Shown here piece by piece: positions 1 through 64,000 of a stretch of 64,000 bases of DNA (the first letter of the stretch is position 1; each line of letters begins with the position of its first letter). The stretch is from assembly GCA_947630765.1 (NCBI GenBank), contig CANRIX010000012.1, forward strand, positions 12,129 to 76,128, given 5' to 3'. Under the pieces are notes generated by a model. The model saw only the letters and a list, made by a program, of their open reading frames with translations. It was not told the origin of the DNA and did not search any database. Position numbers and translations under genes: made by a program. This DNA comes from an uncultured Clostridia bacterium (GTDB lineage: Bacteria > Bacillota > Clostridia > Oscillospirales > CAG-382).

Positions 1-41
1 ACGAACGGACGCTTCTGACCATCGTCTCGGCTCCGCTGGTC

Positions 42-1220
42 GTGACGGCCGGGAAGCTCGACGAGGTATATCTCGCGCTCGAAGGGCGCTCGGATACGCT
101 GCTGTGCCGGGAGGGGGATACGGTCCGCGCAGGGGAGGCGGTCGCGCATCTCGCGGACGGGACGCCGATCTACGCGTCGGTGCCCGGGCGGTTCGACGGG
201 GTGTTCGAGAATCGCGGCAGGCCGTATGCCCGCGTCACCGCGGACGCGCATGCGGACGAGCTCCCCGTGCAGGTGCGCGAGCCGGAAAAGAAACGGCTTT
301 CGGACCTGTCCCGGGAGGAACTGCTCGACGCGGTGCGGACGCTCGGCATCTTCGACGTCTGGTCGGGCGATTGGCTCTGGCGGCGGGCACGGGACGCGTG
401 GAAAAGCGATGTGTACCGGGTCGTCATCGATCTGACCGACGCAAACGGCTGGTCGCTGACCGGCTGTCGGGCGGCGCTGCGGGCCGCCGGGGACGTGCTC
501 AACGGCGCGAAGGTGCTGCTGCAGCTGCTCGGCGCGACGAAGGTCCTGCTGATCGTCGACCGTACCCAGCGGCGGCAGGCGAAGGTGTTCCGTGCGCTCA
601 TCAACGACCCGTCGCTGGTCGTGCTGGGCGAAGTGGAGCCGAAATATCCGCTGCGGGAGGAAACGCTGTACGAAGCGATCTATGCGAGGCGGCTTCCGCG
701 TGGGCGGAGTGCGCAGGACGAGGGGGTCTTTTTCGTCCGTGCGCAGACGGCGGAGGCGCTCTATCAGGCGCTGCTGTCCGGGCGCCCGCAGACCACCCGC
801 TGGCTGACCGCCGCCGGGGACGGGTTTGGGACGGACGTCGTGGTGCAGACTCCGCTCGGCACGCCGTGGAAGCGTCTTTTGGAGCTCTGCCGGTTCAAGG
901 GCGGCGAATATGTGACCAAGCTGGACTCCCCGCTGTACGGCGCACCGGCGGAAGGCGTGCTCGGCGGCCGCACGGAAAGCGTACTTTCGTCGCTTCCCGA
1001 GAAGCGGTCGGCGGGGCACTGCATCGCCTGCGGACGGTGCGCGGACGTCTGCCCGATGCGCCTGCAGCCCTATCGGATCCTGCGGACGCGAAGCTACCGG
1101 GCGGTCAAGACGCTTGCCGCCGCCTGCATCGGCTGCGGCTGCTGCTCGTATATCTGCCCGGCGGCGCTGCCGCTGCGGGAACGGATCGCGAAGCATCGGA
1201 ATCCGTCCGAAAATCCCTGA
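42..1220 (+). CDS. RnfC-like iron-sulfur protein (degenerate; possibly 5'-truncated by the window edge)
   Basis: 392-aa ORF with GTG at 42. The frame has no stop back to nt 3, so the true start may lie off-window. The N-terminal barrel-sandwich-like segment (GDTVRAGEAVAHL..PIYASVPGRFDGV) and two C-terminal 4Fe-4S motifs (CIACGRCADVCP, CIGCGCCSYICP) match RnfC architecture. The RnfC nucleotide-site motifs (GAGFP, ECEPY) are not recognisable. Confidence 0.7.
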   Translation: MTAGKLDEVYLALEGRSDTLLCREGDTVRAGEAVAHLADGTPIYASVPGRFDGVFENRGRPYARVTADAHADELPVQVREPEKKRLSDLSREELLDAVRTLGIFDVWSGDWLWRRARDAWKSDVYRVVIDLTDANGWSLTGCRAALRAAGDVLNGAKVLLQLLGATKVLLIVDRTQRRQAKVFRALINDPSLVVLGEVEPKYPLREETLYEAIYARRLPRGRSAQDEGVFFVRAQTAEALYQALLSGRPQTTRWLTAAGDGFGTDVVVQTPLGTPWKRLLELCRFKGGEYVTKLDSPLYGAPAEGVLGGRTESVLSSLPEKRSAGHCIACGRCADVCPMRLQPYRILRTRSYRAVKTLAAACIGCGCCSYICPAALPLRERIAKHRNPSENP

Positions 1221-1235
1221 AAACGGAGGTTGGCT

Positions 1236-2237
1236 ATGTTTGTTCGTTCCCCGCGCGATAAGACGGCGCTGGCGCTGGATTTAGGCATCGCGCTTCTGCC
1301 CGCGTCCGCATGGGCGATCTTTCTGTACGGCGGACGCGCCGCAGTCCTGATGATATTCTGCGGTTTATGCTGCACGATTCTCGATTTCCCGGTGCAGAAA
1401 TGGATCTGCCGTGCGCCGCTGAAGGACGCGCTTTCGCCGTTTCCGTTCCTGACCGGCGTGCTGACCGCGTTCTGGTTTCCCGTGACCGTGCCGCTTTGGT
1501 TCGGTGCGCTCGCGGCGCTGCCGATTGTGGTCTGCCGCGCGTTCTTCCGCTATTTCGGGCATCGGCTGTTCAATTCGTCAATCTTCGCGGCCGTGGTGCT
1601 GTCCGCCGCGTTCCCGGAATACATGAACCGTTTCACTCGTCCGTTCGCGTATTTTCCCGCCTTTACGATCTCGCTCGACCCGGATCTGGTGCAGTACTAC
1701 CGCGTGCGCACGCCGCTGGAGCTTCTGCAGGGCGGGACGCTCTACGAGGACGGCATGCTTCCGCAGTTGTACGGGTACGCGTCGGGCGCGATGGGCGCGG
1801 TTGCGATCGCGGCGATCCTGCTCGGCGGGGTCTGGCTGTTGGTGCGGCGGCAGCTGTCGCTGTATTCGACCGGCGCATATGTGCTGGTTTTGCTGGTCCT
1901 GGCGATGGCGTTTGCGCCGGAGGACGCGGAAATGCTCAATTACGGCTGGCTGTACCTGCTGTCCGGCGGGATCTCGCTGGTCGCGGTCTTTTCGCTGAAC
2001 GACCCGGCGTCGATGCCGCGCACGGCGGTCGGGAAAATGCTGTCCGGCGGGATCGCTGGGATCTTGACCTTTGTTTTCCGGCAGTATCTCGGCGGGGAAG
2101 GGGCTTTGCCTGCGGTGCTGGTGACCAACCTGCTGACCCCGCTTCTGGAGTATTTCACCCTGCCGCAGGACTACTATGCGACCGGCAAACGCCGCAAAAC
2201 GCCGAAGCAAGCCGCGTCCGCAGGGAGGCAGTCCTGA
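1236..2237 (+). CDS. RnfD/NqrB-family polytopic membrane protein
   Basis: ATG at 1236 lies 6 nt after GGAGG; the ORF-track TTG at 1230 is too close to the RBS. The 333-aa product is hydrophobic and multi-helix, with an RnfD-like layout. The gene follows the RnfC-like gene after a 15-nt gap. Confidence 0.7.
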   Translation: MFVRSPRDKTALALDLGIALLPASAWAIFLYGGRAAVLMIFCGLCCTILDFPVQKWICRAPLKDALSPFPFLTGVLTAFWFPVTVPLWFGALAALPIVVCRAFFRYFGHRLFNSSIFAAVVLSAAFPEYMNRFTRPFAYFPAFTISLDPDLVQYYRVRTPLELLQGGTLYEDGMLPQLYGYASGAMGAVAIAAILLGGVWLLVRRQLSLYSTGAYVLVLLVLAMAFAPEDAEMLNYGWLYLLSGGISLVAVFSLNDPASMPRTAVGKMLSGGIAGILTFVFRQYLGGEGALPAVLVTNLLTPLLEYFTLPQDYYATGKRRKTPKQAASAGRQS

Positions 2238-3616
2238 TGGCGGAGAGCCGAAAGAATCGCCTGTATTCCGTGGAGATCACCGGGATCAACCCGGACGGGA
2301 ACGGCGTCGGGCGTCTGGAGGACGGCATGGTGGTTTTTGTGCCGCTGACCGCGCCGGGGGACGTCGCGGTCGTGCGGGTCATCAAGGAAACGAAGAGCTA
2401 CGCGGTCGGCAGGCTTGAACGGCTGTCCGTCCCTTCGCCGGACCGTCGGGACCCGCTTTGCCCGGTCTATCAGCGGTGCGGCGGGTGCGTGTTCCGCCAT
2501 TTGCGCCCGGAGGCGGAGCGGAACGTCCTGCGGGAACTGGTCGAGAACGCGTTCCGGCGGATCGGGCATCTCGACGTTTCGGTCGAGCCGACGGTTTTTG
2601 TCAACGAGGAGCGCTACCGCAACAAGGTCGTCTATCCGCTTTGCGAAACGGAGCCGGGGCGTCCGACGTTCGGGTACTATACCCGCCATTCGCACGCGGT
2701 GGTCGAACACGCGGACTGCCCGCTGCAGGACCCGATTTTCGACCGCATCGCGATGTTTCACGTGAAACAACTTGCCGCTCGCCACGTCCCCGTCTGGAAC
2801 GAGAAGCGTGGGGCCGGGGTCGCGCGGCACCTGATGATGCGGCGGAACCGGGACGGGGAAGTGCTGGTCTGCATGGTCGCCGCGAAGCCGTTTCCACAGG
2901 CGCAAACGCTTGCGGAGGACCTTTTGCGGGAATTCCCGGAGGTCGTCGGGGTGTCGCTGAACCTGAACCCCACCCCCGGAAATGCGATTTTGGGGAGCGA
3001 AACGCGAACGCTCGCCGGGGGATCCGTCCTGCGGGACCGTCTGTGCGGAAAAACCTTTTTGCTATCGCCGACGGCGTTCTACCAAGTCAACGCCGACTGC
3101 GCCGAAGCGCTCTATCGAAAGGCGGCGGAACTGGCGGACCTCCCGGAAAACGGGATCCTGCTGGACTTGTACTGCGGCGCAGGGACCGTCGGGTTGACCA
3201 TGGTGCGGGACGGGCAGAAGCTGCTCGGGGTCGAATCGGTCCCGGAAGCGGTGGAGAATGCCCGTGAAAACGCCCTGCGAAACGGCAGAACGCCGGAAAA
3301 TACGCGATTCGTCTGCGGGGACGCGTCGCTCGGCGTGCGAACCTGCGAAGAATTATTCGGAACACCCGACGTCATCGTCGTGGATCCGCCCCGCAAAGGG
3401 CTGTCGCGGGAAGTCCTCGCGACGCTGCTGTCCGCCGCGCCGGAGCGGATCGTATACATTTCCTGCAATCCCGCGACGCTCGCGGCGAACTGCGAGACCC
3501 TCTGCGGCGCGGAAGGGGGCATCCGCTACCGCGTGACGTCCGCGACGCCGTTCCATATGTTCCCCTCGACCGGGCACGTGGAAACGGTGTGCTTGTTGTC
3601 AAAATACGACGTGTAG
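2237..3616 (+). CDS. TRAM-domain 23S rRNA (uracil-C5)-methyltransferase, RumA/RlmD (TrmA) family
   Basis: 459 aa. The ATG overlaps the upstream stop (TGATG). Features: TRAM-like N-terminus (YSVEITGINPDGNGVGRL), Fe-S Cys cluster (CPVYQRCGGCVFRH) and SAM-MTase motifs (LDLYCGAGTVGL, VVDPPRKG, YISCNP). The ORF-track entry from 1310 is an upstream shadow extension over the RnfD-like gene. Confidence 0.88.
   Translation: MAESRKNRLYSVEITGINPDGNGVGRLEDGMVVFVPLTAPGDVAVVRVIKETKSYAVGRLERLSVPSPDRRDPLCPVYQRCGGCVFRHLRPEAERNVLRELVENAFRRIGHLDVSVEPTVFVNEERYRNKVVYPLCETEPGRPTFGYYTRHSHAVVEHADCPLQDPIFDRIAMFHVKQLAARHVPVWNEKRGAGVARHLMMRRNRDGEVLVCMVAAKPFPQAQTLAEDLLREFPEVVGVSLNLNPTPGNAILGSETRTLAGGSVLRDRLCGKTFLLSPTAFYQVNADCAEALYRKAAELADLPENGILLDLYCGAGTVGLTMVRDGQKLLGVESVPEAVENARENALRNGRTPENTRFVCGDASLGVRTCEELFGTPDVIVVDPPRKGLSREVLATLLSAAPERIVYISCNPATLAANCETLCGAEGGIRYRVTSATPFHMFPSTGHVETVCLLSKYDV
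2754..2769. other. parS: parS (ParB/Spo0J centromere-like site), perfect consensus
   Basis: Exact 16-bp palindrome TGTTTCACGTGAAACA, matching the Firmicutes parS consensus TGTTNCACGTGAAACA. It lies inside the methyltransferase coding sequence (codons MFHVKQ). Confidence 0.85.
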
Positions 3617-3619
3617 AAA

Positions 3620-3635
3620 TGTTTCACGTGAAACA
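3620..3635. other. parS: parS (ParB/Spo0J centromere-like site), perfect consensus
   Basis: Second exact TGTTTCACGTGAAACA, 4 nt after the methyltransferase stop, embedded in a 22-bp perfect palindrome (AAATGTTTCACGTGAAACATTT, 3617-3638). A GCCCC/GGGGC hairpin follows at 3639-3651. Confidence 0.85.
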
Positions 3636-3692
3636 TTTGCCCCGACGGGGCGAAAAACGAGAAGGATTCGGTCAAATGATAGGGAGAAAACG

Positions 3693-5108
3693 ATGGGAAT
3701 GAAGAAACGCATCGGCATTTTGGCGTCTGCTGTTCTGCTGTTCGTGACGGCGTGCGCGAACGTCGCTTTGCCGCCGGACGCGCTGAAGGAATCGACGTCC
3801 CAGCGGCTGGAGGAGATCGCGAGCGCCCTGCCGCAGACGGACGATTTCCGCGGGACGTCGCTGACCGTCCTGACGGCGGACGAAGCGGTCGTCGACGGCG
3901 ACGAAGATGCCGCCGGGTCGGTTCGGGAAGCGCTGCGGAACCGCAACGAGCTGATTCGCACGTCCTACGGCATGGAAGTCACGGTCAAAACCGTCCCGGA
4001 GGCGGATATCCTGCAAACCCTGCAGGACGCCCGGCAGGCAGGGCTGTCCGCGGGGGATTTGCTCTGCTATTCCGCCGAAACGACGGCGAGTTTGTGGGCG
4101 GACGGACTGTTGCAGGACCTGACCAAGCTGCCGTATTTCTCGCTCGGCGAGTCCTGTTTCGGGGCGGACGCGGCGGAAAAACTGCGGACGGGGGATGCGG
4201 TGTATCTGCTGCCCGACCCGTCGGCGCAAAGCTATGACGGAGCTTATGTGCTGTTCTATGACCGGGAACTGGTGCGCTCGACCGGGCTCCCCCTGCCGGA
4301 AGCGCGGGTGACGGACGGCGACTGGACGTTGGAGGTATTTCAACAGTACGCGGAAGCAGTCGCGTCGTCGGTGATGCACAAGCAGAGCTACGATCTGCAG
4401 ACCGACGTGTTCGGCTATTCCGCAAAGGACAACACGGGTCTGCTGCCGTACCTGCTCTGGTGCGGGACGGACGACGCGCTGTTCGCGCGGAAGGACGGCG
4501 GGAAAACCGACTACGTATACGACACCGCCGACACGCTGAAAGAACGCGTCGAACCGCTGCGTGCGGTGTACGGGAGCGCCTGCCGCAGTCCGCTGGACGG
4601 CGACGAGGCGGCGAAGGCGTTTTCCGAGGGGCGGCTGGGCTTCCTGTTTGCGAAATTGGAGGAAATTAAAAATCTCTACGCCAACGCCAAACGGGAATAC
4701 GGCATTCTTCCGCTCCCCAAGCGGGACAAGGCGCAGAAATCCTATCGCTGTCCGATTGCCGCAGACGGGCGGGTGTTTTCGGCCCCCTCCGCGGCGGCGG
4801 ATCGGTCGCGGAGCGGCTTGGGACTGCTCGCCGTCTGCGCTGCCGGCGGCGGACTGCTGCAGGAGGCGGAGGTGCGGACTTACGTCACCCTGTATTCGAT
4901 GGACAACGACCAGACCTGTATGCTGGAGACCCTGCTCGGCTGCGCCGACTTCGATTTCGGCTGGGTGTACGGGACGCAGGAGCGAACGGTGCGCGGGCTG
5001 TCGACCGAGCTGATGAACGACGTGCTGGCGAACGGCGTGTCGTATCCGAACGCGCTTCGCCCGTATCTCGACGGATTCCGGCAGTATGCGCAGGAAAATT
5101 TCTCCTGA
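3693..5108 (+). CDS. Lipoprotein, extracellular solute-binding protein-like (ABC-type SBP, family 1-like), orphan
   Basis: 471 aa. Lipoprotein signal MKKRIGILASAVLLFVTAC. The protein is paralogous to the 24758-26302 product (VLFYDRELVRSTGLPLP..DGDWTLE versus IYFNKTLFDQYGLEYP..DMKWTLDE). No permease or ATPase gene is adjacent. Confidence 0.55.
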   Translation: MGMKKRIGILASAVLLFVTACANVALPPDALKESTSQRLEEIASALPQTDDFRGTSLTVLTADEAVVDGDEDAAGSVREALRNRNELIRTSYGMEVTVKTVPEADILQTLQDARQAGLSAGDLLCYSAETTASLWADGLLQDLTKLPYFSLGESCFGADAAEKLRTGDAVYLLPDPSAQSYDGAYVLFYDRELVRSTGLPLPEARVTDGDWTLEVFQQYAEAVASSVMHKQSYDLQTDVFGYSAKDNTGLLPYLLWCGTDDALFARKDGGKTDYVYDTADTLKERVEPLRAVYGSACRSPLDGDEAAKAFSEGRLGFLFAKLEEIKNLYANAKREYGILPLPKRDKAQKSYRCPIAADGRVFSAPSAAADRSRSGLGLLAVCAAGGGLLQEAEVRTYVTLYSMDNDQTCMLETLLGCADFDFGWVYGTQERTVRGLSTELMNDVLANGVSYPNALRPYLDGFRQYAQENFS

Positions 5109-5125
5109 TTTCCCCGCCGAAACCC

Positions 5126-5154
5126 TTGACGAACGCGGGAGGTTGTGCTAAAAT
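5126..5154 (+). promoter_or_regulatory. Sigma-A-type promoter of pgk-tpiA
   Basis: TTGACG (5126-5131), 17-nt spacer, TAAAAT (5149-5154) with an upstream TGc extended -10. It sits 43 nt upstream of the pgk ATG; the RBS is AAAGGAG. Confidence 0.6.
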
Positions 5155-5196
5155 GAAAGAGCAAAGAGAGAATACCGAAAAAGGAGAACTGAAAAC

Positions 5197-6402
5197 ATGA
5201 ATGCAAAGAAAACCGTAGAAGATCTTCAGGTCACCGGCAAGCGGGTTTTGGTCCGCTGCGACTTCAACGTCCCGACCAAGAACGGCGTGATCACCGACGA
5301 CACGCGGATCGTCGCCGCCCTGCCGACCATCGAATACCTGATCCGGCAGAACGCGAAAGTCATTCTCTGCTCCCATATGGGCAAGCCGAAGGGGCAGCCG
5401 TTGCCGGAGTACTCCCTTGCGCCGGTCGCGAAGCGTCTGGAGGAGAAGCTCGGCAAGCCCGTCGTGTTCGCCGCAGACGACAACGTCGTGGGCGAGCAGG
5501 CGAAGGCGGCGGTCGCCGCGATGCAGGACGGCGACGTCGTGCTGCTGCAAAACACCCGCTACCGCGCGGAGGAGACCAAAAACGTCGAAACCTTCTCGAA
5601 AGAACTCGCGTCCCTCGCGGAGCTGTTCGTCAACGACGCGTTCGGCGCGGCGCACCGCGCGCACTGCTCGACGGTCGGTGTGGCGTCCTTCGTGAAGGAA
5701 TCCGCCAACGGGTACCTGATGGCGAAGGAAGTCAAATTCCTCGGCGACGCGGTCAATAACCCGGTCCGCCCGTTCGTCTGCATCCTCGGCGGCGCGAAGG
5801 TCGCGGACAAGCTCAACGTCATTTCCAACCTGCTGACCAAGGCGGACACGCTCATCATCGGCGGCGGCATGGCGTATACCTTCCTCAAGGCGCAGGGGCA
5901 TTCCATCGGCACGTCGCTGGTTGACGACGAAAAGCTGGACTACTGCCGCGAAATGCTGGAAAAAGCTAAGGCGAACGGGGTCAAGCTGCTGCTGCCGGTC
6001 GATACGGTCTGCGCTTCTGCGTTCCCGAACCCGATCGACGCGCAAATCGAAACGGTCACGGTCGCGTCCGACGCGATCCCGTCCGACATGATGGGGTTGG
6101 ACATCGGTCCGAAGACCCGCGAACTGTTCGCGCAGGAGATCGCAAACGCAAAGACCGTGGTCTGGAACGGACCGATGGGCGTGTTCGAAAACCCGATCCT
6201 CGCGGAAGGCACGATTGCGATCGCGAAGGCGATGGCGGAAGCCGACGCGACGACCATCATCGGCGGCGGCGATTCGGCGGCGGCGGTCAACTCGCTCGGA
6301 TTCGGCGCTAAAATGACGCACATCTCCACCGGCGGCGGCGCTTCGCTGGAGTACCTCGAGGGCATCGAACTGCCCGGCATCGCCGCTATGACGGATAAAT
6401 AA
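5197..6402 (+). CDS. pgk: Phosphoglycerate kinase
   Basis: 401 aa. Hallmarks: [17 protein letters not shown] near the N-terminus, SHMGKPKG, and C-terminal STGGGASLE. Confidence 0.97.
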
Positions 6403-6422
6403 GAAGGAAAGAAGGACTTCCC

Positions 6423-7196
6423 ATGAAGAAAGAGACACGCAAGGCGGTCATCGCCGGCAACTGGAAAATGAACAAGACGCCCGCCGAGGCGACCGAACTG
6501 ATCTCCGCGATCCTCCAGGCGAACGAAGGCGCGGACAACAGCGGCTGCACGGTCGTCGCGTGCGTCCCGTATGTGGACATCGACGCGGCGGTGAAGGCGG
6601 CGAAGGGCACGTTCCTGAAGATCGGCGCGGAGAACTGCCACTGGGAAAAGAGCGGCGCGTATACCGGCGAGATCTCGGCGGATATGCTGGTCGCGTGCGG
6701 CGTGGAATACGTCATTATCGGGCATTCCGAGCGCCGTCAGTACTTCGGCGAAACGGATCTGACCGTCAACCGTCGCGTCAAGGCGGCGCTGGAGGCCGGA
6801 CTGAAGGTGATCCTGTGCGTCGGCGAGCTGCTGGAGCAGCGCGAACAGGGCATCACGTCGGAGATCATCTCTATGCAGGTCAAGATCGACCTGGCGGACG
6901 TGACCGCCGAGCAGATGGCGAACGTCATCATCGCATACGAGCCGGTCTGGGCGATCGGCACCGGCAAAACCGCGACGGCGGAACAGGCGGACGAGGTCTG
7001 CGGCGGGATCCGCGCGACCCTCGCGCAGCTGTACGGTCCCGCGCTCGCGGAAGCGACGACGATCCAGTACGGCGGGTCCATGAACGCGAAGAACTGCGCG
7101 GAACTGCTGGGCAAGGTCAACGTGGACGGCGGTCTGATCGGCGGCGCCGCGCTCAAGGCGCCGGACTTCACGACCATCATTTCGGCTGCCCGCTGA
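6423..7196 (+). CDS. tpiA: Triosephosphate isomerase
   Basis: 257 aa. Motifs: IAGNWKMN, IIGHSERR, AYEPVWAIGTGKTA, YGGS. It starts 20 nt after pgk. Confidence 0.97.
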   Translation: MKKETRKAVIAGNWKMNKTPAEATELISAILQANEGADNSGCTVVACVPYVDIDAAVKAAKGTFLKIGAENCHWEKSGAYTGEISADMLVACGVEYVIIGHSERRQYFGETDLTVNRRVKAALEAGLKVILCVGELLEQREQGITSEIISMQVKIDLADVTAEQMANVIIAYEPVWAIGTGKTATAEQADEVCGGIRATLAQLYGPALAEATTIQYGGSMNAKNCAELLGKVNVDGGLIGGAALKAPDFTTIISAAR

Positions 7197-7218
7197 CGGA
7201 ATCCAATCGGAACGACCG

Positions 7219-7247
7219 AAAAGGGGGAGGTTCGCCTCTCCCTTTTT
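7219..7247 (+). terminator. Rho-independent terminator after tpiA
   Basis: GGGGGAGG (7223-7230), loop TTCG, CCTCTCCC (7235-7242; 8 bp with one G-U), then TTTTT (7243-7247). Confidence 0.7.
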
Positions 7248-7350
7248 CCGTCGGACGGTCGGCGAAACGAATGGGGCTCGGAATTTCACCGCAGAAATGA
7301 TCAAAAAACGGGGCATAAAGCAAAAATTCAAAATTTTTTCGCACGACCCC

Positions 7351-7379
7351 TTGACAAACGGTGTATGCTGTGGTAAGAT
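7351..7379 (+). promoter_or_regulatory. Sigma-A-type promoter of the ArsR/HMA/CadA operon
   Basis: TTGACA (7351-7356), 17 nt, TAAGAT (7374-7379). Downstream lies CAATTG-CT-CAATTG (7397-7410), a self-complementary repeat that could be the ArsR-family operator (speculative). Confidence 0.6.
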
Positions 7380-7434
7380 ACAATAAAACAAGTGCACAAT
7401 TGCTCAATTGACGAGGTTTTGAAGGAGGCACACG

Positions 7435-7788
7435 ATGGAGGAAGCGGGCTATCTGCGAATCGACGGAGAACAGGCGAAAACGGCGCGGGAGGCGCTGCCG
7501 GACGGTCCGACCATGATTGCGCTGGCGGAGCTTTACAAGCTGTTCGGCGACGGGACCCGGCTGGGCATTCTGGCGCTGCTCTGCCGCGAGGAGCTTTGCG
7601 TCTACGACATCGCGCGGATCCTCTCGATGACGGACTCTGCGGTTTCCCACCAACTGCGGATCCTGCGGCAGGGGCGGTTGATCCGTTCCCGCCGGGAGGG
7701 AAAGACCGTCGTCTATTCCCTCGCCGACGAGCATGTGCGGAGTTTGATCCGTACCGGGCTGGAACACGTCTCGGAAGAGATCCGTTGA
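7435..7788 (+). CDS. ArsR/SmtB-family metal-sensing transcriptional repressor
   Basis: 117 aa. Winged-HTH signature: LFGDGTRLGILALLCREELCVYDIARILSMTDSAVSHQLRILR. RBS GAAGGAGG. It is the first gene of the metal-efflux operon. Confidence 0.9.
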   Translation: MEEAGYLRIDGEQAKTAREALPDGPTMIALAELYKLFGDGTRLGILALLCREELCVYDIARILSMTDSAVSHQLRILRQGRLIRSRREGKTVVYSLADEHVRSLIRTGLEHVSEEIR

Positions 7789-7810
7789 ACAGGAAAGGAA
7801 GGCAACGAAC

Positions 7811-8032
7811 ATGAAAAAAACGTTTGAACTCGAAGACCTCGACTGCGCGAACTGCGCGGCGAAGATGGAGGCGGCGATCCGCAAGATCGGCGGCGTGAAG
7901 GACGCGACGGTCAGCTATATCGCGCAGAAGCTGACGCTGGAGGCGGACGACGGTCGGTTTGAGGAGATCCTCAAGGAAGTCGTCAAGGTCTGCAAGGCGG
8001 TCGAGCCGGACTGCACGATCTTACTGAAGTAA
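7811..8032 (+). CDS. Stand-alone heavy-metal-associated (HMA) domain protein
   Basis: 73 aa. It carries the CxxC metal site LDCANCAAKME in a ferredoxin-like HMA layout. The downstream ATPase lacks its own N-terminal HMA domain. Confidence 0.8.
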   Translation: MKKTFELEDLDCANCAAKMEAAIRKIGGVKDATVSYIAQKLTLEADDGRFEEILKEVVKVCKAVEPDCTILLK

Positions 8033-8056
8033 CCGTCCGCGGAAAGGGGTATCCCC

Positions 8057-9982
8057 ATGAAAACAATGAGCAAAAAACAGCGGAAGATGCTGCTTCGCAT
8101 CCTCGTCGCGGGGGGGATATTCCTGCCGCTGCTGGTGCTGGAGATCATCGGCGTCAGCGAAGCGTGGCCGTGGTATATCGCGCTTCCGGTCCATGTAGTC
8201 CCGTACCTGATCGTCGGGTATGACGTGCTTCGGAAAGCGGTGCGGAATATCTGTCACGGGCAGGTATTCGACGAGAACTTCCTGATGTGCCTCGCGACGG
8301 TGGGCGCGATCGCCGTGCAGGAGTACCCGGAAGCGGTCGAGGTCATGCTCCTCTTCCAGATCGGCGAGCTTTTGCAGGGCGTCGCCGTCGGCAAGAGCCG
8401 CCGCTCGGTCAGCGATCTGATGGACATTCGCCCGGACTACGCGAACGTGGAGCGGGACGGCGAACTGCAAAGGATAGAGCCGGGCGACGTGCAGGTCGGG
8501 GAGATCATTCTTGTCAAGCCGGGCGAGAAGATCCCGCTCGACGGCGTCGTGGTCGAAGGGAACAGCAACCTCGACACGGCAACGCTGACCGGGGAATCCC
8601 TGCCGCGCCCGGTCGCGGCGGGGGACGAACTGATCTCCGGCTGCGTCAACATGAACGGGGCGCTCCGGGCACGCGTGACCAAGCCGTACGGCGAATCGAC
8701 GGTCGCACGGATCCTGGACCTGGTGGAGAACGCTTCCTCCGCGAAGGCGAAGAGCGAGGGGTTCATCACCCGGTTTGCGCGGTACTATACCCCGGCGGTG
8801 GTGGTGCTCGCGGTCCTGCTGGCGGTGGTCCCGCCGCTGTTCCTGGGCGATTGGTCGACGTGGGTGCGGCTCGCGCTGACCTGCCTTGTGGTCTCCTGCC
8901 CGTGCGCGCTGGTGATTTCGGTACCGCTGACCTTTTTCGCGGGCATCGGCGGGGCGGCTCGCAAGGGAATCCTCGTCAAGGGCGCGAACTGGCTGGAGGA
9001 ACTCGCCAAGGTGCAGACGGTCGTATTCGACAAGACCGGCACGCTGACAAGCGGTCGGTTCACGGTCACGGTCGTCCACCCGGACCATATGTCCGAGCAG
9101 GAGCTGCTTTCCCTCGCCGCGACGGCGGAATGCTACTCCGACCACCCGATCTCCCTCTCGCTTAAGCAGGCGTATAAGAAGGAGATCGACCGCACGCGGG
9201 TGTCCTCCGTCGAGGAGCTCGCCGGGCGGGGCGTCTGCGCGGTCATCGACGGAAAGCGGGTGCTGGTCGGCAACGAGCGGCTCATGGAGGAGCAGTCCGT
9301 CACGCGGACGCCCTGCTGTCACGGGCAGCACCGCGGCACGCTGGTGCACGTCGCGGTGGAGGGCGTATATGCCGGGCACGTCGAGATCTGCGACGAGCTC
9401 AAGCCGGACGCGATCGACACGATCCGTCTGCTGCGTCCGCGTAAAACCGTCCTGCTGACCGGCGACCACGCGACGGTCGGGGAGGAAGTCGCCGCCCGCC
9501 TCGGCGTCGACGAGGTGCATTGCGATCTGCTGCCGGCGGATAAGGTCGCCCGCGTGGAGGAGCTGCTGCGGCGCAAGAGCGCATCCTCCTCGCTCGCGTT
9601 CGTCGGCGACGGCATCAACGACGCGCCCGTGCTGTCCCGTGCGGACGTCGGGATCGCGATGGGGGCGCTCGGCTCGGACGCTGCCATCGAAGCGGCGGAC
9701 GTCGTGCTGATGGACGACCGGCCGTCGAAGGTCGCGACCGCGATCCGCGCGTCCCGTCGGACGCTGCGCATCGTGCGGGAGAACGTGGTGTTCTCGCTGG
9801 CCATCAAGATCGGCGTGCTTGCCGCGGAGGTCGTCATGACCATCGTCGGGCGCGAAAGCAATATGACGCTCGCGGCGTTCGCCGATGTGGGCGTGCTGGT
9901 GCTGGCGGTCCTGAACGCGACGAGAGCGTTACGGGTCAAACCGGCGGAAAAAATCCGCGAAAGGAAGGGGAAAACGGCTTGA
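8057..9982 (+). CDS. cadA: Heavy-metal-translocating P1B-type ATPase (Cd/Zn type)
   Basis: 641 aa. Motifs: CPC in a TM helix (VVSCPCALVISVP), DKTGTLT phosphorylation site, TGES-like LTGES, GDGINDAP hinge. Confidence 0.92.
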   Translation: MKTMSKKQRKMLLRILVAGGIFLPLLVLEIIGVSEAWPWYIALPVHVVPYLIVGYDVLRKAVRNICHGQVFDENFLMCLATVGAIAVQEYPEAVEVMLLFQIGELLQGVAVGKSRRSVSDLMDIRPDYANVERDGELQRIEPGDVQVGEIILVKPGEKIPLDGVVVEGNSNLDTATLTGESLPRPVAAGDELISGCVNMNGALRARVTKPYGESTVARILDLVENASSAKAKSEGFITRFARYYTPAVVVLAVLLAVVPPLFLGDWSTWVRLALTCLVVSCPCALVISVPLTFFAGIGGAARKGILVKGANWLEELAKVQTVVFDKTGTLTSGRFTVTVVHPDHMSEQELLSLAATAECYSDHPISLSLKQAYKKEIDRTRVSSVEELAGRGVCAVIDGKRVLVGNERLMEEQSVTRTPCCHGQHRGTLVHVAVEGVYAGHVEICDELKPDAIDTIRLLRPRKTVLLTGDHATVGEEVAARLGVDEVHCDLLPADKVARVEELLRRKSASSSLAFVGDGINDAPVLSRADVGIAMGALGSDAAIEAADVVLMDDRPSKVATAIRASRRTLRIVRENVVFSLAIKIGVLAAEVVMTIVGRESNMTLAAFADVGVLVLAVLNATRALRVKPAEKIRERKGKTA

Positions 9983-11301
9983 AAACCGTCAAATTACGGG
10001 GGATTTCTCTGCTCGCACTGCTGCTTGCGCTGCTGCTCTGTCTGCGGGGCCTGCCCGTGCTGCACGTCGCGAATCGGACGCTTACGAAGCGGGCGGACGC
10101 GGTGCTGGAGGCTCTGGGGGCGGAATTGCCGCCGGACGTGGACCAGGCATTCCTGCAATACGTCGGGAAAACCTACGGCGCGTTCGTGCTGGACGAACTG
10201 GCGGAAAAAGCGACTTATACGGACGGCGTATGGGACGAGCTGACCGGGAATTCCCTGCACGTCCTGCGTTCGCTGTACCGCGAGGAACCGACGAAAGCGA
10301 ACAACGTCCGCCTGCTCAGCGCCGGGAAGCGCGGGACGCGGAAAACCACCGTCATGACCTTCGGCGGGGACATCTGCTTTGCGGATAACTACGTGGTCAT
10401 GCAGCACCTGAAAACCACGGAAAACGGGCTGTTCGACTGCATCGACCCGCGCTGGGCGGACGAAATGCGGGCGGCGGACATCGCCGTGCTCAACAACGAA
10501 TTCACCATCTCCGACCGGGGCGCACCGCTCTCCGGCAAGATGTACACCTTCCGGGCGGACCCGGCGCATACGGCGCTCTACGGCGAACTCGGGGTGGATT
10601 TCGTCACCCTCGCAAACAACCACGCCTACGATTTCGGGCGGGACGCGTTTCTCGACACCATGGACTCCCTGCGGGAGAACGGCGTGGATTACGCGGGCGG
10701 CGGACGGAACGCCGCGGAAGCGCAAAGACCTTTCTACTACCTCGTCAACGGGCGAAAGATCGCGTTCGTCTCCGCGACGCGTGCGGAAAAGAACATCATG
10801 ACCCCGGAAGCGGGGCCGGATTCCCCCGGCGTGTTCCGCTGTTACGACCCGGAACGGCTCAAGCAGGTCCTCGCGGAGGCGAAGGCGTGCAGCGATTACG
10901 TCGTGCTGTTCGTCCATTGGGGGACCGAACACACCGACGTGCTCGAGCCGGTCCAGAAGTCCACCGCCCACGATTACATTGACGCCGGGGCGGACCTGAT
11001 CGTCGGCGCCCACGCGCACCAGTTGCAGGGCATCGAGTTCTACAAGGGAAAAGCAATTTTCTACAACCTCGGAAACTTCTGGTTCGACGATTATGACGAC
11101 GTCGACACCGGGCTGGTCCGTTTGGAGCTTTCGCCGGACGGCGGGGAGGCCTTTCGGTTCCTGCCGGGCGTGCAGACCGGCTGCGAGACCTCCTACGAGC
11201 TTGGGACTGCACGGGGGCGCGAGGTGCTCGACCGCATCGCGGGCTACCTGCCGGGCATCCGCATTGACGACGACGGGCGGGTCACGCCCGCAGAACCGTA
11301 A
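9979..11301 (+). CDS. CapA-family (PGA_cap metallophosphatase-like) membrane-anchored protein
   Basis: 440 aa. The TTG start overlaps the cadA stop (GCTTGA); there is no in-frame ATG nearby. N-terminal anchor KTVKLRGISLLALLLALLLCL. CapA motifs: MTFGGDICF, TLANNHAYDFG, VHWGTEH, GAHAHQLQG. Confidence 0.8.
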   Translation: MKTVKLRGISLLALLLALLLCLRGLPVLHVANRTLTKRADAVLEALGAELPPDVDQAFLQYVGKTYGAFVLDELAEKATYTDGVWDELTGNSLHVLRSLYREEPTKANNVRLLSAGKRGTRKTTVMTFGGDICFADNYVVMQHLKTTENGLFDCIDPRWADEMRAADIAVLNNEFTISDRGAPLSGKMYTFRADPAHTALYGELGVDFVTLANNHAYDFGRDAFLDTMDSLRENGVDYAGGGRNAAEAQRPFYYLVNGRKIAFVSATRAEKNIMTPEAGPDSPGVFRCYDPERLKQVLAEAKACSDYVVLFVHWGTEHTDVLEPVQKSTAHDYIDAGADLIVGAHAHQLQGIEFYKGKAIFYNLGNFWFDDYDDVDTGLVRLELSPDGGEAFRFLPGVQTGCETSYELGTARGREVLDRIAGYLPGIRIDDDGRVTPAEP

Positions 11302-11313
11302 AAACGCAAAAAA

Positions 11314-11356
11314 GGCGACCGATTTGCCGCGAAAGCGGTCGGTCGCCCCTTTTTTT
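11314..11356 (+). terminator. Rho-independent terminator after capA
   Basis: GGCGACCGA (11314-11322) pairs with TCGGTCGCC (11339-11347), followed by CC and TTTTTTT (11350-11356). Confidence 0.85.
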
Positions 11357-11389
11357 ACAAATTTTTTACGGCGAACGGGGGAAAATCGG

Positions 11390-11418
11390 TTGCAATTCCC
11401 GAAGGAATGTGCTATAAT
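11390..11418 (+). promoter_or_regulatory. Sigma-A-type promoter of the CotH/VTC/DUF4956 operon
   Basis: TTGCAA (11390-11395), 17 nt, TATAAT (11413-11418) preceded by TGc (extended -10). It sits directly after the capA terminator. Confidence 0.7.
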
Positions 11419-11485
11419 ACACCGTCTTTGGACCCTTTGGGATTTCTTGGGATCTTTGCGGAATGCGGAGGGAGGTTCGTCGCAC

Positions 11486-14400
11486 ATGTGGAAAAAGCAG
11501 GAAGCGAAAATCATTCTGCTCGTCGCGGTCGCTTTGCTCGCTGTCGTCGCCGTCGGTCTGGCGGTCGATCGGTACCGCACCGTGACGGACGTCGTTCCGG
11601 GGGAAGTGGAAGAGGTGGACCTGCTCATCACGGAGGTCTGCGCGAAGAACACGTCCATCGTGGAGGATAACGGCGGAAAACACGCCGATTATATTGAGAT
11701 CTACAATCGCGGAAACGACTGCGACCTCGAGGGCTTTACCCTCTCCGACGGCAAGCAGACGTCCGAGCCGTTCGGTCCGACGCCGTTCGCGAGCGGGGAG
11801 TACAAGGTCTTTTTCGTCGGATGGGACAGCATGGGCTTTTCCCTTTCCGCGTCGGGTGGGGAGACGATTACGCTGCGCAACCGCGACGGGTCCGTCGCGG
11901 CGCAGGTGACGACGGTCTCCATGCTGGAGGACCAGGTCATGCTCTGGAACGGGGCGGGCTACGAGCTGTCCGACACCCCCTCCCCCGGCTTCCCGAATAC
12001 GAGGGAGGGCAGCCTCGCGTTCACGCAGGGCGAGCCGGACGAAAACCCGTCCGTGACCGTCAGCGAGCTGCTCGTCAGCAATCGGAGCTCGCTCCCGGAC
12101 GAAAACGGTGTCTTTTGCGACGTCGTGGAGCTTTGCAACCTGACGGACGCGCCGGTTTCGCTGGGCGGGTATTACCTGTCCGACCGAAAGGAGAACCGCT
12201 TCCGCTACGCCCTGCCGTCGGTGACATTGCCGGTCGGCGGATATTTCGTCGTGTTCTGCGACAGCGGTTCGGCGGATTCGTCGGACCAACCGCACGCGGG
12301 CTTCGGGCTGTCCGTCGGGGAAACGCTGTATTTGACTTCGCCGAGCGGAAAATACGTTTCGGTCGAGGTGCCGAGCCTGCCGGACGACCGTTCGCTTTCG
12401 CTGGCGGACGGCGACTACGCCGAAAGCCCGGTCACGCTTGGATTTCCCAACGACGAAACGGGGGAAGCGGCCTTCCTGAACAGCCGCATCGACGCGGATT
12501 CCCCGCTGGTCATCAGCGAACTGCTGCTCGCGGGTGACGGCACGCCGGTCGGCGGCGCGCTTTGCGACGCGGTCGAGGTCTATAACCGTTCCGCCGAGCC
12601 GGTGGATACGACCGGCTGGCACCTGACCGACGGCGAGGATCTGCTTCGCTACGCCTTGCCCGCCCGCACGCTCGCGCCCGGGGAGTACCTTGTGCTGTAC
12701 TGCGACCGGCAGAGCGGAGAGGGGCATACGGGCTTTGGGCTGTCCGTCGGGGAGACGGTGCGGCTGGTCTGCCCGGATTTTCGGTACAGCGAGCCGGTGA
12801 CCTGCGTTTCCGCCGGGGACGGCAAGTCCCTGCGGCGGGAGGAGGACGGTGGCGAGGTCGCCTATCGTTCCGGCGAGGTCACGATGGGCTTTGCGAACAC
12901 GGAGGACGGCGCGAAGCAGTTCGCTTCGTCCGTTTCGCCGGCGGAGCTGCGCATCTCGGAAGCGCTTGCGAGCAACACCAAGACCCTCAAAGGCCCGTAC
13001 GGCACCTGCTGCGACTGGGTGGAGCTACTCAACGTTTCCGACCAGCCGATCGACCTTTCGGGGTGGTATCTGTCCGACGACCCGGACGAGCTGCGGCAGG
13101 GGGCGCTTCCCGCCGAGACCATCGCACCGGGCGAATATTTCGTGGTATTCCTGAGTAAAACGACCGAGAACCTGCTTTCCGGCTACCCGGTCCTGCCGTT
13201 CGCGCTCTCCTCGGAGGGCGACCGGCTCTACCTGTCGCACGAGAGCGGCGGGACGCTGACCGTGGCGGACAGCGTCGTGCTTCCCGGTCTGCCAGCGGAT
13301 ATTTCCTACGGCCGCCCGCGCGGGGAGGACGGATTTTCCGCCCTCGCCGAACCGTCTCCCGGAAGCGCGAACGGCGCTTCCGCCGCGCTGTCTGCAGCGC
13401 CGACCGCCGTGACCGCGCAGGGTGTCTATAACGGCGTCGACGGGCTGGACGTGGTGCTGACCGGGCCGGGACCCATTTATTACACGCTTGACTGCTCCGA
13501 ACCGACGGTTTCTTCGCCGGTGTTCGGCGGGAGCATTCGCCTGACGAAAACCACGGTCGTCCGCGCGATCTGCTGCGAACCGGGCAAGATGCCCAGCCGC
13601 ACCGTCGACCTGACCTACCTGCTCAACGAGGGGCATACCCTCCCGGTCGCGACACTGGTGACGACGCCGGAGAACCTGTGGGACTACTACACGGGCATCT
13701 ATGTGGAGGGACCGGGCGCGGAAGCGGAATTCCCGCACGTCGGGGCGAATTACTGGCAGCCGTGGGAGAAGGAAGCGACGGTCTCGCTGTTTGAGCCGGA
13801 CGGCGGCGGATTCACCTCCCCTTGCGGGATCCGCATCTTCGGGGCGTATTCCCGTGCGTTGGCGATGAAGTCGTTTTCCTGCTTTTTTCGGGCGTCCTAC
13901 GGAAACTCCGCCCTGCGGTACCCGCTGTTCGGGGAGGACGGGCTGGACACATACGAGGCGTTTCTGTTCCGCAATACCGGGCAGGACTACGCCAAAGCGC
14001 GGATGCGCGACCCCCTGCTTGCCGACCTCATCTCGCGGGAGACCGACGTCGCGGTCCAGAAGAACCGCCCGGTCGTGCTCTATCTGAACGGCGAATTCTG
14101 GGGGGTTTACTATATTCGGGAAAAAATCAACGAAAATTACGTCGCCGGGAACTACAATGTCGACCAGGATCAGGTGGACCTGACCCGTGCCAACGGCACG
14201 ACCAGCAAGGCGTATCAGGAACTGATCTCCTACGTGCGCGGACACGACCTTTCCAATCAGGAAGCGTACGATTACGTCGCTTCGCAGGTGGACATCGACG
14301 AGTATATTGATTACATCATCGCGGAGATCTACATCGCCAACACCGACAACGGCAACATCAAGTTCTTCCGTGCGACCGGGGGCAAGTGGACGTGGATCTT

Positions 14401-14806
14401 CTACGACGTCGACCAGTCCTTCCGCTCGGCGGACTTCAATACGGTCGCCGAACACCTCAACCCGAACGGCACCGGCTCGATGGACCGATTCTCGACCGCC
14501 CTGATCAACGGACTTTTGCGCAATTCCGGCTTTCGCGAGCAGTTCCTGCGCCGGTTCGCGTGGCAGATGACGAACGTGTGGGCGGCGGACAAGGTGGTCG
14601 CCGCGATCGACGCCTATGAGCAGGCGATCCTGCCGGAGATGCAGCGGGACTGCGAGCGCTGGGACTTGAGCTTTTCGGACTGGCAGGCGCAGGTCGAGGG
14701 CGTGCGCAGCTTCGCGCGGCGGCGCGGACAGTACGTTCTTTCCCATTTGAAGGCGTATTTTTCGCTTTCGGAGGACGATCTGTGGACATACGGGTTCCCC
14801 GTTTGA
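11486..14806 (+). CDS. Membrane-anchored CotH-family atypical kinase with four lamin-tail (LTD) modules
   Basis: 1106 aa. ATG at 11486 after GGAGGGAGG; the ORF-track start at 11093 is a shadow over capA. Single N-terminal TM (IILLVAVALLAVVAVGLAV). Four LTD-like repeats are followed by a YYTLD..GSIRL chitobiase-C-like module. C-terminal CotH region: FLFRNTGQDY..LYLNGEFWGVYYIREK..FYDVDQSF. Confidence 0.85.
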   Translation: MWKKQEAKIILLVAVALLAVVAVGLAVDRYRTVTDVVPGEVEEVDLLITEVCAKNTSIVEDNGGKHADYIEIYNRGNDCDLEGFTLSDGKQTSEPFGPTPFASGEYKVFFVGWDSMGFSLSASGGETITLRNRDGSVAAQVTTVSMLEDQVMLWNGAGYELSDTPSPGFPNTREGSLAFTQGEPDENPSVTVSELLVSNRSSLPDENGVFCDVVELCNLTDAPVSLGGYYLSDRKENRFRYALPSVTLPVGGYFVVFCDSGSADSSDQPHAGFGLSVGETLYLTSPSGKYVSVEVPSLPDDRSLSLADGDYAESPVTLGFPNDETGEAAFLNSRIDADSPLVISELLLAGDGTPVGGALCDAVEVYNRSAEPVDTTGWHLTDGEDLLRYALPARTLAPGEYLVLYCDRQSGEGHTGFGLSVGETVRLVCPDFRYSEPVTCVSAGDGKSLRREEDGGEVAYRSGEVTMGFANTEDGAKQFASSVSPAELRISEALASNTKTLKGPYGTCCDWVELLNVSDQPIDLSGWYLSDDPDELRQGALPAETIAPGEYFVVFLSKTTENLLSGYPVLPFALSSEGDRLYLSHESGGTLTVADSVVLPGLPADISYGRPRGEDGFSALAEPSPGSANGASAALSAAPTAVTAQGVYNGVDGLDVVLTGPGPIYYTLDCSEPTVSSPVFGGSIRLTKTTVVRAICCEPGKMPSRTVDLTYLLNEGHTLPVATLVTTPENLWDYYTGIYVEGPGAEAEFPHVGANYWQPWEKEATVSLFEPDGGGFTSPCGIRIFGAYSRALAMKSFSCFFRASYGNSALRYPLFGEDGLDTYEAFLFRNTGQDYAKARMRDPLLADLISRETDVAVQKNRPVVLYLNGEFWGVYYIREKINENYVAGNYNVDQDQVDLTRANGTTSKAYQELISYVRGHDLSNQEAYDYVASQVDIDEYIDYIIAEIYIANTDNGNIKFFRATGGKWTWIFYDVDQSFRSADFNTVAEHLNPNGTGSMDRFSTALINGLLRNSGFREQFLRRFAWQMTNVWAADKVVAAIDAYEQAILPEMQRDCERWDLSFSDWQAQVEGVRSFARRRGQYVLSHLKAYFSLSEDDLWTYGFPV
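11621..13320 (+). repeat. Four tandem lamin-tail-domain (LTD)-like coding modules inside the CotH gene
   Basis: Modules start near 11621, 12053, 12503 and 12943. Each has the pattern [IV]SE[VL]...D.[VI]E[IL].N..d..[VI]dL.G[FWY].L[ST]D...(f)..lP...l.pGey.V.f, for example LITEVCAKN..DYIEIYNRGNDCDLEGFTLSDG and RISEALASN..DWVELLNVSDQPIDLSGWYLSDD. Confidence 0.7.
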
Positions 14807-14825
14807 ACCGGAAAGGAGCATTCGC

Positions 14826-15500
14826 GTGGCAACCAGACACGAGGAGAAGTTCCTCATCGACTACCGGCAGTACGTCCTGCTCCGCAGCCGTGCGGAAGCG
14901 GCGATGCGGCCGGACGAGCACGCCCCGGACGGGAGCTACCTGATCACGTCGCTCTACTATGACGACCGGCAGGACAGCGCGCTGGACGAAAAGCTGGACG
15001 GCGTGCGGGTGCATACGAAGTACCGCGTGCGGACCTATGGCGCGGACGGGGACTTCATCCGGCTGGAACGCAAGGTCAAGCGCGGGATCATGACCGAAAA
15101 GCACAGCACGTCCCTGCAGAGGGAGCAGATCCCCCTGCTGAGCGACCCAGCGACGGCGCTCGGAACCTTCTCTGGGCGGGGATTGGTGATGGCGGCGGAC
15201 ATGCGCTCGCGCGGGCTGCTGCCGTCCGTGACCGTCCGCTACCGGCGGGACGCGTTCGTCTACCCCGGGACCGACACCCGCCTGACGTTCGACACGCACG
15301 TTGAAGCGCTTCCGCCGACGGCGGAGCATCTTTTCGACGCGTCCGGCGCGGGCATTCCCGCCCTGCCGCCGCAGACCGTGGTGATGGAGGTCAAGTACGG
15401 GGAGTACCTGCCCGCGTTCGTGCGAAAGCTCAGCGCCGTCTGCGGCGGGATGCAGCTTTCCGTTTCCAAATATGCGCTTTGCCGTGCCGTATGGCACTGA
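14826..15500 (+). CDS. VTC-domain (polyphosphate-polymerase-like, CYTH-like tunnel fold) protein
   Basis: 224 aa. GTG lies 7 nt after AAGGAG. N-terminal RHEEKFLI..Y and alternating basic/aromatic strands (ITSLYYDD, TKYRVRTYG, IRLERKVK, MEVKY) are typical of bacterial VTC-domain proteins. No signal peptide or TM. Confidence 0.75.
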   Translation: MATRHEEKFLIDYRQYVLLRSRAEAAMRPDEHAPDGSYLITSLYYDDRQDSALDEKLDGVRVHTKYRVRTYGADGDFIRLERKVKRGIMTEKHSTSLQREQIPLLSDPATALGTFSGRGLVMAADMRSRGLLPSVTVRYRRDAFVYPGTDTRLTFDTHVEALPPTAEHLFDASGAGIPALPPQTVVMEVKYGEYLPAFVRKLSAVCGGMQLSVSKYALCRAVWH

Positions 15501-15527
15501 ATCTGAAGAGAAAGGAAAACAATCGTC

Positions 15528-16196
15528 ATGAGTTTTGCGGATACGATCAAAAAAAGCGTTCTGGAGGGGTTCCAATCGGACATCAGCGCGACCCGCGTGG
15601 TGCTGTCGCTGCTGTTTTCGTTGCTCGCGGCGCTCTTTATCCTGCTGATCTACCGGCTGACGATGCGGGGCATCGCCGCCAGCCGCGGTTACGAGATCAC
15701 GCTGCTTCTGGTGACGTCGATCAGCGCCATGATCGTGCTGACGATCACGTCCAACCTCGCGCTGTCGCTCGGCATGGTCGGTGCGCTCTCCATCGTGCGC
15801 TTTCGCACGGCGCTGAAGGAATCGTCGGACACGGCGTTCATGTTCTGGTGCGTCGCTGCGGGGATCACGTCCGGGGCGGGCTTCTACCTGATCACGCTTA
15901 TCGGCTGCCTGTTCATCGGGCTGGTCGCGCTCATCGCGTCGCGACTGACCCGCAACGGGACGCGGCCGTACCTGCTCGTGATCCGCACGGAAGCGGAAAA
16001 CACGGCGGCAAGCGTCGAAAAGCTGCTCGCGGAGAACCACGTCCACCGTCGCCTTTCCTCCCTCGTGCAGAACGACCGCTACGCGGAGATCATCTACGAG
16101 ATCAGCGTTTCCGCCGCCCAGCAGCGCCTGGTCGCCGCCGTCCGTACCCTGCCGGGCGTGACGACGGTTTCCCTCGTGGATTGCCGGAATTCCTGA
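15528..16196 (+). CDS. DUF4956-family integral membrane protein
   Basis: 222 aa. Several TM helices and the conserved LSIVRFRTALKESSDTAFMFW stretch, followed by a soluble C-terminal tail. It starts 27 nt after the VTC gene. Confidence 0.7.
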   Translation: MSFADTIKKSVLEGFQSDISATRVVLSLLFSLLAALFILLIYRLTMRGIAASRGYEITLLLVTSISAMIVLTITSNLALSLGMVGALSIVRFRTALKESSDTAFMFWCVAAGITSGAGFYLITLIGCLFIGLVALIASRLTRNGTRPYLLVIRTEAENTAASVEKLLAENHVHRRLSSLVQNDRYAEIIYEISVSAAQQRLVAAVRTLPGVTTVSLVDCRNS

Positions 16197-16218
16197 CGGA
16201 AAAATTTCCGTTCGGTGA

Positions 16219-16247
16219 TTGACAGGGCGTATTCGGCGTGGTATACT
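16219..16247 (+). promoter_or_regulatory. Sigma-A-type promoter upstream of the OadB-like gene
   Basis: TTGACA (16219-16224), 17 nt, TATACT (16242-16247). A small ACGGAAA/TTTCCGT hairpin at 16197-16213 precedes it. Confidence 0.6.
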
Positions 16248-16303
16248 AAAAGAAAGGAAAACCAAAACGAATCCTGCCGAATGCAGGGGAGGAAGGAAAA
16301 ACC

Positions 16304-17404
16304 ATGCAGTTTCTCTACGAAACCGCCGCCCAGCTCACGTGGCAGCATCTGGTGATGTTCGTCATCGGCGGCGTGCTGATTTTCCTTGCGATCAAGAAGG
16401 ACATGGAGCCGACGCTGCTTCTGCCGCTCGGCTTCGGGACGCTGCTCGTCAACATCCCGAATGTGGACGCGATCCTGCCGAACGGCGCGCTGACGACGCT
16501 CTACAACGCCGGGATCGCCAACGAGCTGTTCCCGCTGCTGCTGTTCATCGGGATCGGCGCGATGATCGACTTCGGACCGCTGCTGTCGAATCCGAAGCTG
16601 ATGCTGTTCGGCGCGGCCGCGCAGTTCGGCATCTTCTTCACGCTCTGCACCGCTTCCATGTTTTTTGACCTCAAGGACGCCGCTTCCATCGCCGTCATCG
16701 GCGCCGCGGACGGGCCGACGTCGATCTTCGTCGCCAATACGCTCGGCAGCCAGTACACCGGCGCGATCATGGTCGCCGCCTATTCGTATATGGCGCTCGT
16801 GCCGATCATCCAGCCGCCGTTCATCCGGCTGCTGACGACCTGCAAGGAGCGCATGATCCGCATGCCGTACCAGCCGAAGGAGGTTTCCAAGCGGACGCGC
16901 ATCCTCTTCCCGATCGGGATCTTCCTGCTGACGGCGCTGGTCGCCCCGTCCGCCGCTTCGCTGGTGTTCTTCCTGATGTTCGGCAACCTGATCCGCGAAT
17001 GCGGAGTGCTCAATTCCCTGTCGGAAACGGCGCAAAAGGTGCTCGCGAACCTCGTGACCATCGTGCTGGGCATCTCCATCGCGACGCAGATGCAGGCGGA
17101 GAGCTTCCTGCGCCCGGAAACGCTGCTGATCCTCGGGCTGGGGCTGTTCGCGTTCATCTTCGACACGGTCGGCGGCGTGCTGTTCGCAAAGTTCCTCAAT
17201 CTGTTCCTGAAGAAGAAGATCAACCCGATGATCGGCGCGGCGGGCATCTCGGCGTTCCCGATGTCCGGGCGGATCGTCCACAAGATGGGGCTGAAGGAGG
17301 ACCCGCAGAACTTCCTGCTGATGCATTCCATCGGCGTCAACGTCTCCGGGCAGATCGCGTCCGTCATCGCCGGCGGGCTGATCCTCAGCCTGATCCCGCA
17401 TTAA
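16304..17404 (+). CDS. Sodium-ion-translocating decarboxylase, beta subunit (OadB/GcdB/MmdB family)
   Basis: 366 aa polytopic membrane protein. N-terminus LTWQHLVMFVIGGVLIFLAIKK..EPTLLLPLGFG. Conserved segments: IGAADGPTSIF and INPMIGAAGISAFPMS. Confidence 0.9.
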   Translation: MQFLYETAAQLTWQHLVMFVIGGVLIFLAIKKDMEPTLLLPLGFGTLLVNIPNVDAILPNGALTTLYNAGIANELFPLLLFIGIGAMIDFGPLLSNPKLMLFGAAAQFGIFFTLCTASMFFDLKDAASIAVIGAADGPTSIFVANTLGSQYTGAIMVAAYSYMALVPIIQPPFIRLLTTCKERMIRMPYQPKEVSKRTRILFPIGIFLLTALVAPSAASLVFFLMFGNLIRECGVLNSLSETAQKVLANLVTIVLGISIATQMQAESFLRPETLLILGLGLFAFIFDTVGGVLFAKFLNLFLKKKINPMIGAAGISAFPMSGRIVHKMGLKEDPQNFLLMHSIGVNVSGQIASVIAGGLILSLIPH

Positions 17405-17417
17405 GGAGGTGCTGGTC

Positions 17418-17561
17418 ATGGAATTTCATCCGCAGTCCTTTTTGGATACGCTGCCCTATTTGGGGAAAGGAATGCTTGGGATCTTCCTGGTGATGGGGAT
17501 CCTGATCCTCGCCGTCTGCCTGCTCAACGCGGTCGGCGGTCACAAAGGGAAAAAACCGTGA
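17418..17561 (+). CDS. Small OadG-like (decarboxylase gamma-type) single-TM protein
   Basis: 47-aa ORF not in the supplied track: MEFHPQSFLDTLPYLGKGMLGIFLVMGILILAVCLLNAVGGHKGKKP. ATG lies 8 nt after AAGGAGG and 13 nt after the OadB stop. It has an OadG-like GxGMxxxF TM helix and a basic tail. Confidence 0.55.
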   Translation: MEFHPQSFLDTLPYLGKGMLGIFLVMGILILAVCLLNAVGGHKGKKP

Positions 17562-17578
17562 AAATTTGAAAGCCGAAC

Positions 17579-17614
17579 GGCGGGGAGAACGATCTGTTTT
17601 CCCCGCCTTTTTTT
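17579..17614 (+). terminator. Rho-independent terminator after the OadB/OadG-like pair
   Basis: GGCGGGGA (17579-17586) pairs with TCCCCGCC (17600-17607), followed by TTTTTTT (17608-17614). Confidence 0.85.
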
Positions 17615-17830
17615 GCGGAATCCGCCGAAGCGGATTGATAAATATGCCGAAATGCCGAACGCCTGCGGAAGCGGCGCGAAGGCGCCCGCCGCCGGAAACG
17701 GAAGGGGACCGTCCGCATGAGGGGGAATTTTGCATGGAATTCGCATAGAAAACTCGATGGGGGAGACGATTTAACGTCAGATTGCACAATGTGAAAAGGA
17801 AAAATTTTCTATATTTTGTTTGTCAAAGTC

Positions 17831-17859
17831 TTGACTTTCTTTTGTCATTTTTGTATAAT
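17831..17859 (+). promoter_or_regulatory. Sigma-A-type promoter of the giant S8 protease gene
   Basis: TTGACT (17831-17836), 17 nt, TATAAT (17854-17859), inside a locally AT-rich stretch (about 17790-17900). This implies a leader of roughly 195 nt before the ATG at 18059. Confidence 0.65.
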
Positions 17860-18058
17860 GATTTTTAACATGGGGAGTAGTATTCCAAAAACTGCCTAAA
17901 CGCGGGCAGAGGATGCTGTTTTTCGGTGTAGGAAGGGTCTGGGCCGCCGGTTTCGGATCGAGGAGACGATGCGGGAGCGGCGGAACGGGAATTTTCCGGC
18001 GGGTGCTCCGCGATGCCTTGCGGAACGCCCGAAAAAAGTGTTGGAAAGGAAGGAATTT

Positions 18059-21000
18059 ATGAGCAAGTTCGGTACAAACAAGAGATGGATCGCATTGCTG
18101 CTGGCTGTCGTCATGCTGACGGGCATTCCGATCGCCACCGGCGCATTTTCCGTGAAAGCGGATGAATTCTTGCGGTTCACAGAAACTGACGTCTCGCCGG
18201 AGATCCATAAGGGCCTGGGCGATTTGCTGCCCGACGCCCCGCTTGCGCAGGAACCGGCGCCGGACGACGTGGTTCGTGTGTCCATCGTTCTGGAGGATGC
18301 ACCCACGCTGCAGAAAAAGTATTCCACCATCGGTATTGCGGCAAACGCAGAGGCAATGGCGTACAGCGATTCCCTGCGCGAGAAGCAGAATGCGGTGGAA
18401 AGCGTCATCGAGCGCGACGTCCTGCAGGGAAAACAGCTGGACGTGGTGTGGAATCTGACGCTCGCCGCCAACATCATCTCCGCAAACGTTGCATACGGGC
18501 GCGTTGACGCCATCAAATCCGTTTCCGGCGTCAAGGACGTCGTTTTGGAAAAGCAGTATGCGCCTGCGGTGGTAAATGATGAGCTGCCTGCCGACCCCAA
18601 CATGGGCACCTCCTCCGCTCAAATCGGTTCTCCTGCCGCTTGGGCCGGGAAGTTCTACGGTGCGGGAAGCAAAGTCGCGATCATCGACACGGGCATTGAT
18701 ACGAATCATCAGTCCTTCGACGAAGCGGCGTTCAATTACGCGCTCGAACAGCATGAAGTGACCGATACGCAAAAGGATTCCATGCTGACGGAGAAAGAGG
18801 TTCAGGAGCTTCTGAGCAAGCTGCATATCGCGGACCTCGCCGATCCGGACAAGATTTTCGTTTCCAATAAGATTCCGTTCGCATTCAACTATGTGGACGA
18901 AAACCACGATATTACGCACGACAATGACGAACAAGGCGAACACGGTTCCCACGTCAGCGGTATCGCTGCGGCAAACGCCTTTATCCCGCAGGGCGACGGT
19001 TTTGTTCCCGCGCTGGACGCGGTCAAGACGCAGGGCGTTGCGCCCGATGCGCAGATCCTGACTATGAAGGTGTTCGGTTCCAGCGGCGGCGCCTATGAAT
19101 CCGACTACATGGTCGCGATCGAGGACGCGATCCTGCTGGGTGCGGATTCCGTCAACCTGTCGCTGGGCTCCGCGGCGCCTGGTTTCGGCAACAGCGGCAT
19201 CTATGACGAAATCCTCAACGACCTGATGGTCAACAGCGACACGGTCGTTACCATGTCCGCCGGCAACAACGGCTACTGGGCGGAGAATTCCGAAGTCGGC
19301 GACCTGTTCGGCGACGACGTGAGCTTCCACACCGGCGGCTCGCCCGGAAGCTTTACGAATTCCCTCGCGGTCGCGTCCGTGGATAACGTCGGTCGTACCG
19401 ATTATTATGTCCGCGTGGGCGACAAAATGGTCTTCTATACCGATACCAACGCCAACTACGGGAAACCCGGTCTGGCTTCCATCGCCAGCGACGAGGCGTA
19501 CCCGTTTGTCTACCTCGACACGGTCGGTATTCATACGACGACGTTCCTCGGCACGATTACGGTGACGCTTGAGGATCAGCTTGAAGAGCTGGACGAGCAT
19601 CTGAAGGCGAACGGCGACGAAAACGGTCTGAAGGGCAAGGTCGTCCTTGTCAACCGCGGTATTTCGAGCTTCGCGCTCAAGTGCTCCGCCGCGGCGGAGC
19701 TCGGCGCGGCTGCCGTGATCATCGTCGACAATGCCCCGGGCAGCACCATCAACATGGATCTGACCGATTATACCGGCGAAGTGCCTGCCGTTGCCATTTC
19801 CATGGAGGACGGCGCCCTGTTCCGTGCCGGCGGCATTGCCGGAAAGGTTCCCGTTCAGTATGACAACGACGGCGAGAACAACCCGTGGGATGCGCCCTAC
19901 TACACCGGCGAATTCTACATTTCCGCGGAAGTCGGCTCCACCGACAGCGAAGCGGACCCGGACAATCGCTACACGATGTCCAGCTTCTCCTCCTGGGGCG
20001 TTCCCGGATCTCTGGTCATGAAGCCTGAGATCACCGCTCCCGGCGGAAACATCTATTCCGTCAACGGCGCGATCGAAAGCGGCGACGCTTACGAGAATAT
20101 GTCCGGCACCTCCATGGCGGCGCCGCAGGTGACCGGCATGGTTGCGGTCGTCGCGCAGTACATTCGCGAGAACGAGGCGAAGTTTGATCAGGTTGACTTC
20201 GACTATCGCCGCGCGCTCATCAACAGCCTGCTGATGTCCACGGCCAAGCCGGTCATCGCGGAGGACGGCAGTTACTACTCCATCCTCAGCCAGGGCGCCG
20301 GTCTTGCCAACGTCGGCGCGGCGATCCAGGCGCAGGCGGTCATTCAAATGGCGGAGAACGCCACGGCTTCCTATGCCGACGGCAAGGTCAAAGTCGAACT
20401 CGGCGACGACCCGAAGAAGGACGGCACCTACACGTATTCGTTCCTGATCACCAACGTGGGTGAAACGGATAATGAATACTTGCTTTCCACCGATCTGTTC
20501 ACGCAGGACCTGTACGAAGCGTATGGGTACACTTGGTTGGACACCGCGACCACGGAGCTGGGCGCATCGGTCAGCTACACGGTCCTCGCTGCTGATTTCA
20601 ATCGCGACGGCGTGACCGATTCGCGTGACGCGCAGGATATTCTTGATTATCTTTCCGACAGCGGCAAGATCGATCCTGAGACGGTCGATCCCGAAGCGGG
20701 CGATATGGACGGAGACGGCGAACTGACGACCTACGACGCGCATCTGATCCTTGCCGGGGCCGGCAAGACTGTCGATGCGGGCGCCGGTGATTCCATCGTC
20801 GTGGCCGCCGGCGAAACCGTCACGGTCAATGTTACCATCAACGTCAACAAGAGAGACCTTTCCGCTTACGAAAACGGCGCGTATGTCGAGGGTTACACCT
20901 TTGTGACGGCCGTTCCGAACGAAGAAGGCGTGCAGGATGTGGAGTACTCCATCCCGATCCTCGGGTTCTACGGGAATTGGAGCGAACCCTCCATGTTCGA

Positions 21001-24000
21001 CCGCACCAACTATCAGGAAACCGCGGATTACATCATTTACGGTCAGGACAGCGGGAATATCCCGTATAACAGCGATACGTCTATGTCCAACGTCCTGATC
21101 TATAAGGACAGCAACACCAAAGCCGAAGACGGAAAGCTCATCAACCCGTTCTATGCATACGGTCTCCCGGACCTCGGCGGTTTTGACTTCTACGATACCG
21201 ATGCGTCGCGCACCTCCATCAAGAGCAGCGACACGCTGGTCGGTTATGAATTCGCACTGATCCGCAACGCGTATGTGGCGGCCGTCATTGAAGATGCGGC
21301 GGGGAACGTCCTCGGTCTCACGGCTCCCACCGAGACAAACAGCGGATTCTACTACACCAACGGACAGGTTTGGCAGTCCCTCGTTTCCATGATGGGGATC
21401 AACCAGAAGGTTTCCGCGCTCGGACTTGACGAAGGCGACAGCTTCACCGTCAAGCTGGTTGCGCTGCCCGAATACTACTTCGGAAAAGCGCTTTCCGAGA
21501 GTGCGGAAGGCGAGCCGGTCAACACCGTTACTGCAAACGAGTTCCAGACCGTTTACAATACGGTCGAGATCGGAGATGGCGCGGTCCTTTCCACGACCAT
21601 GACCATTGACGATACCAAGCCGGAAATGCTTACGGCCCGCAGAAAGATGAGCGGCGAACTGGAGGTCACCCTGCAGGATAACCGTTATGTCGCGCACGTC
21701 AGCCTGAGAACGGCGGACGGCACCGGCTTCATCGACTGCGTTCTTCCCGAGCAAACCGCGCCGAACCAGGAATGCGTCGTCACCTTCCCGTGGCAAGAGG
21801 TCCAGACTCTTGTCAATGCGACTGAAGAAAACAAGGTCATGATCTATGTGGCCGACTACGCGGAGAACATTCACGCGTATATCATTGATCTGGCGACGGA
21901 AGAGGCCGAAGAAGCGGCTCCCACGGATATCGAACTTCCGGCGGAGGTCCACGTCTTTAACGGCGGCGTTTCCAGCGTCACGGCGACGATCCTCCCCTCG
22001 ATCATGACCGCGTCTGATTTGAACTGGTCGGTCGATAATCCCGAGGTCGCCGACGTGGACGAATTCGGAAACGTCACGGGTCTCAGCGTCGGCGAGGCGA
22101 CCCTCACCGCCGCTTCCAAGAAGGATCCTTCGATCAATGCGACCTCCAAGATCGTCGTCAAGGATGCGCCGAGCATTGATCTCGCAGGTATGGTCTTCAA
22201 CAAGGACAGCGAAACCTGGTGGAGCACCTTCAACCTGCAGGATCCCAGCCAATTCAAGCAAGTCGCGCAGGGTCCGGCGCTGTACGCGGGCGATTTCGCG
22301 CTTGGCTTCCAAACGATGTACGGGCATGACGGGACCAACGTCTGGAGAGTGGATATGAACACCTTCGAGTCGAAGTCGCTGTTTGCCATGAATCCGACAT
22401 ACCTGTTCCCGGACGCGGCTGTGAATAACTACTTTGCGGTGTATGGCGCGGGCGATTACGCGCTCCTTGCGCCGCAGGCGAACAGTGCGATCCTGATGAT
22501 CCTGCTGCCGGAAGCGGGCAATTTGTACACGGTCGATCTTTCGAGCGCGCTTCCCAGCAACATCTGCGCCATCGCGTTCAGCGGAATGGATGATTACAGT
22601 GAGCGCGACTACTACTACATGCTGCTGGAGAACGGCGACCTGTATCAGATTTATCTGTCCTCTGCCGGAAGCCTCGGCTACGGTCCGGTCGGCAACGTCG
22701 GCATGACCTTCGACGGCGCCGCCGCTGCGGACGGCACTTCGGTCACGTCCATGATGTACAGCTTCACCGCAAGAGAGTCGTTGTATCCGGACGGCATGAC
22801 CGAGCCGCTGCTCCTGACCCACTACAAGGAAGGGGACAGCACTGCGTATCTCTCCCTCATTGAAATCACCTTTGACGACATGGGCGATATCGCCTTCTGC
22901 GGAATCGCGGGTTCGATGCCCTTCGGCGACGCAGTCTGGCCGGTCAGCGCTCTGTACGATCCCGAGATGGTCGAGCCGGCTGACGAAGGCAACACCGTAC
23001 ACGCGCTTGCGGAGTACACGGTCGTCAACAACCTGTCCGACAAGATGTCGATGGTCGCCCCGGAAACCGAAAGCACTGCGCTCGGCGGAACGGGCAGCAC
23101 GTTCGTTCTGAATAAGAAGAACGGCGGCTCCGTCGCGCCCAATTCGATCGGCGTGGGCGGCAGCACGACCTACAACGTGGTGGATGTGGCGAACAACACC
23201 GTCACGATTGATATTTCTGCGGACGATTCTACGAACGGCCTGTTCAAGGTCGCCTGCCCTGCCGAACTGTCCCTGGTCAGTGTCGAGGGGTTGGTAGACT
23301 TCTATGCAAACGGCACTGCCGAGGATGGCTCCGTCGTCTTTGCATACGCCGACGCCGATTCTTTGACCTGCCCGGTCGCGAAACTGGTCTTCTCCTATGA
23401 GGAGGCGGACGAGTTGAAGCTGGTCGGGAAGACCGTCGATGTGACCACGGTCGAAGACGGCGAACCCGGCAAGGCGGAATCCGTCGAAACCATTCTGTTG
23501 ACCTTCGAGCCGGAGAGCTACGAGCTTTCTGTGCAGGTGGTTGACGGTTCTCACGATGCGCCGAATACCATCACCGAGGGCGAGGAAGCTTCCTTCACGA
23601 TCAAACCGAACGAAGGGTACAAACTGCCTGAGAGCGTCACCGTCACCATGAACGGTGAGGCGATGGATTCTGCGAACTACACCTACGATCCCGAAACCGG
23701 AGCTGTGACGCTGCAGAGCGACTACATCACCGGGCCGATCGTCGTCACGGCGTCCTGCGTCTACGTTCCGAAGGAATTCACGACCGACGCAGATGTGGAT
23801 AACGGCAGCACGACGATCCCGGAAACGGTGACCGAAGGCGAAGATGTTTCCTTCACGGTCAAACCGTCTGAAGGTTACAAGCTGCCTGAAAGCATCACGG
23901 TCAAGGTGAACGGCGTCGCTCTTGCGGCAGGTGACTACACCTACAACGCAGAGACCGGCGAAGTGGTGATTCCGGGCGACAAGGTGACTGGTCCGATCTC

Positions 24001-24319
24001 GGTTGAGGTCGCGTTTGTGGCTGCCGATGCCCCCGGAGACGAACCTTCTGAAGGCGACACTTCCTCCGGAGATACTCCCTCTGGTGGCGATACCTCCTCT
24101 GGTGACGACACCTCGAGCACGACGCCCGGAACTTCCTCCGGCGACGAAACTTCAAGCACGGCGCCCGGAACCTCTTCCGGCGACGAATCCACCAGCCCGA
24201 CCACGGGCGACGACGCGAGCATCCTGTTCTTCGCAATCATGGGTGTTCTGGCGCTGGTCGGCGCGATCTCGGCGGTGCGCCTGCGCAGATTTTCCCTTGA
24301 TGAAAAGCGTGGTCACTAA
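18059..24319 (+). CDS. Cell-surface subtilisin-like (S8, lactocepin/C5a-peptidase-type) protease with PA, dockerin-like, Big_2 and cohesin-like modules and a C-terminal SPxTG sorting signal
   Basis: 2086 aa from the ATG at 18059 (RBS GGAAAGGAAGG), with signal peptide MSKFGTNKRWIALLLAVVMLTGIPIATGAFSVKA. Catalytic triad contexts: VAIIDTGID, EHGSHVSGIAA, MSGTSMAAPQVTG. PA insert: GKVVLVNRGISSF..AAVIIVDN. The ORF-track start at 17969 adds 30 non-signal residues. Confidence 0.92.
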   Translation: MSKFGTNKRWIALLLAVVMLTGIPIATGAFSVKADEFLRFTETDVSPEIHKGLGDLLPDAPLAQEPAPDDVVRVSIVLEDAPTLQKKYSTIGIAANAEAMAYSDSLREKQNAVESVIERDVLQGKQLDVVWNLTLAANIISANVAYGRVDAIKSVSGVKDVVLEKQYAPAVVNDELPADPNMGTSSAQIGSPAAWAGKFYGAGSKVAIIDTGIDTNHQSFDEAAFNYALEQHEVTDTQKDSMLTEKEVQELLSKLHIADLADPDKIFVSNKIPFAFNYVDENHDITHDNDEQGEHGSHVSGIAAANAFIPQGDGFVPALDAVKTQGVAPDAQILTMKVFGSSGGAYESDYMVAIEDAILLGADSVNLSLGSAAPGFGNSGIYDEILNDLMVNSDTVVTMSAGNNGYWAENSEVGDLFGDDVSFHTGGSPGSFTNSLAVASVDNVGRTDYYVRVGDKMVFYTDTNANYGKPGLASIASDEAYPFVYLDTVGIHTTTFLGTITVTLEDQLEELDEHLKANGDENGLKGKVVLVNRGISSFALKCSAAAELGAAAVIIVDNAPGSTINMDLTDYTGEVPAVAISMEDGALFRAGGIAGKVPVQYDNDGENNPWDAPYYTGEFYISAEVGSTDSEADPDNRYTMSSFSSWGVPGSLVMKPEITAPGGNIYSVNGAIESGDAYENMSGTSMAAPQVTGMVAVVAQYIRENEAKFDQVDFDYRRALINSLLMSTAKPVIAEDGSYYSILSQGAGLANVGAAIQAQAVIQMAENATASYADGKVKVELGDDPKKDGTYTYSFLITNVGETDNEYLLSTDLFTQDLYEAYGYTWLDTATTELGASVSYTVLAADFNRDGVTDSRDAQDILDYLSDSGKIDPETVDPEAGDMDGDGELTTYDAHLILAGAGKTVDAGAGDSIVVAAGETVTVNVTINVNKRDLSAYENGAYVEGYTFVTAVPNEEGVQDVEYSIPILGFYGNWSEPSMFDRTNYQETADYIIYGQDSGNIPYNSDTSMSNVLIYKDSNTKAEDGKLINPFYAYGLPDLGGFDFYDTDASRTSIKSSDTLVGYEFALIRNAYVAAVIEDAAGNVLGLTAPTETNSGFYYTNGQVWQSLVSMMGINQKVSALGLDEGDSFTVKLVALPEYYFGKALSESAEGEPVNTVTANEFQTVYNTVEIGDGAVLSTTMTIDDTKPEMLTARRKMSGELEVTLQDNRYVAHVSLRTADGTGFIDCVLPEQTAPNQECVVTFPWQEVQTLVNATEENKVMIYVADYAENIHAYIIDLATEEAEEAAPTDIELPAEVHVFNGGVSSVTATILPSIMTASDLNWSVDNPEVADVDEFGNVTGLSVGEATLTAASKKDPSINATSKIVVKDAPSIDLAGMVFNKDSETWWSTFNLQDPSQFKQVAQGPALYAGDFALGFQTMYGHDGTNVWRVDMNTFESKSLFAMNPTYLFPDAAVNNYFAVYGAGDYALLAPQANSAILMILLPEAGNLYTVDLSSALPSNICAIAFSGMDDYSERDYYYMLLENGDLYQIYLSSAGSLGYGPVGNVGMTFDGAAAADGTSVTSMMYSFTARESLYPDGMTEPLLLTHYKEGDSTAYLSLIEITFDDMGDIAFCGIAGSMPFGDAVWPVSALYDPEMVEPADEGNTVHALAEYTVVNNLSDKMSMVAPETESTALGGTGSTFVLNKKNGGSVAPNSIGVGGSTTYNVVDVANNTVTIDISADDSTNGLFKVACPAELSLVSVEGLVDFYANGTAEDGSVVFAYADADSLTCPVAKLVFSYEEADELKLVGKTVDVTTVEDGEPGKAESVETILLTFEPESYELSVQVVDGSHDAPNTITEGEEASFTIKPNEGYKLPESVTVTMNGEAMDSANYTYDPETGAVTLQSDYITGPIVVTASCVYVPKEFTTDADVDNGSTTIPETVTEGEDVSFTVKPSEGYKLPESITVKVNGVALAAGDYTYNAETGEVVIPGDKVTGPISVEVAFVAADAPGDEPSEGDTSSGDTPSGGDTSSGDDTSSTTPGTSSGDETSSTAPGTSSGDESTSPTTGDDASILFFAIMGVLALVGAISAVRLRRFSLDEKRGH
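20594..20758 (+). other. Internal dockerin-like (duplicated EF-hand-type Ca-binding) module of the S8 protease
   Basis: DFNRDGVTDSRDAQDILDYL ... DMDGDGELTTYDAHLILAG: two D-x-[ND]-x-D-G-x-x-x-x-x-D loops, each followed by a helix, about 35 aa apart. Confidence 0.6.
23168..23515 (+). other. Cohesin-like beta-sandwich module of the S8 protease (tentative)
   Basis: TYNVVDVANNTVTIDISADDSTNGLFKVACPAELSLVSVEG..GSVVFAYADADSL..VAKLVFSYE follows the cohesin pattern (selected strand, x-x-[FV]-x-[YC]-[DP]-x-x-[VL]-x-[LV], later G-x-[IV]-x-F.. and [IV]A.[IL].F). The call is by eye only. Confidence 0.4.
23516..24019 (+). repeat. Two tandem ~84-aa repeat domains in the S8 protease C-terminal region
   Basis: R1 (23516-23773) and R2 (23774-24019) align throughout: T[IV]TEGE[ED].SFT[IV]KP[NS]EGYKLPES[VI]TV..NG.a....YTY[DN].ETG.V....D..TGPI.V. 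Confidence 0.8.
24194..24316 (+). other. Sortase-type cell-wall sorting signal with SPxTG motif
   Basis: SPTTG (24194-24208), then the hydrophobic stretch ASILFFAIMGVLALVGAISAV, then the basic tail RLRRFSLDEKRGH. It is preceded by a Ser/Thr/Gly/Asp-rich linker (24019-24193). Confidence 0.7.
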
Positions 24320-24423
24320 AGACCCGCAATAGGGGGAATCCCAAGCAAAACAAAATTGTCTGCGCGAGCGCCGCGTAGGTCGGGCAACTGAAAACGACCG
24401 ATAGGCGTTCGCAAGGACGGAAA

Positions 24424-24463
24424 AACAGCACGGAGAGCAGAAATGCTTTCTGTGCTGTTTTTT
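24424..24463 (+). terminator. Rho-independent terminator after the S8 protease gene
   Basis: AACAGCAC (24424-24431) pairs with GTGCTGTT (24452-24459), with additional inner pairing, followed by TTTT. Confidence 0.7.
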
Positions 24464-24696
24464 GTGGCCGCGCTTGCGGGGAGACGTGCTGCGCGGCAGG
24501 GTCGATGGGGGAAAGCCGTCGCCGGACGTGCCCGTTCTGCTTGACGAAACTGTGCGGAGCGACGTGTGGGAGACCACGTTTGCGGGCGAAGACCGTTTGT
24601 CGTGCGGCAAGGGCGAGCGGAAAGAATGCCACCGTCGGATTTTCCATTCCGACCGGCGAAGCTGTGCTGATGCCGCGTGTCAGCGACCACGACCGC

Positions 24697-24738
24697 GAAA
24701 AAAATACGGCGCGGTTACCGTATCGGTGCCGCGCCGTA
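24697..24738 (-). terminator. Rho-independent terminator (minus strand) after the second SBP-like gene
   Basis: TACGGCGCGG (24705-24714) pairs with CCGCGCCGTA (24729-24738). The plus-strand A-run at 24698-24704 reads as a T-run after the hairpin on the minus strand. Confidence 0.8.
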
Positions 24739-24757
24739 TCTCCTTATCGGGGATGGT

Positions 24758-26302
24758 TTATTTTTTATTTGTCTTAAACGTTTCGATCAGACTGTCCAGG
24801 GCCGTTTGCGCCGCGCTTTCCAGCGATTGATAGGCGGACGTGAATTGTCCGGGCGTCTGAGACGCGAGGCTGGTCAGCATCGTCGAAAGGTTGTTCGAGG
24901 CGTCGCCGAGCGTGTAGATGTGCGCAAGGTCGGTGCCGGTGGTGCTGAAGATGATGTCCAGCATCTCCTTATCCTCGTCCGTGTGGAGCTTTTGATACTG
25001 CAAAACCACGTCGTAGTAGGTCTTGGCGACGGTATCAACGGAGTAGCCGCCGAGCGCGTCGAGAATGACCTGCGCCTGGTAGGATCTCGTTTCGTCCAGT
25101 CCGGCGGGAATGCAGTAGGCGTTCGACGACCAAGCGCCGATCATCGTGTAGTACTGTCCCTGCTCCAAATCGTACATCGGGGCAGGCAGAAGACCGAACT
25201 CGCCCTCCATGTCGCCGAGTCGGAGCGCCGTTTCCGCGTTGCCGGAATAGAACAGGCACCGATTCGCCTTGAAGGCCTCCTCGAGCAGGATCATCGGCGT
25301 GGGGGATTCGCTGAAGAAGTCGTCGCCGAGCACGTATTCCGCGTCGTTCTGCATGAGGGAGATGATTTTATCGACGACGTTGGAGCTTCTCTGGTTGTAC
25401 ATCGAGAGGATCAACGTGTCCTGCTCGTCCGGGCGGACGATGCGTTCGCCGGAGGCGTAGAACAGGTTGTGCATATCGCCGTTTTGCCCGCTCCAGCCGT
25501 AGGAGTCGTGGTAGGTGATGATCCCGTCGCCGTCAAGGTCCTGGCTGAGCCCGACCTGCGAAATGATGGAAAGCACCTCGTCGAGGGTCCATTTCATATC
25601 CCGCACGGTCTGGTAGGGATACTCCAGGCCGTACTGGTCAAACAGCGTCTTGTTGAAGTAGATGCAGTTGGCGGCGTTCTTGGCGCGCAGGCCGATGTCG
25701 CCGGTCAGATAGTAGGTGCTGCCCCCGATGGAGGTGTCCTTGATGATGATCTGGTCCCACCACGGGTTGGAGACGTCGATTCCCTCGGCGCTGCTGAGGT
25801 CGAGCAGCAGCCCGTTCGCCGCCATCGTCCCCGCGTCGATCAGGCAGGGGTAGTAGATGTCGTAGTCGAACGTACCGGCGGCCGCAAATTGCTGGACGGC
25901 GGACAGAAAACTGCCGTTATACCGCTTCGGGTCGATCTCAATTTTTTCCTCGATCTTGACGCCATACGCGTCCTCGACCAGGCGGGTGCGGTTCACGATC
26001 TCGTCGCTGAGCACCTTGGGACAGGTTTCGTTATTCTCGTTATTGCCGATCTCGGTGACGTATGCGTCGTTGAAGGCTGCGGTAAAGACCTTGACGGTCT
26101 GCCCTTGAAACGCGTCCGTTTCGACGAGATGTCCTTCGGCTTCCGAGGGGGCTGCCCTGCTGACCGCGTCAGAGGATCCGCTGGCAGACGTATCGGCTTC
26201 GCCCGATTCTTCCGCGCAGCCTGCGCAGACCACGGCGCAGAGTAGCGAAAGCAGCAGGCAGAGCGCGACGGTCGCTTTGACATGCAAATGCAGGTGTTTC
26301 AT
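24758..26302 (-). CDS. Lipoprotein, extracellular solute-binding protein-like (ABC-type SBP, family 1-like), orphan
   Basis: 514 aa from the ATG at 26302. Lipoprotein signal MKHLHLHVKATVALCLLLSLLCAVVCAGC. SBP-like body (TVKVFTAAFND.., NPWWDQ, YYLTGD). The ORF-track entry to 26797 is a shadow extension. It has its own promoter and terminator. Confidence 0.6.
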   Translation of the reverse strand: MKHLHLHVKATVALCLLLSLLCAVVCAGCAEESGEADTSASGSSDAVSRAAPSEAEGHLVETDAFQGQTVKVFTAAFNDAYVTEIGNNENNETCPKVLSDEIVNRTRLVEDAYGVKIEEKIEIDPKRYNGSFLSAVQQFAAAGTFDYDIYYPCLIDAGTMAANGLLLDLSSAEGIDVSNPWWDQIIIKDTSIGGSTYYLTGDIGLRAKNAANCIYFNKTLFDQYGLEYPYQTVRDMKWTLDEVLSIISQVGLSQDLDGDGIITYHDSYGWSGQNGDMHNLFYASGERIVRPDEQDTLILSMYNQRSSNVVDKIISLMQNDAEYVLGDDFFSESPTPMILLEEAFKANRCLFYSGNAETALRLGDMEGEFGLLPAPMYDLEQGQYYTMIGAWSSNAYCIPAGLDETRSYQAQVILDALGGYSVDTVAKTYYDVVLQYQKLHTDEDKEMLDIIFSTTGTDLAHIYTLGDASNNLSTMLTSLASQTPGQFTSAYQSLESAAQTALDSLIETFKTNKK

Positions 26303-26337
26303 GGTCAAATGTTCCTTTCTGTTTTTCGTTTCACCAC

Positions 26338-26366
26338 AGTATACCATATTTCCTGCGGAAATGCAA
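26338..26366 (-). promoter_or_regulatory. Sigma-A-type promoter (minus strand) of the second SBP-like gene
   Basis: Read on the minus strand: TTGCAT (26366-26361), 17 nt, TATACT (26343-26338). Confidence 0.6.
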
Positions 26367-26377
26367 GGGCAAACGGC

Positions 26378-26425
26378 ACAAAAAATACAAAAGACCGGCG
26401 GTTCCACGTTTAGGTGGAGCCGCCG
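26378..26425 (-). terminator. Rho-independent terminator (minus strand) ending the murQ / GDPD / cohesin-dockerin unit
   Basis: On the minus strand, CGGCGGCTCCAC pairs with GTGGAACCGCCG (11 of 12 bp; plus coordinates 26396-26425), followed by GTCTTTTGTATTTTTT. Confidence 0.7.
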
Positions 26426-26442
26426 ATCTCGCAGGAAAGTAT

Positions 26443-27237
26443 TTACTGCAATCGGAAGGTGCCGAGGACGTGCCGCTTGATCAACATGTAATCCGTCGCG
26501 TTGGTCCCGCCGTCCCAGTTCACGTCTGCGAGACGCATCTGCCTGTCCGTGAGCCGGAAGGTGCGAAGGACGTGCCGCTTGACCAGCAGATAGTCCGTCG
26601 CGTTGACCTTGCCGTCGCCGGAGACGTCGCCGTTCACGCCGTCCGGCGCGACCAGGTTCAGCCGGAGCGAGAACCGCTCTTCCGCGACGCGGAGGGCGCC
26701 GGACGCAGAGGAAAGGGAATTTTCCGGCGAAACCGTTGGGGAGCCCGGCGTCACCGTGACCGTTGTCGTGACCCCGGACTTGCGCGGACGAAAGCAAACG
26801 CTAAACAGCGTGCCGCTTGCGCGGGAGCGGTTGACGGCGCTCCCGGACGTGACGGTAAGCTCCCCCTGCGCCGCCATGGAGACGTTGACTGTTGTTACAT
26901 CGCCGTCGGGGATCATGGTCCAGCCGTCCGAATAAGCGTCGGTGAAGCAGCAGCCGGTATTCCGTTCGGACTGCGGAGTGCGCGCCAGTTCGAGCACCGT
27001 CGGGTCCCAGCGGACCGTGACGACGTAGGACGCGATCTTCGATTCGCCGCTCCCTGCCGAAAGGTTGACGGCGACGCGGAACAGGTCGGCGTCCGTCCCG
27101 CCGACGGAGATGTCGTCCGTTCGGACGGAGGCGGAAAACCTCGCTTGCGCGGCAGACGCGGCGCCGGCAGGAAACGAAAACGCGAACAGCAGCGCCAGCG
27201 CGAATGCGAGGAAAAGCAAACGTTTTTGGGCTTTGAT
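26443..27237 (-). CDS. Secreted cohesin-like + dockerin protein (small adaptor/scaffoldin-like)
   Basis: After the signal-like segment KAQKRLLFLAFALALLFAFSFPAGA comes a cohesin-like module (about 26740-27141: LFRVAVNLSAGSGESKIASYVVTVRWDPTVLEL..GTLFSVCFRPRK). Then a C-terminal dockerin (26446-26631: GDVSGDGKVNATDYLLVKRHVL..DVNWDGGTNATDYMLIKRHVLGTF). The start is uncertain: ATC 27237, TTG 27219 or TTG 27321; there is no in-frame ATG or GTG. Confidence 0.65.
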   Translation of the reverse strand: MKAQKRLLFLAFALALLFAFSFPAGAASAAQARFSASVRTDDISVGGTDADLFRVAVNLSAGSGESKIASYVVTVRWDPTVLELARTPQSERNTGCCFTDAYSDGWTMIPDGDVTTVNVSMAAQGELTVTSGSAVNRSRASGTLFSVCFRPRKSGVTTTVTVTPGSPTVSPENSLSSASGALRVAEERFSLRLNLVAPDGVNGDVSGDGKVNATDYLLVKRHVLRTFRLTDRQMRLADVNWDGGTNATDYMLIKRHVLGTFRLQ

Positions 27238-27267
27238 GGTGCAGACCCCCTTTTGCGAAGGTTTGTG

Positions 27268-27298
27268 GAAAGAGGGCGTCCGGCGGACGCCCTCTTTC
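27268..27298 (-). other. Strong intercistronic stem-loop between the GDPD and cohesin-dockerin genes
   Basis: GAAAGAGGGCGTCC / GGACGCCCTCTTTC: about 14 bp of perfect pairing around a 3-nt loop. No clean T-run follows on the minus strand, so it does not look like a full terminator. Confidence 0.7.
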
Positions 27299-27313
27299 GA
27301 TTTGGGTTGAGAA

Positions 27314-30300
27314 TTATGCAAAGAGATTGAAACTCTTGAGCACGTGACGCTTGATCAGCATGTAGTCGTTCGCATTGATTTCATCTTTGCTGTCCACCAT
27401 GACGTCCGCCGCGAGCGTCTGGATGTCGGTGAGCTTAAACGTTTTGAGCGCGCCGCGCTTGACGAGCATGTAGTCGAACGCGTCGACCTTGCCGTTGCTG
27501 TTGATGTCGCCGCGGACGATGATGGTCGCCTTCTTGCCCTTGTACTCGATCGTATAGCCGTTGCCGATGACGTCGACGTCGGTGACTTCTTCGCCTTTCG
27601 CGTCATAGATCTTCGCGTTTCCTGCGTCCGCGATGGCGAGCAGGAAATCCTTCGCAGAGGTCTTTTCCGCGACGCCGGTCAGCTTGTCGCCGTCGAGCGT
27701 GTAATCCGTGCTGTTGACCGTCAGGGTGTCAATATCGCCGACTTTGACGGTGATCGGCTGGGTGTACAGCGTATACTTGGTCGCGCCGTCCGGCATGGTC
27801 GCCTCGTAGGAAACCATGACCGTCGCTTCGCCGTTCTTCTTCGCGGTCAGCGTGCCATCCTCGTTGACTTCGACGACGCCGTCGTTATCGAGCGGGATGA
27901 TCTTGGCCGACGCGCCGATGCTGGTGCTGCCGTTGCCGTAGGTAACAGCCTTGGCGTTGAGCGCGAAGGTGTTGTTCGTGGCCGCTCTAATGGTGTCCGG
28001 CGCGGTGATGGTCTTGACCACGGTCTTGAAGTACGCCGCGTCATTGGTCGTAAGCCCGTTCATGCCGGCGAGGAACATCTGGTTGACGGTTGAGCGGACG
28101 CTGGACGAATAGGTCCAGGTCCAGAACGTCATGCCGCGGTCGCCCGCATCGCGAATATATTCCGCGTTGATGCCGCCGTAGGACGGGCCAAGCGTACCGT
28201 TGCAGTTGAGCGCGCTGGTCTGGAGCGAGTAGTAGCCGTTGAGGACCGCTGCCGTGTCCGTGACTTGCGCGACCGTGCCGCCGAGCAGGTCGGCGCAGGT
28301 GTTCAGTTCCTGCTTGATGAGACGGACCTGATTGCTGTGGAAGCTGATGTAGACGACCTGGTCTTCCATTTCGTATTTCTTGACCAGTTCGGCGGTCTTT
28401 TTCGGCAGCTCCGCCTGATCTTCCTTCAGCTCGCAGAGGATCTTGATGTCCTTATCCTTGAATTCGATGAGCATTTCCTCGAAGGTCGGGATCGGTTCGT
28501 CCGTGCCGTCGAGCGTGTATTGACGAAGCTCGTCAAAGGTCTTGTCGTGGATATAGCCCGTGCCGGCGGTGGTGCGGTCGATGGTGTCGTCGTGCATGAC
28601 CATGACGACGCCGTCCTTGGAAAGGTGCACGTCGGTTTCGAGGTTATCCACGCCCTCTCTGTAGGCGGCTCTGTAGGCGGCCATGGAGTTCTCCGCGTAC
28701 TTTTCCGAGTAGCCTCTGTGCGCGGTGTAGACCGAGGTGCGGGTCAGGGAATTCTCCGCGGTAAAGAGCTTGGTTTCCGCTTCCGAAACCAGCGCGTAGT
28801 TGTCGGAAATGACCGCATTCGCGCCGGAAGCCAGCAGATAGGCCGCCTGGGTATTGGTGGTGACGCCCGTGCCGAGCGCCCAGACGGAAAGCTGGAACTG
28901 CTGCAGCACCGCGACGTTCTCCTTGGTTGCGAGCGCGTACGGCAGCAGGATGCCCTGCGCGTTTGCGCCGGCGGCCGTCTGGTACGCGGCAAAGCGCTCG
29001 TCGGCGGTCATGGTTTCCGCCGTGACTTCGTAGATACCGCGGAGGTTCGCAGGTCTCTGCTCACGCGCGGACTTCAAAAGTTCGGCGCTCGGCGTGACGA
29101 CCACGGCTTCCGGCACCAGCGTGCTCTTGAGCGCCGTGACCAGATTGGTCAGCTGCGCATCGGTAGTGATGCGGAATTCCGGAATGATCTTTTTGTCGTA
29201 GCAGGTCGTCAGATAGGTCTCGAATTTAGCGGCGGTAACGTCAGCCGCGACGTCCAGCAGGACCGCGACCGGGCGCTTCTCGGCGTTGACGATCGCGTTG
29301 AACGCGGCTTCGTCCTTCGCGTAAGCCTGGTCGGACACATAGCTGGTGATGTTGGATTGCGGACGGTTTGCGCTGGTGTCGATCAGATTATCCCGCTCCG
29401 GCAGTTTTTCCGGCGCCTGCTCCATCACGGTGACCTTGATGGAATCCACGTTCAGAACGCCCTGGTCGGAGAGAAGACCGAGGAGACCGGTGGTTTCTTC
29501 GTGCTTGGTGTTCTTCAGCTTGGAGATGTCCTCCACATAAATGGCCCGCTCTCCGTCCACCGAGAAGGCGGCGGAACCGCCGAAGAGGTTGAGGGTGAGG
29601 TCGTGGTAGCCGGTGATCATGTTCAGCACATAGGAGATGCGAAGGTCATATTCGGTGTTTACATAAGGATATTCCCACGCCCCGTTGTGCATCCCCGAAA
29701 ATTCGAGGGTGTTGGCGGTCTGATTGGCGCGAATGGTAATGTGGCGCTCCTCTTTGTAGGTACCGTCGTCCTTCACATGGAACATAATGGCGCTCCAGCG
29801 AGCGGAGTTGGCGACTTCCGTCTGGCTGGCGCTCATCGTGATGGCGTAATCGCCGAAGTCTCCCAGCCATTTCGGGAGCATGAGCTTGGATTGTCCGATG
29901 CTTGTCGCGCCCAAGTGCAGCGCACCGTCGGAGACGCTGTACGGGGAAGCGCCGCCGGCCGCATTTTTCCCTTCGATCCAGCCGTCTGCGGCGAGGGAAG
30001 CGGTGGTAGCCGAATCAAAATCGTTTTCGTACAGGACGAACTCGGTTTCATCCGGGTTCTTCGCGACCACATAGACGTTTTTGGTGGTCGTCCCGGCGGT
30101 CGCGGTCAGCGTCGTCACGCCTTTTTTATCCGGCGTGACCGTGGTGACGGCGCTGTCGCCGTTCTTCCAGGTGATGTCCTTGGCGGCGAGGGTGGTGTTT
30201 GCATCGACCTGAACGCTGACCTTCGTCAAGTCGATTTCCGTGCCCACGTCGACGGTCAACGCCGGGTTGGTGTAGGTCAGGGTGATCTCGGCGCTTTCCG

Positions 30301-30388
30301 CCACCGTCGCGGGAACGGAAAGGGACGAAACGACCGTTGCCAGCATCAACACAGTGAGCAGGACGGAAAGAATGCGTTTTGCTTTCAT
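27314..30388 (-). CDS. Secreted multidomain glycerophosphodiester phosphodiesterase (GDPD) with Big_2, LamG/ConA-like and C-terminal dockerin modules
   Basis: 1024 aa from the ATG at 30388 (RBS AAGGAG), with signal MKAKRILSVLLTVLMLATVVSSLSVPATVAES. GDPD core at about 28100-28740 (YTAHRGYS..ENSMAAY..ETDVHLSKDGVVMVMHDDTIDRTT). Dockerin at 27317-27511 (GDINSNGKVDAFDYMLVKRGAL..EINANDYMLIKRHVLKSF). The ORF-track start at 30931 is a shadow over murQ. Confidence 0.88.
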   Translation of the reverse strand: MKAKRILSVLLTVLMLATVVSSLSVPATVAESAEITLTYTNPALTVDVGTEIDLTKVSVQVDANTTLAAKDITWKNGDSAVTTVTPDKKGVTTLTATAGTTTKNVYVVAKNPDETEFVLYENDFDSATTASLAADGWIEGKNAAGGASPYSVSDGALHLGATSIGQSKLMLPKWLGDFGDYAITMSASQTEVANSARWSAIMFHVKDDGTYKEERHITIRANQTANTLEFSGMHNGAWEYPYVNTEYDLRISYVLNMITGYHDLTLNLFGGSAAFSVDGERAIYVEDISKLKNTKHEETTGLLGLLSDQGVLNVDSIKVTVMEQAPEKLPERDNLIDTSANRPQSNITSYVSDQAYAKDEAAFNAIVNAEKRPVAVLLDVAADVTAAKFETYLTTCYDKKIIPEFRITTDAQLTNLVTALKSTLVPEAVVVTPSAELLKSAREQRPANLRGIYEVTAETMTADERFAAYQTAAGANAQGILLPYALATKENVAVLQQFQLSVWALGTGVTTNTQAAYLLASGANAVISDNYALVSEAETKLFTAENSLTRTSVYTAHRGYSEKYAENSMAAYRAAYREGVDNLETDVHLSKDGVVMVMHDDTIDRTTAGTGYIHDKTFDELRQYTLDGTDEPIPTFEEMLIEFKDKDIKILCELKEDQAELPKKTAELVKKYEMEDQVVYISFHSNQVRLIKQELNTCADLLGGTVAQVTDTAAVLNGYYSLQTSALNCNGTLGPSYGGINAEYIRDAGDRGMTFWTWTYSSSVRSTVNQMFLAGMNGLTTNDAAYFKTVVKTITAPDTIRAATNNTFALNAKAVTYGNGSTSIGASAKIIPLDNDGVVEVNEDGTLTAKKNGEATVMVSYEATMPDGATKYTLYTQPITVKVGDIDTLTVNSTDYTLDGDKLTGVAEKTSAKDFLLAIADAGNAKIYDAKGEEVTDVDVIGNGYTIEYKGKKATIIVRGDINSNGKVDAFDYMLVKRGALKTFKLTDIQTLAADVMVDSKDEINANDYMLIKRHVLKSFNLFA

Positions 30389-30441
30389 TGAGGTGAACTC
30401 CTTTTCTGCGATTTTATCTGTTTTTCTTTTTTCTCTCTCGG

Positions 30442-31293
30442 TTATTCGCACGACCCCGACAGCCCCGTGCCCGCTTCGATCGCGTCCATCGCATCGGCAA
30501 TAACGTTGTGCGCCTTTTCCAGCTCGCGCGCCGCGCGTTCGGGGGCGCAGCCGGTCTTTTGGCAGATCATGCGGATCGCCCGGTCGACCAATTTGCGGTT
30601 GGACGGGATCATGTACGCCATATAATTCCCGCGCACCCGCCCGAAGCGGACCATCCCGCCGGTCGAGAGCATATTGAGGATCATTTTCTGCGCCGTGCCG
30701 GCCTTCATGCGGGTCGAGCCGCTGATGACCTCGGGGCCGACCTCGGCGATGATCGCGAGGTCCGAAAGCGGGATCAGGTCGCTGCCACGGTTGCAGGAGA
30801 TGCAGACGGTTTTCGCCCCGCACGACCGCGCGTACCGCAACGCACCCTTGACGCATTCCGCCGAGCCGCTCGCGGAGATCGCGACGAGCAGATCCGCTTC
30901 GCCGAACGCGTATTCCCCGCGCAGCAGGCAAACCAGACTATCCGGGTCGTCCTCGGCGTCCTCGGAAGGGTGGATCAGCGCGCTGGTTCCGCCCGCCATC
31001 AGACCGATGACGCGGTCCTGCAAACCGTACGTCGGCGGGATCTCGGCCGCGTCCACCACGCCGAGCCGCCCGGACGTTCCCGCGCCGCAGTAGAACACGC
31101 GACCGCCCGCACGCAGCGCACCGGCGAACAGCTCGATCCCTTCGGCGACCTGCGGCAGGCAACGCTCCACCGCGAGCGCGACGGTCTGGTCCTCCCGGTT
31201 GATCAGCCGGGCGATCTCCAGCGCGTCCATTCTGTCGATGGACGCGGCGGCGGCATTTTCGCCCTCCGTTGCAAGTTTGCCAAAATCTGCCAT
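30442..31293 (-). CDS. murQ: N-acetylmuramic acid 6-phosphate etherase
   Basis: 283 aa. SIS-domain MurQ signature: LATEGENAAAASIDRMDALEIARLINRED..VFYCGAGTSGRLGVVDAAEIPPTYG..ISASGS..GSTRMKAGTAQK. Confidence 0.92.
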   Translation of the reverse strand: MADFGKLATEGENAAAASIDRMDALEIARLINREDQTVALAVERCLPQVAEGIELFAGALRAGGRVFYCGAGTSGRLGVVDAAEIPPTYGLQDRVIGLMAGGTSALIHPSEDAEDDPDSLVCLLRGEYAFGEADLLVAISASGSAECVKGALRYARSCGAKTVCISCNRGSDLIPLSDLAIIAEVGPEVISGSTRMKAGTAQKMILNMLSTGGMVRFGRVRGNYMAYMIPSNRKLVDRAIRMICQKTGCAPERAARELEKAHNVIADAMDAIEAGTGLSGSCE

Positions 31294-31321
31294 TTGTTTC
31301 CCTTTCTGGCGCCGAAAAACG

Positions 31322-31337
31322 GTATCGGAACCGATAC
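31322..31337. promoter_or_regulatory. Operator-like palindrome at the predicted murQ transcription start
   Basis: GTATCGG-AA-CCGATAC (7-2-7 inverted repeat), 6 nt downstream of the murQ -10 box and 29 nt upstream of the murQ ATG. Confidence 0.45.
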
Positions 31338-31343
31338 AAGTTT

Positions 31344-31372
31344 ATTTTAACACAGAAGAAGCGGTTTGTCAA
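31344..31372 (-). promoter_or_regulatory. Sigma-A-type promoter (minus strand) of murQ / GDPD-dockerin / cohesin-dockerin
   Basis: Read on the minus strand: TTGACA (31372-31367), 17 nt, TAAAAT (31349-31344). Confidence 0.65.
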
Positions 31373-31414
31373 TCGTTTTTGCAATTTCTTTTCGGAAAAA
31401 TGTCTTAAAACCCG

Positions 31415-31443
31415 TTGACAAAAAAAGGGAGATATGGTAGTAT
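31415..31443 (+). promoter_or_regulatory. Sigma-A-type promoter of the GT2 gene cluster (divergent from murQ)
   Basis: TTGACA (31415-31420), 17 nt, TAGTAT (31438-31443). Confidence 0.55.
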
Positions 31444-31480
31444 TGAATAAAGTAGGTCAGAGAAGGGGGAGAGCGTGAAA

Positions 31481-32467
31481 ATGGCGGAGCAAAAACAGGG
31501 AAAACCGCGTATCAGCGTCATGGTTCCCTGCTATAATGAGGAGGAATCCCTGCCGCTTTTCCGCGCGGAGATCTGCCGGGTGATGGAGCTGATGCCGCAG
31601 TATGCGTTCGAGGTGATCCTCGTCGATGACGGGTCGCGGGACGGAACGCTCGGATTGATGCGGCAGGCCGCGTCGGAGGACGAGCGGTTCCGTTACGTTT
31701 CGTTCACCCGCAATTTCGGCAAGGAGGCGGCCATGTACGCCGCGCTGCAGGTGTCCCGCGGGGATTACGTCGTCTATATGGACGCGGACCTGCAGGACCC
31801 GCCGGCGCTTTTGCCGCAGATGATGGAAAAGCTCGAACAGGACGAAACGCTCGACAGCGTCGGCACCCGCCGAAGCTCCCGCAAGGGCGAACCGCCGATC
31901 CGCAGCTTCTTCGCAAACCTGTTCTACCGCATGATCAACCGCATTTCCGACGTCCGGCTGATCCCCGCCGCGCGGGATTACCGGCTTATGACCCGCCGCA
32001 TGGCGGATTCGGTGCTGTCGCTGTGCGAGTACAACCGATTTTCCAAGGGCATTTTCGAGTGGGTCGGCTATCGGACGGAATGGATCTCCTATGAGAATAT
32101 CGAGCGTTCCGCCGGAAAGACCAAATTTTCCTTCTGGAAGCTGTTTAAGTATTCGTTGGAGTGCATCGTCGCGTTCTCGACGGCACCGCTCGCGATCGCG
32201 TCCGTGATGGGCGTGTTGTTCTGCTTCGCGTCGTTCGTGGGGATCCTCGTCATCATCATCCGTGCGCTGCTCGGTGTGTCGTCCGCGTTCGGCTGGCCGT
32301 CCATGATGTGCGTGATCCTGTTCGTCGGCGGGATGCTGGAGCTGTCCATCGGCATTCTGGGCGAATACCTGTCGAAGGCGTACCTCGAAACCAAGCGGCG
32401 TCCGATCTACCTTGCGCGGGAAACGGAGGAGGACCTGCGGAAGAAGCGGGAGAAGGAAGGCGACTGA
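31481..32467 (+). CDS. Family-2 glycosyltransferase, polyprenyl-phosphate sugar transferase type (GtrB/CsbB-like)
   Basis: About 328 aa. ATG at 31481 lies 10 nt after GGGGGA; a GTG at 31475 is also possible. Motifs: ISVMVPCYNEE, VDDGSRDGT, DADLQDPP. Two C-terminal TM helices, as in GtrB. Confidence 0.88.
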   Translation: MAEQKQGKPRISVMVPCYNEEESLPLFRAEICRVMELMPQYAFEVILVDDGSRDGTLGLMRQAASEDERFRYVSFTRNFGKEAAMYAALQVSRGDYVVYMDADLQDPPALLPQMMEKLEQDETLDSVGTRRSSRKGEPPIRSFFANLFYRMINRISDVRLIPAARDYRLMTRRMADSVLSLCEYNRFSKGIFEWVGYRTEWISYENIERSAGKTKFSFWKLFKYSLECIVAFSTAPLAIASVMGVLFCFASFVGILVIIIRALLGVSSAFGWPSMMCVILFVGGMLELSIGILGEYLSKAYLETKRRPIYLARETEEDLRKKREKEGD

Positions 32468-32806
32468 ATGTTCGGCAGGAAACGGAAGGACAAACCGCCC
32501 CGCAACACGGACAGCCCGGAGTTCCGGCTCTGGATGGCGGAAAGGCTGGACGGGCGGACGCTGCGCTATATCCTCGAACGGGAGGAAAACGGGGAGGAGC
32601 GGGTGCTCGCGAAGGGCGGCGTCCTGAGCAATTATGAAGGGAATTTCAGCGTCATCAGCGGGGAAAAGACGATTTTTTGCGTCAGATCCGCCGACCTGCA
32701 CGCGTGGGAGTTCCTTTCGCTGGAAGGCGCGACGCTGACCGGCTATGATCAGACGGTAGGCAGGGAACGAACCATCCTCGCTTACTATAAATACTACAGA
32801 GATTGA
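32468..32806 (+). CDS. Hypothetical soluble protein (no family recognised)
   Basis: 112 aa. The ATG abuts the GT2 stop (TGAATG), suggesting translational coupling. Basic N-terminus MFGRKRKDKPPRN, no TM, C-terminal YYKYYRD. Confidence 0.5.
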   Translation: MFGRKRKDKPPRNTDSPEFRLWMAERLDGRTLRYILEREENGEERVLAKGGVLSNYEGNFSVISGEKTIFCVRSADLHAWEFLSLEGATLTGYDQTVGRERTILAYYKYYRD

Positions 32807-32830
32807 CAAAACGTCAAGGAGGAATTGTTC

Positions 32831-33922
32831 ATGGACAAAAAGTTAAGAATCGGCGTCATCGGGTGCGGCGGCATCGCCAACGGCAAGCATCTGCCGTCGC
32901 TCAAGAAGTGCTCCGACCTCGCGGAAATGGTGTGGTTCTGCGACCTGGTGCAGTCCAAAGCGGAGGCCGCCGCCAAGGCGTACGGAACGCCGGACGCGAA
33001 GGTCACGACGGACTACAAGGAGGTCCTCGCGGACCCGACCGTGGACGTGGTACATGTCTGCACGCCGAACCGCTCCCACAGCTTCATCACCGTCGATGCG
33101 CTCGAAGCGGGCAAGCACGTCATGTGCGAAAAGCCGATGGCGATCAACGCCGCGGAGGCGCAGAAGATGCTCGACGCCGCGAAGCGCACCGGCAAGAAGC
33201 TGACCATCGGCTACCAGAACCGGCAGCGCCCGGATTCGCTCTTCATCAAGCGGGAGTGCGAGGAAGGCACGCTGGGCGAGATCTACTACGCGAAGGCGAC
33301 GGCGATCCGCCGCAGGGCGGTCCCGACGTGGGGCGTGTTCATGAACGAGTACGAGCAGGGCGGCGGTCCGCTGATCGACATCGGCACGCACGCGCTGGAC
33401 CTGACGCTCTGGTGCATGAACAACTATGCGCCGAAGTACTGCGTCGGCACGGTCTACCACAAGCTCGGCGAGAAGTTTCCGACCGGCAACGCCTGGGGCG
33501 ACTGGAAGAGCGGCGACCTGACCGTTGAGGACAGCGCGTTCGGCTTCATCGTCATGGAGAACGGCGCGACCATCGTCCTCGAATCCAGTTGGGCGCTGAA
33601 TATGCTCGACCCGCGTGAGGCGATCACGACGCTTTGCGGCACGGAGGGCGGTGCGGATATGCTGGACGGCGTGCGGATCAACGGCATCCGTCAGGGTCGT
33701 CAGTACGTCCTCAAGCCCGACCTGAACGCAGGCGGCGTCGCCTTCTACGAGGGGACCGGCAACGGCACGCCGGAGGAGCGCGAAGCCCGCAGCTGGCTCA
33801 ACGCGGTGCTGAACGATACCGACCCGTTCGTCCTGCCGGAGCAGGCGTTGGTCGTCAGCCGCATTCTGGAGGGCATCTATGTGTCCGCCAAGACCGGGGA
33901 ACCGTATTACTTCAATAAATAA
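32831..33922 (+). CDS. Gfo/Idh/MocA-family NAD(P)-dependent oxidoreductase
   Basis: 363 aa. ATG lies 7 nt after AAGGAGG. Rossmann start: LRIGVIGCGGIANGKHLP. Family motif: VHVCTPNRSH..ALEAGKHVMCEKP. Confidence 0.88.
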   Translation: MDKKLRIGVIGCGGIANGKHLPSLKKCSDLAEMVWFCDLVQSKAEAAAKAYGTPDAKVTTDYKEVLADPTVDVVHVCTPNRSHSFITVDALEAGKHVMCEKPMAINAAEAQKMLDAAKRTGKKLTIGYQNRQRPDSLFIKRECEEGTLGEIYYAKATAIRRRAVPTWGVFMNEYEQGGGPLIDIGTHALDLTLWCMNNYAPKYCVGTVYHKLGEKFPTGNAWGDWKSGDLTVEDSAFGFIVMENGATIVLESSWALNMLDPREAITTLCGTEGGADMLDGVRINGIRQGRQYVLKPDLNAGGVAFYEGTGNGTPEEREARSWLNAVLNDTDPFVLPEQALVVSRILEGIYVSAKTGEPYYFNK

Positions 33923-33942
33923 AGAATAAGGAGGCAATCCCT

Positions 33943-34911
33943 ATGAAGCTGGGCGTTATCACCGTCCTGTTCGGCGACCAACCGCTGAACGAGGCGCTCG
34001 CGTACCTCAAATCCATCGGCATCGAGGAGCTTGAAGTCGGCGCCGGTGGGTATCCGGGCAAGGCGCACTGCGACCCTGCGGTCCTGCTGAAGGACGAGCG
34101 CAAGCTCGCGGAATTCCGCGAGACCATCGAAACCTACGGAATGCCGATCAACGCGTTCGGCTGCCACGGCAACCCGGTACACCCGGACAAGGAGATCCGC
34201 GAGAAGTACCGCGCGGACTTCCACGACGCGATCCTGCTGGCGGAAAAGCTGGGGATCCGTAAGATCATCGGTTTCTCCGGCTGTCCCGGCGACTGCGAAA
34301 CCTCCCGCAACCCGAACTGGGTCACCTGCCCGTGGCCGAACGAGTATTACGACGTGCTCCAGTGGCAGTGGGAGAAGGTCCTGATCCCCTATTGGAAAGA
34401 GGAAGTCAAGTTCGCCGAGGCGCACGGCATCGAGAAGATCGCGTTGGAGATGCACCCGGGCTTCTGCGTGTACAACCCGGAAACGCTTCTGCACCTGCGG
34501 AGCGAAGTCGGCAAGCTGATCGGTGCGAACCTCGACCCGTCCCATTTGATCTGGCAGGGCATCGACCCGGTCGCCGCGACCCGTGCGCTCGGCGACGCGA
34601 TCTATCACGTCCACGCAAAGGACACGAAGGTGGATCGGCTCAACGTCGCGGTCAACGGCGTGCTGGACACCAAGCCGTATGCGGACGAACTGCACCGTGC
34701 GTGGGTGTTCCGCTCCGTCGGGTACGGCAACGATATGCAGTACTGGCGGGACTTCATCAGCAACCTGCGTTTGGTGGGGTACGACGACATCCTCTCCATC
34801 GAGCACGAGGACAGCATCATGACCAATCGCGAGGGGCTGGAAAAGGCCGCCTACTTCCTCAAGCAGGCGATCATTCGCGAACCGAAGCCGACCGGCATGT
34901 GGTGGGTGTAA
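33943..34911 (+). CDS. Xylose-isomerase-like TIM-barrel protein (sugar phosphate isomerase/epimerase family)
   Basis: 322 aa. MKLGVIT..LAYLKSIGIEELEV, IALEMHPG, ILSIEHED: typical AP_endonuc_2/TIM-barrel metal-ligand contexts. Confidence 0.8.
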   Translation: MKLGVITVLFGDQPLNEALAYLKSIGIEELEVGAGGYPGKAHCDPAVLLKDERKLAEFRETIETYGMPINAFGCHGNPVHPDKEIREKYRADFHDAILLAEKLGIRKIIGFSGCPGDCETSRNPNWVTCPWPNEYYDVLQWQWEKVLIPYWKEEVKFAEAHGIEKIALEMHPGFCVYNPETLLHLRSEVGKLIGANLDPSHLIWQGIDPVAATRALGDAIYHVHAKDTKVDRLNVAVNGVLDTKPYADELHRAWVFRSVGYGNDMQYWRDFISNLRLVGYDDILSIEHEDSIMTNREGLEKAAYFLKQAIIREPKPTGMWWV

Positions 34912-34952
34912 GTCCCGTAAAACCTGCGGCTTTGTTGCCGAAAAACGCATCG

Positions 34953-34990
34953 AAAAAGGGTGCGGCGCTGAAAACGCCGCACCCTTTTTT
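34953..34990. terminator. Bidirectional rho-independent terminator between convergent genes
   Basis: GGGTGCGGCG (34958-34967) pairs with CGCCGCACCC (34975-34984). It is flanked by AAAAA (34953-34957) and TTTTTT (34985-34990). Confidence 0.85.
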
Positions 34991-35001
34991 AGACGGAGCG
35001 G

Positions 35002-35232
35002 TCAGGAAATATCGTCCGTGAGGTAGTCGCGATCCGGGCTTCGTTCTTGAATTGTTCCGATTTTTGTTTCCGCCGTTTCGCGGTTGGGGACCCGAATCAA
35101 AATTCCTTCGTCTGTGGCGAATATTTCCACCCGTTTGCCTGTCGGCATTTTGAAGAAATCCCGATATTCTTTCGGGAGCGTTACCCTTCCCATATGGTCA
35201 ATTTTTCTGGTGATTCCGATCAAACCCGTCAT
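35002..35232 (-). CDS. AbrB/SpoVT-family DNA-binding transition-state-regulator-like protein
   Basis: 76 aa from the ATG at 35232 (RBS GGGGA). GITRKIDHMGRVTLPKEYRDFFKM parallels B. subtilis AbrB GIVRKVDELGRVVIPIELRRTLGI. Confidence 0.8.
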   Translation of the reverse strand: MTGLIGITRKIDHMGRVTLPKEYRDFFKMPTGKRVEIFATDEGILIRVPNRETAETKIGTIQERSPDRDYLTDDIS

Positions 35233-35272
35233 TTTGCTTCCCCTTTCCAAATTTGCAATTGGCATAGAATCT

Positions 35273-35287
35273 ATGCTATACGCTAAT
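35273..35287. promoter_or_regulatory. Third (12/15) copy of the ATGCTATTTGCTAAG motif, upstream of the AbrB-like gene
   Basis: ATGCTATACGCTAAT, which overlaps a 7-1-7 palindrome GCATAGA-A-TCTATGC at 35262-35276. It lies 41-55 nt upstream of the AbrB-like start. Confidence 0.45.
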
Positions 35288-35370
35288 TCTACACCCATAT
35301 TTACAGGAAAGATGTCGAACGGGGGTGGAGATTGATGACTTCTTTTGTCAACTTTCGGCGAAAAAGTACA

Positions 35371-35401
35371 AAAAAAGGAGACGCCGGGATTCGGCGTCTC
35401 C
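35371..35401 (-). terminator. Rho-independent terminator (minus strand) after the XRE regulator gene
   Basis: GGAGACGCCG (35377-35386) pairs with CGGCGTCTCC (35392-35401). The plus-strand A-run at 35371-35376 reads as a T-run on the minus strand. Confidence 0.8.
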
Positions 35402-35412
35402 GAAGTAACGGA

Positions 35413-35736
35413 TTACTGCTGGTTTTCAACGTAGACCGCAATCATTTCCGCGATGCACTTCCGCTGTTTGGGCGACAACCCTGCGAGCATCTGCGTGATT
35501 TCGTCAAAGACATAATCTTTCCCGGTCGAAAGCTCGTTTCTCAGGATATAGTCCGCCGAAACGCCCAAGGCCTCGATCAGTTTGATAAAGACTTTCAGGC
35601 TCGGCATTTTCTTCCCACGCTCGATCTCGCCGAGGTACATGACGCCGATATCGGCAAGTTCCGCAAGCTGTTCCTGCGTCAGCGACCTGCCGGTCCGCGC
35701 TTCCCGCAGCGCTTTGCCTAATTCGACCTTATCCAC
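35413..35736 (-). CDS. XRE-family helix-turn-helix transcriptional regulator
   Basis: 107 aa with a GTG start after AAGGGGG. HTH_3 signature: LREARTGRSLTQEQLAELADIGVMYLGEIERGKKMPSLKVFIKLIEALGV. Confidence 0.85.
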   Translation of the reverse strand: MDKVELGKALREARTGRSLTQEQLAELADIGVMYLGEIERGKKMPSLKVFIKLIEALGVSADYILRNELSTGKDYVFDEITQMLAGLSPKQRKCIAEMIAVYVENQQ

Positions 35737-35747
35737 TTGTCCGCCCC

Positions 35748-35840
35748 CTTAGCAAATAGCATGAATTCTACCAAAAGTATACGCGATACCGCCACAAAAG
35801 GGAATAAGCGCATGGCGTTTCATATATGCTATTTGCTAAG
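35748..35840. repeat. Perfect 15-bp inverted repeat bracketing the XRE promoter region
   Basis: CTTAGCAAATAGCAT (35748-35762) and its exact reverse complement ATGCTATTTGCTAAG (35826-35840), separated by 63 nt of AT-rich sequence. The proximal arm abuts the XRE RBS. Confidence 0.85.
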
Positions 35841-35856
35841 AAGAAAAAGAGCTTTT

Positions 35857-36600
35857 TTATTTGTCTTGCGTCGGGTCTTGTGCCGCGGATTCGCAGAGCG
35901 CCGCCAATTCCGCGTCGGTCGCCTCACGGACAGCGCCTTCCGGCAGGTCGTCCGGCAGATTGAGGTTTCCGATGGCGACGCGGTGCAGCCCGACGACCGC
36001 CGCGCCGCAGGCGGCGAACATCCGCTTGATCTGGTGGTATCGCCCCTCGGTCAGGGTCACGAGGGCGGTATTTTGCCCGACGATCGAAAGCGACGCCGGT
36101 TTGCAGACCCCGTCGGAGAGTTCCACCCCTTTCGCGAAGCGTTTCGCCATTTCTTCGGTCGGCGGGACGTCGAGCGTGACGAAGTAGCGCTTCTTGACGT
36201 GCCGCTTGGGGGCGAGGATGCGGTGGGCGAACTGCCCGTCGTCGGTCAGGAGCATCAGCCCGGTCGTGTCCTTGTCCAGCCGCCCCGCCGGGAACAGCCC
36301 GCGCCGGAACAGTGTCGGCGGGACCAGTTCGAGCACGGTGGGTCCGTCCCCCGCGTCGGTCGACGAAACGTAGCCCTTCGGCTTGTGGAGCAGCAGGTAG
36401 ACGTGGGTTTTAAGCGTCAGCGGGACGCCGTCGATCGCGACGGACGCGGTTTCCGGGTCGATTTTCTGCTCCGCGCTCTTCGCCCGCACGCCGTCGACCG
36501 TGACCCGTCCGCGTGCGATCAGCGCTTTCGCGTCCCGGCGGGAAAGCGGGGTCTCCCCGCCCTGCGAAGCGAGCAGTTTGTCCAGCCGTTCGGGCTTCAT
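35857..36600 (-). CDS. rRNA pseudouridine synthase, RsuA/RluB family (S4 domain + PseudoU_synth_2)
   Basis: 247 aa. S4 N-terminus: RLDKLLAS..SRRDAKALIARGRVTVDG. Catalytic motif: GRLDKDTTGLMLLTDDG. Confidence 0.88.
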   Translation of the reverse strand: MKPERLDKLLASQGGETPLSRRDAKALIARGRVTVDGVRAKSAEQKIDPETASVAIDGVPLTLKTHVYLLLHKPKGYVSSTDAGDGPTVLELVPPTLFRRGLFPAGRLDKDTTGLMLLTDDGQFAHRILAPKRHVKKRYFVTLDVPPTEEMAKRFAKGVELSDGVCKPASLSIVGQNTALVTLTEGRYHQIKRMFAACGAAVVGLHRVAIGNLNLPDDLPEGAVREATDAELAALCESAAQDPTQDK

Positions 36601-37472
36601 GCGGGGTTGCGCGGCAGGGCGTAGGTGCCGAGGACTGCCCGCTTGACGAGCATGTAGTCAACGGCATTGACGGCGCCGTCCCGGTTCACGTCCGCGTAGC
36701 CGGTGCGTTCGCCGAGAGAAAAGGTGCCGAGGACGTCCCGCTTGACGAGCATATAATCCACGGCATTTACGCGGCCGTCGCCGTTCGCGTCGCCGAGGTC
36801 CAGACGGTACAGGGCGTCGACGAGTGCGGACGCGTAGAGCGCGTAGCCCCGTGCGTTCGGGTGTACGCCGTCCGCGAGCAGACCGTCGACCGTGCCCTTA
36901 GTCATTTCCGCCGTTTCGGTGAAGATTCGGTACAGGTCCGCCGTGACCAGACCGTATTCCGCCGCGAGCTCCCGCGCAGCAAGGACGTATTGCAGGTAGA
37001 AGGCGTTCGCCCCGCCGTGCGGTTCAAATACGGCGCGGTCGTGCCGGGTGTAGTAGTCGGTTTCGCCGATCGGGTTTTCGATGACCAGCACCACGCGTGC
37101 GCCGGCGGCGGTCGCCCGTTCGATCATGTCCCGCAGATTTGCGCGATAGGTTTCGAGCGGCACATACTTCGCCATGTCCAGCGCCGCGTCGTTCATGCCG
37201 AAGGAGAGCAGCAGGACGTCCGGCTTTTGCGCGAGCGCCGAGGCAAACGCCGCCCGCCCGTCGGCGGAATTCCAGCCCCCGACGGCCTTATTGACGACGG
37301 AAATGCCGAACGCCTTTTCCGCGTCGGAGAACCACGCCCCGGAAGCCGTGATGCTGTCGCCGAACGCGACGATCTTTTTGTCCCGGCTTGTCAGTGCGGA
37401 CGGGCAGACCGCGCAAACGGAGAAAAGCACGGAAAGCGCCAGCAGGAGGGAAGAAAAGCGGAACCGTTTCAT
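36597..37472 (-). CDS. Secreted SGNH/GDSL-family esterase with C-terminal dockerin
   Basis: 291 aa from the ATG at 37472, with signal MKRFRFSSLLLALSVLFSVCAVC. SGNH block I is IVAFGDSITASG; later blocks are GMND and DGVHPN. Dockerin at 36600-36794 (GDANGDGRVNAVDYMLVKRDVLGTF..DVNRDGAVNAVDYMLVKRAVLGTY). The stop overlaps the rsuA-like start (ATGA). Confidence 0.85.
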   Translation of the reverse strand: MKRFRFSSLLLALSVLFSVCAVCPSALTSRDKKIVAFGDSITASGAWFSDAEKAFGISVVNKAVGGWNSADGRAAFASALAQKPDVLLLSFGMNDAALDMAKYVPLETYRANLRDMIERATAAGARVVLVIENPIGETDYYTRHDRAVFEPHGGANAFYLQYVLAARELAAEYGLVTADLYRIFTETAEMTKGTVDGLLADGVHPNARGYALYASALVDALYRLDLGDANGDGRVNAVDYMLVKRDVLGTFSLGERTGYADVNRDGAVNAVDYMLVKRAVLGTYALPRNPA

Positions 37473-37504
37473 GTTTTGTTCGTCCTTTCGCACGCTTTTT
37501 GTTC

Positions 37505-37533
37505 AGTGTAGCATAAAATCGGGAAATTTTCAA
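37505..37533 (-). promoter_or_regulatory. Sigma-A-type promoter (minus strand) of the SGNH-dockerin / pseudouridine synthase pair
   Basis: Read on the minus strand: TTGAAA (37533-37528), 17 nt, TACACT (37510-37505) preceded by TGc (extended -10). Confidence 0.55.
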
Positions 37534-37553
37534 GGGAAAGTTCCGCAAAACCC

Positions 37554-37581
37554 TTGCATTTTTTCGGATTTATGGTAAGAT
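37554..37581 (+). promoter_or_regulatory. Sigma-A-type promoter of the DUF4434-like / FAD-protein pair
   Basis: TTGCAT (37554-37559), 16 nt, TAAGAT (37576-37581). Confidence 0.5.
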
Positions 37582-37617
37582 AAGGAAAAAGGAAACCGGA
37601 AAGAAGGAAATTTGTTT

Positions 37618-38583
37618 ATGCAAAAACCGATCGTTGGCACATGGTTTGAATTCTGGCACCACAACATCGCAGAGGGCAAGTACTGGAACCCGATCTGCCG
37701 CCATTTCACCGCCGAACAGTGGGAAGCGAAGGTGGACGAGATCGCGTCCGTGGGGATGAAGTACATCGTCCTGCTCGCCACCGGCATCGGCTACGACGAG
37801 GGGTTCGAGTGCTACTTCCACACCGACCTCGCCCCGTTCGCCGATATGGCGTGCAAGGACCCGATCGGGGCGCTGCTGAAGGCCGCCGACCGCAACGGGA
37901 TCAAGGTGTTCGTTTCGACAGGCTTTTACGGCAACTGGACCCACACGATGGAGAACATGACCTCCCCCGAGGTCACCGCTCGCGCCTTCAAGGCGATGGA
38001 GCAACTCTGGGCGCAGTACGGGTCGCACGAGTCCTTCTACGGCTGGTACTACCCGGACGAGACCTGCATCGACGGGCATTTCCACCCGGCGTTCCTCGAA
38101 TACGTCAACCGCTATTCCGCCCACGCGCGTAAGATCGCGCCCGGCACCAAGACGCTCATCGCCCCCTACGGCACGAACATCCTCAAGGCGGACGCGGAAT
38201 ACGTCGAGCAGCTGAAGAACCTCGACGTGGACATCGTCGCCTATCAGGACGAGATCGGCGTGCGCAAGTCCAAGCCGGAGGACACCGCCGCCTACTACCG
38301 GGCGCTGCGCGAGGCGCACGACGCGGCCGGACGCTCCGCGCTCTGGGCGGATATGGAGGTTTTCCAGTTCGAGGACCAGGTCTACCGTTCCGCGCTGCTG
38401 CCCGCGACGATGGAGCGCGTCGAGCGGCAGATCGAGTCCATCGCCCCGTATGTGGACGAGATCCTCTGCTACCAGTATCAGGGCATGTTCAACAAGCCCG
38501 GCACCATCGCCTACTGCGGACACCCGGATTCCGTCCGCTTCTACGAGGAGCTTGCCGAACATAACCGCAAGTACGGCGGATAA
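37618..38583 (+). CDS. DUF4434-like putative glycoside-hydrolase-fold (TIM-barrel) protein
   Basis: 321 aa from the ATG at 37618. IVGTWFEFWHHN..W..QW..EIASVGMKYIVL..GWYYPDE..VAYQDEIG resembles the DUF4434 pattern. No signal peptide. Confidence 0.55.
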   Translation: MQKPIVGTWFEFWHHNIAEGKYWNPICRHFTAEQWEAKVDEIASVGMKYIVLLATGIGYDEGFECYFHTDLAPFADMACKDPIGALLKAADRNGIKVFVSTGFYGNWTHTMENMTSPEVTARAFKAMEQLWAQYGSHESFYGWYYPDETCIDGHFHPAFLEYVNRYSAHARKIAPGTKTLIAPYGTNILKADAEYVEQLKNLDVDIVAYQDEIGVRKSKPEDTAAYYRALREAHDAAGRSALWADMEVFQFEDQVYRSALLPATMERVERQIESIAPYVDEILCYQYQGMFNKPGTIAYCGHPDSVRFYEELAEHNRKYGG

Positions 38584-38587
38584 CGTC

Positions 38588-40183
38588 ATGTTTCGGATCA
38601 CCCTGCGTCTGCCGTCTGGAACGCCCGAAGCGCTCCGGGCGGCGGTTTGCAAAAAGCTGGGCGTCGGCGCGGACGAAGTGGCGGTCCTGCCGCGCAAGCG
38701 GTCCGTGGACGCCCGTGGGACGCCGACGTTCGTCTGGACGGCGGACCTGCGCTTCGCCGACCCGGAAACCGAAGCCTTCCTGCTTCGGAAGCATGGGGAG
38801 TTGCTGTCCGTTCCGCCGGAGGAGGTCCCGTATCGGTTCCCGACGGCGCAGGCGGTGTTGCCGGAACATCCGGTCGTGGTCGGGTTCGGTCCGGCGGGGA
38901 TCTTCTGCGCCCTGCTGCTGGCGCGGTGCGGACTGCGCCCGGTCGTGCTGGAGCGGGGCGGTCCGCTGGAGGAGCGCGTCCCGGCGGTGGAAACCTTCTT
39001 CCGGGCGGGCACGCTCGATCCGTCCTGCAACATCCAGTTCGGAGAGGGCGGCGCGGGCGCGTTTTCGGACGGAAAACTCAATACGCTGGTCAAGGACCGT
39101 TCCTTCCGGGGGACGTTTGTGCTCGAGCAGCTGGTTTCCGCCGGAGCGCCGGAGGAACTTCTTTGGCAGAGCAAGCCGCACATCGGGACCGACCTGCTGC
39201 GCGAAGTGCTGCAGAATCTGCGGCGGGAGATCTGCGCCCTCGGCGGGGAAGTGCGCTTCCACGCGCAGGCGACGGGTCTGCTCGCGGCGGACGGACGCGT
39301 GCGCGGCGTGGTCTGCGCGGACGGCGAAACGGTTTCGAGCGGGACGGTCGTGCTCGCGGTCGGGCATTCCGCCCGGGACACCTTCCGCGCTCTGCACGCG
39401 CAGGGGATCCCCATGGAGCGCAAGCCCTTTTCCGTCGGCGTCCGCATCGAACACCCGCAATCCTGCATCAACCGTTCACAGTACGGGCGGGAACGGCTGC
39501 CCGGATTCCCGGCGGCGGACTATAAGCTGGTCGCGCACACCCGGAACGGGCGGACGGTCTACACGTTCTGCATGTGTCCGGGCGGGGTGGTGGTCGCCGC
39601 GGCGTCCGAACCGGGCGGCGTGGTGACGAACGGCATGAGCTATCACGCGCGGGACGGCGAAAACGCCAACAGCGCCCTGCTGTGCGAGGTATTGCCGTCG
39701 GACCTGCCGGACGGGCTGTTCGCGGGTCTAGCGTTCCAGCGGGAGCTCGAACAGGCTGCGTTCCGTGCGGGCGGGGGCGGATTCCGCGCACCGGCGCAGA
39801 CTGTCGGGGATTTCCTCGCGGGGAAGGCGAGCACGGCGTTCGGCGGCGTGCGGCCGACCTATTCCCGCGGCGTCACGCCGTGCGACCTGCGGACGGTCCT
39901 GCCCGCGTTCGTTTCCGCGTCGCTTGCGGAGGCGCTGCCGCTGTTCGGGCGCAAATTACATGGATTTAACCGTCCGGACGCGGTGCTGACCGGCGTGGAA
40001 AGCCGAAGTACTTCCCCGATTCGCATCCTGCGCGGGGAAACCATGCAGTCGCCGTCGCTCGCCGGACTTTATCCGATCGGCGAGGGCGCGGGCTACGCGG
40101 GCGGCATCGTTTCCGCCGCGATCGACGGCGTGAAGTGCGCCGAAACGATCGTCCTGTCCGCAAACCGGGAAGCGCTTCGCTGA
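38588..40183 (+). CDS. FAD-dependent dehydrogenase of the COG2509 type
   Basis: 531 aa. The ATG lies 4 nt after the upstream stop. N-terminal ferredoxin-like segment, then VVVGFGPAGIFCALLLARCGLRPVVLERG (dinucleotide fold), FSDGKL, GIPMERKPFSVGVRIEH, GEGAGYAGGI. Confidence 0.8.
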   Translation: MFRITLRLPSGTPEALRAAVCKKLGVGADEVAVLPRKRSVDARGTPTFVWTADLRFADPETEAFLLRKHGELLSVPPEEVPYRFPTAQAVLPEHPVVVGFGPAGIFCALLLARCGLRPVVLERGGPLEERVPAVETFFRAGTLDPSCNIQFGEGGAGAFSDGKLNTLVKDRSFRGTFVLEQLVSAGAPEELLWQSKPHIGTDLLREVLQNLRREICALGGEVRFHAQATGLLAADGRVRGVVCADGETVSSGTVVLAVGHSARDTFRALHAQGIPMERKPFSVGVRIEHPQSCINRSQYGRERLPGFPAADYKLVAHTRNGRTVYTFCMCPGGVVVAAASEPGGVVTNGMSYHARDGENANSALLCEVLPSDLPDGLFAGLAFQRELEQAAFRAGGGGFRAPAQTVGDFLAGKASTAFGGVRPTYSRGVTPCDLRTVLPAFVSASLAEALPLFGRKLHGFNRPDAVLTGVESRSTSPIRILRGETMQSPSLAGLYPIGEGAGYAGGIVSAAIDGVKCAETIVLSANREALR

Positions 40184-40198
40184 AATTCACGCTGCAAA

Positions 40199-40240
40199 CA
40201 AAAAAATGCCGTGCGAGACCCGCACGGCATTCCTTTTTTT
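40199..40240. terminator. Bidirectional rho-independent terminator between convergent genes
   Basis: AATGCCGTGCG (40205-40215) pairs with CGCACGGCATT (40221-40231). It is flanked by an A-run (40199-40206) and TTTTTTT (40234-40240). Confidence 0.85.
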
Positions 40241-40243
40241 GCG

Positions 40244-41632
40244 TTATTTCGCGTATTCTGCGCCGCGGGCGACCATGATCTCCCGAACGGCGGCGCCGTC
40301 CACCTGATGCACGGACACGCCGTCCCGCAGGGAGAGCGCGGCGCCGATGCCCGCCGCCTCGCCGGACGACCGGGCGACGATCTGGATGCGGCTGCTGGCC
40401 TCGGCGATGAAATCCGTCCCCATGCACCGCCCGCAGACCAGCAGGTTCTCCACGTCCTTGACCTGCAGGCAGCCGAACGGGATATCGTACCACGGCTTGC
40501 TGTCGACCGGCTCGTCGACCAGATAGCGGTTCTGGAGGACCGCGCCGTGGATGTCGATCGGGTAGTTGCACTGGCAGAACATATCCGGGAACTTGCGCTT
40601 GCAGAGGATGTCCTCGGCGGTCAGGACGTAGTCGGTCACGATTTCCCGGCTCTCGCGGATGCCGACCATCGCGGCGATCTCGGCGATGTACGCGTCCTCG
40701 AAGCCCTTGAAGTACTTCTTGTAGAACGCGAGCTGGCGGACGACCGCCTTCTTGCCGTTGACCTGCGCGAGCGTCAGGTCCTCCGGGTTCGTGCCGTCGA
40801 CGCGGTCGAAGAACTCGGGGCAGTTGAAGGCGACGGAACCCTTCCGACCGGGCAGACCGAACGCTTGCCAGTAGAGGTAGTCCTCGGGGATCAGGTCGCC
40901 GTTGGCGACGGCCTCCTCAAAGACGGCGGTCAGCGTGACGGGGGGATTGCTCTTGCAGCAGTCCGCGTACATATCCAGCCCGTTCGGGTTGGCGTAGGCG
41001 TTGCGGTCGACGCCGGTCTTTTCGATCTGTTCGCGGAAGAAGCCGTTCAGTGCGGCGAAATCCACGTTGTCGATGATGTAGCGCAGGGACATCGGCTGGT
41101 TCTTGCCGGTTTCCGGGTTGCCCTTGTTGTAGGCGGCGCCCGCCCGCACGCTGACGTCGCCGTCGCCGGTCGCGTCGATGAAAATTTTGCCCTTCACCAG
41201 CGAAAGCCCGGCTTTGTTGGCGATGACGACGGCGGAGATCCTGCCGTTTTCCGTCACGACCTCGGGGATAAACGTGTGGTAGAGCAGTTTTACCCCGGAC
41301 TCCACGCACATCTGTTCGAGCGCGACGCCCAGCAGCAGCGGGTCGAATCGGTTGCCCTCCGGGTTTGCGGCGTCCATCGCCAGCAGTTTTTGCTGCAGGA
41401 GCGGGTAAATGTAGGAGCTGTGGGGGTTGCCGTCGATGTGGGTGTGCATCAGCGGGGTGGTCAGCCCGGCGGTCGCGGTGCCGCCGAGCGTGCCGAACTG
41501 CTCGACGAGCAGGACGGAGCGCCCTTCGTTGGCCGCCGCGATCGCGGCGAACGCCCCGGCAGTTCCGCCGCCGCAGACGACGACCTCCGCTTCGGCGTAG
41601 ACGGGTAGACGAGAGAAATCGGTGTTTGCCAT
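40244..41632 (-). CDS. FAD-dependent oxidoreductase (FAD_oxidored family)
   Basis: 462 aa. The N-terminal VVVCGGGTAGAFAAIAAANEGRSVLLVEQFGTLGGTAT is a classic GxGxxG FAD fold. Confidence 0.8.
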   Translation of the reverse strand: MANTDFSRLPVYAEAEVVVCGGGTAGAFAAIAAANEGRSVLLVEQFGTLGGTATAGLTTPLMHTHIDGNPHSSYIYPLLQQKLLAMDAANPEGNRFDPLLLGVALEQMCVESGVKLLYHTFIPEVVTENGRISAVVIANKAGLSLVKGKIFIDATGDGDVSVRAGAAYNKGNPETGKNQPMSLRYIIDNVDFAALNGFFREQIEKTGVDRNAYANPNGLDMYADCCKSNPPVTLTAVFEEAVANGDLIPEDYLYWQAFGLPGRKGSVAFNCPEFFDRVDGTNPEDLTLAQVNGKKAVVRQLAFYKKYFKGFEDAYIAEIAAMVGIRESREIVTDYVLTAEDILCKRKFPDMFCQCNYPIDIHGAVLQNRYLVDEPVDSKPWYDIPFGCLQVKDVENLLVCGRCMGTDFIAEASSRIQIVARSSGEAAGIGAALSLRDGVSVHQVDGAAVREIMVARGAEYAK

Positions 41633-41658
41633 GAGAATTCTGTCCTTTCGGGTGTTTT

Positions 41659-44612
<2,954 letters not shown>

Positions 44613-44617
44613 GCGTT

Positions 44618-45268
44618 TTAACCTCCTTCGGTCGGGTCCGGCAGGAAAATGCCGTCCCAGACCGCTTTGACGCGGGCGATCGGCTCCCGCAGGTAGTTTC
44701 GGATGCCGTAGACCCACAGCTCCGCCGCGACGCCTTTGCACTGCAGTCCCAGCCGGTCGGCGAGGTAGAGCGCACGGGGCAGGAAAAGGGACTGCGTGAC
44801 GATCAGAACGCTTTCGGCGTGATAGACATATTTTGCCCGCCAAAGGCTTTCATAAGTCGAAAGACCGAGCGGATCCTGCAGGATCTGCGTTTCCGCAGCG
44901 CCCGCCGCCTCCGCGTAGACCGCCATCGCGCCGACTTCGTCATACGCGTCTGGGTCTTCCGAGTCGCCGGAGAGCAGCAGGGTTTCCGCGTAACCGTCCA
45001 ACAGCAGGGACAGCCCGACGTCCATGCGGTCCTGCAGGACCGGGTAGAGCGTGCCGTCCGGGTGGACGCGTGCGCCGGGGACGAGGATGCAGTCGAAGCG
45101 CGTCCCGTCCGACGCGAGCTCCTCCCGCGTCGTTTGCAGCGGGAACGCGGAAATCCGAACGATCAGGGTGCAGACCAGCACCACGAGCAGCAGGAACGCG
45201 GCCACCCCGACGAGCACGCGGAACCACGTCCGCCGCGGGAGGGAACGCAGGGTCTCCTTCCAGTTCAT
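44618..45268 (-). CDS. SanA/YdcF (DUF218) family membrane-anchored protein
   Basis: 216 aa. N-terminal TM: FRVLVGVAAFLLLVVLVCTLIV. DUF218 body: DCILVPGARV..LLLSGDS..YDEV..VTQSLFLPRALYLA. Confidence 0.8.
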   Translation of the reverse strand: MNWKETLRSLPRRTWFRVLVGVAAFLLLVVLVCTLIVRISAFPLQTTREELASDGTRFDCILVPGARVHPDGTLYPVLQDRMDVGLSLLLDGYAETLLLSGDSEDPDAYDEVGAMAVYAEAAGAAETQILQDPLGLSTYESLWRAKYVYHAESVLIVTQSLFLPRALYLADRLGLQCKGVAAELWVYGIRNYLREPIARVKAVWDGIFLPDPTEGG

Positions 45269-46110
45269 AGAGAACGGTAGTACGCCTGCATGGCACGGGC
45301 GTCCTCGGACTGCGTCCCGGCGGATTCGCTGATGAACGTCGGGGAAACGCCCAGCGAGACGACCGCACGCAGCAGCGGACGGTGGTCGGGTCCGAACGTC
45401 TCGTCGGCGAAGGTCAGGTGCCGTTTTTCGCCTTTCTCGGTGTATTCGATGCGGGAGAAATGGCAGTGCAGGGTTTCCGCCGCTTCCGGGCCGAGTTCCT
45501 CGGCGATGCGGTCGAAAATGCGCTTGAAATCGTCCTCCGTGCGCAAAATCCCCTGCTCACGGGCATTGATATGCCCGAAATCCACGACCGGGACGAAGCG
45601 GGGGGACAGCTTGCAGAGCGTCAAAACCTCGTCGAGCGTGCCGAGCTGGTTCAGCTTGCCCATGGTTTCCAGCCCGAGCTTGACGGAAAAGCCGTTTTCC
45701 GCCAGCATTTCGTCCGCCTGCCGAAGCGTGTCGGCCGCATACGCCATCGCGGTTTCACGGGAGATTTTCGCGGCGGACCCGGTGTGTACGACCATGACCG
45801 TCGCGCCGAGATCCGCCGACGCGCGGGCGGATTCGTAGAGGTATTCCACGCTTTTTTGCCGTTTTTCCGGCTCAACGGAGGAAAGCGAGACGAAGTACGG
45901 CGTATGCAGGGACATGCGCACGCCGTGGGCGACCGCCTCCCTGCCGATGGCGGAAAGCGTTTCGGGGGTCGCGGAGATGCCCTGCCCCGCCTCGTATTCG
46001 TAGGCGTCCAGCTCGCAGGAAGCGACGAAACGGGGGGCGTCCAGCGTGGATTTCCAGCCGGCACGGCGGAATTCGTCGGAGTTCCCGCCGGGTCCGAAAT
46101 GTGCGCTCAT
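45265..46110 (-). CDS. Endonuclease IV-like (AP_endonuc_2 / xylose-isomerase-like TIM barrel) protein
   Basis: 281 aa. Metal-ligand contexts in Nfo order: LHTPY, VVHTG, LGLETM, VDFGHIN, HCHFS..E. ATGA overlaps at both gene junctions. Confidence 0.7.
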   Translation of the reverse strand: MSAHFGPGGNSDEFRRAGWKSTLDAPRFVASCELDAYEYEAGQGISATPETLSAIGREAVAHGVRMSLHTPYFVSLSSVEPEKRQKSVEYLYESARASADLGATVMVVHTGSAAKISRETAMAYAADTLRQADEMLAENGFSVKLGLETMGKLNQLGTLDEVLTLCKLSPRFVPVVDFGHINAREQGILRTEDDFKRIFDRIAEELGPEAAETLHCHFSRIEYTEKGEKRHLTFADETFGPDHRPLLRAVVSLGVSPTFISESAGTQSEDARAMQAYYRSL

Positions 46111-46676
46111 GTCAAATCACGTCCTTTCTGACGACGCGGCATGCTGTCGGTCTTGGAGAGGTAAAGGCGGTAGTGCCGGAACGAACGGACGAACGGCCGC
46201 TCCAGAAGCCGCTTGAAACGGAAGAACAGGTTTTTCCTGTCGCGGATGGGCGGGACGATGTAGAACCGAAGTCCCGCGCGGTGGGCGGCGACGCAGTCGG
46301 TGAAGATCTGGTCGCCGAGGGAAACCGTTTCCTCCGGCGCAAGCCCGAGTTGCCGAAGCGCGAGCCGCATGCCTTTCGGCGAGGGCTTGCCCGCCTTGCA
46401 GAACTGCGGAATGCCCCATGCACGGTTGAACCGCGTCACGCGGTCGCCGTGGTTGTTGGAAACGAAAGCCAGACGGACGCCCGCGTCCCGCAGGGCGGTG
46501 AACCACGCGTTCATCTCGTCGGTCGGCTGCTCGATCTCGTAAGGGGCGATGGTGTTGTCGAGGTCCAGCAGGATCCCCCGAACGCCGTTCGCACGCAGGA
46601 AGTCCGGCGTGATCTCGTAGATGTTTTCAAACAGGACGTCCGGGTAGAACAGCCCCTTCTTTTCGCCTCGTTCCAT
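46107..46676 (-). CDS. YqeG-family HAD-IIIA phosphatase
   Basis: 189 aa from the ATG at 46676, 9 nt after AAGGAGG. GILLDLDNTIAPY, AFVSNN, KAGKPSP and LGDQIFTD closely parallel B. subtilis YqeG. Confidence 0.88.
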   Translation of the reverse strand: MERGEKKGLFYPDVLFENIYEITPDFLRANGVRGILLDLDNTIAPYEIEQPTDEMNAWFTALRDAGVRLAFVSNNHGDRVTRFNRAWGIPQFCKAGKPSPKGMRLALRQLGLAPEETVSLGDQIFTDCVAAHRAGLRFYIVPPIRDRKNLFFRFKRLLERPFVRSFRHYRLYLSKTDSMPRRQKGRDLT

Positions 46677-46697
46677 GGGCAAACGCCTCCTTTTTTC

Positions 46698-48737
46698 TCA
46701 AGATAGGATCCACGATACCGAAAGCGGCGGCAGCGTCGCCGTCAGGACCCCGTTTTCGACGCGGACCGGCTTTGTCAGATCCCCGTGCGGCGGGTAAACG
46801 CCGTCCGGCAGGGAGAGGGTCAGCGTCGGCGACGTTTCCCGCGGGGAAGCGTTGAGCAGAAGCAGCAGCTTCCTCCCGTCCCTGCGTTCCCAAAGCTCCG
46901 AGAACGTCGCGGTATGTTCGAGCAGTCCGCCGTAGGCTTCAAACTGCATTTTGGTCGTGCGGACGCGGTGCGCGTCCCGAATGATCGGCGAACGCAGCAG
47001 CCGCCCGTCGTAGAAGTAGCTTCCGAGCGCTTCGCGGGCGTGGACGCACTTGCGGTAGAACGCCTTGTGCTGCAGCGTCCGATAGACCTCCGGCTTGATC
47101 CAGCCCATCTGCTCCCCGAAGGTCAGCGACTGGGCGGCGAGGATGTCCTGCCCCACCGCGTCGGGTGCGTAGTCGTAGCACCGTCCGAACACGGTCACGT
47201 AGTCGTTGTAGACGACCATGAAGGCGGGGACCTGGTCGTTTTTGATCCAGATCCACGAAAGGTACGCCTGAATCTCCTTCATATACGGGTCGGACGTACA
47301 TTCCGTAGCGAGATAGCGCCCGTCCGGCAGGGTGCGGCGGACGTGGTCGAGCAGGTTGCGGTAGCTTTCGACCCACCAGCTTCCCCCGCCCGGGCGGTGG
47401 GGATGGGTGCGGTCCTCGCACGGATAGGGGGTTGCGGCGCCGATCTGGTCGAGGTAGACGCCGTCCACCCCGCATTCATTGCACAGCCGGTCGACCAGCT
47501 TCGCGAGCGTTTCCTGCCAGAGCGCCGTCGAGGGGCACATGATGGCAAGTTCGATGTTGCTTGTCGGGTAGACCTCCAGAAACGGCTTGCCGTCCCGCTT
47601 TTTCGTGCAGTTGGGCAGGGCGGTGGAGGTGAACATCCAGTCCTCCTTGCCCCGGTCGTGCGTGTCCCACAGCCGCCCGTTGAGGTACGGCATGACCCGC
47701 ATTCCGTGCGCCTGCAAGCGCCGGATGCCCGGCAGAAACGCGTCCTTCGCGGGGAAATAGTGGGGGTAATTCGTGTCGTAGGGGATCTGGAACCAATCGT
47801 ACAGGTGGACCGGGCTGACCGTCGAAAGCCCGAGGTCCGCCTCCGCTTCGAGCAGTTCGTCGGCGAAGGACGGGTCCCACTGCATCCGCTTGCGCCACCA
47901 GTGCGGGTTGGTGCGGAGCCATTCCGGGGTGTCGGTCCGCCTGCCATCCTTCCGTTCGGGCAGCCACGAGGCGCTTTGCTCGCAGAACGCCCGGTAGAGC
48001 TGCGCGGCGTCGTACCAGTCGCCGTCGAATACCTGCCAGACCGCACGTCCCTCGAGCGTTTGGGAATTGCAGGCGCGGTCGATGTCCCGCAGGGGCATGG
48101 ACGCTTTCAGGCTGGCGACCGGGTCGTTCGCGTCCTTGCGGTATTCCAGCTGCTTATATGCCGGTGCGGGGTCGTGCAGACCGTAGTAGATACCCCGACC
48201 CGCGCCGGTGTGCCAGACGGCGAAATACTGCATCGACGCGCCGTAGGACGGGTAATTCTGACGGGAGGAAAAGGTCCGCGTGGCGGGATAGACCTCGCCG
48301 CAGCCGTAGGGGAAGAACACCTTCGTGCGGCTGCAGGTGCGGAAGGAGAGGATCGGGTAGTCGCAGGCGTAGAGCGTATAGGACGGGTTTTCGCTTTTCA
48401 GCTGCACCGTCCATTCGACGCGACCGTCCGACAGAAACGCGCTCAGCGCCACCGTGACGTCGGGCAATACGGCGTGGTTGGACAGCGTGAAGGAGCCGAA
48501 CGTTTCCGTGACGGACGCGTTCACCCGTCCCCAGCCCTCGTCGGCGGAAACGGTCAGCAGGTCGTCTCCGTCGGTACGGCGGGCGGTCAGCGTGAGCAGC
48601 GGCGCGTCCGACTGCAGGAAGCGGCGACCGGACTTGCGGTCGGTCACACCGCGCAGGCAGAGCCCGCTTTCCAATCGTCCGACGGCGATCTCCAGATCGC
48701 CCGCACGCAGGACGGAACAGGTTTCGGACGGCGGCAC
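46698..48737 (-). CDS. DUF6259-like putative glycoside hydrolase (beta-sandwich + TIM-barrel-like)
   Basis: 679 aa from the GTG at 48737 (RBS AGAGAGGA). No signal peptide. The family call rests on my recollection of DUF6259-type proteins (YDWFQIPYDTNYPHYFP, GVDGVYLDQIGAA, WIWIKNDQVPAF). The ORF-track start at 49430 is a shadow over comFC. Confidence 0.5.
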   Translation of the reverse strand: MPPSETCSVLRAGDLEIAVGRLESGLCLRGVTDRKSGRRFLQSDAPLLTLTARRTDGDDLLTVSADEGWGRVNASVTETFGSFTLSNHAVLPDVTVALSAFLSDGRVEWTVQLKSENPSYTLYACDYPILSFRTCSRTKVFFPYGCGEVYPATRTFSSRQNYPSYGASMQYFAVWHTGAGRGIYYGLHDPAPAYKQLEYRKDANDPVASLKASMPLRDIDRACNSQTLEGRAVWQVFDGDWYDAAQLYRAFCEQSASWLPERKDGRRTDTPEWLRTNPHWWRKRMQWDPSFADELLEAEADLGLSTVSPVHLYDWFQIPYDTNYPHYFPAKDAFLPGIRRLQAHGMRVMPYLNGRLWDTHDRGKEDWMFTSTALPNCTKKRDGKPFLEVYPTSNIELAIMCPSTALWQETLAKLVDRLCNECGVDGVYLDQIGAATPYPCEDRTHPHRPGGGSWWVESYRNLLDHVRRTLPDGRYLATECTSDPYMKEIQAYLSWIWIKNDQVPAFMVVYNDYVTVFGRCYDYAPDAVGQDILAAQSLTFGEQMGWIKPEVYRTLQHKAFYRKCVHAREALGSYFYDGRLLRSPIIRDAHRVRTTKMQFEAYGGLLEHTATFSELWERRDGRKLLLLLNASPRETSPTLTLSLPDGVYPPHGDLTKPVRVENGVLTATLPPLSVSWILS

Positions 48738-48763
48738 GGCGGTTTTCCTCTCTTTCGGGTGGT

Positions 48764-49450
48764 TTATCGTTTCGGCTGCGGGGTCTTGGCGAGCGACGCG
48801 AGGGTGACCGCCCGCGCACCTGCCTGCCGCAGCAGGGACGCGCATGCGCGCAAGGTGGCGCCCGTGGTGGACACGTCGTCGATCAGCAGCAGGCGCGGAT
48901 ACAGCGCGACGGCGGCCGGAAGAGCGGCGTACCGCCCGCGCATGCTCTTTTCCCGCTGGGACGCGGAAAGCAGTTTCTGTTCGACCGCGGAACGGCTGAC
49001 GAGCGTATCCAGCAGCGGCAGTTCCAAGCGGTCTGCGACCGCCTTCGCGAGCAGCCGCGCCTGGTCGTATCCGTACTGCCGGACACGCGCACGGCTTCGC
49101 GGCACATACGTCACCGCGTCGTACCGCCCGGTGCAGAGCGACGCGAGCAGTTCCCCGAGCGCACGCGCTTCCGCGCGGTCTGCCCGGTACTTCAGCGAGC
49201 GGACGAGCCGCTTGGAATCCGGGCTGTGATACCAGAACAGGGCGTGCAGGTGCTGCTTCTGCAGGCATTCGCATTCGGACGCCGGGCGGGAACAGACCCC
49301 GCACGGTTCGCGCAGCAGGGCGCGGAACCGATCGGCGCAGTCCGGGCAGATCGGCAGCGGCGTGACGCACGCGCCGTCCTGACAAAGCACGCAGGGCTGG
49401 GGAAACAGGCGCAGCCGCAGGGACTGCCAATCCGGCTTCTTGCGCGTCAT
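48764..49450 (-). CDS. comFC: ComF-family protein (ComFC; Zn-finger + phosphoribosyltransferase domain)
   Basis: 228 aa. Cys pairs: CVLCQ..CPDC and CGVC..CEC. PRTase motif: LLLIDDVSTTGATL. The start overlaps the recD2 stop (ATGA). Confidence 0.88.
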   Translation of the reverse strand: MTRKKPDWQSLRLRLFPQPCVLCQDGACVTPLPICPDCADRFRALLREPCGVCSRPASECECLQKQHLHALFWYHSPDSKRLVRSLKYRADRAEARALGELLASLCTGRYDAVTYVPRSRARVRQYGYDQARLLAKAVADRLELPLLDTLVSRSAVEQKLLSASQREKSMRGRYAALPAAVALYPRLLLIDDVSTTGATLRACASLLRQAGARAVTLASLAKTPQPKR

Positions 49451-51651
49451 ATCTGCTTCAGAATGCCCGGCAGGGCGGTGAATCGGACGGGCTTGCGGTC
49501 GTTTCCGACCATGATGGCGAACGTCTGCGGGTCCCCGACGGCGCAGACCATCTCCCGTGCACGCGTCACCGCCGTGTAGAGCAGGTTGCGCGTCATGAGC
49601 GGGTAGGCCGCTTCAAACGCGGGGATCAGCACGAAGCGGTATTCGCTCCCCTGGCTCTTGTGCGTCGTGATGGCGTAGGCGAGCTCCAGATCGTCGAGCA
49701 GGGAGAAATCGTAGGTGCATACCCGGTCGTCGAAGTCGATCAGCAGCGCTTCGCCCTGCGGGTCGATGCGGCGGATGCGCCCGATGTCGCCGTTGAACAC
49801 CCCGGCGCCGTCGACGCGGTTCCCCGCGCCGTCCACGCGCCGCCAGAGCAGGTCGTAGTTGTTGCGGATCTGCATGACCTTGTCCCCCTCGCGAAAGACG
49901 CGCGAGCCGGCCTTTTTCTCCCGCTTGCCGGGGGCTGGCGGATTGAGCGTTTCCTGCAGGGAGGCGTTCAGTTCGGTCGTGCCAAGCGGCCCTTTGCGGG
50001 TCCAGCAGATGATTTGAATGTCCTCGAACGGGTCCACCCCGTACCGCTTCGGCAGGCGCAGCGCGCAGAGCTGCAGCAGCGTATCCCGCACCGCGTCCGC
50101 GCCGTGCCGCTCGAGGAAGAAGAAATCGCTGTCCCGCACGGAAAGCAGCGGCATTTCGCCGCGGTTGATGCGGTGGGCGTTCATGATGATCAGGCTCTGC
50201 TCCGCCTGCCGGAAAATGTGGTGCAGCCGCACGACCGCGAACCGACCCGAATCGATCAGGTTCGCAAGGCAGTTGCCCGGTCCGACCGACGGAAGCTGGT
50301 CGACGTCCCCGATAAAGACGACGAATGTGCCCGGCTTGACCGCCCGCAGTAGCGCTTCGAGCAGCAGCGTATCGACCATGGACATCTCGTCGATGATCAG
50401 CGCCTTGCAGGGGAGCGGGTTGTCCTCGCCGCGCTGGAAGCGGGTCTGGCGGTCCTCCGTAAAGCCGGTTTCCAGCAGGCGGTGAATAGTTTTCGCTTCC
50501 CGACCCGACGCTTCGCTCATTCGCTTCGCGGCACGCCCGGTGGGGGCCGCGAGCATACAGTCTAACTTCAGGTCGTCGAACAGCTGCAGGATCGCCTTGA
50601 TGACCGTGGTTTTCCCGGTGCCGGGTCCGCCGGTGACGACGGTCACGCCCTCGGTCACGGCGTAGGTGATCGCCTGCCGCTGTTCCTCGGCGTAGGTGAT
50701 GCCGCTTTCCCGTTCGAGCGCGTCGATACGTCCGGGGATCCCGGCGGGGGTGAACGGTCGTTTTTCCCCGGCGAGCAGGATCAGCTTGGACGCGATGTAC
50801 CGCTCCGCCGTATACAGCGCCTGCGAAGCGTAGAACACGGTCCCGTCCTCCTCCGTGCGGATCAGCACCTTTTCCTCCGCAAGCGCGGAAAGCGCCCCAC
50901 ACAAAGCCGATTCCGGGACTTCCAGCGATTTCGCCGTTTGGGCGCAAAGCAGCTCCTCCGGCACGCGGCAATGCCCGTTTTGGAACGCCGCACTGTCCAG
51001 CATACAGCAGATCCCTGCCCGCAGGCGTTCCTCCGCGTCCGGCGCGACACCCAACGACTGCGCAAGGCGGTCCGCGGAACGGAATCCGATCCCGTCGAGC
51101 TCCGTGCAGAGCCGGTACGGGTTCTGCCGGATCAGGTCGACCGCCGCCGCGCCATAGCGCTTGAAGATGCGCACGCACAGCGACGGACCGAAGAAATCCC
51201 CGAACGCGAGCATGACCGAACGAAGCCCGAACTGCTGCGTAAACGATTCGTGCAGTTCGTCCGCCTTTTTCGGGGAAATGCCCCGGATCTCGCACAGCCA
51301 GCGGGGGTGGTGTTCGATGACATCGAGCGCTTCCGCGCCGAATCGGTGGATCAGCCGTTCCGCCAGCACCGGGCCGATGCCCCGCAGCGCCCCGGACGCC
51401 AGGTAGCGGTAGATGGCTTCGGCGGAATCGGGCAGCTTCTTTTCAAACGAGTCCACGCGGAACTGCCGCCCGAAGGTCGGGTGGACGGTCCAGCTGCCGT
51501 GAACCTTGACCGTCTCCCCCTCCCCGAGGAACGGCATGGTGCCGACCAGCGTGACCGGCTCGCCTGCGCAATCCATCACGCAGACCGTGTAGCCGTTTTC
51601 CGGGTTGGTATAGACCACGTCGTCGACGACGCCTTCCAGGAATTCGTCCAC
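49447..51651 (-). CDS. recD2: ATP-dependent RecD2-type SF1B DNA helicase
   Basis: 734 aa with a GTG start. RecD2 N-terminal OB/HhH region, Walker A (VVTGGPGTGKTT), DEMSMVD, and C-terminal SH3-like and AITTHKSQGSE motifs. Confidence 0.92.
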   Translation of the reverse strand: MDEFLEGVVDDVVYTNPENGYTVCVMDCAGEPVTLVGTMPFLGEGETVKVHGSWTVHPTFGRQFRVDSFEKKLPDSAEAIYRYLASGALRGIGPVLAERLIHRFGAEALDVIEHHPRWLCEIRGISPKKADELHESFTQQFGLRSVMLAFGDFFGPSLCVRIFKRYGAAAVDLIRQNPYRLCTELDGIGFRSADRLAQSLGVAPDAEERLRAGICCMLDSAAFQNGHCRVPEELLCAQTAKSLEVPESALCGALSALAEEKVLIRTEEDGTVFYASQALYTAERYIASKLILLAGEKRPFTPAGIPGRIDALERESGITYAEEQRQAITYAVTEGVTVVTGGPGTGKTTVIKAILQLFDDLKLDCMLAAPTGRAAKRMSEASGREAKTIHRLLETGFTEDRQTRFQRGEDNPLPCKALIIDEMSMVDTLLLEALLRAVKPGTFVVFIGDVDQLPSVGPGNCLANLIDSGRFAVVRLHHIFRQAEQSLIIMNAHRINRGEMPLLSVRDSDFFFLERHGADAVRDTLLQLCALRLPKRYGVDPFEDIQIICWTRKGPLGTTELNASLQETLNPPAPGKREKKAGSRVFREGDKVMQIRNNYDLLWRRVDGAGNRVDGAGVFNGDIGRIRRIDPQGEALLIDFDDRVCTYDFSLLDDLELAYAITTHKSQGSEYRFVLIPAFEAAYPLMTRNLLYTAVTRAREMVCAVGDPQTFAIMVGNDRKPVRFTALPGILKQI

Positions 51652-51660
51652 CCGCTTTTT

Positions 51661-51912
51661 TCACCACCTTCTAATGTAGATCCTGCGCTTTTCTCCGTCG
51701 GACAGGCGGCGGAGCAGTTCTTCCTCCTGCAGTTCCGACCGGCAGAGCAGGACGATCTGATACGTCCGACCGTCCCACGCGTCCTTCGCTTCGTCCCCGA
51801 ACAGCAGACAGGTGAACCGCATCCGGCGCTTCCCGAACAGCCGGAACACCTCTAAACAGACCGCCAAAAGCCCTATGGCGGCGAAGAGACAGAGCAGCAG
51901 CTCCCATACCAT
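51661..51912 (-). CDS. Hypothetical small membrane-anchored protein
   Basis: 83 aa. ATG lies 6 nt after GGTGA and directly downstream of a strong promoter. N-terminal TM WELLLCLFAAIGLLAVCL, then a charged tail. No family recognised. Confidence 0.5.
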   Translation of the reverse strand: MVWELLLCLFAAIGLLAVCLEVFRLFGKRRMRFTCLLFGDEAKDAWDGRTYQIVLLCRSELQEEELLRRLSDGEKRRIYIRRW

Positions 51913-51926
51913 GAGAAATCACCTCT

Positions 51927-51955
51927 ATTATAATATACAGGAGATGAAAAATCAA
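51927..51955 (-). promoter_or_regulatory. Sigma-A-type promoter (minus strand) heading the recD2 ... ligA gene run
   Basis: Read on the minus strand: TTGATT (51955-51950), 17 nt, TATAAT (51932-51927). Confidence 0.7.
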
Positions 51956-51991
51956 GGTGAAAATCAAAAACTTTCCTGCCGAAAACCGCAT

Positions 51992-52023
51992 AAAAAAGGT
52001 TCCCGGCGCTTTCGCGCCGGGAA
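51992..52023 (-). terminator. Rho-independent terminator (minus strand) after ispH/S1
   Basis: TTCCCGGCGC (52000-52009) pairs with GCGCCGGGAA (52014-52023). The plus-strand A-run at 51992-51997 reads as a T-run on the minus strand. Confidence 0.85.
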
Positions 52024-52044
52024 AACCGAACGATGTATAACGGA

Positions 52045-54165
52045 TTACTGCTCGGAAGCGTCCTCGGACGCGGGGGCTTCCTCCGCCGGAGCTTCCGCCG
52101 CAGGCGTTTCCGCTGCGGGAGCTTCCTCTGCCGGAACTTCCTCAGCAGGCGCTTCCGCTGCGGGGGTCTCTTCAACCGGGACCTCCTCTGCAGGGACTTC
52201 CTCCGCCGGAGCTTCCTCCTCCAAAAGCGCCTTGATGGACAGGTTGATGCGCTTGTTCTCCAGGTCGATGCCGACGATCTTGACCTTGACCCTGTCGCCG
52301 ACCTTCAGGACCGTCGCCGGGTTCGTAACGTTCTTATCGGAGATCTGGCTGTTGTGGATCAGACCGTCCAGTTCCGGAATGATCTCCGCGAACGCGCCGA
52401 ACGGCATGAGCGAAACGACCTTCACGTCCGCCACGTCGCCGATGGAATACTGGTCCGTGAACAGCTTCCACGGATCGTTTTCCGGGGTCTTGTAGCCGAG
52501 CGAGATGCGCTTGGTCTCCGGGTCGAAATGCTTGATGAACACGTTGAGCTTCTGCCCGACGGTGAGGACCTCTGCCGGCGGACGGAGCCTGCCCCAGGAC
52601 AGTTCGGAGATATGTACCATGCCGTCGACCGGGCCGATGTTGACGAACGCGCCGTAGTTCATGATGGCGCGGACCGTACCGACGAACTTCTGCCCGACTT
52701 CGAGGCTCTTATAGAATTCTTCCTCCGCCTGCTTCTTTTCGGCACGCTGCACGGCCTTGATCGAGCCGACGGCACGCTTGCGCTCCTCGTTGAGGTCGAT
52801 GATCTTGAACGTAACGCGCTGCCCCTTGAGCGGTTCGAGCGCTTCGCCCTTGGCGATGCCGGTCTGCGACGCGGGGATAAAGACGCGGGACGTGCCCTTG
52901 TTGACCACGACGCCCGCATAGCCGTCCTCCTTGCGGATGACTTCCTTGACGACGCCGGTGAGGAATTCGCCGGATTCGTGCGCCGCTTTGATGGATTCCC
53001 AGTTCTTTGCAATGTCGAGCCGCTTGCTGGAGAGTTGGACGGTGCCGTCCGAATCGCTGAACTTGACGCATATGACGTCGATCGTGTCGCCGACGTGATA
53101 CTTTTCGGTCAGGTCGATCCCGCCCTCGTCGGTGATCTCGTCGTAGGAGAGGATGCCGGTGTGCTTGGTTCCGAGATCCACTTTCAGCTCCGTGGGGCTG
53201 ACCGCGGAGACTGTGCCTGTGACCTTATCTCCCGCATGTAATGTCTTGAATGACGCCTCCAGCAGCTCTGCAAAGCTGGTTTCTTCATTCTGAATTTCTT
53301 CCATAGTGTTTCTAACCTCCTGAATTATACTACCCGGAGCGGAAGCTCCTGCAGTGATTGAAATGGATGCCGCCGCCCGGATCCGGGGACGGAGCGCTTC
53401 AAGGTCCGCAGCGCGTTCCACAAGCACAGCGTCCCTGCCGGTCTCCTTCGCAATGCGGAACAGTTTGACCGTATTGGAGCTGTTCGGAGAACCGACCACG
53501 ACCGTCAGGTCGGACGCTGCGGCAAGCGCGCGGGCCTCTTTTTGGCGGTCCTCGGTCGCCGAGCAGATGGTATCGTAAATTTTTATTTTTTCAAAGATTC
53601 CTTCGAGGAAGAGCCGGCATTTCCGCCATTCCTCCGTGTCAAACGTCGTTTGCACGGCGAGGACGACCGATTCTTCCCGCGCTTCCCGGTTCGGGAACGC
53701 CGCTTCCAGTTCGGCAAGGCCGCTGTATACGGCACTTTCGCCGGGGGCGGCGCTGACGATGCCCTGCACCTCCGGGTGGTTCCTGTCGCCGATGATCAGG
53801 AATTTCGCCCCGACGGCGGACGCCGCGATCTCGTGCAGCTTGCGCACATACGGGCAGGTCGCGTCGATGCAATCGACCCCGCTCTCCCGCAGGGAGCGGT
53901 ATATCTCTTCCGTCGTGCCGTGGGCGCGGATCAGCACCCGCGCGTCCGGCGGCAGATCGGGCAAATCGCTCGGTTGGATAAACTGTACGCCCCGCGCACG
54001 CAGGGAATCGGTAAAGACCCGGTTGTGAATCAGCTCGCCGAGGCAATACACCTCGCCCTTGCGCCGACCCGACGCCCGCTCCGCGAGCGCTTTCTCCATC
54101 AGTCCGACCGCGCGGGAAACGCCGGGACAGAATCCGGCGTGCGCGGCGACGCGCAAGGTCCTCAT
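52045..54165 (-). CDS. ispH: Bifunctional 4-hydroxy-3-methylbut-2-enyl diphosphate reductase (IspH) / ribosomal protein S1-like (4 S1 domains) fusion
   Basis: 706 aa. IspH N-terminus: AHAGFCPGVSRAV, IHN, DATCPYV, SPNSSNT. Four S1 repeats follow (GDKVTGTV.., GEFLTGVV.., GQKFVGTV.., GDVADVKV..), then an acidic Ala/Pro/Glu-rich repeat tail. Confidence 0.92.
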   Translation of the reverse strand: MRTLRVAAHAGFCPGVSRAVGLMEKALAERASGRRKGEVYCLGELIHNRVFTDSLRARGVQFIQPSDLPDLPPDARVLIRAHGTTEEIYRSLRESGVDCIDATCPYVRKLHEIAASAVGAKFLIIGDRNHPEVQGIVSAAPGESAVYSGLAELEAAFPNREAREESVVLAVQTTFDTEEWRKCRLFLEGIFEKIKIYDTICSATEDRQKEARALAAASDLTVVVGSPNSSNTVKLFRIAKETGRDAVLVERAADLEALRPRIRAAASISITAGASAPGSIIQEVRNTMEEIQNEETSFAELLEASFKTLHAGDKVTGTVSAVSPTELKVDLGTKHTGILSYDEITDEGGIDLTEKYHVGDTIDVICVKFSDSDGTVQLSSKRLDIAKNWESIKAAHESGEFLTGVVKEVIRKEDGYAGVVVNKGTSRVFIPASQTGIAKGEALEPLKGQRVTFKIIDLNEERKRAVGSIKAVQRAEKKQAEEEFYKSLEVGQKFVGTVRAIMNYGAFVNIGPVDGMVHISELSWGRLRPPAEVLTVGQKLNVFIKHFDPETKRISLGYKTPENDPWKLFTDQYSIGDVADVKVVSLMPFGAFAEIIPELDGLIHNSQISDKNVTNPATVLKVGDRVKVKIVGIDLENKRINLSIKALLEEEAPAEEVPAEEVPVEETPAAEAPAEEVPAEEAPAAETPAAEAPAEEAPASEDASEQ

Positions 54166-54767
54166 CGGTTGCCCTCCGCGACCGGCCCGCAGACCTGCGC
54201 AAAGCAGACCGCGGCGGCGGCATTCCGCCCGTTCGCCTGTTCTTCCGCGTGGTAGACCTCGTAGGGGATCGGCTCCCCGATGCGGATCAGGGTCTTTCGG
54301 AAGGGACGCGGTTTATTCCCCTTGACGATGATACTGACCGGCAGCACCGGCGCCTTCGCGCCGTTGGCGATGACGATAAGTCCGCCCATCGCCTGCTCCG
54401 GGAGCGGGTCTTCGCCCGGGATGCGCTTCCCTTGCGGGAACACCCCGACGCACCGACCCTCCCGCAGGGTTTTGATCGCTTCCCGCAGCGCGGTGAGGTT
54501 GCTTTCGCCCTCCTGCACGACCAGCACGTCGAACACCCGAAACACCGCCCGCAGCGCGGCGTGGGTCGTCAGGACCCGCTTGGCAAGGAATCGCTGCTTC
54601 CTGCGCAGCGCGATGGAGACGAAAATCGGATCGAGAAAGGAGATGTGGTTCGCGACGGAAACGTAAGCGCCTTCCGCCGGTTCGTTCTCCCGCCCGACGA
54701 CGCGGACGCGGTACAGCACATGGAACACCCCGCTCACCAGCGCCCGGGCAAGACCGTACAGGCTCAT
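54162..54767 (-). CDS. plsC: 1-acyl-sn-glycerol-3-phosphate acyltransferase
   Basis: 201 aa from the ATG at 54767. HxxxxD box (VANHISFLDP) and FPQGKR. The stop overlaps the ispH start (ATGA). The ORF-track start at 54926 is a shadow extension. Confidence 0.85.
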   Translation of the reverse strand: MSLYGLARALVSGVFHVLYRVRVVGRENEPAEGAYVSVANHISFLDPIFVSIALRRKQRFLAKRVLTTHAALRAVFRVFDVLVVQEGESNLTALREAIKTLREGRCVGVFPQGKRIPGEDPLPEQAMGGLIVIANGAKAPVLPVSIIVKGNKPRPFRKTLIRIGEPIPYEVYHAEEQANGRNAAAAVCFAQVCGPVAEGNR

Positions 54768-54774
54768 TTCGCGG

Positions 54775-55473
54775 TCAGACCGACGTCGGCAGATCGCCGA
54801 GCCGTTCGCGCACGATGGCGAGGGCCGCTTGCAGGGTCTCCTCCGCGTCCAGTCCGGAATTGTCCAGAAAAACGGCGTCCGGCGCGGGCTTCGCGGGGGC
54901 AATCTCCCGATTTTGGTCGTTCTCATCCCGCTGGCACAGGTCAGCGAGGACTTGCTCCTTCGTCACCCGTTCGCCCTTCGCGAGCAGTTCGGCGGACCGG
55001 CGCTCGGCACGCGTTTCCGGCGAGGCGGAAAGGAACAGCTTGAGCTGCGCGTCCGGCAGGACGACGGTTCCGATGTCCCGGCCGTCCATGACGACGCTGT
55101 ACTTCCGCGCGGTTTCGCGCTGGGTCTCCAGCAGGAACGCGCGGACCTGCGGGATCTTGGAGACTTGCGAACTGTACTGCGTCACGAGGGTCGTGCGGAT
55201 CTCGTCGCCGAGCTTCCGTCCGTCGAGGTAGACGGCGCTGCCGCCGTCCTCCAGCCGCATTTCCAGGTTCAGTCCGTCCAGGAGAGCGCAAACGCCCTCC
55301 GGCTTTTCCGGCGGAACGCCCGCTCGCACGGCGGCAAGACCGATGGCCCGGTAGAGGGAGCCGGTGTCGATGTACACGAACCCCAGCGCCTTTGCCAAAC
55401 GGCGGGCGAGCGTGCTTTTGCCGGAACCGGAGGGTCCGTCAATCGCAATTTGCAAGGTTTTTGCCGCGCCCAT
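54775..55473 (-). CDS. cmk: Cytidylate kinase
   Basis: 232 aa. IAIDGPSGSGKSTLARRLA..YIDTGSLYRA and GRDIGTVVLP. Confidence 0.95.
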   Translation of the reverse strand: MGAAKTLQIAIDGPSGSGKSTLARRLAKALGFVYIDTGSLYRAIGLAAVRAGVPPEKPEGVCALLDGLNLEMRLEDGGSAVYLDGRKLGDEIRTTLVTQYSSQVSKIPQVRAFLLETQRETARKYSVVMDGRDIGTVVLPDAQLKLFLSASPETRAERRSAELLAKGERVTKEQVLADLCQRDENDQNREIAPAKPAPDAVFLDNSGLDAEETLQAALAIVRERLGDLPTSV

Positions 55474-55584
55474 ATCACCGCCGCCCCTTCCGAAGTTCGC
55501 CCGGAGGTCCGCCCGTTCGACCGGCTTCGCCGACCGAATCCTGCTTTTCCCCCGAGTTTACCCAAGTCTACAATGATTGCATAT

Positions 55585-55613
55585 AGTATACACTTTTTTT
55601 TCGTGCTTCGCAA
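55585..55613 (-). promoter_or_regulatory. Sigma-A-type promoter (minus strand) of cmk-plsC-ispH/S1
   Basis: Read on the minus strand: TTGCGA (55613-55608), 17 nt, TATACT (55590-55585). Confidence 0.55.
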
Positions 55614-55830
55614 GGGGTTTTTCAAAAAAAATCAATGGTAAAAGTCAACAATATCAATACACCGTTTTTGGTAAATGCTCCAAAAATCAAAAAATTTGGT
55701 CGAAAAAAACCGAATTTTTGCACGCGCACGCGAAAATCCGGCGGTTCGGGAAATTCCCGCCGCGGCGGGAAACCCGTTGTCCGCGGCGGAAAATTTCGAC
55801 TTTTTTCGGGGATTTTTTCTTTCAAAACGG

Positions 55831-58800
55831 CTATTCCAGGCGGAACGTGACCGTATGGTCGCCGTCGAGCAGGGTCACAGGGAACTGTGCCGGCTCGCCG
55901 TCGAGGGTGGTGTCCAGCTCGGACGAAACGGAGATCCGCGTCGTCCCGTGCAGGCGCAGGGTCAGCTCGAACGGGATCCGGGGGCGCAGGTCGAGGATCC
56001 GCCCCCCGGCGGACAGGCGCACGCCGAGCACATCCTCGACGAACACCTTGTAGTACCAGGCCGCAGACCCGGTGTACCAGCTCCAGCCGCCCCGACCGAG
56101 GTGCTGCCCGGTGTAGATGTCCGCGCACAGGGCGTACGGCTCGGCGCGGTAGCGCTCGGCTTCGACGCGCGTGACGGCGCGGTTGAGCGGGTTGATGCCG
56201 GTCAGCAGGTCGAGCGCGGTCTCGACCTTGCCCACGCGCAGGAACGCCAGGGCACCCCAGATGGCGGCGTGGGTGTACTGCCCGCCGTTTTCGCGGACGC
56301 CGGGCGGATAGCCCCGGATATATCCCGCCGGCACGTCGCCACCGTCGAACGGCGGGTCGAACAGCATCAGGATGCGTTCGTGCGGGTCGAACAGCCGCTT
56401 CTCCGCCGTGTCCAGCGCCTTGCGGCAGCGCGTTTCGTCCGCGCCGGCGAACAGGGCGAACGCCTGCGAGAGGATATCGACGGCGCACTCCGCGTTCCCT
56501 TCCTTTCCGAGCACCTCGCCGTTGTCGCAGAACGCCCGCAGGTAGCGGTCGCCGTCGAAGGCGCAGCGTTCCGCGTTGGCGAGCAGTTCGTCCGCCGTGC
56601 GTCGCAGGTCCTCCGCCGCGTTTTCGTCGCGTTCCGCGAGCAGCGGCAGGAAGGCTTTCGCCGAAACGACGTACAGGAATGTCGAAAAGACGCTTTCCCC
56701 CCGCCCTTTCGCGCCGACAGCGGAAAAGGCGTCGTTCCAGTCGCAGCTCCCCATCAGCAACAGCCCGTGGGACCCCCGCCGGTCCGCCCGCGAAAACGCC
56801 CGCAGGCAGTGCAGCAGCACGCTTTCGCTCAGGAAGCTGCGTGCCGGCAGCTCGTAGCGTTCATTTTCCCCGGTCAGCGGCGGGGAGGACAGGTATTCCG
56901 CCTGCTCGGTCAGCAGTCCGCTGTCGCCGGTTTTCCGAACGTAGTCCGCGACGACGTAGGGAAGCCAGAGCAGGTCGTCCGAGCAGGTGGTGCGGATCCC
57001 CTTGCCGTCCGGGTGCCACCAGTGCTGCACGTCGCCCTCCTCGTATTGGTGCGCACAGCAGCGCAGGATATGCGTGCGGACCTCTTTCGGGTCCGCGTAG
57101 ACCAGCGCGAGGCAGTCCTGCAGCTGGTCGCGGAACCCGTAAGCACCGCCGGACTGCCGGAAGGACGCGCGGGCGTGGAACCGGCTCGCCCCGATCTGGT
57201 AGGGCAGGAAGCGCCCGAGCAGCAGGTTCTGCGCTCGGCTGTGGGTGTGGAAGTCGATCGGCGGACGCATGGCGCGGGCGAACGCCTCCGCGCCGGACTG
57301 CTCTTCGTCCGGCGAGAGGTCCGGCAGTTCCCGCAGCAGGGGTTCGAGGTCTTTTTGGTCGCACCCGCCGAGCGCAAAGACCGCCGACGCGGCGTTTATC
57401 CGCAATCCGACGAGGTCGGAAAAGTCCGGCGCGGGTCCTCCGCCGAAAACCTCCGTCTGGGAGTAGAGCGCGGACGCGCCCTTCGCGTAGAGCAGACCGA
57501 CCCCGTCGCCGAACGCGACGTCATGCCCCGAACGGAACAGCAGAACGCCGTTCTGCTCCTTTTTCCACAGCACGTGCGCCGGGGACGCGCCGCTGCCCAT
57601 GGTCGGGCGGACGCAGTACAGCAATTCCCCGCAGGGGGATGCGAAGTGCACGCGGAGCAGTTTGAGCGGTTTGTCCGCGCAGCAGAAGGCGTGCACGGTG
57701 TAGCCGGTCCCCGCCGCCGTGCCTTCCCAGACCGCTACGCCGTTCCCCCACGTGACCTTTCCCGCACAGGCGATCAGGTCGTAGAGCTGCCCGCCGGAAC
57801 GCAGGTAGAGCCGTTCGCCGTCCGGCAGGGACCCGGGGTCGCCCGCGAACGGGGTGAGCCGGCGCTCGTGCGCGTTGCCGCAGAAGGTGTAGCCGAGCGA
57901 ATAAGACGTCACGATGCTGCCGCAGTTCCGACCGGACAGCACGAAGGAGCGCGGACCGGGCTGCGGGAAGTCCTTGTAGAGCACGAATCCGTCCTCCGAC
58001 GCGTATCCGTCGGCGAGGGAGAGGGCGCCCTCCGGGACCTGCCGCGAAACTGGAGACGGCGTGACGCAGACCGGGCGGACGCGCGGGAGCGGCGGGGTTT
58101 TTCCGCTCTGCACCTTCGCGGGGTCGCGCCAGTACACGCAAAGTCGGGGCAGCAGGGCGAGCAGTTCGCCTTCGACCTGTTCCCGCCGCAGCAGGAAGAT
58201 GCCGCCCCGCACGCCGAGAAAGCCCTGCAGGTCGAGTTGTTCGCACAGGGAAAGCAGTTTCTTTTCCGCCGGGCGGAAATACTGCCCGTCCCCCTCCGGG
58301 AGCAGCAGGAGTTCCGTGCGCAGCCCGGCGTGCGTCAGTTCCGCGAAGGAGTGGAGCAGGGATTCGGCGGACGTCATGTCGGATTCGCCGCACTGCATGC
58401 CGAGCAGCGGGTAATCCCCGGAAATGCCGTATTTCCAGAGCATTTCCCGCCGGTAGTCCGGCCAGACGCCGGGGGGCGGGGACTTCGGAAACAGCAGGGA
58501 CGCGAGCAGGGCGCAGGTCTCCGGGCGGGAGGAGCCGGCGAAGCGCTGCTGTTCGTGTCGGGCGGCGAGAATCGCCTTGCGGACCTCCGCACGGCTCCCG
58601 GCAGCGGCAAGCAGCAGGGACGCGCGTCCGCCCGGACAGGGGGACGTGCGAATGACGCACAGCGGGTCGATGCAGGCGCCGGTCTGCCCGTCGAGCGGGC
58701 GGTCGAAGTCGGCGGGGGTGTTGAGGCTCTCCGCCGGAAAGCCGTCCTTGGAGGTGCAGAAGGTGAACGGCAGCGTCGGGTCCGCGAGCGCGGCGGCGAG

Positions 58801-61800
58801 CCATTCGCGGGGTTTGCCCGTTTCGCGGTCCCGCCGGGCGAAATAGAGGATACGCGTTTCCGGTTCGTAGGCGCTTTCGATGAACAGTTTGGAGAACGCC
58901 TGGTGCGCGTCGTAGGCTGCCTCTTCCGAAAGCACCGGTTCGAACGCGAACAGCACTTCCCGCGAACGGCGGCTTTCCGCCTGCGTTTCCACGCGGAAAC
59001 AGTCCGCGCGGCGGCAGAACGAGAACCGCACGCGCCCGGAGAACCGTTTGCTCCCCGCGATGAGGCTTGCGGAATCCGCGTTGGTCTCGAACGCGTACGC
59101 GCCTTCGCCGAAGAACGGCGTGCAGCCGTCCGCGCGGTCCTCCGTCGGGAAGGAGACAAGCAGGGTGTGGGCACAGGAAAAGCGTTCCGTGCGGCAGTCG
59201 TTGAGCAGCAGCCCGCCCTTTCGCAGGCGGACGTGTCCGAGCGACGTGACGATGGCGGAAAAGCCGTCCTTGTTCAGCAGCGCCGCTTTCGGGGCGCAGA
59301 GGTTCGTTTCGCTGCTCTCGGTCGGTCGTTCGGCGCGCAGCAGGCGCAACGTTTTCGGCGGGACGCGCAGTCCTTCGGTCAGCAACGCGGGATTGGGCGG
59401 GAGTTTTTCCTGCAAAAGCCCCGCGGCGGCACGCATGCGCGCGTCGCGCATGAACCGGCGCACGAATACGCGGTCCTCCAGCGCGTTCGCGACGGAAAGC
59501 AGGCTCATGCCCATGTGGTGCGCCATATAGCTCCGCACGGCGACCCCGTCGCGGCTGCGTCCGGGCGTGCGGTCGAACGCTTCGTACAGCCCGTATTTCC
59601 CGTACATGCCGCACGCTTCGAGCGCGCGCAGGTTCCGCACGGCGGCGGACGGGCAGATCGCGAGCGTCAGATAGGTCGAATAGGGGGACACGACTGTTTC
59701 CCCGCTGACGTCCCGCCGCAGGGCGAGCGTGCGGACGCCGTTGGCGCGGTAGCGGTAGTGCAGTTCTCCGTCGAAGGCGTAGTAGGCGGATTCGGACACG
59801 CCCCACGGCTTGCCGTGCGCCGCTTTCCGCTGTGCCCAGACCGAGAACAGCAGGGTCTCCTGCAGGAAGGAATTGCGGTAGATCGGCAGGAAGATCTGGG
59901 GCATGAAGTATTCAAACATGGTCCCGGACCAGCTGACCATGCCGATATACCCTTTCTCCGCCGAGACCGTCCGGCACAGGGCGTACCAGTGCTTCTTCGG
60001 CACCAGTCCGGCGGCGACCGCGTAGTAGCTGGTCGTGCGGGCTTCGCTCATAAGCATATCGTAGCACCCCGGCTCGCGGCGGTTTCGCACGCTGTCCCAG
60101 CCGAGGGAAAAGAGCGCCTTGCGCTCGTCGTAAAAGACGGTCAGGTTGGTCTCGTCCGCCAGCCGTCGGCACTGCTTGGCGAGGGCAGGGAACCGCTCCT
60201 CCGCGTCGGCGTACTCCGCAAGACCGTTCTCCAGCGTCAGCAGGGAAACCACAAAGTTCCCGCTGTCGACGAAGGAAACGAAGGAATCCCCGAGCACGGA
60301 GAGGGTCTTGAGGTCGTACCAGTTGTACAGGTTGCCCCGGAATTTCGGCAGACCCTCCACGGTCGCGAGCGTCCGCTCCAGTCGGTCGGCGGCTTCCTTC
60401 GCGTCCGCGAGCCCGAGGTCGAGGGCGGCGAGGACGGAGAGCAGGAACAGCCCGATGTTGGTCGGGGAGGTCCGCATGGCGACTTCCTCGCTCGGGGCGA
60501 GCTGCAGGTTGTCGGGCGGGAGGAAGTGCGTTTCCCGCGTGACCGTATCCGCGAAGAAGCTCCATTGGTCGGCGGCGTGCTTACGGAGCAGGGATGCGTC
60601 CTTTTCGGTCGGAACGGCGGTGCATTCGCCGGTTTGCGGATTGCCGTCCCGCGTCAGCGGCAGGGAAAGCAGGTAGGACAGGATGGGGTCGACGAAGAAC
60701 AGGATCCCGAGCAATCGGTAGACCGACGCCCCGCCGAACAGGAACAGCAGACACCCCGCGACCGCGCCGGGAAGTCCCTTCCGCAGGTACAGCGAGAGCT
60801 TCCCGGAACCGCTTTCCCCCGCGGCGGCGGTCGTCCATTCGAGCAGGCGGCGGTGCGAGACCGCCATGCGCCAAAGAGAGCGGCAGACCGCGTCGAGCGA
60901 AAGGAACGCGGAACGGCAGGCGGAACACAGGTCGTTCCCCAGCCGTGCCACCGCTTCCGCGAAGGCGGAAAGCCCCGCCGTGAAGGCGTGCCGCAGCAGG
61001 AACGGACCCCCGGACAGCAGGTCGCAGACCGATCCGACGGCGAACGGGAGCAGCAGGTAGCTGTACGCGGCGAGAAAGACCCCCAGCGCCTCCCATTCCC
61101 CCCGCGCAAAGACCGCGCCGAGCGCGACGGCGAGCAGGGCGGACAGCGGGGTCAGGTGCCGGAACAGGTTGCAGACGATCTGCCGCCGGCTGACGAAGGA
61201 GAGCGGGTATTTCCGCCGGAACAGCAGCGGCAGGTTCTGCACGTCCCCGCGGATCCAGCGGTGCGCTCGCCGGTACCACGCGATGGGGTTGCTCGGGACC
61301 GAATCCGGCAGTGCGAGGTCGGACACCAGCAGGGTTTTCAGCAGACCGCCCTCCGGCAGGTCGTGGCTTAGGATCTTGCCTTCCGGCAGATCGAGCGCCT
61401 TTTCGCGGAAGCGCCGGACGTCGAGAAGACCCTTCCCGCAGAAGATGCCCTCGCCGTACAGGCTCATGTTGCGGTCGAACGAGGCGCGTTCATAGAAAGA
61501 GACGCCCGCCGACCCGGAAATCAGGCGGGTAAAATAGGTGCGGTAGGAGGAGAGCAGTTCGGTCTGCACGGCGGGCTGGAACACGCCGAACCGACGGTTG
61601 ACCGGGTGCAGGGCGACGCCGAGCAGCTCCCGCACCACGCCGGGGGTCAGTTCCGTGTCCGCGTCCAGCGTCAGCAGGTAACGCACGTCGGTCGGGCAGG
61701 GTCCGTACAGCAGTCCGGCGTCCTCCCCGGTCAATCGGCGGATCAGCGCGCCGACCGCGCCCCGCTTGCGTTCCTTCCCGCCGAACCGTCCGCTTTCCAG

Positions 61801-62892
61801 CGGTTCGCGTTCGCGGTAAAAGAGGAAGAAACGCTCGCCGTGCTCGCGGTTGAGCCGGTCGACGGCGGACTTCGCCTGTGCGAGCAGTTCGTCGTCCCCG
61901 TCGGCATGGGCGGAAACGGCTTCCGGCAGGTCCGCCAAAAGGCAGAAGGAGAGATTTTCGTCCCGATTCAGATAATAGAACCGTTCCAGCCGGTCGAACG
62001 CGTCGGAATCCGCCTGCAAAAGCGTCGTCACGGCGACCACCGTCCGCGCCCGATCGGGAACCGACGGCAGGTCCAGCCGCAGGGCGGCGTGCTCCCGTCG
62101 GAACGGCGACGCGAGCCGGTCGCACACCGGGGCGACCCCTTCCGCGAGCGGCAGGAGCAGCGGGACGGTCAGCCAGCCGAACGCGCGCGCACACAGCGCA
62201 CACCCGCCGCCGAACAGCACCAGAAAGCACCCCCACCAGACGAGGACGCCCCGAACCGACGCCCCGTGCGGGAACAGCAGTTCCCCGAGCGGGCGGTTTT
62301 TCGCTTTCGCTTCCGCCGCCAGTTCGACGGCTTCCTTCGCTTCGCTGCGCTTGTTTTTCTTCGCCCGTTTTGCGAGGGCGAGGCGGTAGACCGCCTTGGT
62401 TTCCGGGGAAAAGAGCGGGTAGTCGTTCTCAAATGCCGCAAGTACCCCTTCCGGCTCCCACGCCGCTTCAAACAGTGCGGACACCGAAAGCTCCGGCACG
62501 GTCCGCAGGACCCCGACCGCTTCCGGCAGGAGGGAGGCGTTCTTTTTGCCCTCGCAGATGCCCCCGATCCGCAGCAGCGCGTTCGCGGCGAGCATGGCGG
62601 GGACGGCGCTCAGGGCGGCGAATTCCAGCGGGGTCTGCGCGGACTGCTCCCGCAGGAAGTCGAGCAGGCTTTCCTCCGTCAGCTTCCAGCCGACCGACGC
62701 GAGGTAGTCGGCGGCGACGGATTCGGTCTGCGGGGAGGAACGCAGTCCGTCGCTTTTCCGCACGGCGTTGTACTGCCGGTCGATCAGGTAGTAGTTGTCC
62801 GCGACCCATTCCGGCGCACCCTCGCGGATACTGGCGCGGATCGCGCGAATGGCGGCGGAAAGCCTTGCGCGGAGCGAGGAACCGTTTTTCAT
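55831..62892 (-). CDS. Cyclic beta-1,2-glucan synthase-like giant membrane protein (GT domain + alpha-barrel 'cyclisation/glucoamylase-like' domain + GH94 phosphorylase-like domain)
   Basis: About 2353 aa from the ATG at 62892, 10 nt after GAAAGGA (an ATG at 62901 is also possible). GT region at about 61240-62050 (LTLDADTEL; RRAHRWIRGDVQ as the QxxRW-type motif), flanked by TM helices. Middle domain near 60500 (PPDNLQLAP..RTSPTNIGL). GH94-like C-terminus (YGFRDQLQDCLAL, EGDVQHWWHP). Confidence 0.85.
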   Translation of the reverse strand: MKNGSSLRARLSAAIRAIRASIREGAPEWVADNYYLIDRQYNAVRKSDGLRSSPQTESVAADYLASVGWKLTEESLLDFLREQSAQTPLEFAALSAVPAMLAANALLRIGGICEGKKNASLLPEAVGVLRTVPELSVSALFEAAWEPEGVLAAFENDYPLFSPETKAVYRLALAKRAKKNKRSEAKEAVELAAEAKAKNRPLGELLFPHGASVRGVLVWWGCFLVLFGGGCALCARAFGWLTVPLLLPLAEGVAPVCDRLASPFRREHAALRLDLPSVPDRARTVVAVTTLLQADSDAFDRLERFYYLNRDENLSFCLLADLPEAVSAHADGDDELLAQAKSAVDRLNREHGERFFLFYREREPLESGRFGGKERKRGAVGALIRRLTGEDAGLLYGPCPTDVRYLLTLDADTELTPGVVRELLGVALHPVNRRFGVFQPAVQTELLSSYRTYFTRLISGSAGVSFYERASFDRNMSLYGEGIFCGKGLLDVRRFREKALDLPEGKILSHDLPEGGLLKTLLVSDLALPDSVPSNPIAWYRRAHRWIRGDVQNLPLLFRRKYPLSFVSRRQIVCNLFRHLTPLSALLAVALGAVFARGEWEALGVFLAAYSYLLLPFAVGSVCDLLSGGPFLLRHAFTAGLSAFAEAVARLGNDLCSACRSAFLSLDAVCRSLWRMAVSHRRLLEWTTAAAGESGSGKLSLYLRKGLPGAVAGCLLFLFGGASVYRLLGILFFVDPILSYLLSLPLTRDGNPQTGECTAVPTEKDASLLRKHAADQWSFFADTVTRETHFLPPDNLQLAPSEEVAMRTSPTNIGLFLLSVLAALDLGLADAKEAADRLERTLATVEGLPKFRGNLYNWYDLKTLSVLGDSFVSFVDSGNFVVSLLTLENGLAEYADAEERFPALAKQCRRLADETNLTVFYDERKALFSLGWDSVRNRREPGCYDMLMSEARTTSYYAVAAGLVPKKHWYALCRTVSAEKGYIGMVSWSGTMFEYFMPQIFLPIYRNSFLQETLLFSVWAQRKAAHGKPWGVSESAYYAFDGELHYRYRANGVRTLALRRDVSGETVVSPYSTYLTLAICPSAAVRNLRALEACGMYGKYGLYEAFDRTPGRSRDGVAVRSYMAHHMGMSLLSVANALEDRVFVRRFMRDARMRAAAGLLQEKLPPNPALLTEGLRVPPKTLRLLRAERPTESSETNLCAPKAALLNKDGFSAIVTSLGHVRLRKGGLLLNDCRTERFSCAHTLLVSFPTEDRADGCTPFFGEGAYAFETNADSASLIAGSKRFSGRVRFSFCRRADCFRVETQAESRRSREVLFAFEPVLSEEAAYDAHQAFSKLFIESAYEPETRILYFARRDRETGKPREWLAAALADPTLPFTFCTSKDGFPAESLNTPADFDRPLDGQTGACIDPLCVIRTSPCPGGRASLLLAAAGSRAEVRKAILAARHEQQRFAGSSRPETCALLASLLFPKSPPPGVWPDYRREMLWKYGISGDYPLLGMQCGESDMTSAESLLHSFAELTHAGLRTELLLLPEGDGQYFRPAEKKLLSLCEQLDLQGFLGVRGGIFLLRREQVEGELLALLPRLCVYWRDPAKVQSGKTPPLPRVRPVCVTPSPVSRQVPEGALSLADGYASEDGFVLYKDFPQPGPRSFVLSGRNCGSIVTSYSLGYTFCGNAHERRLTPFAGDPGSLPDGERLYLRSGGQLYDLIACAGKVTWGNGVAVWEGTAAGTGYTVHAFCCADKPLKLLRVHFASPCGELLYCVRPTMGSGASPAHVLWKKEQNGVLLFRSGHDVAFGDGVGLLYAKGASALYSQTEVFGGGPAPDFSDLVGLRINAASAVFALGGCDQKDLEPLLRELPDLSPDEEQSGAEAFARAMRPPIDFHTHSRAQNLLLGRFLPYQIGASRFHARASFRQSGGAYGFRDQLQDCLALVYADPKEVRTHILRCCAHQYEEGDVQHWWHPDGKGIRTTCSDDLLWLPYVVADYVRKTGDSGLLTEQAEYLSSPPLTGENERYELPARSFLSESVLLHCLRAFSRADRRGSHGLLLMGSCDWNDAFSAVGAKGRGESVFSTFLYVVSAKAFLPLLAERDENAAEDLRRTADELLANAERCAFDGDRYLRAFCDNGEVLGKEGNAECAVDILSQAFALFAGADETRCRKALDTAEKRLFDPHERILMLFDPPFDGGDVPAGYIRGYPPGVRENGGQYTHAAIWGALAFLRVGKVETALDLLTGINPLNRAVTRVEAERYRAEPYALCADIYTGQHLGRGGWSWYTGSAAWYYKVFVEDVLGVRLSAGGRILDLRPRIPFELTLRLHGTTRISVSSELDTTLDGEPAQFPVTLLDGDHTVTFRLE

Positions 62893-62973
62893 GACTGACA
62901 TATCCTTTCCCGTTGGATTTACTCGCTTTAGTGTTGACCGGAACATTGGGAATTATACCCGAGCGGCGGGAAA

Positions 62974-63018
62974 GAAAAAACGCACGGGGGGCTTTTGCAA
63001 ACGACCCTCTGTGCGTTT
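62974..63018 (-). terminator. Rho-independent terminator (minus strand) separating the AT-rich island gene from the glucan synthase gene
   Basis: On the minus strand, AAACGCACAGAGGG pairs partially with CCCCCCGTGCGTTT (outer 8 bp AAACGCAC/GTGCGTTT perfect), followed by TTTTTC. A TATAAT (minus strand, plus coordinates 62952-62957) lies between it and the synthase start. Confidence 0.6.
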
Positions 63019-63161
63019 GGGATATTGGAAAGATTACTTTTCGATGGCGGCATTTTTTGAACGCGTTCGCCCTGTAAGTCGCGGAAAAACCAAAACGGTT
63101 CACCGATTTTTCGGGAAAATTTGCTTAACCTTTGGGGCGTACTTCAAATCAATAAGGCGGT

Positions 63162-63773
63162 TTATTTTTGTGCTTCAATATAGTCAAAGAAATTGTCGGC
63201 ATACATAATTGTGTACTTACAAATTGTATGGCCGGAATTTAGGTATTCTAATCGAGTACCCGTATAGGTTAAGTTTTTGGGGCGTGGAAACATTAGAAGA
63301 ATATACGTATCATATTTCATTTCTTCCGGGGGGAGCAGACATAAGTTACATCTTTGAAATCTGGACTCGCGACGATACTCTTTTGAATGCTCCGGTTCTG
63401 TCCCAGTATTTACATAGTTGTTGAAAAAAATTTTATTATATATGCGTGCCTCTATATAAAAGCGGTCATTTCGGGTCTTCTCGATATTCCAACGACCTCT
63501 TGTAGATAGGAATGAGATTACACTCACCGCGATTCTCTCTTGTTTAGTAGATATTACGAAATCTGTCTCCCCTTTTCGGCCAAATAAAACTTTATAAAAA
63601 GGGCGCTTGAATTCTACAGACACTCCAGCAGAAGTCAACTTTCCTATTTTGATCCGCAAAGTAATTAATTTTGCTGTATACCAAATACAATTAAAAATGG
63701 CATAAAGAAGCATGAGCCCAGCAAAGACCGCGAGCGCAAGTAAAATAACATACACAAGTAAAATAACATACAT
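63162..63773 (-). CDS. Hypothetical membrane-anchored protein encoded in an AT-rich island
   Basis: 203 aa from the ATG at 63773, 9 nt after AAGGAG. N-terminal TM: MYVILLVYVILLALAVFAGLMLLYAIF. Lys/Asn/Tyr/Ile-rich soluble domain. Codon usage differs sharply from all neighbours. No family recognised. Confidence 0.55.
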   Translation of the reverse strand: MYVILLVYVILLALAVFAGLMLLYAIFNCIWYTAKLITLRIKIGKLTSAGVSVEFKRPFYKVLFGRKGETDFVISTKQERIAVSVISFLSTRGRWNIEKTRNDRFYIEARIYNKIFFNNYVNTGTEPEHSKEYRRESRFQRCNLCLLPPEEMKYDTYILLMFPRPKNLTYTGTRLEYLNSGHTICKYTIMYADNFFDYIEAQK

Positions 63774-63892
63774 AATATATGTCTCCTTTTTCCATTGTGT
63801 GGCAAAGGCTTTTGAAAAAAGACTTCGCCCGAAAACCACCGCTTAGGCTGCCGGCGGTCTTGACCACAGATGGGATCTTACTCGTATTTTAC

Positions 63893-64000
63893 TCATGTTT
63901 CATGGCGAACGAGATCGTCGTACTCTGCTTTTGTATGTTTCCAAATGGTTTTGCAGATGAAGAAGATGCCGAGCAGATGAATGAGGATGTAAACTAAATA
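63893..64000 (-). CDS. Possible 3' end of a minus-strand gene entering from the right edge (hydrophobic C-terminus)
   Basis: Open frame from the window edge to the TGA at 63895-63893: ..YLVYILIHLLGIFFICKTIWKHTKAEYDDLVRHET*. It competes with a plus-strand 72-aa ORF (63779-63997). The sequence is too short to decide. Confidence 0.25.
   Translation of the reverse strand, partial: YLVYILIHLLGIFFICKTIWKHTKAEYDDLVRHET

Follow-up and report, generated by a model that had tools for sequence, protein, structure and literature searches.

The closest described relatives of the gene trio considered here, which encodes a CotH-family protein, a VTC-domain protein and a DUF4956 protein, are the 'cotH, PPP, DUF4956' accessory genes of Gram-positive pel operons (Whitfield et al. 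2020, PLoS Pathog, PMC7112168), represented in S. intermedius by SIR_1594-1592 (mBio 2025, PMC12345266). Mutants of the pel-linked trio have weak phenotypes for which no mechanism was given (PMC7112168; PMC12345266); in S. intermedius, absence of CotH or DUF4956 changed Pel level and aggregation, whereas deletion of the VTC gene had no clear phenotype (PMC12345266). According to the latter study, the trio occurs in pel loci only (PMC12345266). It is also listed in the NELoc-2 locus of C. perfringens (PMC2879425), while many extracellular CotH proteins, such as cellulosomal ones, have been reported without mention of VTC or DUF4956 neighbours (PMC12774918). The view of the first-pass annotation of our sequence, that no function has been demonstrated for these three genes, thus stands, but they are not undescribed (PMC7112168; PMC12345266; PMC2879425).

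We analysed a window of 64,000 nucleotides from a gut Oscillospiraceae bacterium, in which the genes for CotH (gene 1), VTC (gene 2) and DUF4956 (gene 3) form one operon on the same strand (Table 1), with gaps of 19 nt between genes 1 and 2 and 27 nt between genes 2 and 3, exactly as had been annotated. The hairpin at the 5' boundary has a folding energy of -24.9 kcal/mol (z = -3.9; 0 of 200 shuffles folded equally well) and is followed by seven U, and the first promoter-like site lies between this terminator and the ribosome-binding site of gene 1. Fold energy and promoter scan therefore bear out the succession of a terminator and a near-consensus promoter noted earlier, and the promoter then proposed for the next gene has its counterpart in the second promoter-like site. 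As the scan returned 4 promoter-like sites against 1.1 expected, single matches are weak when taken alone, and it is the positions of the two sites, not the strength of the individual matches, that make them credible. No strong terminator was found 3' of gene 3, which leaves the operon more loosely delimited at its 3' end than at its 5' end. Gene 1 starts with an ATG preceded by a ribosome-binding site (GGAGGGAGG); a longer mechanical ORF reaching back to 11093, whose extension holds the terminator and the promoter, was rejected.

Table 1. Features of the CotH-VTC-DUF4956 operon and its boundaries (positions counted within the window).
Feature	Position (nt)	Strand	Remarks
Intrinsic terminator of upstream PGA_cap gene	11314..11356	+	5' boundary of operon
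Sigma-70-type promoter-like site, TTGCAA-17-TATAAT, extended -10 TG	11390..11418	+	10/12 consensus matches
Gene 1, surface-anchored multidomain CotH-family kinase-fold protein (predicted)	11486..14806	+	1106 aa
N-terminal signal anchor, residues about 8-28	11507..11569	+	sole hydrophobic segment in gene 1
Four lamin-tail (LTD) Ig-like modules, residues 46-145, 190-297, 341-441, 488-600	11621..13285	+	Pfam LTD, 4 stretches, 1.3e-44; module boundaries drawn from motifs
CHB_HEX_C_1 / Fn3_assoc module, residues 646-711	13421..13618	+	Pfam 8.7e-11 and 1.1e-09
CotH kinase domain, residues 782-1084	13829..14737	+	Pfam 1.3e-45; active-site N952, D954, N957, D974
Gene 2, soluble Vtc4-like triphosphate-tunnel (VTC) protein, candidate polyphosphate polymerase	14826..15500	+	224 aa, GTG start
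Gene 3, DUF4956 membrane protein	15528..16196	+	222 aa
MgtC-like transmembrane region, residues about 22-143	15591..15956	+	part of gene 3
ACT-like beta-alpha-beta-beta-alpha-beta domain, residues about 146-218	15963..16181	+	part of gene 3
Promoter-like site of next gene (OAD_beta), TTGACA-17-TATACT	16219..16247	+	11/12 consensus matches; marks 3' boundary

Pfam searches and hydrophobicity confirmed the domains previously assigned to the three proteins, namely a transmembrane anchor, four LTD modules and CotH in gene 1, VTC in gene 2 and DUF4956 in gene 3. The CotH domain of gene 1 scored 156.7 bits against PF08757 (cut-off 23.8), and the CotH profile matched B. cereus CotH (5JD9) at 8e-26. 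Its four active-site residues are the same in all 18 trio-linked CotH domains compared, and D954 and D974 are the equivalents of D228 and D251 of B. subtilis CotH, either of which inactivates the enzyme when mutated (PMC7821199). Gene 1 thus encodes a kinase-fold protein, and putative kinase, whose Asp/Asn/Asp active site is intact. The hydrophobic segment is preceded by three Lys, and cleavage by signal peptidase, for which the first-pass annotation saw no site, is possible (GLA/VD); whether cleaved or not, the remainder of the protein is predicted to be extracytoplasmic, in agreement with the outward orientation assigned to the CotH domain from the start. An equivalent anchor is present in 11/11 distant and 50/56 close trio-linked CotH proteins. 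Bacillus CotH, for its part, uses ATP to act on CotB and CotG in the cytoplasm of the mother cell. This spore-coat Ser/Thr kinase (5JD9/5JDA) belongs to the same Pfam family and shares the catalytic and metal-binding Asp/Asn/Asp, but the CotH of the window is membrane-anchored and outward-facing by prediction, carries five extra Ig-like modules, and shares an operon with VTC and DUF4956. The CHB_HEX_C_1/Fn3_assoc module of gene 1 was absent from the first-pass annotation.

Gene 2 matched Pfam VTC (PF09359) over profile positions 2-235 of 235 (1.4e-30; 107.1 bits vs a cut-off of 23), and no hydrophobic segment was found in it. The VTC family profile recovered Vtc4 in the PDB at 1.2e-5, and hhalign aligned the gene 2 family to Vtc4 with 93.6% probability. 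An AF2 model of gene 2, a closed beta-barrel tunnel (pLDDT 89.6, pTM 0.87), gave Vtc4 (3G3Q and 3G3R; E 6.6e-13, TM 0.73) as top Foldseek matches, followed by the hydrolytic tunnel enzymes ygiF and SaTTM (E 1e-8 or weaker). The tunnel Lys/Arg/Tyr residues of Vtc4, singled out beforehand as worth checking, are present: K8, R67, R69, K83, K92, Y139, R141, R152 and S214-K215 correspond to Vtc4 K200, R264, R266, K281, K294, Y359, R361, R373 and S457-K458, and all are invariant in the family. E188 was equated with Vtc4 E426 on the basis of a shared EVK motif only, MAFFT placing the two three columns apart. The bacterial beta-1 motif, an invariant R-H-E-E-K, retains a single Glu from the hydrolytic ExExK motif at a position occupied by Thr in Vtc4, which leaves room for hydrolase chemistry. 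By sequence and model, gene 2 encodes a tunnel enzyme of the Vtc4 type that is cytoplasmic and has the catalytic residues of the polymerase, a candidate for polyphosphate (polyP) synthesis.

Like the eukaryotic VTC complex (Vtc4/Vtc3/Vtc1; 3G3Q, 7YTJ, 8I6V), the window thus combines a tunnel-fold catalytic domain, bearing the same Lys/Arg/Tyr/Ser-Lys set, with a membrane protein. The two differ, however, in that the catalytic domain of the window is a separate 224-aa polypeptide with RHEEK in place of the beta-1 motif (K/H)TTK, that its membrane partner is MgtC-like with an ACT-like domain and unrelated to the 3-transmembrane-helix Vtc subunits, and that the destination of the product would be the cell exterior instead of the vacuole. 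Moreover, no SPX domain was matched by Pfam in the three window proteins, unlike in the eukaryotic complex.

Gene 3 was matched by Pfam DUF4956 (PF16316; 1.7e-10, 41.3 bits vs a cut-off of 30.6), so that both VTC and DUF4956, as first assigned, are significant profile matches, and the DUF4956 model was also matched by 32/32 aligned homologues of gene 3. Of the three proteins, DUF4956 shows the highest conservation; its transmembrane core is nearly invariant, and it has a conserved R-F-R-x-x-x-K loop. Its comparison with Pfam MgtC (E 0.011; 16.6 bits, below the cut-off of 31.4) and with the NCBIfam YhiD model (7.5e-8, in register; 32.2 bits, below the cut-off of 214) gave weak matches, and Foldseek matched the C-terminal domain, in a model of pLDDT only 62, to ACT folds including M. 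tuberculosis MgtC (2LQJ; E 2.4e-4). The DUF4956 profile matched no PDB chain, including those of the Vtc subunits in 7YTJ and 8I6V. Gene 3 encodes an MgtC-like polytopic membrane protein whose putative ACT-like domain is probably cytoplasmic, although DUF4956 differs from the MgtC/SapB/YhiD family in being a separate Pfam family with an invariant transmembrane core of its own. To our knowledge, neither channel activity nor a VTC partner has been described for MgtC-family proteins, the only relatives of DUF4956 that were detected. The initial proposal that DUF4956 forms a polyP channel found no support in this distant MgtC/YhiD relationship, in the lack of similarity to the Vtc transmembrane region or in the AF2 model (pLDDT 62).

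The three genes proved to be co-conserved elsewhere, a point that the first-pass annotation had proposed to check: (i) DUF4956 lies directly downstream of VTC in 80/80 genome loci, (ii) CotH is adjacent to VTC/DUF4956 in 77 of the 78 informative loci, (iii) two gene orders occur, CotH-VTC-DUF4956 in close relatives and VTC-DUF4956-CotH in relatives at 35-40% identity, and (iv) the trio is present in every one of the 5 sampled metagenome contigs whose length takes in the neighbouring genes, and also on two plasmids, of a cultured Planococcus and a cultured Pseudobutyrivibrio. Identities to the three window proteins co-vary across loci (r = 0.84-0.87). No other conserved flanking gene family was found around the trio loci, and neither VTC-DUF4956 nor VTC-CotH fusion proteins were seen. 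We read the three genes as one functional membrane-spanning module, a stand-alone version of the cotH-PPP-DUF4956 pel cassette.

In the window as in the pel cassette, contiguous genes of one strand encode the same three families, arranged alike, with a secreted or surface CotH, a cytoplasmic VTC protein and a DUF4956 protein of about four transmembrane helices plus an ACT domain, the latter putative in the window. In contrast to the cassette, the trio of the window is not contiguous with pelDEADAFG, and its CotH has an N-terminal anchor, four LTD modules and CHB_HEX_C in place of a C-terminal FN3. Pfam scans of the 64-kb window detected no Pel families, no pel genes occurred within 10 kb in the 80 related genome loci, and tblastn with PelF, PelG and DUF2194 from a pel-linked trio locus retrieved in this analysis (L087) gave no match in the window or in the 80 genome loci. 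This pel-free context is new and contradicts the statement that the trio is confined to pel loci (PMC12345266). Other contexts included a YfhO/GT2/DegT glycan cluster, an exopolysaccharide cluster with acyl- and pyruvyl-transferases, and a GT2/HEAT cluster common to Planococcus and C. perfringens NELoc-2 (PMC2879425). Together with pel, these neighbourhoods (glycan, exopolysaccharide, GT2/HEAT) are typical of polymer-decorating enzymes.

Our preferred reading, drawn by analogy and given a little less than an even chance, is that the operon would encode a post-export phosphorylation system for surface polymers with a logic like that of Dlt or Pat/Alg. In DltABCD, PatA/PatB and AlgI/AlgJ, an enzyme that generates the donor in the cytoplasm is combined with a polytopic membrane protein and with a transferase outside the cytoplasm, and such post-export modification systems often lie within exopolysaccharide or wall-polymer clusters. 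The resemblance is one of three-part logic, pure analogy with no homology, and the group transferred there is D-alanine or acetyl, whereas here it would be phosphate or polyP. In this scheme the VTC protein, on the inner side of the membrane, would convert ATP into polyP or a short oligomer of phosphate; DUF4956 would tether the VTC protein and move either the polymer or its phosphoryl groups to the other side, while its ACT domain might sense metabolism much as SPX does in eukaryotes; and the external CotH domain would transfer phosphate, or attach the polymer, onto a cell-surface polymer. Because of the gene neighbourhoods seen elsewhere, the target would most likely be an exopolysaccharide or wall glycopolymer, possibly a surface protein. 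A polyP exporter feeding an extracellular kinase is plausible but is something we infer, since DUF4956 is MgtC-like and ACT-like and not a Vtc1-like channel; that polyP serves as the CotH phosphodonor is purely conjectural. We know of no biochemical activity for bacterial VTC, DUF4956 or extracellular CotH proteins. In its most specific form, in which a Vtc4-type polymerase and an MgtC-superfamily protein make up a VTC-like synthase-translocon that exports polyP or phosphoryl groups and powers an outward CotH transferase, surface glycans or proteins being (poly)phosphorylated without extracellular ATP, we consider the proposal tentative and on the unlikely side.

PolyP might instead stay inside the cell, as the authors of the S. 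intermedius study favour for SIR_1593 (PMC12345266), with DUF4956 as an MgtC-like regulator or anchor whose ACT domain senses a metabolite, perhaps modulating phosphate or ATP homeostasis, and with an independent CotH that uses released ATP or acts non-catalytically, the genes being co-transcribed only for a shared envelope or biofilm programme. The resemblance of DUF4956 to MgtC/YhiD plus an ACT domain, its want of channel-like homology, and the differing deletion phenotypes of VTC and of CotH or DUF4956 (PMC12345266), which would not be expected from a simple linear supply chain, all speak for this explanation, to which we assign a minor though real probability. Co-regulation, however, leaves unexplained the adjacency in 77/78 loci across permuted order and unrelated contexts, the extracytoplasmic location of the linked CotH, and the transmembrane core of DUF4956 as the most conserved part of the system. 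Rather improbable is a third explanation, in which gene 2 is a tunnel-fold hydrolase or cyclase (a triphosphatase, polyphosphatase or NTPase) that gates or energises the MgtC-like protein, in a small transmembrane signalling or regulatory device controlling the surface CotH or exopolysaccharide output. In its favour, the majority of tunnel enzymes characterised from bacteria and archaea are hydrolases, ygiF and SaTTM come next after Vtc4 in the structural comparison, and the invariant R-H-E-E-K retains a Glu of ExExK; yet gene 2 is closer to Vtc4 (6.6e-13 vs 1e-8 or weaker), belongs to Pfam VTC and not CYTH, and keeps the Vtc4 catalytic residues invariant, including the Lys aligned with K458. 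A chance assembly of three functionally unrelated genes in this genome is hardly credible, being effectively refuted by the conservation data and the published observations (PMC7112168; PMC12345266; PMC2879425).

If the synthase-translocon exists, bacteria would have a third way of making polyP, in addition to PPK1 and PPK2, and the MgtC-like transmembrane domain would gain its first molecular function; together with CotH, the translocon would form the first extracellular phosphorylation system that is independent of ATP. With a pI of 4.4, the ectodomain of CotH is strongly acidic, so that binding of polyP to it would need bridging cations. Within gene 1, the LTD region contains an internal DNA repeat with a spacing of 432 nt.

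Relatives of the VTC protein encoded by gene 2 were scanned for with one genome per GTDB species; 221 were found, and the best 80 of these were analysed with their flanks. In all 80 loci the DUF4956 gene lies immediately 3' of the VTC gene on the same strand, and in 77 a CotH gene adjoins the pair; two of the exceptions end at a contig boundary and the third is locus L078. The order CotH-VTC-DUF4956 is seen in about 60 closer loci, and VTC-DUF4956-CotH in a group of relatives at 35-40% identity, so that the association has outlasted a rearrangement, and the grouping that the first-pass annotation had read from one genome holds across these relatives. Identity to the window co-varies among the three proteins across loci (r = 0.84-0.87), with DUF4956 the most conserved. 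When all flanking ORFs were clustered in search of a fourth conserved partner, the next commonest family was a housekeeping AI-2E transporter, present in only 20 of the 80 loci. No match to PelF, PelG or the DUF2194 protein of a genuine pel locus was obtained by tblastn in the window or in the 80 loci, and no pel genes were found anywhere in the 64-kb window.

Among more distant representatives, L081 and L092 are stand-alone LTD-CHB_HEX-CotH/VTC/DUF4956 operons, L087 carries a pel-linked trio, and in L086 the trio sits within a YfhO/GT2/DegT/YdjC glycan cluster. Locus L089 (1-8375) holds two copies of the module within 8 kb, next to a glycosyltransferase; its gene order is DUF4956-CotH (cut by the locus end), FliD-like, GT_STM0557_N, CotH-VTC-DUF4956, directly upstream of secE-nusG-rplK. 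On plasmid pNP95 of Pseudobutyrivibrio xylanivorans MA3014, the trio lies amid glycosyltransferases, acyltransferases and pyruvyl transferases. A Planococcus maritimus plasmid (NZ_CP059541.1, 4470-12824; L093) shows the order hypothetical-VTC-DUF4956-CotH-689-aa hypothetical-HEAT-repeat-glycosyltransferase, which matches gene for gene C. perfringens NELoc-2 (CP4_0459-0468, PMC2879425), where the DUF4956 genes carried the annotation 'tubulin/FtsZ, GTPase'. This cluster seems to be a second exopolysaccharide system, distinct from pel, that employs the trio. That the trio recurs in clusters for exopolysaccharides and wall glycans, beside acetyl- and pyruvyl-transferases, is a pointer to a glycan as the CotH substrate and to a decorating role. 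In L078 (11432-13192), the single informative locus lacking CotH, a Cthe_2159 beta-helix carbohydrate-binding protein is encoded directly 3' of VTC-DUF4956 in its place, which suggests that the external partner of the pair is exchangeable.

In the window, the three genes follow one another on the same strand, 19 and 27 nt apart, and the terminator and TTGCAA-17-TATAAT promoter noted upstream of them, as well as the separate promoter of the next gene, were all recovered. The consensus scan found 4 promoter-like sites against 1.1 expected; a consensus score is by itself weak evidence, and the position of these matches relative to the genes is right for putative promoters. A convincing terminator was not found 3' of gene 3. 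A riboswitch or other leader RNA 5' of the trio was rejected, as the leader is only ~60 nt and gave no Rfam match at E <= 1. Genes 2 and 3 share one reading frame (window 14826-16196), in which two in-frame TGA codons within 27 nt separate them; a read-through fusion would resemble the VTC-plus-transmembrane layout of eukaryotic Vtc4, and the common frame is probably a coincidence.

Table. Features of the trio and of other genes in the window
Feature	Position	Strand	Remarks
471-aa ORF	3693-5108	+	good third-position GC bias; no Pfam match at E <= 1e-3; lipoprotein-like N-terminus
Hairpin upstream of trio	11314-11356		-24.9 kcal/mol, z = -3.9, followed by seven U
Promoter-like TTGCAA-17-TATAAT with TG extension	11390-11418		consensus scan
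Gene 1, CotH protein, 1106 aa	11486-14806	+	ATG start behind GGAGGGAGG ribosome-binding site
Gene 2, VTC protein, 224 aa	14826-15500	+	GTG start
Gene 3, DUF4956 protein, 222 aa	15528-16196	+	
Second, better promoter-like site, 5' of next gene	16219-16247		consensus scan
S8 subtilase, 2116 aa	17969-24319	+	secreted; PA and Big_2 domains, type I dockerin
679-aa ORF	24758-26797	-	good third-position GC bias; no Pfam match at E <= 1e-3
GDPD, 1205 aa	27314-30931	-	secreted; type I dockerin
GDSL lipase	36597-37493	-	secreted; type I dockerin
2371-aa protein	55831-62946	-	GT2 (Glyco_trans_2_3), Glycoamylase, GH94 supersandwich and catalytic domains

Gene 2 matched the Pfam VTC family over its full length (1.4e-30) and contains no hydrophobic segment, in keeping with its earlier description as a soluble VTC-domain protein. 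A single-sequence PDB search gave no useful match and a profile was required: a 32-sequence VTC profile matched yeast Vtc4 in PDB at 1.2e-5. A profile of the C-terminus alone did not reach Vtc4 in PDB, and fungal Vtc4 fragments were therefore fetched and aligned instead (hhalign, 93.6% probability). The AF2 model was confident (pLDDT 89.6, pTM 0.87) and had the Vtc4 crystal structures as its best structural matches (E 6.6e-13, TM 0.73), with ygiF and archaeal and plant triphosphatases ranking below. The tunnel Lys, Arg and Tyr residues of Vtc4 could be aligned (K8 = K200, R67/R69 = R264/R266, K83 = K281, K92 = K294, Y139 = Y359, R141 = R361, R152 = R373), as could S214-K215 = S457-K458, and all of these mapped positions are invariant across the family; the sole basis for E188 = E426 is the shared (M/L)EVK motif. 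As judged from its sequence, the inside enzyme of the trio is Vtc4-like and catalytically intact. Bacterial VTC-domain clusters numbered 3647 representatives at E <= 1e-10; a review of polyP surveyed VTC-domain proteins across eukaryotes only (PMC10657179). A search for VTC fusion proteins found none. Roughly one in four of the 150 top-ranking VTC representatives carry N-terminal extensions of 80-400 residues (P0367, P0369, P0371, P0384, P0400, P0446 and P0457; L092 7001-8491), which are basic, rich in Pro, Arg, Lys and Glu, apparently disordered and devoid of a Pfam domain; P0384 still lies within an LTD-CotH/VTC/DUF4956 operon. One possibility is that the extension is a polyanion-binding tail.

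Gene 1 contains the CotH domain (Pfam, 1.3e-45) and the four LTD stretches previously assigned to it, together with a CHB_HEX_C_1/Fn3_assoc module absent from the first-pass annotation. Its only hydrophobic segment, residues 8-28, follows three Lys, which agrees with the single N-terminal transmembrane helix proposed, and a basic-then-hydrophobic N-terminus recurs in 11/11 distant and 50/56 close trio-linked CotH proteins, the remainder being truncated ORFs. Here too a single-sequence PDB search gave no useful match; a profile built from 18 CotH domains linked to the trio matched B. cereus CotH (5JD9) at 8e-26. N952, D954, N957 and D974 are invariant among these 18 domains, and D954 and D974 correspond to B. 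subtilis D228 and D251, mutation of either of which inactivates the kinase (PMC7821199). The external enzyme is a kinase-fold CotH that, by its conserved residues, appears catalytically intact. With a pI of 4.2-4.4 the ectodomain is strongly acidic, and LTD modules as electrostatic binders of polyP were rejected on this ground.

As a gene cluster, the trio has been described before. 'cotH, PPP, DUF4956' were listed as accessory genes adjoining pelDEADAFG in streptococci, clostridia and bifidobacteria (Whitfield et al., PMC7112168), and the NELoc-2 trio genes were tabulated by Lepp et al. (PMC2879425). A study of S. intermedius modelled all three proteins and found that deletion of the CotH or DUF4956 gene reduced aggregation and altered Pel levels, effects that deletion of the VTC gene did not have; its authors suggested cytoplasmic retention of polyP and stated that the syntenic trio is absent outside pel loci (PMC12345266). 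The pel-free loci found here correct this published restriction, and the window trio is a version of this known cassette that stands by itself and is rich in LTD modules. In the literature searched we found no paper that shows an activity of the CotH, VTC or DUF4956 protein, as had been noted earlier, and none proposing exported polyP as donor for an external CotH, so that the mechanistic idea of the first-pass annotation appears unpublished within that literature.

Gene 3 exceeded the Pfam cut-off for DUF4956, a very large family (at least 7735 clusters) whose transmembrane core is nearly invariant and ends in an R-F-R-x-x-x-K loop; in gene 3 this putatively cytoplasmic loop is R91-F-R93...K97. 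The trio is a strictly conserved arrangement spanning the membrane, with a highly conserved polytopic protein within it. The findings cover which domains are present, which residues are conserved, the predicted topology and the linkage of the genes, and every mechanistic step beyond these is inferred: the inside VTC enzyme would synthesise a phosphate polymer, the DUF4956 protein would hand the polymer, or its phosphoryl groups, outward, and the external CotH would place phosphate on a surface polymer. Dlt and Pat/Alg are post-export modification systems with a three-part logic, to which that of the trio would be parallel by analogy only. We favour this route with a confidence slightly short of even. 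The polyP synthase/exporter feeding CotH that had been proposed is supported in part, by the Vtc4-like residues, the conserved linkage and the predicted topology; against the favoured route stand the weak model of DUF4956, the acidity of the CotH ectodomain, the S. intermedius VTC deletion, which had no clear phenotype, and searches that returned no channel homology and no fusions. By sequence, DUF4956 matched none of the solved structures, and so nothing connects it to the transmembrane subunits of Vtc. It gave in-register, sub-threshold matches to the MgtC/YhiD models, and its poor AF2 model (pLDDT 62; four or five helices, then a beta-alpha-beta-beta-alpha-beta domain at the C-terminus) was used, cautiously, only for the match of this low-confidence C-terminal domain to ACT domains, including that of MgtC. 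The main rival, in which polyP remains cytoplasmic and DUF4956 is an MgtC-like regulator, would accommodate these matches and the silent VTC deletion but would not explain the constant pairing with a predicted external CotH; we regard this rival as rather unlikely. That the tunnel enzyme is a hydrolase or signalling device is still less probable: its beta-1 motif, R-H-E-E-K as against (K/H)-T-T-K in Vtc4, keeps an acidic residue from ExExK, the classical hydrolytic motif, set against the invariant Vtc4-like residues.

Extracellular CotH kinases (cellulosomes, streptococcal secretomes, Mucorales invasins) are a recognised puzzle. With VTC in the cytoplasm, DUF4956 in the membrane and CotH outside, the trio would provide a concrete three-gene model of surface-polymer phosphorylation, testable in a pel-free, self-contained operon, and it is a good, testable lead on both extracellular CotH supply and the role of bacterial VTC; should the mechanism be wrong, it would be an ordinary conserved cassette, already annotated.

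The window has a G+C content of 62%, and the MAGs most closely related to it are of uncultured Oscillospiraceae, 'Ruminococcus' and Clostridia from the guts of rabbits and ruminants. The genes flanking the trio are unrelated to it (upstream ArsR, a P-type ATPase and a PGA_cap protein; downstream an OAD beta subunit, the S8 protease and the GDPD-dockerin protein), and the remaining genes are housekeeping. A role in anti-phage defence was rejected, with no PADLOC hits. Given the three secreted dockerin enzymes, the organism seems to use a scaffold resembling a cellulosome to display enzymes that are not cellulolytic; the GDPD protein among the three is an extracellular phosphodiesterase encoded 11 kb from the trio. 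Finally, the GT2/Glycoamylase/GH94 architecture of the 2371-aa protein is that of Cgs/NdvB, the cyclic beta-1,2-glucan synthases; to see it in a Clostridia genome would be unusual.

Follow-up and report, generated by a model that had tools for sequence, protein, structure and literature searches.

The 64-kb stretch of DNA analysed here (64,000 nt, hereafter the window) appears on balance to sample a genome-wide, non-cellulosomal cohesin-dockerin system, directed at bacterial envelopes, in an uncultured lineage of gut Oscillospiraceae-like Clostridia. Its conserved core is an apparent operon running from murQ to the gene of an SBP-like lipoprotein, and the GDPD phosphodiesterase and small cohesin protein encoded in between end in the same dockerin subtype as an SGNH esterase encoded further along the window. 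A giant S8 protease encoded next to the core is a strain-variable neighbour; it is a member of a different family, subtilases with a predicted wall anchor and with dockerin and cohesin subtypes of their own. The features discussed below are listed in Table 1.

Table 1. Genes, modules and sites of the cohesin-dockerin locus, with positions counted from the first nucleotide of the window
Feature	Coordinates	Strand	Modules or basis
Predicted cell-wall-anchored S8 subtilase, 2086 aa	18059..24319	+	Pfam and homologous family; S8+PA about 18659-20248; internal dockerin 20591-20746; Big_2; cohesin-like 23132-23533; two ~85-aa repeats
Sorting signal of the subtilase, SPTTG+TM+RLRR	24194-24316	+	Read in sequence
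Terminator-like hairpin and T-run, 3′ of lipoprotein gene	24703..24724	-	Consensus match only
SBP-like lipoprotein, 514 aa, lipobox LCAVVCAGC; last gene of apparent operon	24758..26302	-	Weak SBP_bac_1 match
Small secreted cohesin-dockerin protein	26443..27237	-	Cohesin 26647-27150; dockerin 26446-26637
14-bp G+C-rich hairpin between GDPD stop and cohesin-dockerin gene	27268..27298	.	Sequence
Secreted GDPD phosphodiesterase, 1024 aa	27314..30388	-	GDPD domain about 28040-28720; C-terminal dockerin 27323-27517
murQ, N-acetylmuramic acid 6-phosphate etherase; first gene of apparent operon	30442..31293	-	NCBIfam NF009222
Promoter-like site TTGACA-17-TAAAAT with TG, upstream of murQ	31344..31372	-	Consensus match only
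Secreted SGNH/GDSL esterase, 291 aa	36597..37472	-	SGNH 36837-37367; C-terminal dockerin 36630-36797

Dockerin modules

The Dockerin_1 profile of Pfam (PF00404; gathering cut-off 22.9 bits) recognized a dockerin in each of the four proteins, at the positions that a first-pass annotation of the sequence had assigned to them, with scores of 63.1 bits for the SGNH protein, 59.1 for the small protein, 36.9 for the GDPD protein and 23.1 for the S8 protease. The module of the protease, which is internal and had been described as divergent, thus passed by a hair (E 8.6e-5); homologous proteases keep it at 28.7, 28.7 and 23.6 bits, and a motif listing showed that a two-loop canonical form of this internal dockerin is highly conserved in about 20 members of the subtilase family. 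Each dockerin can be read as two tandem repeats of about 22 residues, in which an EF-hand-like Ca loop (D-x-[ND]-x-[DN]-G-...-D) is followed by a helix, and in the AlphaFold2 model of the small protein the dockerin helices lie at residues 213-223, 231-237 and 247-258. A six-frame motif scan of the whole window placed Ca-loop matches in these four ORFs and nowhere else, and a profile of the dockerin family matched solved dockerins with E values from 4e-23 to 1e-9.

The C-terminal dockerins of the GDPD protein, the SGNH esterase and the small cohesin protein are of one subtype (repeats ...DY[LM]L[VLI]KR...), that of the small protein being 58-60% identical to the two cargo dockerins within the window. 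An extended signature had been proposed to occur twice in each of them. This holds exactly for the first repeat of all three, but the second repeats match it approximately, with A in place of G at the start, and the GDPD dockerin carries a three-residue insertion in its second Ca loop. Dockerins were more similar to each other within genomes (52.6%; 73% in locus L004) than across genomes (47.0%), an effect small enough that it only hints at concerted evolution or a shared partner.

The apparent core operon

The genes for MurQ, the GDPD-dockerin protein, the small cohesin-dockerin protein and the SBP-like lipoprotein follow one another in this order and direction, and are bracketed by a promoter-like and a terminator-like site. 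The first three are adjacent and co-directional in nine of nine related loci (L001-L005 and L080-L083), and the trio is kept in L080-L083 although the small protein there is only about 30% identical. The lipoprotein gene is syntenic in L002, L003 and L005. No permease genes were found beside it, nor beside its paralogue in L069, so that uptake of products by the lipoprotein stays speculative. The 14-bp hairpin downstream of the GDPD gene falls within an N-terminal extension assigned to the small protein by ORF callers; the start of the small-protein gene is itself uncertain, with two candidates, ATC at 27237 after AAGGGGG or TTG at 27219.

The identity of MurQ was borne out by NCBIfam NF009222 (324 bits, cut-off 255) and by the presence of SIS domains. 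Being a cytoplasmic etherase, MurQ is ruled out as cargo of an extracellular complex and does not belong in the envelope-directed enzyme set in which it had been counted; it is nonetheless co-operonic with the secreted proteins.

The small cohesin-dockerin protein

The cohesin segment of the small protein scored 15.4 bits against Pfam Cohesin (E 0.021), below the gathering cut-off of PF00963 (24.1 bits). A precomputed PF00963 match does exist in six homologues, and in the AlphaFold2 model (pLDDT 87.5) the segment folds as a cohesin beta-sandwich: when the model was compared with the PDB by Foldseek, every one of the top 25 matches was a cohesin, with E values from 2e-8 (2vo8) to 1.6e-5 and target TM scores of up to 0.73. 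The cohesin proposed from the sequence is therefore upheld by model and homologues, in spite of its sub-threshold Pfam score. Single-sequence searches of PDB sequences with the cohesin-like segments of this protein and of the protease returned nothing relevant, and only profiles and models were informative.

All 33 homologues of the small protein are 208-311 aa long and every one has a dockerin. More generally, this cohesin type was found only together with a C-terminal dockerin, in the 33 small proteins and in giant cohesin...dockerin proteins (L080-L083), and in neither set was a sortase or SLH anchor found fused to it. A signal peptide, one cohesin and a C-terminal dockerin make up the layout of a monovalent adaptor scaffoldin, and by analogy the small protein may act as an adaptor or connector between docked proteins. 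The ScaC and ScaH adaptors of Ruminococcus flavefaciens and R. champanellensis have this same layout in about 250-300 aa and are encoded in a conserved cluster, and the R. flavefaciens cohesin whose structure was determined with the ScaH dockerin bound to it (8ajy) is among the structural matches of the small-protein model. They differ from the small protein in showing no sequence-level relationship to it beyond the fold, and in their neighbours, which here are murQ and the GDPD gene rather than scaA or scaB.

Another difference is that the dockerin of the small protein is of the same subtype as those of the cargo, because of which a simple adaptor hierarchy is not obvious. Its cohesin could instead recognize its own dockerin subtype, the protein then forming chains or serving as a soluble cap that competes with cargo. 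The close identity of its dockerin to the cargo dockerins and the constant fusion of its cohesin type to such a dockerin, never to an anchor, both speak for this, and there is a precedent in R. bromii, where the Amy4 cohesin binds the dockerin of Amy4 itself (PMC4611034). Against it, the small-protein cohesin is near neutral (net charge -1) and not obviously complementary to these dockerins. Moreover, the known monovalent adaptors ScaC and ScaH usually switch specificity. Taken together, we consider binding to its own subtype to be rather doubtful, and favour the small protein as a connector.

The S8 subtilase and its predicted wall anchor

The sortase-type C-terminal tail ascribed to the S8 protease is present, with SPTTG, a hydrophobic stretch and RLRR; Gram_pos_anchor reached 16.5 bits (Pfam cut-off 20), and xPxTG tails are conserved in the homologues. 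The family itself came from an exhaustive HMMER search, a word-indexed search of proteins, queried with the C-terminal part of the protease, having returned no match. It is widespread, and its members carry both dockerin and cohesin irrespective of the neighbouring genes. With LPXTG streptococcal-type subtilases (SGO_0316, lactocepin/C5a-peptidase type) the protease shares an S8 domain with PA insert, an fn3_5-like domain, a long stalk and a sortase-type anchor, but it scores only 158.6 against the NCBIfam cut-off of 1400 for the SGO_0316 family. Its own family has in addition the internal dockerin and a C-terminal module of probable cohesin type, and SLH anchors occur in some members.

That the C-terminal module of the protease is a cohesin, as first suggested, is probable from homologues, profiles and a model, though the window copy has no Pfam match and its fold match is not specific to cohesins. 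Pfam Cohesin was found in 18 of 25 homologous segments (best E 2.1e-9), a profile of the module family matched 4ums among PDB cohesins (E 0.0034), and profile-profile alignment with the small-protein cohesin family by hhalign gave an E value of 4.8e-5 and a probability of 68%. In a Foldseek search with the predicted structure (pLDDT 82.8), Clostridium perfringens cohesins came out on top (E 4e-4, TM about 0.6), with Ig-like folds of adhesins (Als, MSCRAMM) nearly equal to them. HMM scanning of all four proteins recovered every dockerin, but both cohesin-like segments missed the Pfam Cohesin cut-off.

These near-equal adhesin matches, together with the dockerin score at threshold, leave room for an explanation in which the protease takes no part in docking: its dockerin-like region would be a Ca-binding stabilizer of the subtilase, its cohesin-like module an Ig-like piece of the stalk, and the cluster an operon that happens to lie near two other dockerin genes, in a genome that has many of them. 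The near-invariant YD motif of the protease-cohesin family is replaced by CP in the window copy, and the dockerin and cohesin of the protease are both strongly acidic (-13 and -17). In the sister-genome loci L002 and L005 the operon is retained and the protease gene is missing from the site. As for the SGNH gene, it lies in a separate transcription unit, where its 3′ end shares 4 nt with the beginning of an rluA-like gene (35857-36600), and dockerin genes often stand in tandem clusters in relatives (L014, L056, L074). What weighs against the explanation is the strong conservation of the two-loop internal dockerin across the subtilase family, the frequency of Pfam Cohesin in homologous modules, and the occurrence of the same cohesin type in two small proteins that combine it with SLH domains (P0051 and P0058), the classic layout of an anchoring scaffoldin. 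We regard this explanation as a minority one, yet one to be taken seriously.

The initial proposal that the whole 20-kb region forms one network did not hold, given the separate unit of the SGNH gene, the absence of the protease gene at the site in two sister genomes and the different module subtypes of the protease. A single module type shared by all four proteins was likewise considered and dropped, since HMMs built from the small-protein family pick up neither the cohesin nor the dockerin of the protease, which represent distinct subtypes. Under the reading of a wider docking system, which we prefer, the protease may be a covalent wall anchor for the neutral-to-basic cargo dockerins (net charge 0 to +3), this being the weakest step of the scheme; complementarity of net charge is a crude heuristic that carries no weight for binding.

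Cargo of the dockerins

Consistent with the first-pass annotation, there is no plant-cell-wall glycosidase among the four proteins, and no glycoside hydrolase for plant polysaccharides or starch with a dockerin was found in the window. The GDPD protein has a signal peptide (MKAKRILSVLL...) and a Pfam GDPD match of 125.9 bits, and its nearest solved relatives in the PDB are generic GDPDs of GlpQ type, 5t91 (E 5.5e-14) among them. Against NCBIfam equivalogs it scored 36-68 bits, far under their cut-offs of 254-450, and thus missed the level of a teichoic-acid phosphodiesterase equivalog. The SGNH protein matched Lipase_GDSL_2 (85.5 bits), has orthologues in L001-L003, and has lipase or acetylxylan esterases as its nearest solved relatives. 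Family membership would make teichoic acid the candidate substrate of the GDPD enzyme and O-acetylated peptidoglycan that of the SGNH enzyme.

A census of cargo was taken from loci retrieved with one dockerin pattern. Among 20 additional dockerin proteins of sister genomes retrieved in this way there was no plant CAZyme; cargo with the same dockerin type comprised GH25+SH3, Amidase_3, NAGPA (two), GDSL (two), DUF4434, LRR_5 (five) and F5/8C (two). A further 80 proteins with this dockerin type included CHAP (eight), NAGPA (seven), GHL10 (five) and CotH (four), with GH25, glucosaminidase and Amidase_2 once each; GH9 and CBM3 each matched two of the 80, a set to which one Herbivorax locus and one from a Clostridium sp. 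contribute. No multi-cohesin scaffoldin was found in the window or the sister loci, only single-cohesin proteins. This cargo supports a non-cellulosomal theme centred on the bacterial envelope over one of plant fibre. The envelope-directed theme put forward at the outset is therefore strengthened by the GH25, amidase, NAGPA, GDSL, CHAP and glucosaminidase proteins, though without cytoplasmic MurQ among them.

An envelope theme could also mean self-maintenance. That is, cohesin-dockerin contacts might replace LysM, SH3, CWB2 or SLH modules in holding the cell's own autolysins and remodelling enzymes for growth, division, sporulation and recycling, with no attack or feeding involved. GH25, amidase, CHAP, GDPD and SGNH are classic families of autolysins and wall maintenance, murQ is a peptidoglycan-recycling gene, and R. 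bromii Sca2 has been proposed as a general surface-anchoring device. In L069, a GH25-dockerin gene lies beside an Amidase_3+SH3 gene and spo0A, a neighbourhood that would fit such a role. On the other hand, the many LRR and discoidin binding proteins and the NAGPA/GHL10-type enzymes are atypical for housekeeping wall turnover, lytic enzymes with the same dockerin type seem too numerous for self-maintenance, and the literature leans, as speculation only, to a competitive role for the dockerin-linked lysozymes that rumen metagenomes contain (PMC6487960). A purely self-directed use thus strikes us as fairly improbable.

Proposed mechanism and comparison with known systems

In the mechanism that we favour, secreted proteins would be held together at the cell surface in a Ca-dependent manner through dockerin-cohesin contacts, with the small protein as a monovalent connector of the ScaC/ScaH kind. 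The assembled enzymes would strip and cut bacterial envelope polymers: the GDPD enzyme could act on glycerol-phosphate polymers or diesters, the SGNH enzyme on O-acetyl groups, and the GH25, amidase and CHAP enzymes, whose genes lie elsewhere, on peptidoglycan. MurQ in the cytoplasm would pass the MurNAc gained in this way on to metabolism. With its acidic dockerin and acidic C-terminal module of probable cohesin type, the S8 protease could anchor cargo dockerins covalently to the wall.

The R. bromii amylosome (Sca1/Amy4, Sca2-Sca5) resembles this system in several respects. It belongs to a gut organism of Ruminococcaceae type, uses a few single- or double-cohesin proteins, one of them sortase-anchored and one carrying both a cohesin and a dockerin, and has dockerins on peptidases and LRR proteins besides enzymes, the Sca2 cohesin binding dockerins of peptidase and LRR proteins (PMC4611034). 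It differs in its core cargo of GH13 amylases acting on starch, whereas the sister-genome cargo retrieved here has no amylase or plant CAZyme and is enriched for peptidoglycan hydrolases and phosphodiesterases. Indeed, unlike in cellulosomes and amylosomes generally, the dockerins of the window and of the retrieved sister-genome proteins are not mainly on hydrolases of plant polysaccharides or starch.

The toxin complexes of C. perfringens (GH84 NagH/NagJ, GH33 NanJ) are also non-cellulosomal and have cohesins inside large catalytic proteins, and cohesins from this species (2vo8, 2jh2, 2w1n) are the best structural matches to both modules of the window. They attack host glycans, however, and use FIVAR/X82-dockerin pairs, whereas here an S8 protease bears both modules and a sortase-type signal. 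Dockerins on cell-wall hydrolases occur in R. champanellensis too, whose cellulosome, in work attributed to Morais in 2016, reportedly includes a dockerin-bearing GH25 lysozyme; there the lysozyme is a minor passenger of a true cellulosome, whereas here enzymes acting on the envelope seem to form the principal cargo, and murQ is part of the core operon.

The lyticome, a multi-enzyme complex for bacterial lysis, was proposed in 2019 (PMC6403190) and remains a concept, and in the literature on it and on dockerin-linked lysozymes we found no description of a dockerin-bearing GDPD or of the protein family of this locus. In its strongest form, our reading would be of a dedicated surface lyticome, joined by cohesin-dockerin contacts and loaded chiefly with peptidoglycan hydrolases, teichoic-acid-type phosphodiesterases and deacetylases, besides the giant protease, without plant-fibre or starch enzymes, which lyses neighbours or digests dead walls in the gut and is coupled through murQ to MurNAc catabolism. 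So specialized a function we think unlikely.

Significance

To our knowledge, non-cellulosomal cohesin-dockerin pairs have been recorded for over 15 years, and most of them have been given no role. The present locus is a compact, conserved and testable case, with a single operon, cohesins and dockerins of two types each and a defined list of cargo, in which docking seems to organize enzymes against bacterial envelopes. Should the modules fail to bind, the locus would merely add another set of dockerin-tagged secreted proteins. If the proposal is true, new orthogonal cohesin-dockerin pairs and lytic enzymes could be drawn from such systems, which would give gut Clostridia a means of feeding on other bacteria or of fighting them, and the locus would be a natural example of the proposed lyticome.

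A conserved, apparent murQ-GDPD-cohesin/dockerin operon

The murQ, GDPD (phosphodiesterase-dockerin), small cohesin-dockerin and lipoprotein genes all run in one direction. A promoter-like site lies at one end of the set (31372-31344) and a terminator-like site at the other (24724-24703), and a 14-bp hairpin separates the GDPD gene from the small cohesin-dockerin gene. The order murQ-GDPD-cohesin/dockerin is kept in all five of the closest genomes (L001-L005), gut metagenome-assembled genomes that carry the labels Clostridia, Ruminococcus or Oscillospiraceae; rabbit ('Lapin') samples gave three of the five. The same order is found in the distant relatives L080-L083, where identity of the small protein drops to about 30%. 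There, a protein of 1600-2200 aa is encoded next, between the small cohesin-dockerin and lipoprotein genes (L080 8916-15440; L083 8922-13811). Its N-terminus holds a cohesin of the small-protein type and its C-terminus a dockerin, with discoidin-like regions and dozens of ~35-aa Cys-rich CxxC repeats in the interior; its record carries no Pfam annotation.

Genes of the region (frames chosen by GC3 together with Pfam/NCBIfam scans)
Feature	Position	Strand
S8 protease, 2086 aa	18059-24319	+
SBP-like lipoprotein	24758-26302	-
Small cohesin-dockerin protein	26443 to about 27237	-
GDPD protein, 1024 aa	27314-30388	-
murQ	30442-31293	-
GT2 gene, 112-aa ORF, GFO and xylose-isomerase-like genes		+
HTH gene and rluA-like gene		-
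SGNH esterase, 291 aa	36597-37472	-

Within 27219-27321 the small gene lacks an ATG or GTG codon 3′ of the hairpin from which to start, the candidate starts being ATC at 27237 (8 nt past AAGGGGG) or TTG at 27219; the 292-aa gene-caller version crosses the GDPD-terminal hairpin, as in P0001 and P0003. L004 carries a further cohesin-dockerin gene in tandem (10978-11952), a paralogue with 39% identity that falls in a second subgroup (P0029, P0030, P0062-P0071). Elsewhere, paralogues of this SBP-like lipoprotein (24-35% identity, tblastn) lie within a few kb of genes for other dockerin proteins (L042, L043, L055, L069, L007, L044), and no permease genes were seen beside the paralogue in L069, the one locus examined.

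The first-pass annotation had treated the 20-kb stretch as a single network, a reading that did not hold. The window and L003 carry the protease gene; L002 and L005 lack it, and in these two oadB directly adjoins the lipoprotein gene; the L001 contig stops short of the site and falls outside this comparison. The SGNH gene overlaps the rluA-like gene, in a unit separate from the operon. Therefore, the '20-kb network' consists of one conserved operon and two independent dockerin genes. The 6.3-kb protease gene shows a clean presence/absence pattern between the lipoprotein gene and oadB (window 17404-24758; L002 12746-12984; L005).

The window has a G+C content of about 60-66%. Positions 16000-36000 (0.56-0.61) lie below their flanks (0.62-0.68), and GC3 is 0.74-0.77 in the secreted-protein genes versus 0.85-0.92 in housekeeping genes. 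The latter (e.g. ligA, recD2, ispH-S1, cmk, pgk, tpi) make up the remainder of the window, together with a CotH-VTC-DUF4956 group and, at 55831-62946, a 2371-aa GH94-type protein, which has GT2-like, glucoamylase-like and GH94 domains and is similar to cyclic beta-1,2-glucan synthases.

Dockerin and cohesin modules

All four proteins previously proposed to carry dockerins score at or above the Pfam Dockerin_1 cut-off of 22.9 bits (SGNH 63.1, small protein 59.1, GDPD 36.9), the protease marginally (23.1), and a six-frame scan of the window found dockerin Ca loops confined to these four ORFs. The small-protein family profile matches solved dockerins (E 4e-23 to 1e-9). The internal protease dockerin, marginal alone, is yet strongly conserved in about 20 homologous proteases (DVNKDGVTD..DAQAILDYL...GDVDGDGKITTYDAHLILA). 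It is a subtype distinct from the three C-terminal dockerins (...DY[LM]L[VLI]KR...), and an HMM of the latter does not detect it. A third subtype (...DVTRLLRYLA...) follows a cohesin similar to that of the protease in a goat-caecum Clostridia MAG (L045 1-3534, L047 1-513); therefore, several dockerin types coexist in these genomes.

The cohesin suggested for the small protein is below the Pfam cut-off (15.4 versus 24.1 bits), but six homologues have a precomputed Cohesin match, and the 25 best PDB matches of its AlphaFold2 model (pLDDT 87.5) are all cohesins (E 2e-8), so that the assignment is established at the level of the predicted fold. The small protein may bind its own dockerin type and form chains or caps, for which Ruminococcus bromii Amy4 sets a precedent (PMC4611034); we regard this as rather unlikely.

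The C-terminal protease segment, also proposed as a cohesin, is probably one. An exhaustive HMMER search gave 26 relatives, and 18 of the 25 aligned match Pfam Cohesin (best E 2.1e-9). The segment profile aligns with solved cohesins (E 0.0034) and with the small-protein cohesin family (E 4.8e-5), and its model (pLDDT 82.8) matches C. perfringens cohesins best; against this, adhesin Ig-like folds score close behind and the family's conserved YD motif is lost in the window copy.

Protease relatives share an S8 domain with a PA insert, an internal dockerin, Big_2 and a C-terminal cohesin, and end in an xPxTG sortase signal or SLH repeats. Small cohesin+SLH proteins (P0051, P0058) use the same cohesin type, and theirs is a classic anchoring layout. 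The protease dockerin (charge -13) and cohesin (-17) are acidic, and the three cargo dockerins, i.e. those of the C-terminal type, are neutral to basic; as a charge heuristic, this weakly favours a putative pairing of cargo dockerins with the protease cohesin over self-pairing. A structural role for the protease modules, with the protease as an unrelated neighbour, is somewhat unlikely. The ~85-aa C-terminal repeats (ITEGE..F.IKPNEGYKLPES..V..NG) vary in copy number, with two in the window (~23590-24100) against about five in the orthologue from L003, a protein of 2447 aa (13230-14800).

Carriers of the C-terminal dockerin type

A genome scan, restricted to loci fetched by one dockerin pattern, returned 79 loci with 125 ORFs bearing this dockerin type. 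Additional carriers in the five sister genomes are a GH25 lysozyme that also contains SH3 and Flg_new, together with Amidase_3, GDSL esterases, DUF4434 and two NAGPA phosphodiester glycosidases. Five LRR proteins of the BspA type, proteins with discoidin domains and several unknowns carry it as well. Morais is said to have described a dockerin-linked lysozyme in 2016. Among 80 further dockerin proteins the commonest partners were F5/8C (12), CHAP (8), DUF4855 (7), NAGPA (7), LRR_5 (5), GHL10 (5) and CotH (4), with GH25, glucosaminidase and Amidase_2 once each; GH9 and CBM3 occurred in only two each, in a set that includes Herbivorax and Clostridium sp. loci. Within loci sampled in this way, the carriers support the earlier suggestion of a non-cellulosomal system that would be directed at bacterial envelope polymers. 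Such a system might instead serve to localise the cell's own autolysins, which we think unlikely.

The window CotH protein (1237 aa, four lamin-tail domains, followed by VTC and DUF4956 genes; 11093-16196) has no dockerin; across the wider set of loci, four CotH proteins do bear one. Divergent from SGNH lies a DUF4434 gene (37612-38583) whose product lacks a signal peptide and dockerin; the DUF4434 protein of Oscillospiraceae HAN082 carries a dockerin at its N-terminus (L010 9779-11470).

Relation to known systems

Earlier work has described non-cellulosomal cohesin-dockerin pairs, peptidases and LRR proteins that carry dockerins (PMC4611034) and dockerin-linked lysozymes (PMC6487960), and a review coined 'lyticome' for a hypothetical complex dedicated to lysis (PMC6403190). 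What is new is the conserved operon joining a cohesin-dockerin protein to GDPD and murQ, and the wall-anchored subtilase family with a dockerin and a probable cohesin; a cargo apparently dominated by envelope-active enzymes and, among the carriers retrieved from the sister genomes, without plant CAZymes, is new as well. On balance we lean towards a putative surface-associated system, in which secreted proteins would be joined through Ca-dependent cohesin-dockerin contacts, with the small protein as a monovalent connector; the cargo would break down envelope polymers, and murQ may process the MurNAc recovered from them.

Follow-up and report, generated by a model that had tools for sequence, protein, structure and literature searches.

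The lactocepin-type proteinases of lactococci and lactobacilli (PrtP, PrtS and PrtB/PrtH) are wall-bound subtilases with a nutritional role; they have a prodomain, a PA insert and long stalk domains, and their anchor is either of the LPXTG type or non-covalent. In the streptococcal C5a peptidase (ScpA/ScpB) and SpyCEP/ScpC, a PA domain is inserted in the S8 domain, Fn3-type domains come next, and the C-terminus is a sortase signal with the LPXTG motif. Amy4 (Sca1) of R. bromii is an enzyme with a cohesin as well as a dockerin on its chain, and it is capable of autoaggregation; Sca2 of the same organism combines a cohesin with a sortase signal at its C-terminus (PMC4611034). Non-cellulosomal cohesins of C. 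perfringens (GH84C and GH33; 2jh2, 2w1n and 2vo8) are located in large secreted non-cellulolytic enzymes and partner with the terminal dockerins of other enzymes.

Unlike Amy4 or Sca2, the protein described here carries a predicted S8 protease, a cohesin-like module, a dockerin-like module and a predicted anchor on a single chain. It is encoded by the ORF 18059-24319 (+) of a 64-kb window, the whole stretch of DNA analysed. The ORF is real, and its 2086-aa product is, with good confidence, a secreted, cell-wall-anchored, multi-domain subtilase that would act as cell-envelope protease in an uncultured gut bacterium of the Clostridia (Oscillospiraceae-type). The R. bromii amylosome proteins come from the same broad gut-bacterial lineage. 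The features of the gene and its product are:

17831..17859, +, sigma-70-type promoter, TTGACT-17 nt-TATAAT, with 11/12 consensus matches
17866..18058, +, 5' leader, ~190 nt, predicted to form three hairpins and containing the RBS at 18043-18054
18059..18160, +, predicted signal peptide, aa 1-34 (MSKFGTNKRWIALLLAVVMLTGIPIATGAFSVKA), read from the translation
18161..18658, +, pro-region, aa 35-200, kept in 120/120 homologues
18659..20398, +, S8 subtilase catalytic domain, aa 201-780 (PF00082, E 3e-40)
19622..19816, +, PA domain, aa 522-586, inserted in the catalytic domain (PF02225)
20429..20908, +, Fn3_5 domain, aa 791-950, split by the dockerin insert
20588..20773, +, dockerin type I-like insert, aa 844-905 (PF00404, Dockerin_1)
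20909..21928, +, middle stalk region, aa 951-1290, in 120/120 homologues at 33-38% identity
21938..22123, +, Big_2 Ig-like domain, aa 1294-1355 (PF02368)
22160..22978, +, beta-propeller, aa 1368-1640 (AF2 model and Foldseek)
22979..23158, +, low-confidence linker, aa 1641-1700 (pLDDT <50 at model residues 293-339)
23159..23503, +, divergent cohesin-like beta-sandwich, aa 1701-1815 (AF2, Foldseek and homologue Pfam matches)
23516..24019, +, two 84-aa Ig-like tandem repeats, aa 1820-1903 and 1904-1987
24020..24193, +, Ser/Thr/Gly/Asp/Pro-rich wall-spanning linker, aa 1988-2045 (translation)
24194..24319, +, putative cell-wall sorting signal: SPTTG, helix, RLRR-containing tail and stop
24426..24463, +, intrinsic terminator with a 14-bp stem, a 4-nt loop and U6

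The ATG at 18059 is preceded by the RBS GGAAAGGAAGGA (18043-18054). An alternative upstream in-frame ATG at 17969, which would give a longer ORF, was rejected as it is absent from a sister genome, where an alignment gap suggests that the reading frame is also broken. L001 and L004, two sister genomes, have exactly the same -10 hexamer and a nearly identical -35 hexamer (TTGAC is kept). The leader, 79-84% identical to those of two sister genomes, folds with an MFE of -83.7 kcal/mol (z -4.55) and shows a single compensatory pair across the three sequences. An Rfam search of the leader (E<=1) returned no family, the lone sub-threshold match (traJ_5) lying upstream of the promoter. The terminator hairpin has a dG of -43.2 kcal/mol (z -6.61), and 0/200 shuffles were equally stable. 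The upstream gene ends in a separate terminator of its own (17579-17607). As part of the overall reading, the gene is probably monocistronic, and the promoter, leader and terminator of its own that the first-pass annotation had proposed are all borne out.

Read by eye, the first 34 residues have a basic n-region with a hydrophobic core behind it and small residues in the cleavage context, from which we infer a signal peptide. The following pro-region has zero Pfam matches and is presumed to be a prodomain by its likeness to cell-envelope subtilases. The Peptidase_S8 match spans aa 201-730, with D210, H295, N403 and S685 in canonical motifs; as judged from these motifs, the catalytic triad D210/H295/S685 and the oxyanion Asn are intact. 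The PA match is likewise clear (E 4.4e-12, 46.4 bits, cut-off 23.9). The best PDB matches of the head are C5a peptidase (7edd, E 2.8e-35), SpyCEP (5xya, E 2.7e-29) and 1xf1 (E 7.5e-27), in agreement with the earlier placement among the C5a-peptidase/lactocepin-type cell-envelope subtilases. The sequence match to C5a peptidase and SpyCEP ends near residue 770-790; both are about half the size of the window protein and lack its Fn3_5 dockerin insert, propeller and cohesin. The best NCBIfam model on the protease head, NF040553 (SGO_0316/SGO_0317 family LPXTG-anchored serine peptidase; E 1.6e-46), reached 158.7 bits where the cut-off is 1400, and membership was rejected.

The 120 best database homologues are all S8 peptidases of 1.4-3 kaa from Oscillospiraceae-type gut MAGs, and the N-terminal ~1,300 residues are common to all of them. 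The family comprises ~270 clusters at 50% identity. One dockerin-like module is present in each of the 120, and exactly one cohesin-like module in 105/121 sequences, the exceptions being mostly truncated; the same 105/121 thus hold one of each per protein. About half of the homologues (~57) end in SLH repeats, 28 in a sorting signal and one in a terminal dockerin, so the C-terminus behaves as a swappable wall anchor. As far as these sequences tell, four elements make up the constant plan (the head, the dockerin within Fn3_5, the propeller and a single cohesin), and the anchor is interchangeable. The swappable anchor is a theme shared with the lactocepin-type proteinases, whose stalk domains are non-homologous to those of the window protein and include no cohesin or dockerin modules. 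Neither the C-terminal half, called unusual at first, nor the combination of a dockerin with a covalent anchor, called atypical, stands apart within the family: both belong to its standard build, with the dockerin-like module in all of the 120 best homologues and a cohesin-like module in nearly all full-length ones.

Along the stalk, the middle region has no Pfam match at E<=1. The Big_2 domain, predicted at about 21930-22160, is confirmed by Pfam within those bounds (E 3.3e-8, 33.8 bits, cut-off 22.8). The large region at 22160-23160, called uncharacterised by the first-pass annotation, was modelled by AF2 with high confidence as a beta-propeller (blockwise pLDDT mostly 85-97) followed by the disordered linker. 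Foldseek with the propeller model returned propellers exclusively (YWTD, WD40, lactonase and integrin alpha; E 6e-7 to 1e-4, with low TM), and the domain is present in 104/120 homologues. The cohesin-like module was modelled with nine strands (pLDDT 87). Its closest solved cohesins are those of C. perfringens (TM 0.54-0.58 for 2jh2/2w1n and 0.44 for 2vo8; 9-17% sequence identity), with R. flavefaciens cohesins also among the matches, all of them weak (E ~2e-3) and interspersed with adhesin Ig folds. The Pfam scan of the window's own module gave no match, and PF00963 matched 10/24 homologous modules (best E 1.9e-6). The predicted cohesin-like module is supported by these matches and by a model likeness that is not unique to cohesins. 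The two predicted tandem repeats were recovered (23516-23767 vs 23768-24019, 55% identity, E 3e-28); TRF detected none, the DNA being too diverged, and Pfam gave weak Big_4, Shr-like_HID and Flg_new_2 matches.

The dockerin insert consists of two Ca-loop/helix repeats, DFNRDGVTDSRD... and DMDGDGELTTYD... As predicted, it is dockerin-like: Dockerin_1 matched aa 845-896 of the full protein at 23.1 bits (cut-off 22.9) and the isolated region at 28.1 bits, and the family profile matched solved dockerins at E 2.7e-9 to 1e-6 and calmodulin at 4e-4. The intact sequence aligns with only the C-terminal half of fn3_5 (profile positions 62-100, aa 911-951), whereas in-silico deletion of aa 844-905 restored a continuous match (positions 10-100, 34 bits, cut-off 27.6, E 5.4e-8). 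The dockerin is therefore an insertion inside Fn3_5, and the idea of an attachment module at the terminus that would compete with the anchor was rejected on the same grounds. Its internal position differs from that of the dockerins bound by the C. perfringens cohesins and from that in Amy4, a GH13 amylase whose dockerin is terminal.

The possibility that we favour, as yet unproven, is mutual binding of the cohesin and the internal dockerin, either within one molecule (in cis) or from one molecule to its neighbour (in trans). It is supported by their one-to-one co-occurrence and by dockerin helices that are nearly invariant, with Ca-ligand Asp/Asn positions near-invariant across the 121 sequences. 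In a mirror-tree analysis controlled for S8 divergence, the dockerin-cohesin correlation (0.40) exceeded those of dockerin-mid (0.24), dockerin-propeller (0.16), cohesin-mid (0.28) and cohesin-propeller (0.23), although such correlations are non-specific, with mid-propeller at 0.59. The Amy4 dockerin, which binds Amy4's own cohesin, is a precedent (PMC4611034).

A tentative alternative is that the insert is a structural Ca element stabilising the junction of Fn3_5 and protease, and that the cohesin-like module is a generic beta-sandwich spacer, with no mutual binding. Ca sites commonly stabilise subtilases, the insert is internal, and its invariance in a family elsewhere 40-50% identical would also suit a packed structural element; the scores behind the cohesin assignment are weak. 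However, the family profile over both repeats is about five orders of magnitude nearer to dockerins than to EF-hand proteins, and the one-to-one co-occurrence and the partial correlation would then be coincidental.

Three neighbouring genes encode strong Dockerin_1 modules:

26443-27321, dockerin-bearing 292-aa protein
27314-30388, dockerin-bearing GDPD phosphodiesterase
36597-37493, dockerin-bearing GDSL lipase

These neighbours raise the idea that the protease is also an anchoring scaffoldin, on which the cohesin-like module captures nearby dockerin enzymes and displays them on the wall. The anchoring scaffoldins ScaE and Sca2 share the layout of cohesin and sortase signal, and the order S8, dockerin protein, GDPD-dockerin is preserved in L001. 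We consider this improbable, as the neighbour dockerins are of another subtype (symmetric NAxDYMLVKRxVLGTF helices) than the S8 insert, and the 292-aa protein has its own weak cohesin match that could serve them. No dockerin genes lie beside family members at five other loci with genes listed; the L001 synteny therefore reflects only close relatedness.

At the C-terminus, SPTTG (aa 2046-2050, nt 24194-24208) precedes a 19-residue hydrophobic helix (ILFFAIMGVLALVGAISAV, aa 2055-2073, nt 24221-24277) and RLRR; the tail that follows, FSLDEKRGH, exceeds the length usual in classic sorting signals. A 39-nt unit is repeated 2.8 times at 24092-24201. SPTTG matches the (S/P)PxTG motif class of proven C. 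difficile SrtB substrates, and its start 41 residues from the C-terminus falls inside the range of 17-45 residues used for C. difficile substrates (PMC4155245). Those substrates differ from the window protein in organism and family. Ends of the type xPxT(G/A), TM and K/R occur in 28/120 homologues, which upholds the proposed sorting signal; N, T, G and I also appear at the first position (NPGTG, TPKTG, IPNTA), making xPxT(G/A) the lineage consensus. For this protein, Pfam Gram_pos_anchor scored 16.5 bits (cut-off 20), and all Pfam and TIGRFAM LPXTG-anchor models were under their cut-offs. Because no sortase gene was found within the 64-kb window or <=10 kb from six family members, we only infer covalent wall anchoring. 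It is unlikely that the C-terminus is a plain TM anchor leaving the protein membrane-tethered without sortase processing: the negative sortase searches, the sub-threshold models and the long cytoplasmic tail of mixed charge would fit, but such an anchor would not keep Pro-x-Thr-Gly/Ala at fixed short spacing ahead of the helix in 28 diverged homologues, two near-variants (NPGTTG in P0009, GAQTG in P0107) were seen by eye among other helix-ended C-termini, and the upstream Ser/Thr/Gly/Asp linker is typical of wall-spanning segments.

With a sortase-anchored protein, an N-terminal signal peptide would direct Sec export, the pro-region would be removed, and a sortase would cut SPTTG between Thr2049 and Gly2050 before covalent linkage to peptidoglycan. 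The Ser/Thr-rich linker would cross the wall, and a ~1,200-residue stalk (Fn3_5, middle region, Big_2, propeller, cohesin-like module and two Ig repeats) would keep the S8/PA head off the cell, where its putative role is extracellular protein degradation, most likely nutritional.

The family is large and unstudied, and the main new point is that, across the family, one internal dockerin goes together with one cohesin. If the two modules do bind, in cis or in trans, the protease layer on the cell surface would be organised thereby.

The S8 protease has an intact catalytic apparatus, with D210 in IIDTGID, H295 in HGSHVSG, S685 in GTSMAAP and the oxyanion residue N403 in SAGNNG. Peptidase_S8 (PF00082) covers aa 201–730 at 138.7 bits (cut-off 21.8), and a PA domain (PF02225, aa 522–586) is nested within this match. 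Among solved structures, the closest in a PDB search (E 1e-35 to 1e-27) were C5a peptidase and SpyCEP; these matches stop near residue 770–790. With NF040553 (SGO_0316/0317 LPXTG serine peptidase), the only specific NCBIfam model for such proteins, the protein scores 158.7 bits, below the cut-off of 1400. By its predicted function it belongs with the cell-envelope subtilases of the C5a-peptidase/lactocepin kind. Compared with characterised subtilases of this type, it adds a dockerin embedded in Fn3_5, a propeller and a cohesin-like module.

The Fn3_5 domain directly follows the catalytic domain. A Pfam scan of the whole protein returned Dockerin_1 (aa 845–896), the C-terminal half of fn3_5 and Big_2 (aa 1294–1355), so that of the domains anticipated in the first-pass annotation S8, PA, the dockerin-like module and Big_2 were recovered, and fn3_5 in part. 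When aa 844–905 were deleted in silico, the fn3_5 match became continuous over profile positions 10–100 and scored 34 bits (cut-off 27.6), versus 28.7 bits for the undeleted region on its own. The dockerin-like module is therefore an insertion within Fn3_5. It contains two tandem calcium loops of the DxNxDGxxxxxD type, with a helix after each. Both helices and the Ca-ligand positions are nearly invariant across 121 sequences (the window protein and its 120 best database matches); D846/N848/D850/D854/D857 and D882/D884/D886/D893 are kept in 98–118 of the 121 as Asp, some as Asp/Asn. Dockerin_1 (PF00404) scores 23.1–28.1 bits against a cut-off of 22.9. A profile built from 23 family inserts matched solved type I dockerins over both repeats with E values of 2.7e-9 to 1e-6, whereas calmodulin EF-hands reached only about 4e-4 with the same profile. 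Judged by these profiles, the Fn3_5 insert is a genuine dockerin homologue.

The predicted structure of the region that the first-pass annotation had left as uncharacterised is a beta-propeller followed by a disordered linker. Residues 1368–1640 model as the propeller with an AF2 blockwise pLDDT of mostly 85–97, and their Foldseek matches are propellers without exception (E 6e-7 to 1e-4, with low TM). A single-sequence PDB search with aa 1368–1840 gave no significant match. Further on, aa 1701–1815 form a sandwich of nine strands, with one short helix, in the AF2 model (pLDDT 87). PF00963 found nothing at E ≤ 0.1 in the window's own copy; it matches 10 of 24 homologous modules, which are 24–79% identical to that copy, with a best E of 1.9e-6. 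The best PDB match of the family profile is a cohesin, at a non-significant E of 0.45. Cohesins of C. perfringens and R. flavefaciens (TM up to 0.58) are among the top Foldseek matches, as are Ig-like domains of Als and MSCRAMM adhesins, all at E 5e-4 or weaker. "Divergent cohesin-like" appears to be a fair label for this module on its model and profile matches. The two copies of the 84-aa tandem repeat are 55% identical; TRF detected no DNA-level tandem repeat for these units, only a linker repeat.

The C-terminus reads SPTTG-DDAS-ILFFAIMGVLALVGAISAV-RLRR-FSLDEKRGH. SPTTG begins 41 residues before the end; after it come a 19-residue helix and RLRR. Published criteria for a sortase substrate are a signal peptide, an xPxTG motif 17–45 residues from the C-terminus, a hydrophobic segment and a basic tail (PMC4155245); the protein has all of these, the signal peptide being read from the sequence. 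C. difficile SrtB cleaves the SPxTG class of motif between Thr and Gly (PMC4155245). A sorting signal of the (S/P)PxTG rather than the LPxTG type had been proposed, and this was borne out by SPTTG together with the same kind of signal in 28 homologues. Diverged homologues keep the motif in a set place ahead of the helix, which speaks for selection exerted by a sortase. We infer, with good support, that the protein would be covalently anchored to the wall. Pfam scans of the 64-kb window found no sortase (PF04203) among its 38 ORFs, and gene lists showed none within 10 kb of six family members. A phmmer search and a TLxTC motif scan likewise found nothing in 1,254 ORFs of the window and about 20 fetched related loci, a weak and crude test in which the phmmer query was an S. 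aureus SrtA sequence.

The protease has over 3,900 matches among database proteins at E ≤ 1e-5. The best 120, at E ≤ 1e-272, are S8 peptidases of 1.4–3.0 kaa, with Oscillospiraceae, Ruminococcaceae, Ca. Faecousia and Eubacteriales MAGs as their named sources. The closest relatives, at 81–83% identity, come from two rabbit-gut MAGs, in one of which the locus is syntenic with the window; all other relatives in the genome and metagenome scans are at most 51% identical. No database record holds the exact sequence of the 2086-aa product, and a 1361-aa fragment that is 100% identical (P0121) is present in the representative library. Module-by-module BLAST against the 120 homologues gave the following counts.

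Modules of the S8 protease in its homologues (module-by-module BLAST)
Pro-region, head, Fn3_5/dockerin and middle region: 120/120
Propeller: 104/120
Cohesin-like module: 49/120
Ig repeats: 19/120

Family HMMs, which are more sensitive than this BLAST, placed one dockerin-like module in every one of the 121 sequences (at the Fn3_5 position in 111) and exactly one cohesin-like module in 105. The sequences without a cohesin-like module are mostly shorter (1.4–1.8 kaa) and apparently truncated. At E ≤ 1e-10, 266 representatives of 50%-identity clusters contain the composite Fn3_5::dockerin segment, and in nearly all of them it lies at residues ~750–950 of a protein of 2–3.8 kaa. The C-terminal end is formed by SLH repeats in about 57 homologues and by xPxT(G/A) with a helix and a K/R tail in 28 (SPSTG, NPGTG, TPKTG, PPATG, SPMTG and IPNTA, for example). 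One homologue, P0086, has neither SLH repeats nor a sorting signal but a canonical C-terminal dockerin, in addition to its internal dockerin, and this terminal dockerin is a third anchoring mode on the same protease core. As judged from these alignments, the core of the family is fixed, and the anchor is an exchangeable cassette (SLH, sortase signal or dockerin). The first-pass annotation described the protein accurately overall, except that it called the architecture atypical. The module counts and C-termini across the homologues show this architecture to be the family norm, with the anchor alone variable.

The gene itself is well delimited. Two starts are possible for the ORF ending at 24319. 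Because GGAAAGGAAGGA lies 5' of the ATG at 18059, the signal peptide begins right at that ATG and a sister genome lacks the start at 17969, the product is 2086 aa long, as had been annotated. We rejected 17969 as it is not conserved, its ATG being missing in one sister genome, where an alignment gap suggests a broken frame. It is also disfavoured by the lack of a noted upstream RBS and by the 30 residues that it would add ahead of the signal peptide. The oxaloacetate-decarboxylase beta gene that lies upstream has a terminator of its own (17579–17607), and the promoter, leader and terminator claimed for the protease gene were all located. The protease gene is monocistronic.

Transcription features of the S8 protease gene
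17831–17859, +: promoter TTGACT-17-TATAAT, 11/12 consensus matches
17866–18058, +: 5' leader of ~190 nt with three predicted hairpins
24426–24463, +: terminator hairpin with U6, −43 kcal/mol, z −6.6

The leader is more structured than its shuffled controls (z −4.55) and shares 79–84% nucleotide identity with the two closest genomes. It matched no Rfam riboswitch or leader family, and the alignment of three sequences holds only one compensatory pair. The leader may act as a cis-regulatory RNA specific to this lineage, or it may simply be a slowly diverging UTR.

Further observations on the window, which has a G+C content of ~60%, are listed here.

Other features of the window
11093–16196, +: large CotH-kinase protein that carries four lamin-tail domains plus a chitobiase C-terminal domain; genes for VTC-domain and DUF4956 proteins come next, in an order (VTC-DUF4956) kept in the sister genome L001
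24758–26797, −: listed 679-aa ORF overlapping the next gene
26443–27321, −: small secreted protein (292 aa) whose C-terminus gives a strong Dockerin_1 match (E 5e-16) and whose N-terminal domain gives a Cohesin match that is weak and almost full-length (E 0.005, 17.5 bits, profile positions 16–124 of 139); syntenic in L001, listed start probably too early
27314–30388, −: GDPD glycerophosphodiester phosphodiesterase with a canonical dockerin at its end
36597–37493, −: GDSL/SGNH lipase with a canonical dockerin at its end
55831–62946, −: 2371-aa ORF in which a GT2-type glycosyltransferase and a glucoamylase-like domain are joined to supersandwich and catalytic domains of GH94, arranged as in cyclic beta-1,2-glucan synthases, which was unexpected for a Clostridia genome
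62001–64000: G+C falls to 0.527, against ~0.67 in the 6 kb before

The real product of the gene at 24758–26797 probably starts at MKHLHLHVKATV, with a Cys-containing signal of the lipoprotein type, and would then be ~513 aa long, like its counterpart in L001. Pfam found no match for this product, which looks like an extracellular solute-binding lipoprotein. The 292-aa protein may be a mini adaptor scaffoldin. The dockerin helices of the GDPD protein and the GDSL lipase are symmetric (NAxDYMLVKRxVLGTF), and these dockerins point to a non-cellulolytic cohesin-dockerin system in the organism, with a dockerin subtype unlike the S8 insert.

The conserved internal cohesin-dockerin pair is the most interesting remaining point. 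We tentatively suggest, though we think it rather unlikely to prove right, that the dockerin inside Fn3_5 and the lone cohesin are self-complementary, so that the proteases would link head-to-tail or fold back into a "self-scaffolding" surface layer independent of the wall anchor. Such a layer may be distinct from enzyme recruitment in cellulosomes and amylosomes. The one-to-one co-occurrence of dockerin and cohesin regardless of anchor type supports self-pairing, as does the near-invariance of the dockerin helices. In a mirror-tree comparison controlled for S8 divergence, a weak and non-specific test, dockerin and cohesin were each other's strongest partner (0.40, versus 0.16–0.28 for their pairings with other modules). 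A precedent exists in R. bromii, where the dockerin of Amy4 binds its own cohesin (PMC4611034).

A purely structural role, in which the dockerin insert is a packed Ca-binding element, would also fit, as the insert is internal and strongly conserved. A third reading remains, in which the S8 cohesin-like module would capture the terminal dockerins of the 292-aa protein, the GDPD phosphodiesterase and the GDSL lipase, all strong and encoded nearby, in a cohesin-plus-wall-anchor layout compatible with a ScaE/Sca2-like anchoring scaffoldin; however, these dockerins are of a different subtype from the S8 insert, the 292-aa protein has a weak cohesin match of its own, and such neighbours are absent at five other family loci. 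Alignment of the 292-aa protein with the S8 cohesin profile by hhalign gave a probability of 1.3%.

In the literature we found no description of an S8 protease with an Fn3-embedded dockerin plus a cohesin, and the family is common in sequence databases, generically annotated and experimentally untouched. Oscillospiraceae are abundant gut anaerobes whose extracellular proteolysis is almost unstudied, and their main family of giant surface proteases has in the S8 gene a clean, well-delimited example of full length; the sortase-type members of this family use xPxT(G/A), not LPxTG. If the self-complementary pair is not functional, the protein is simply a well-annotated cell-envelope protease. If it is functional, engineering would gain a compact binding module that is orthogonal by nature, and assembly through cohesin and dockerin would reach beyond carbohydrate-degrading complexes to the display of proteases.
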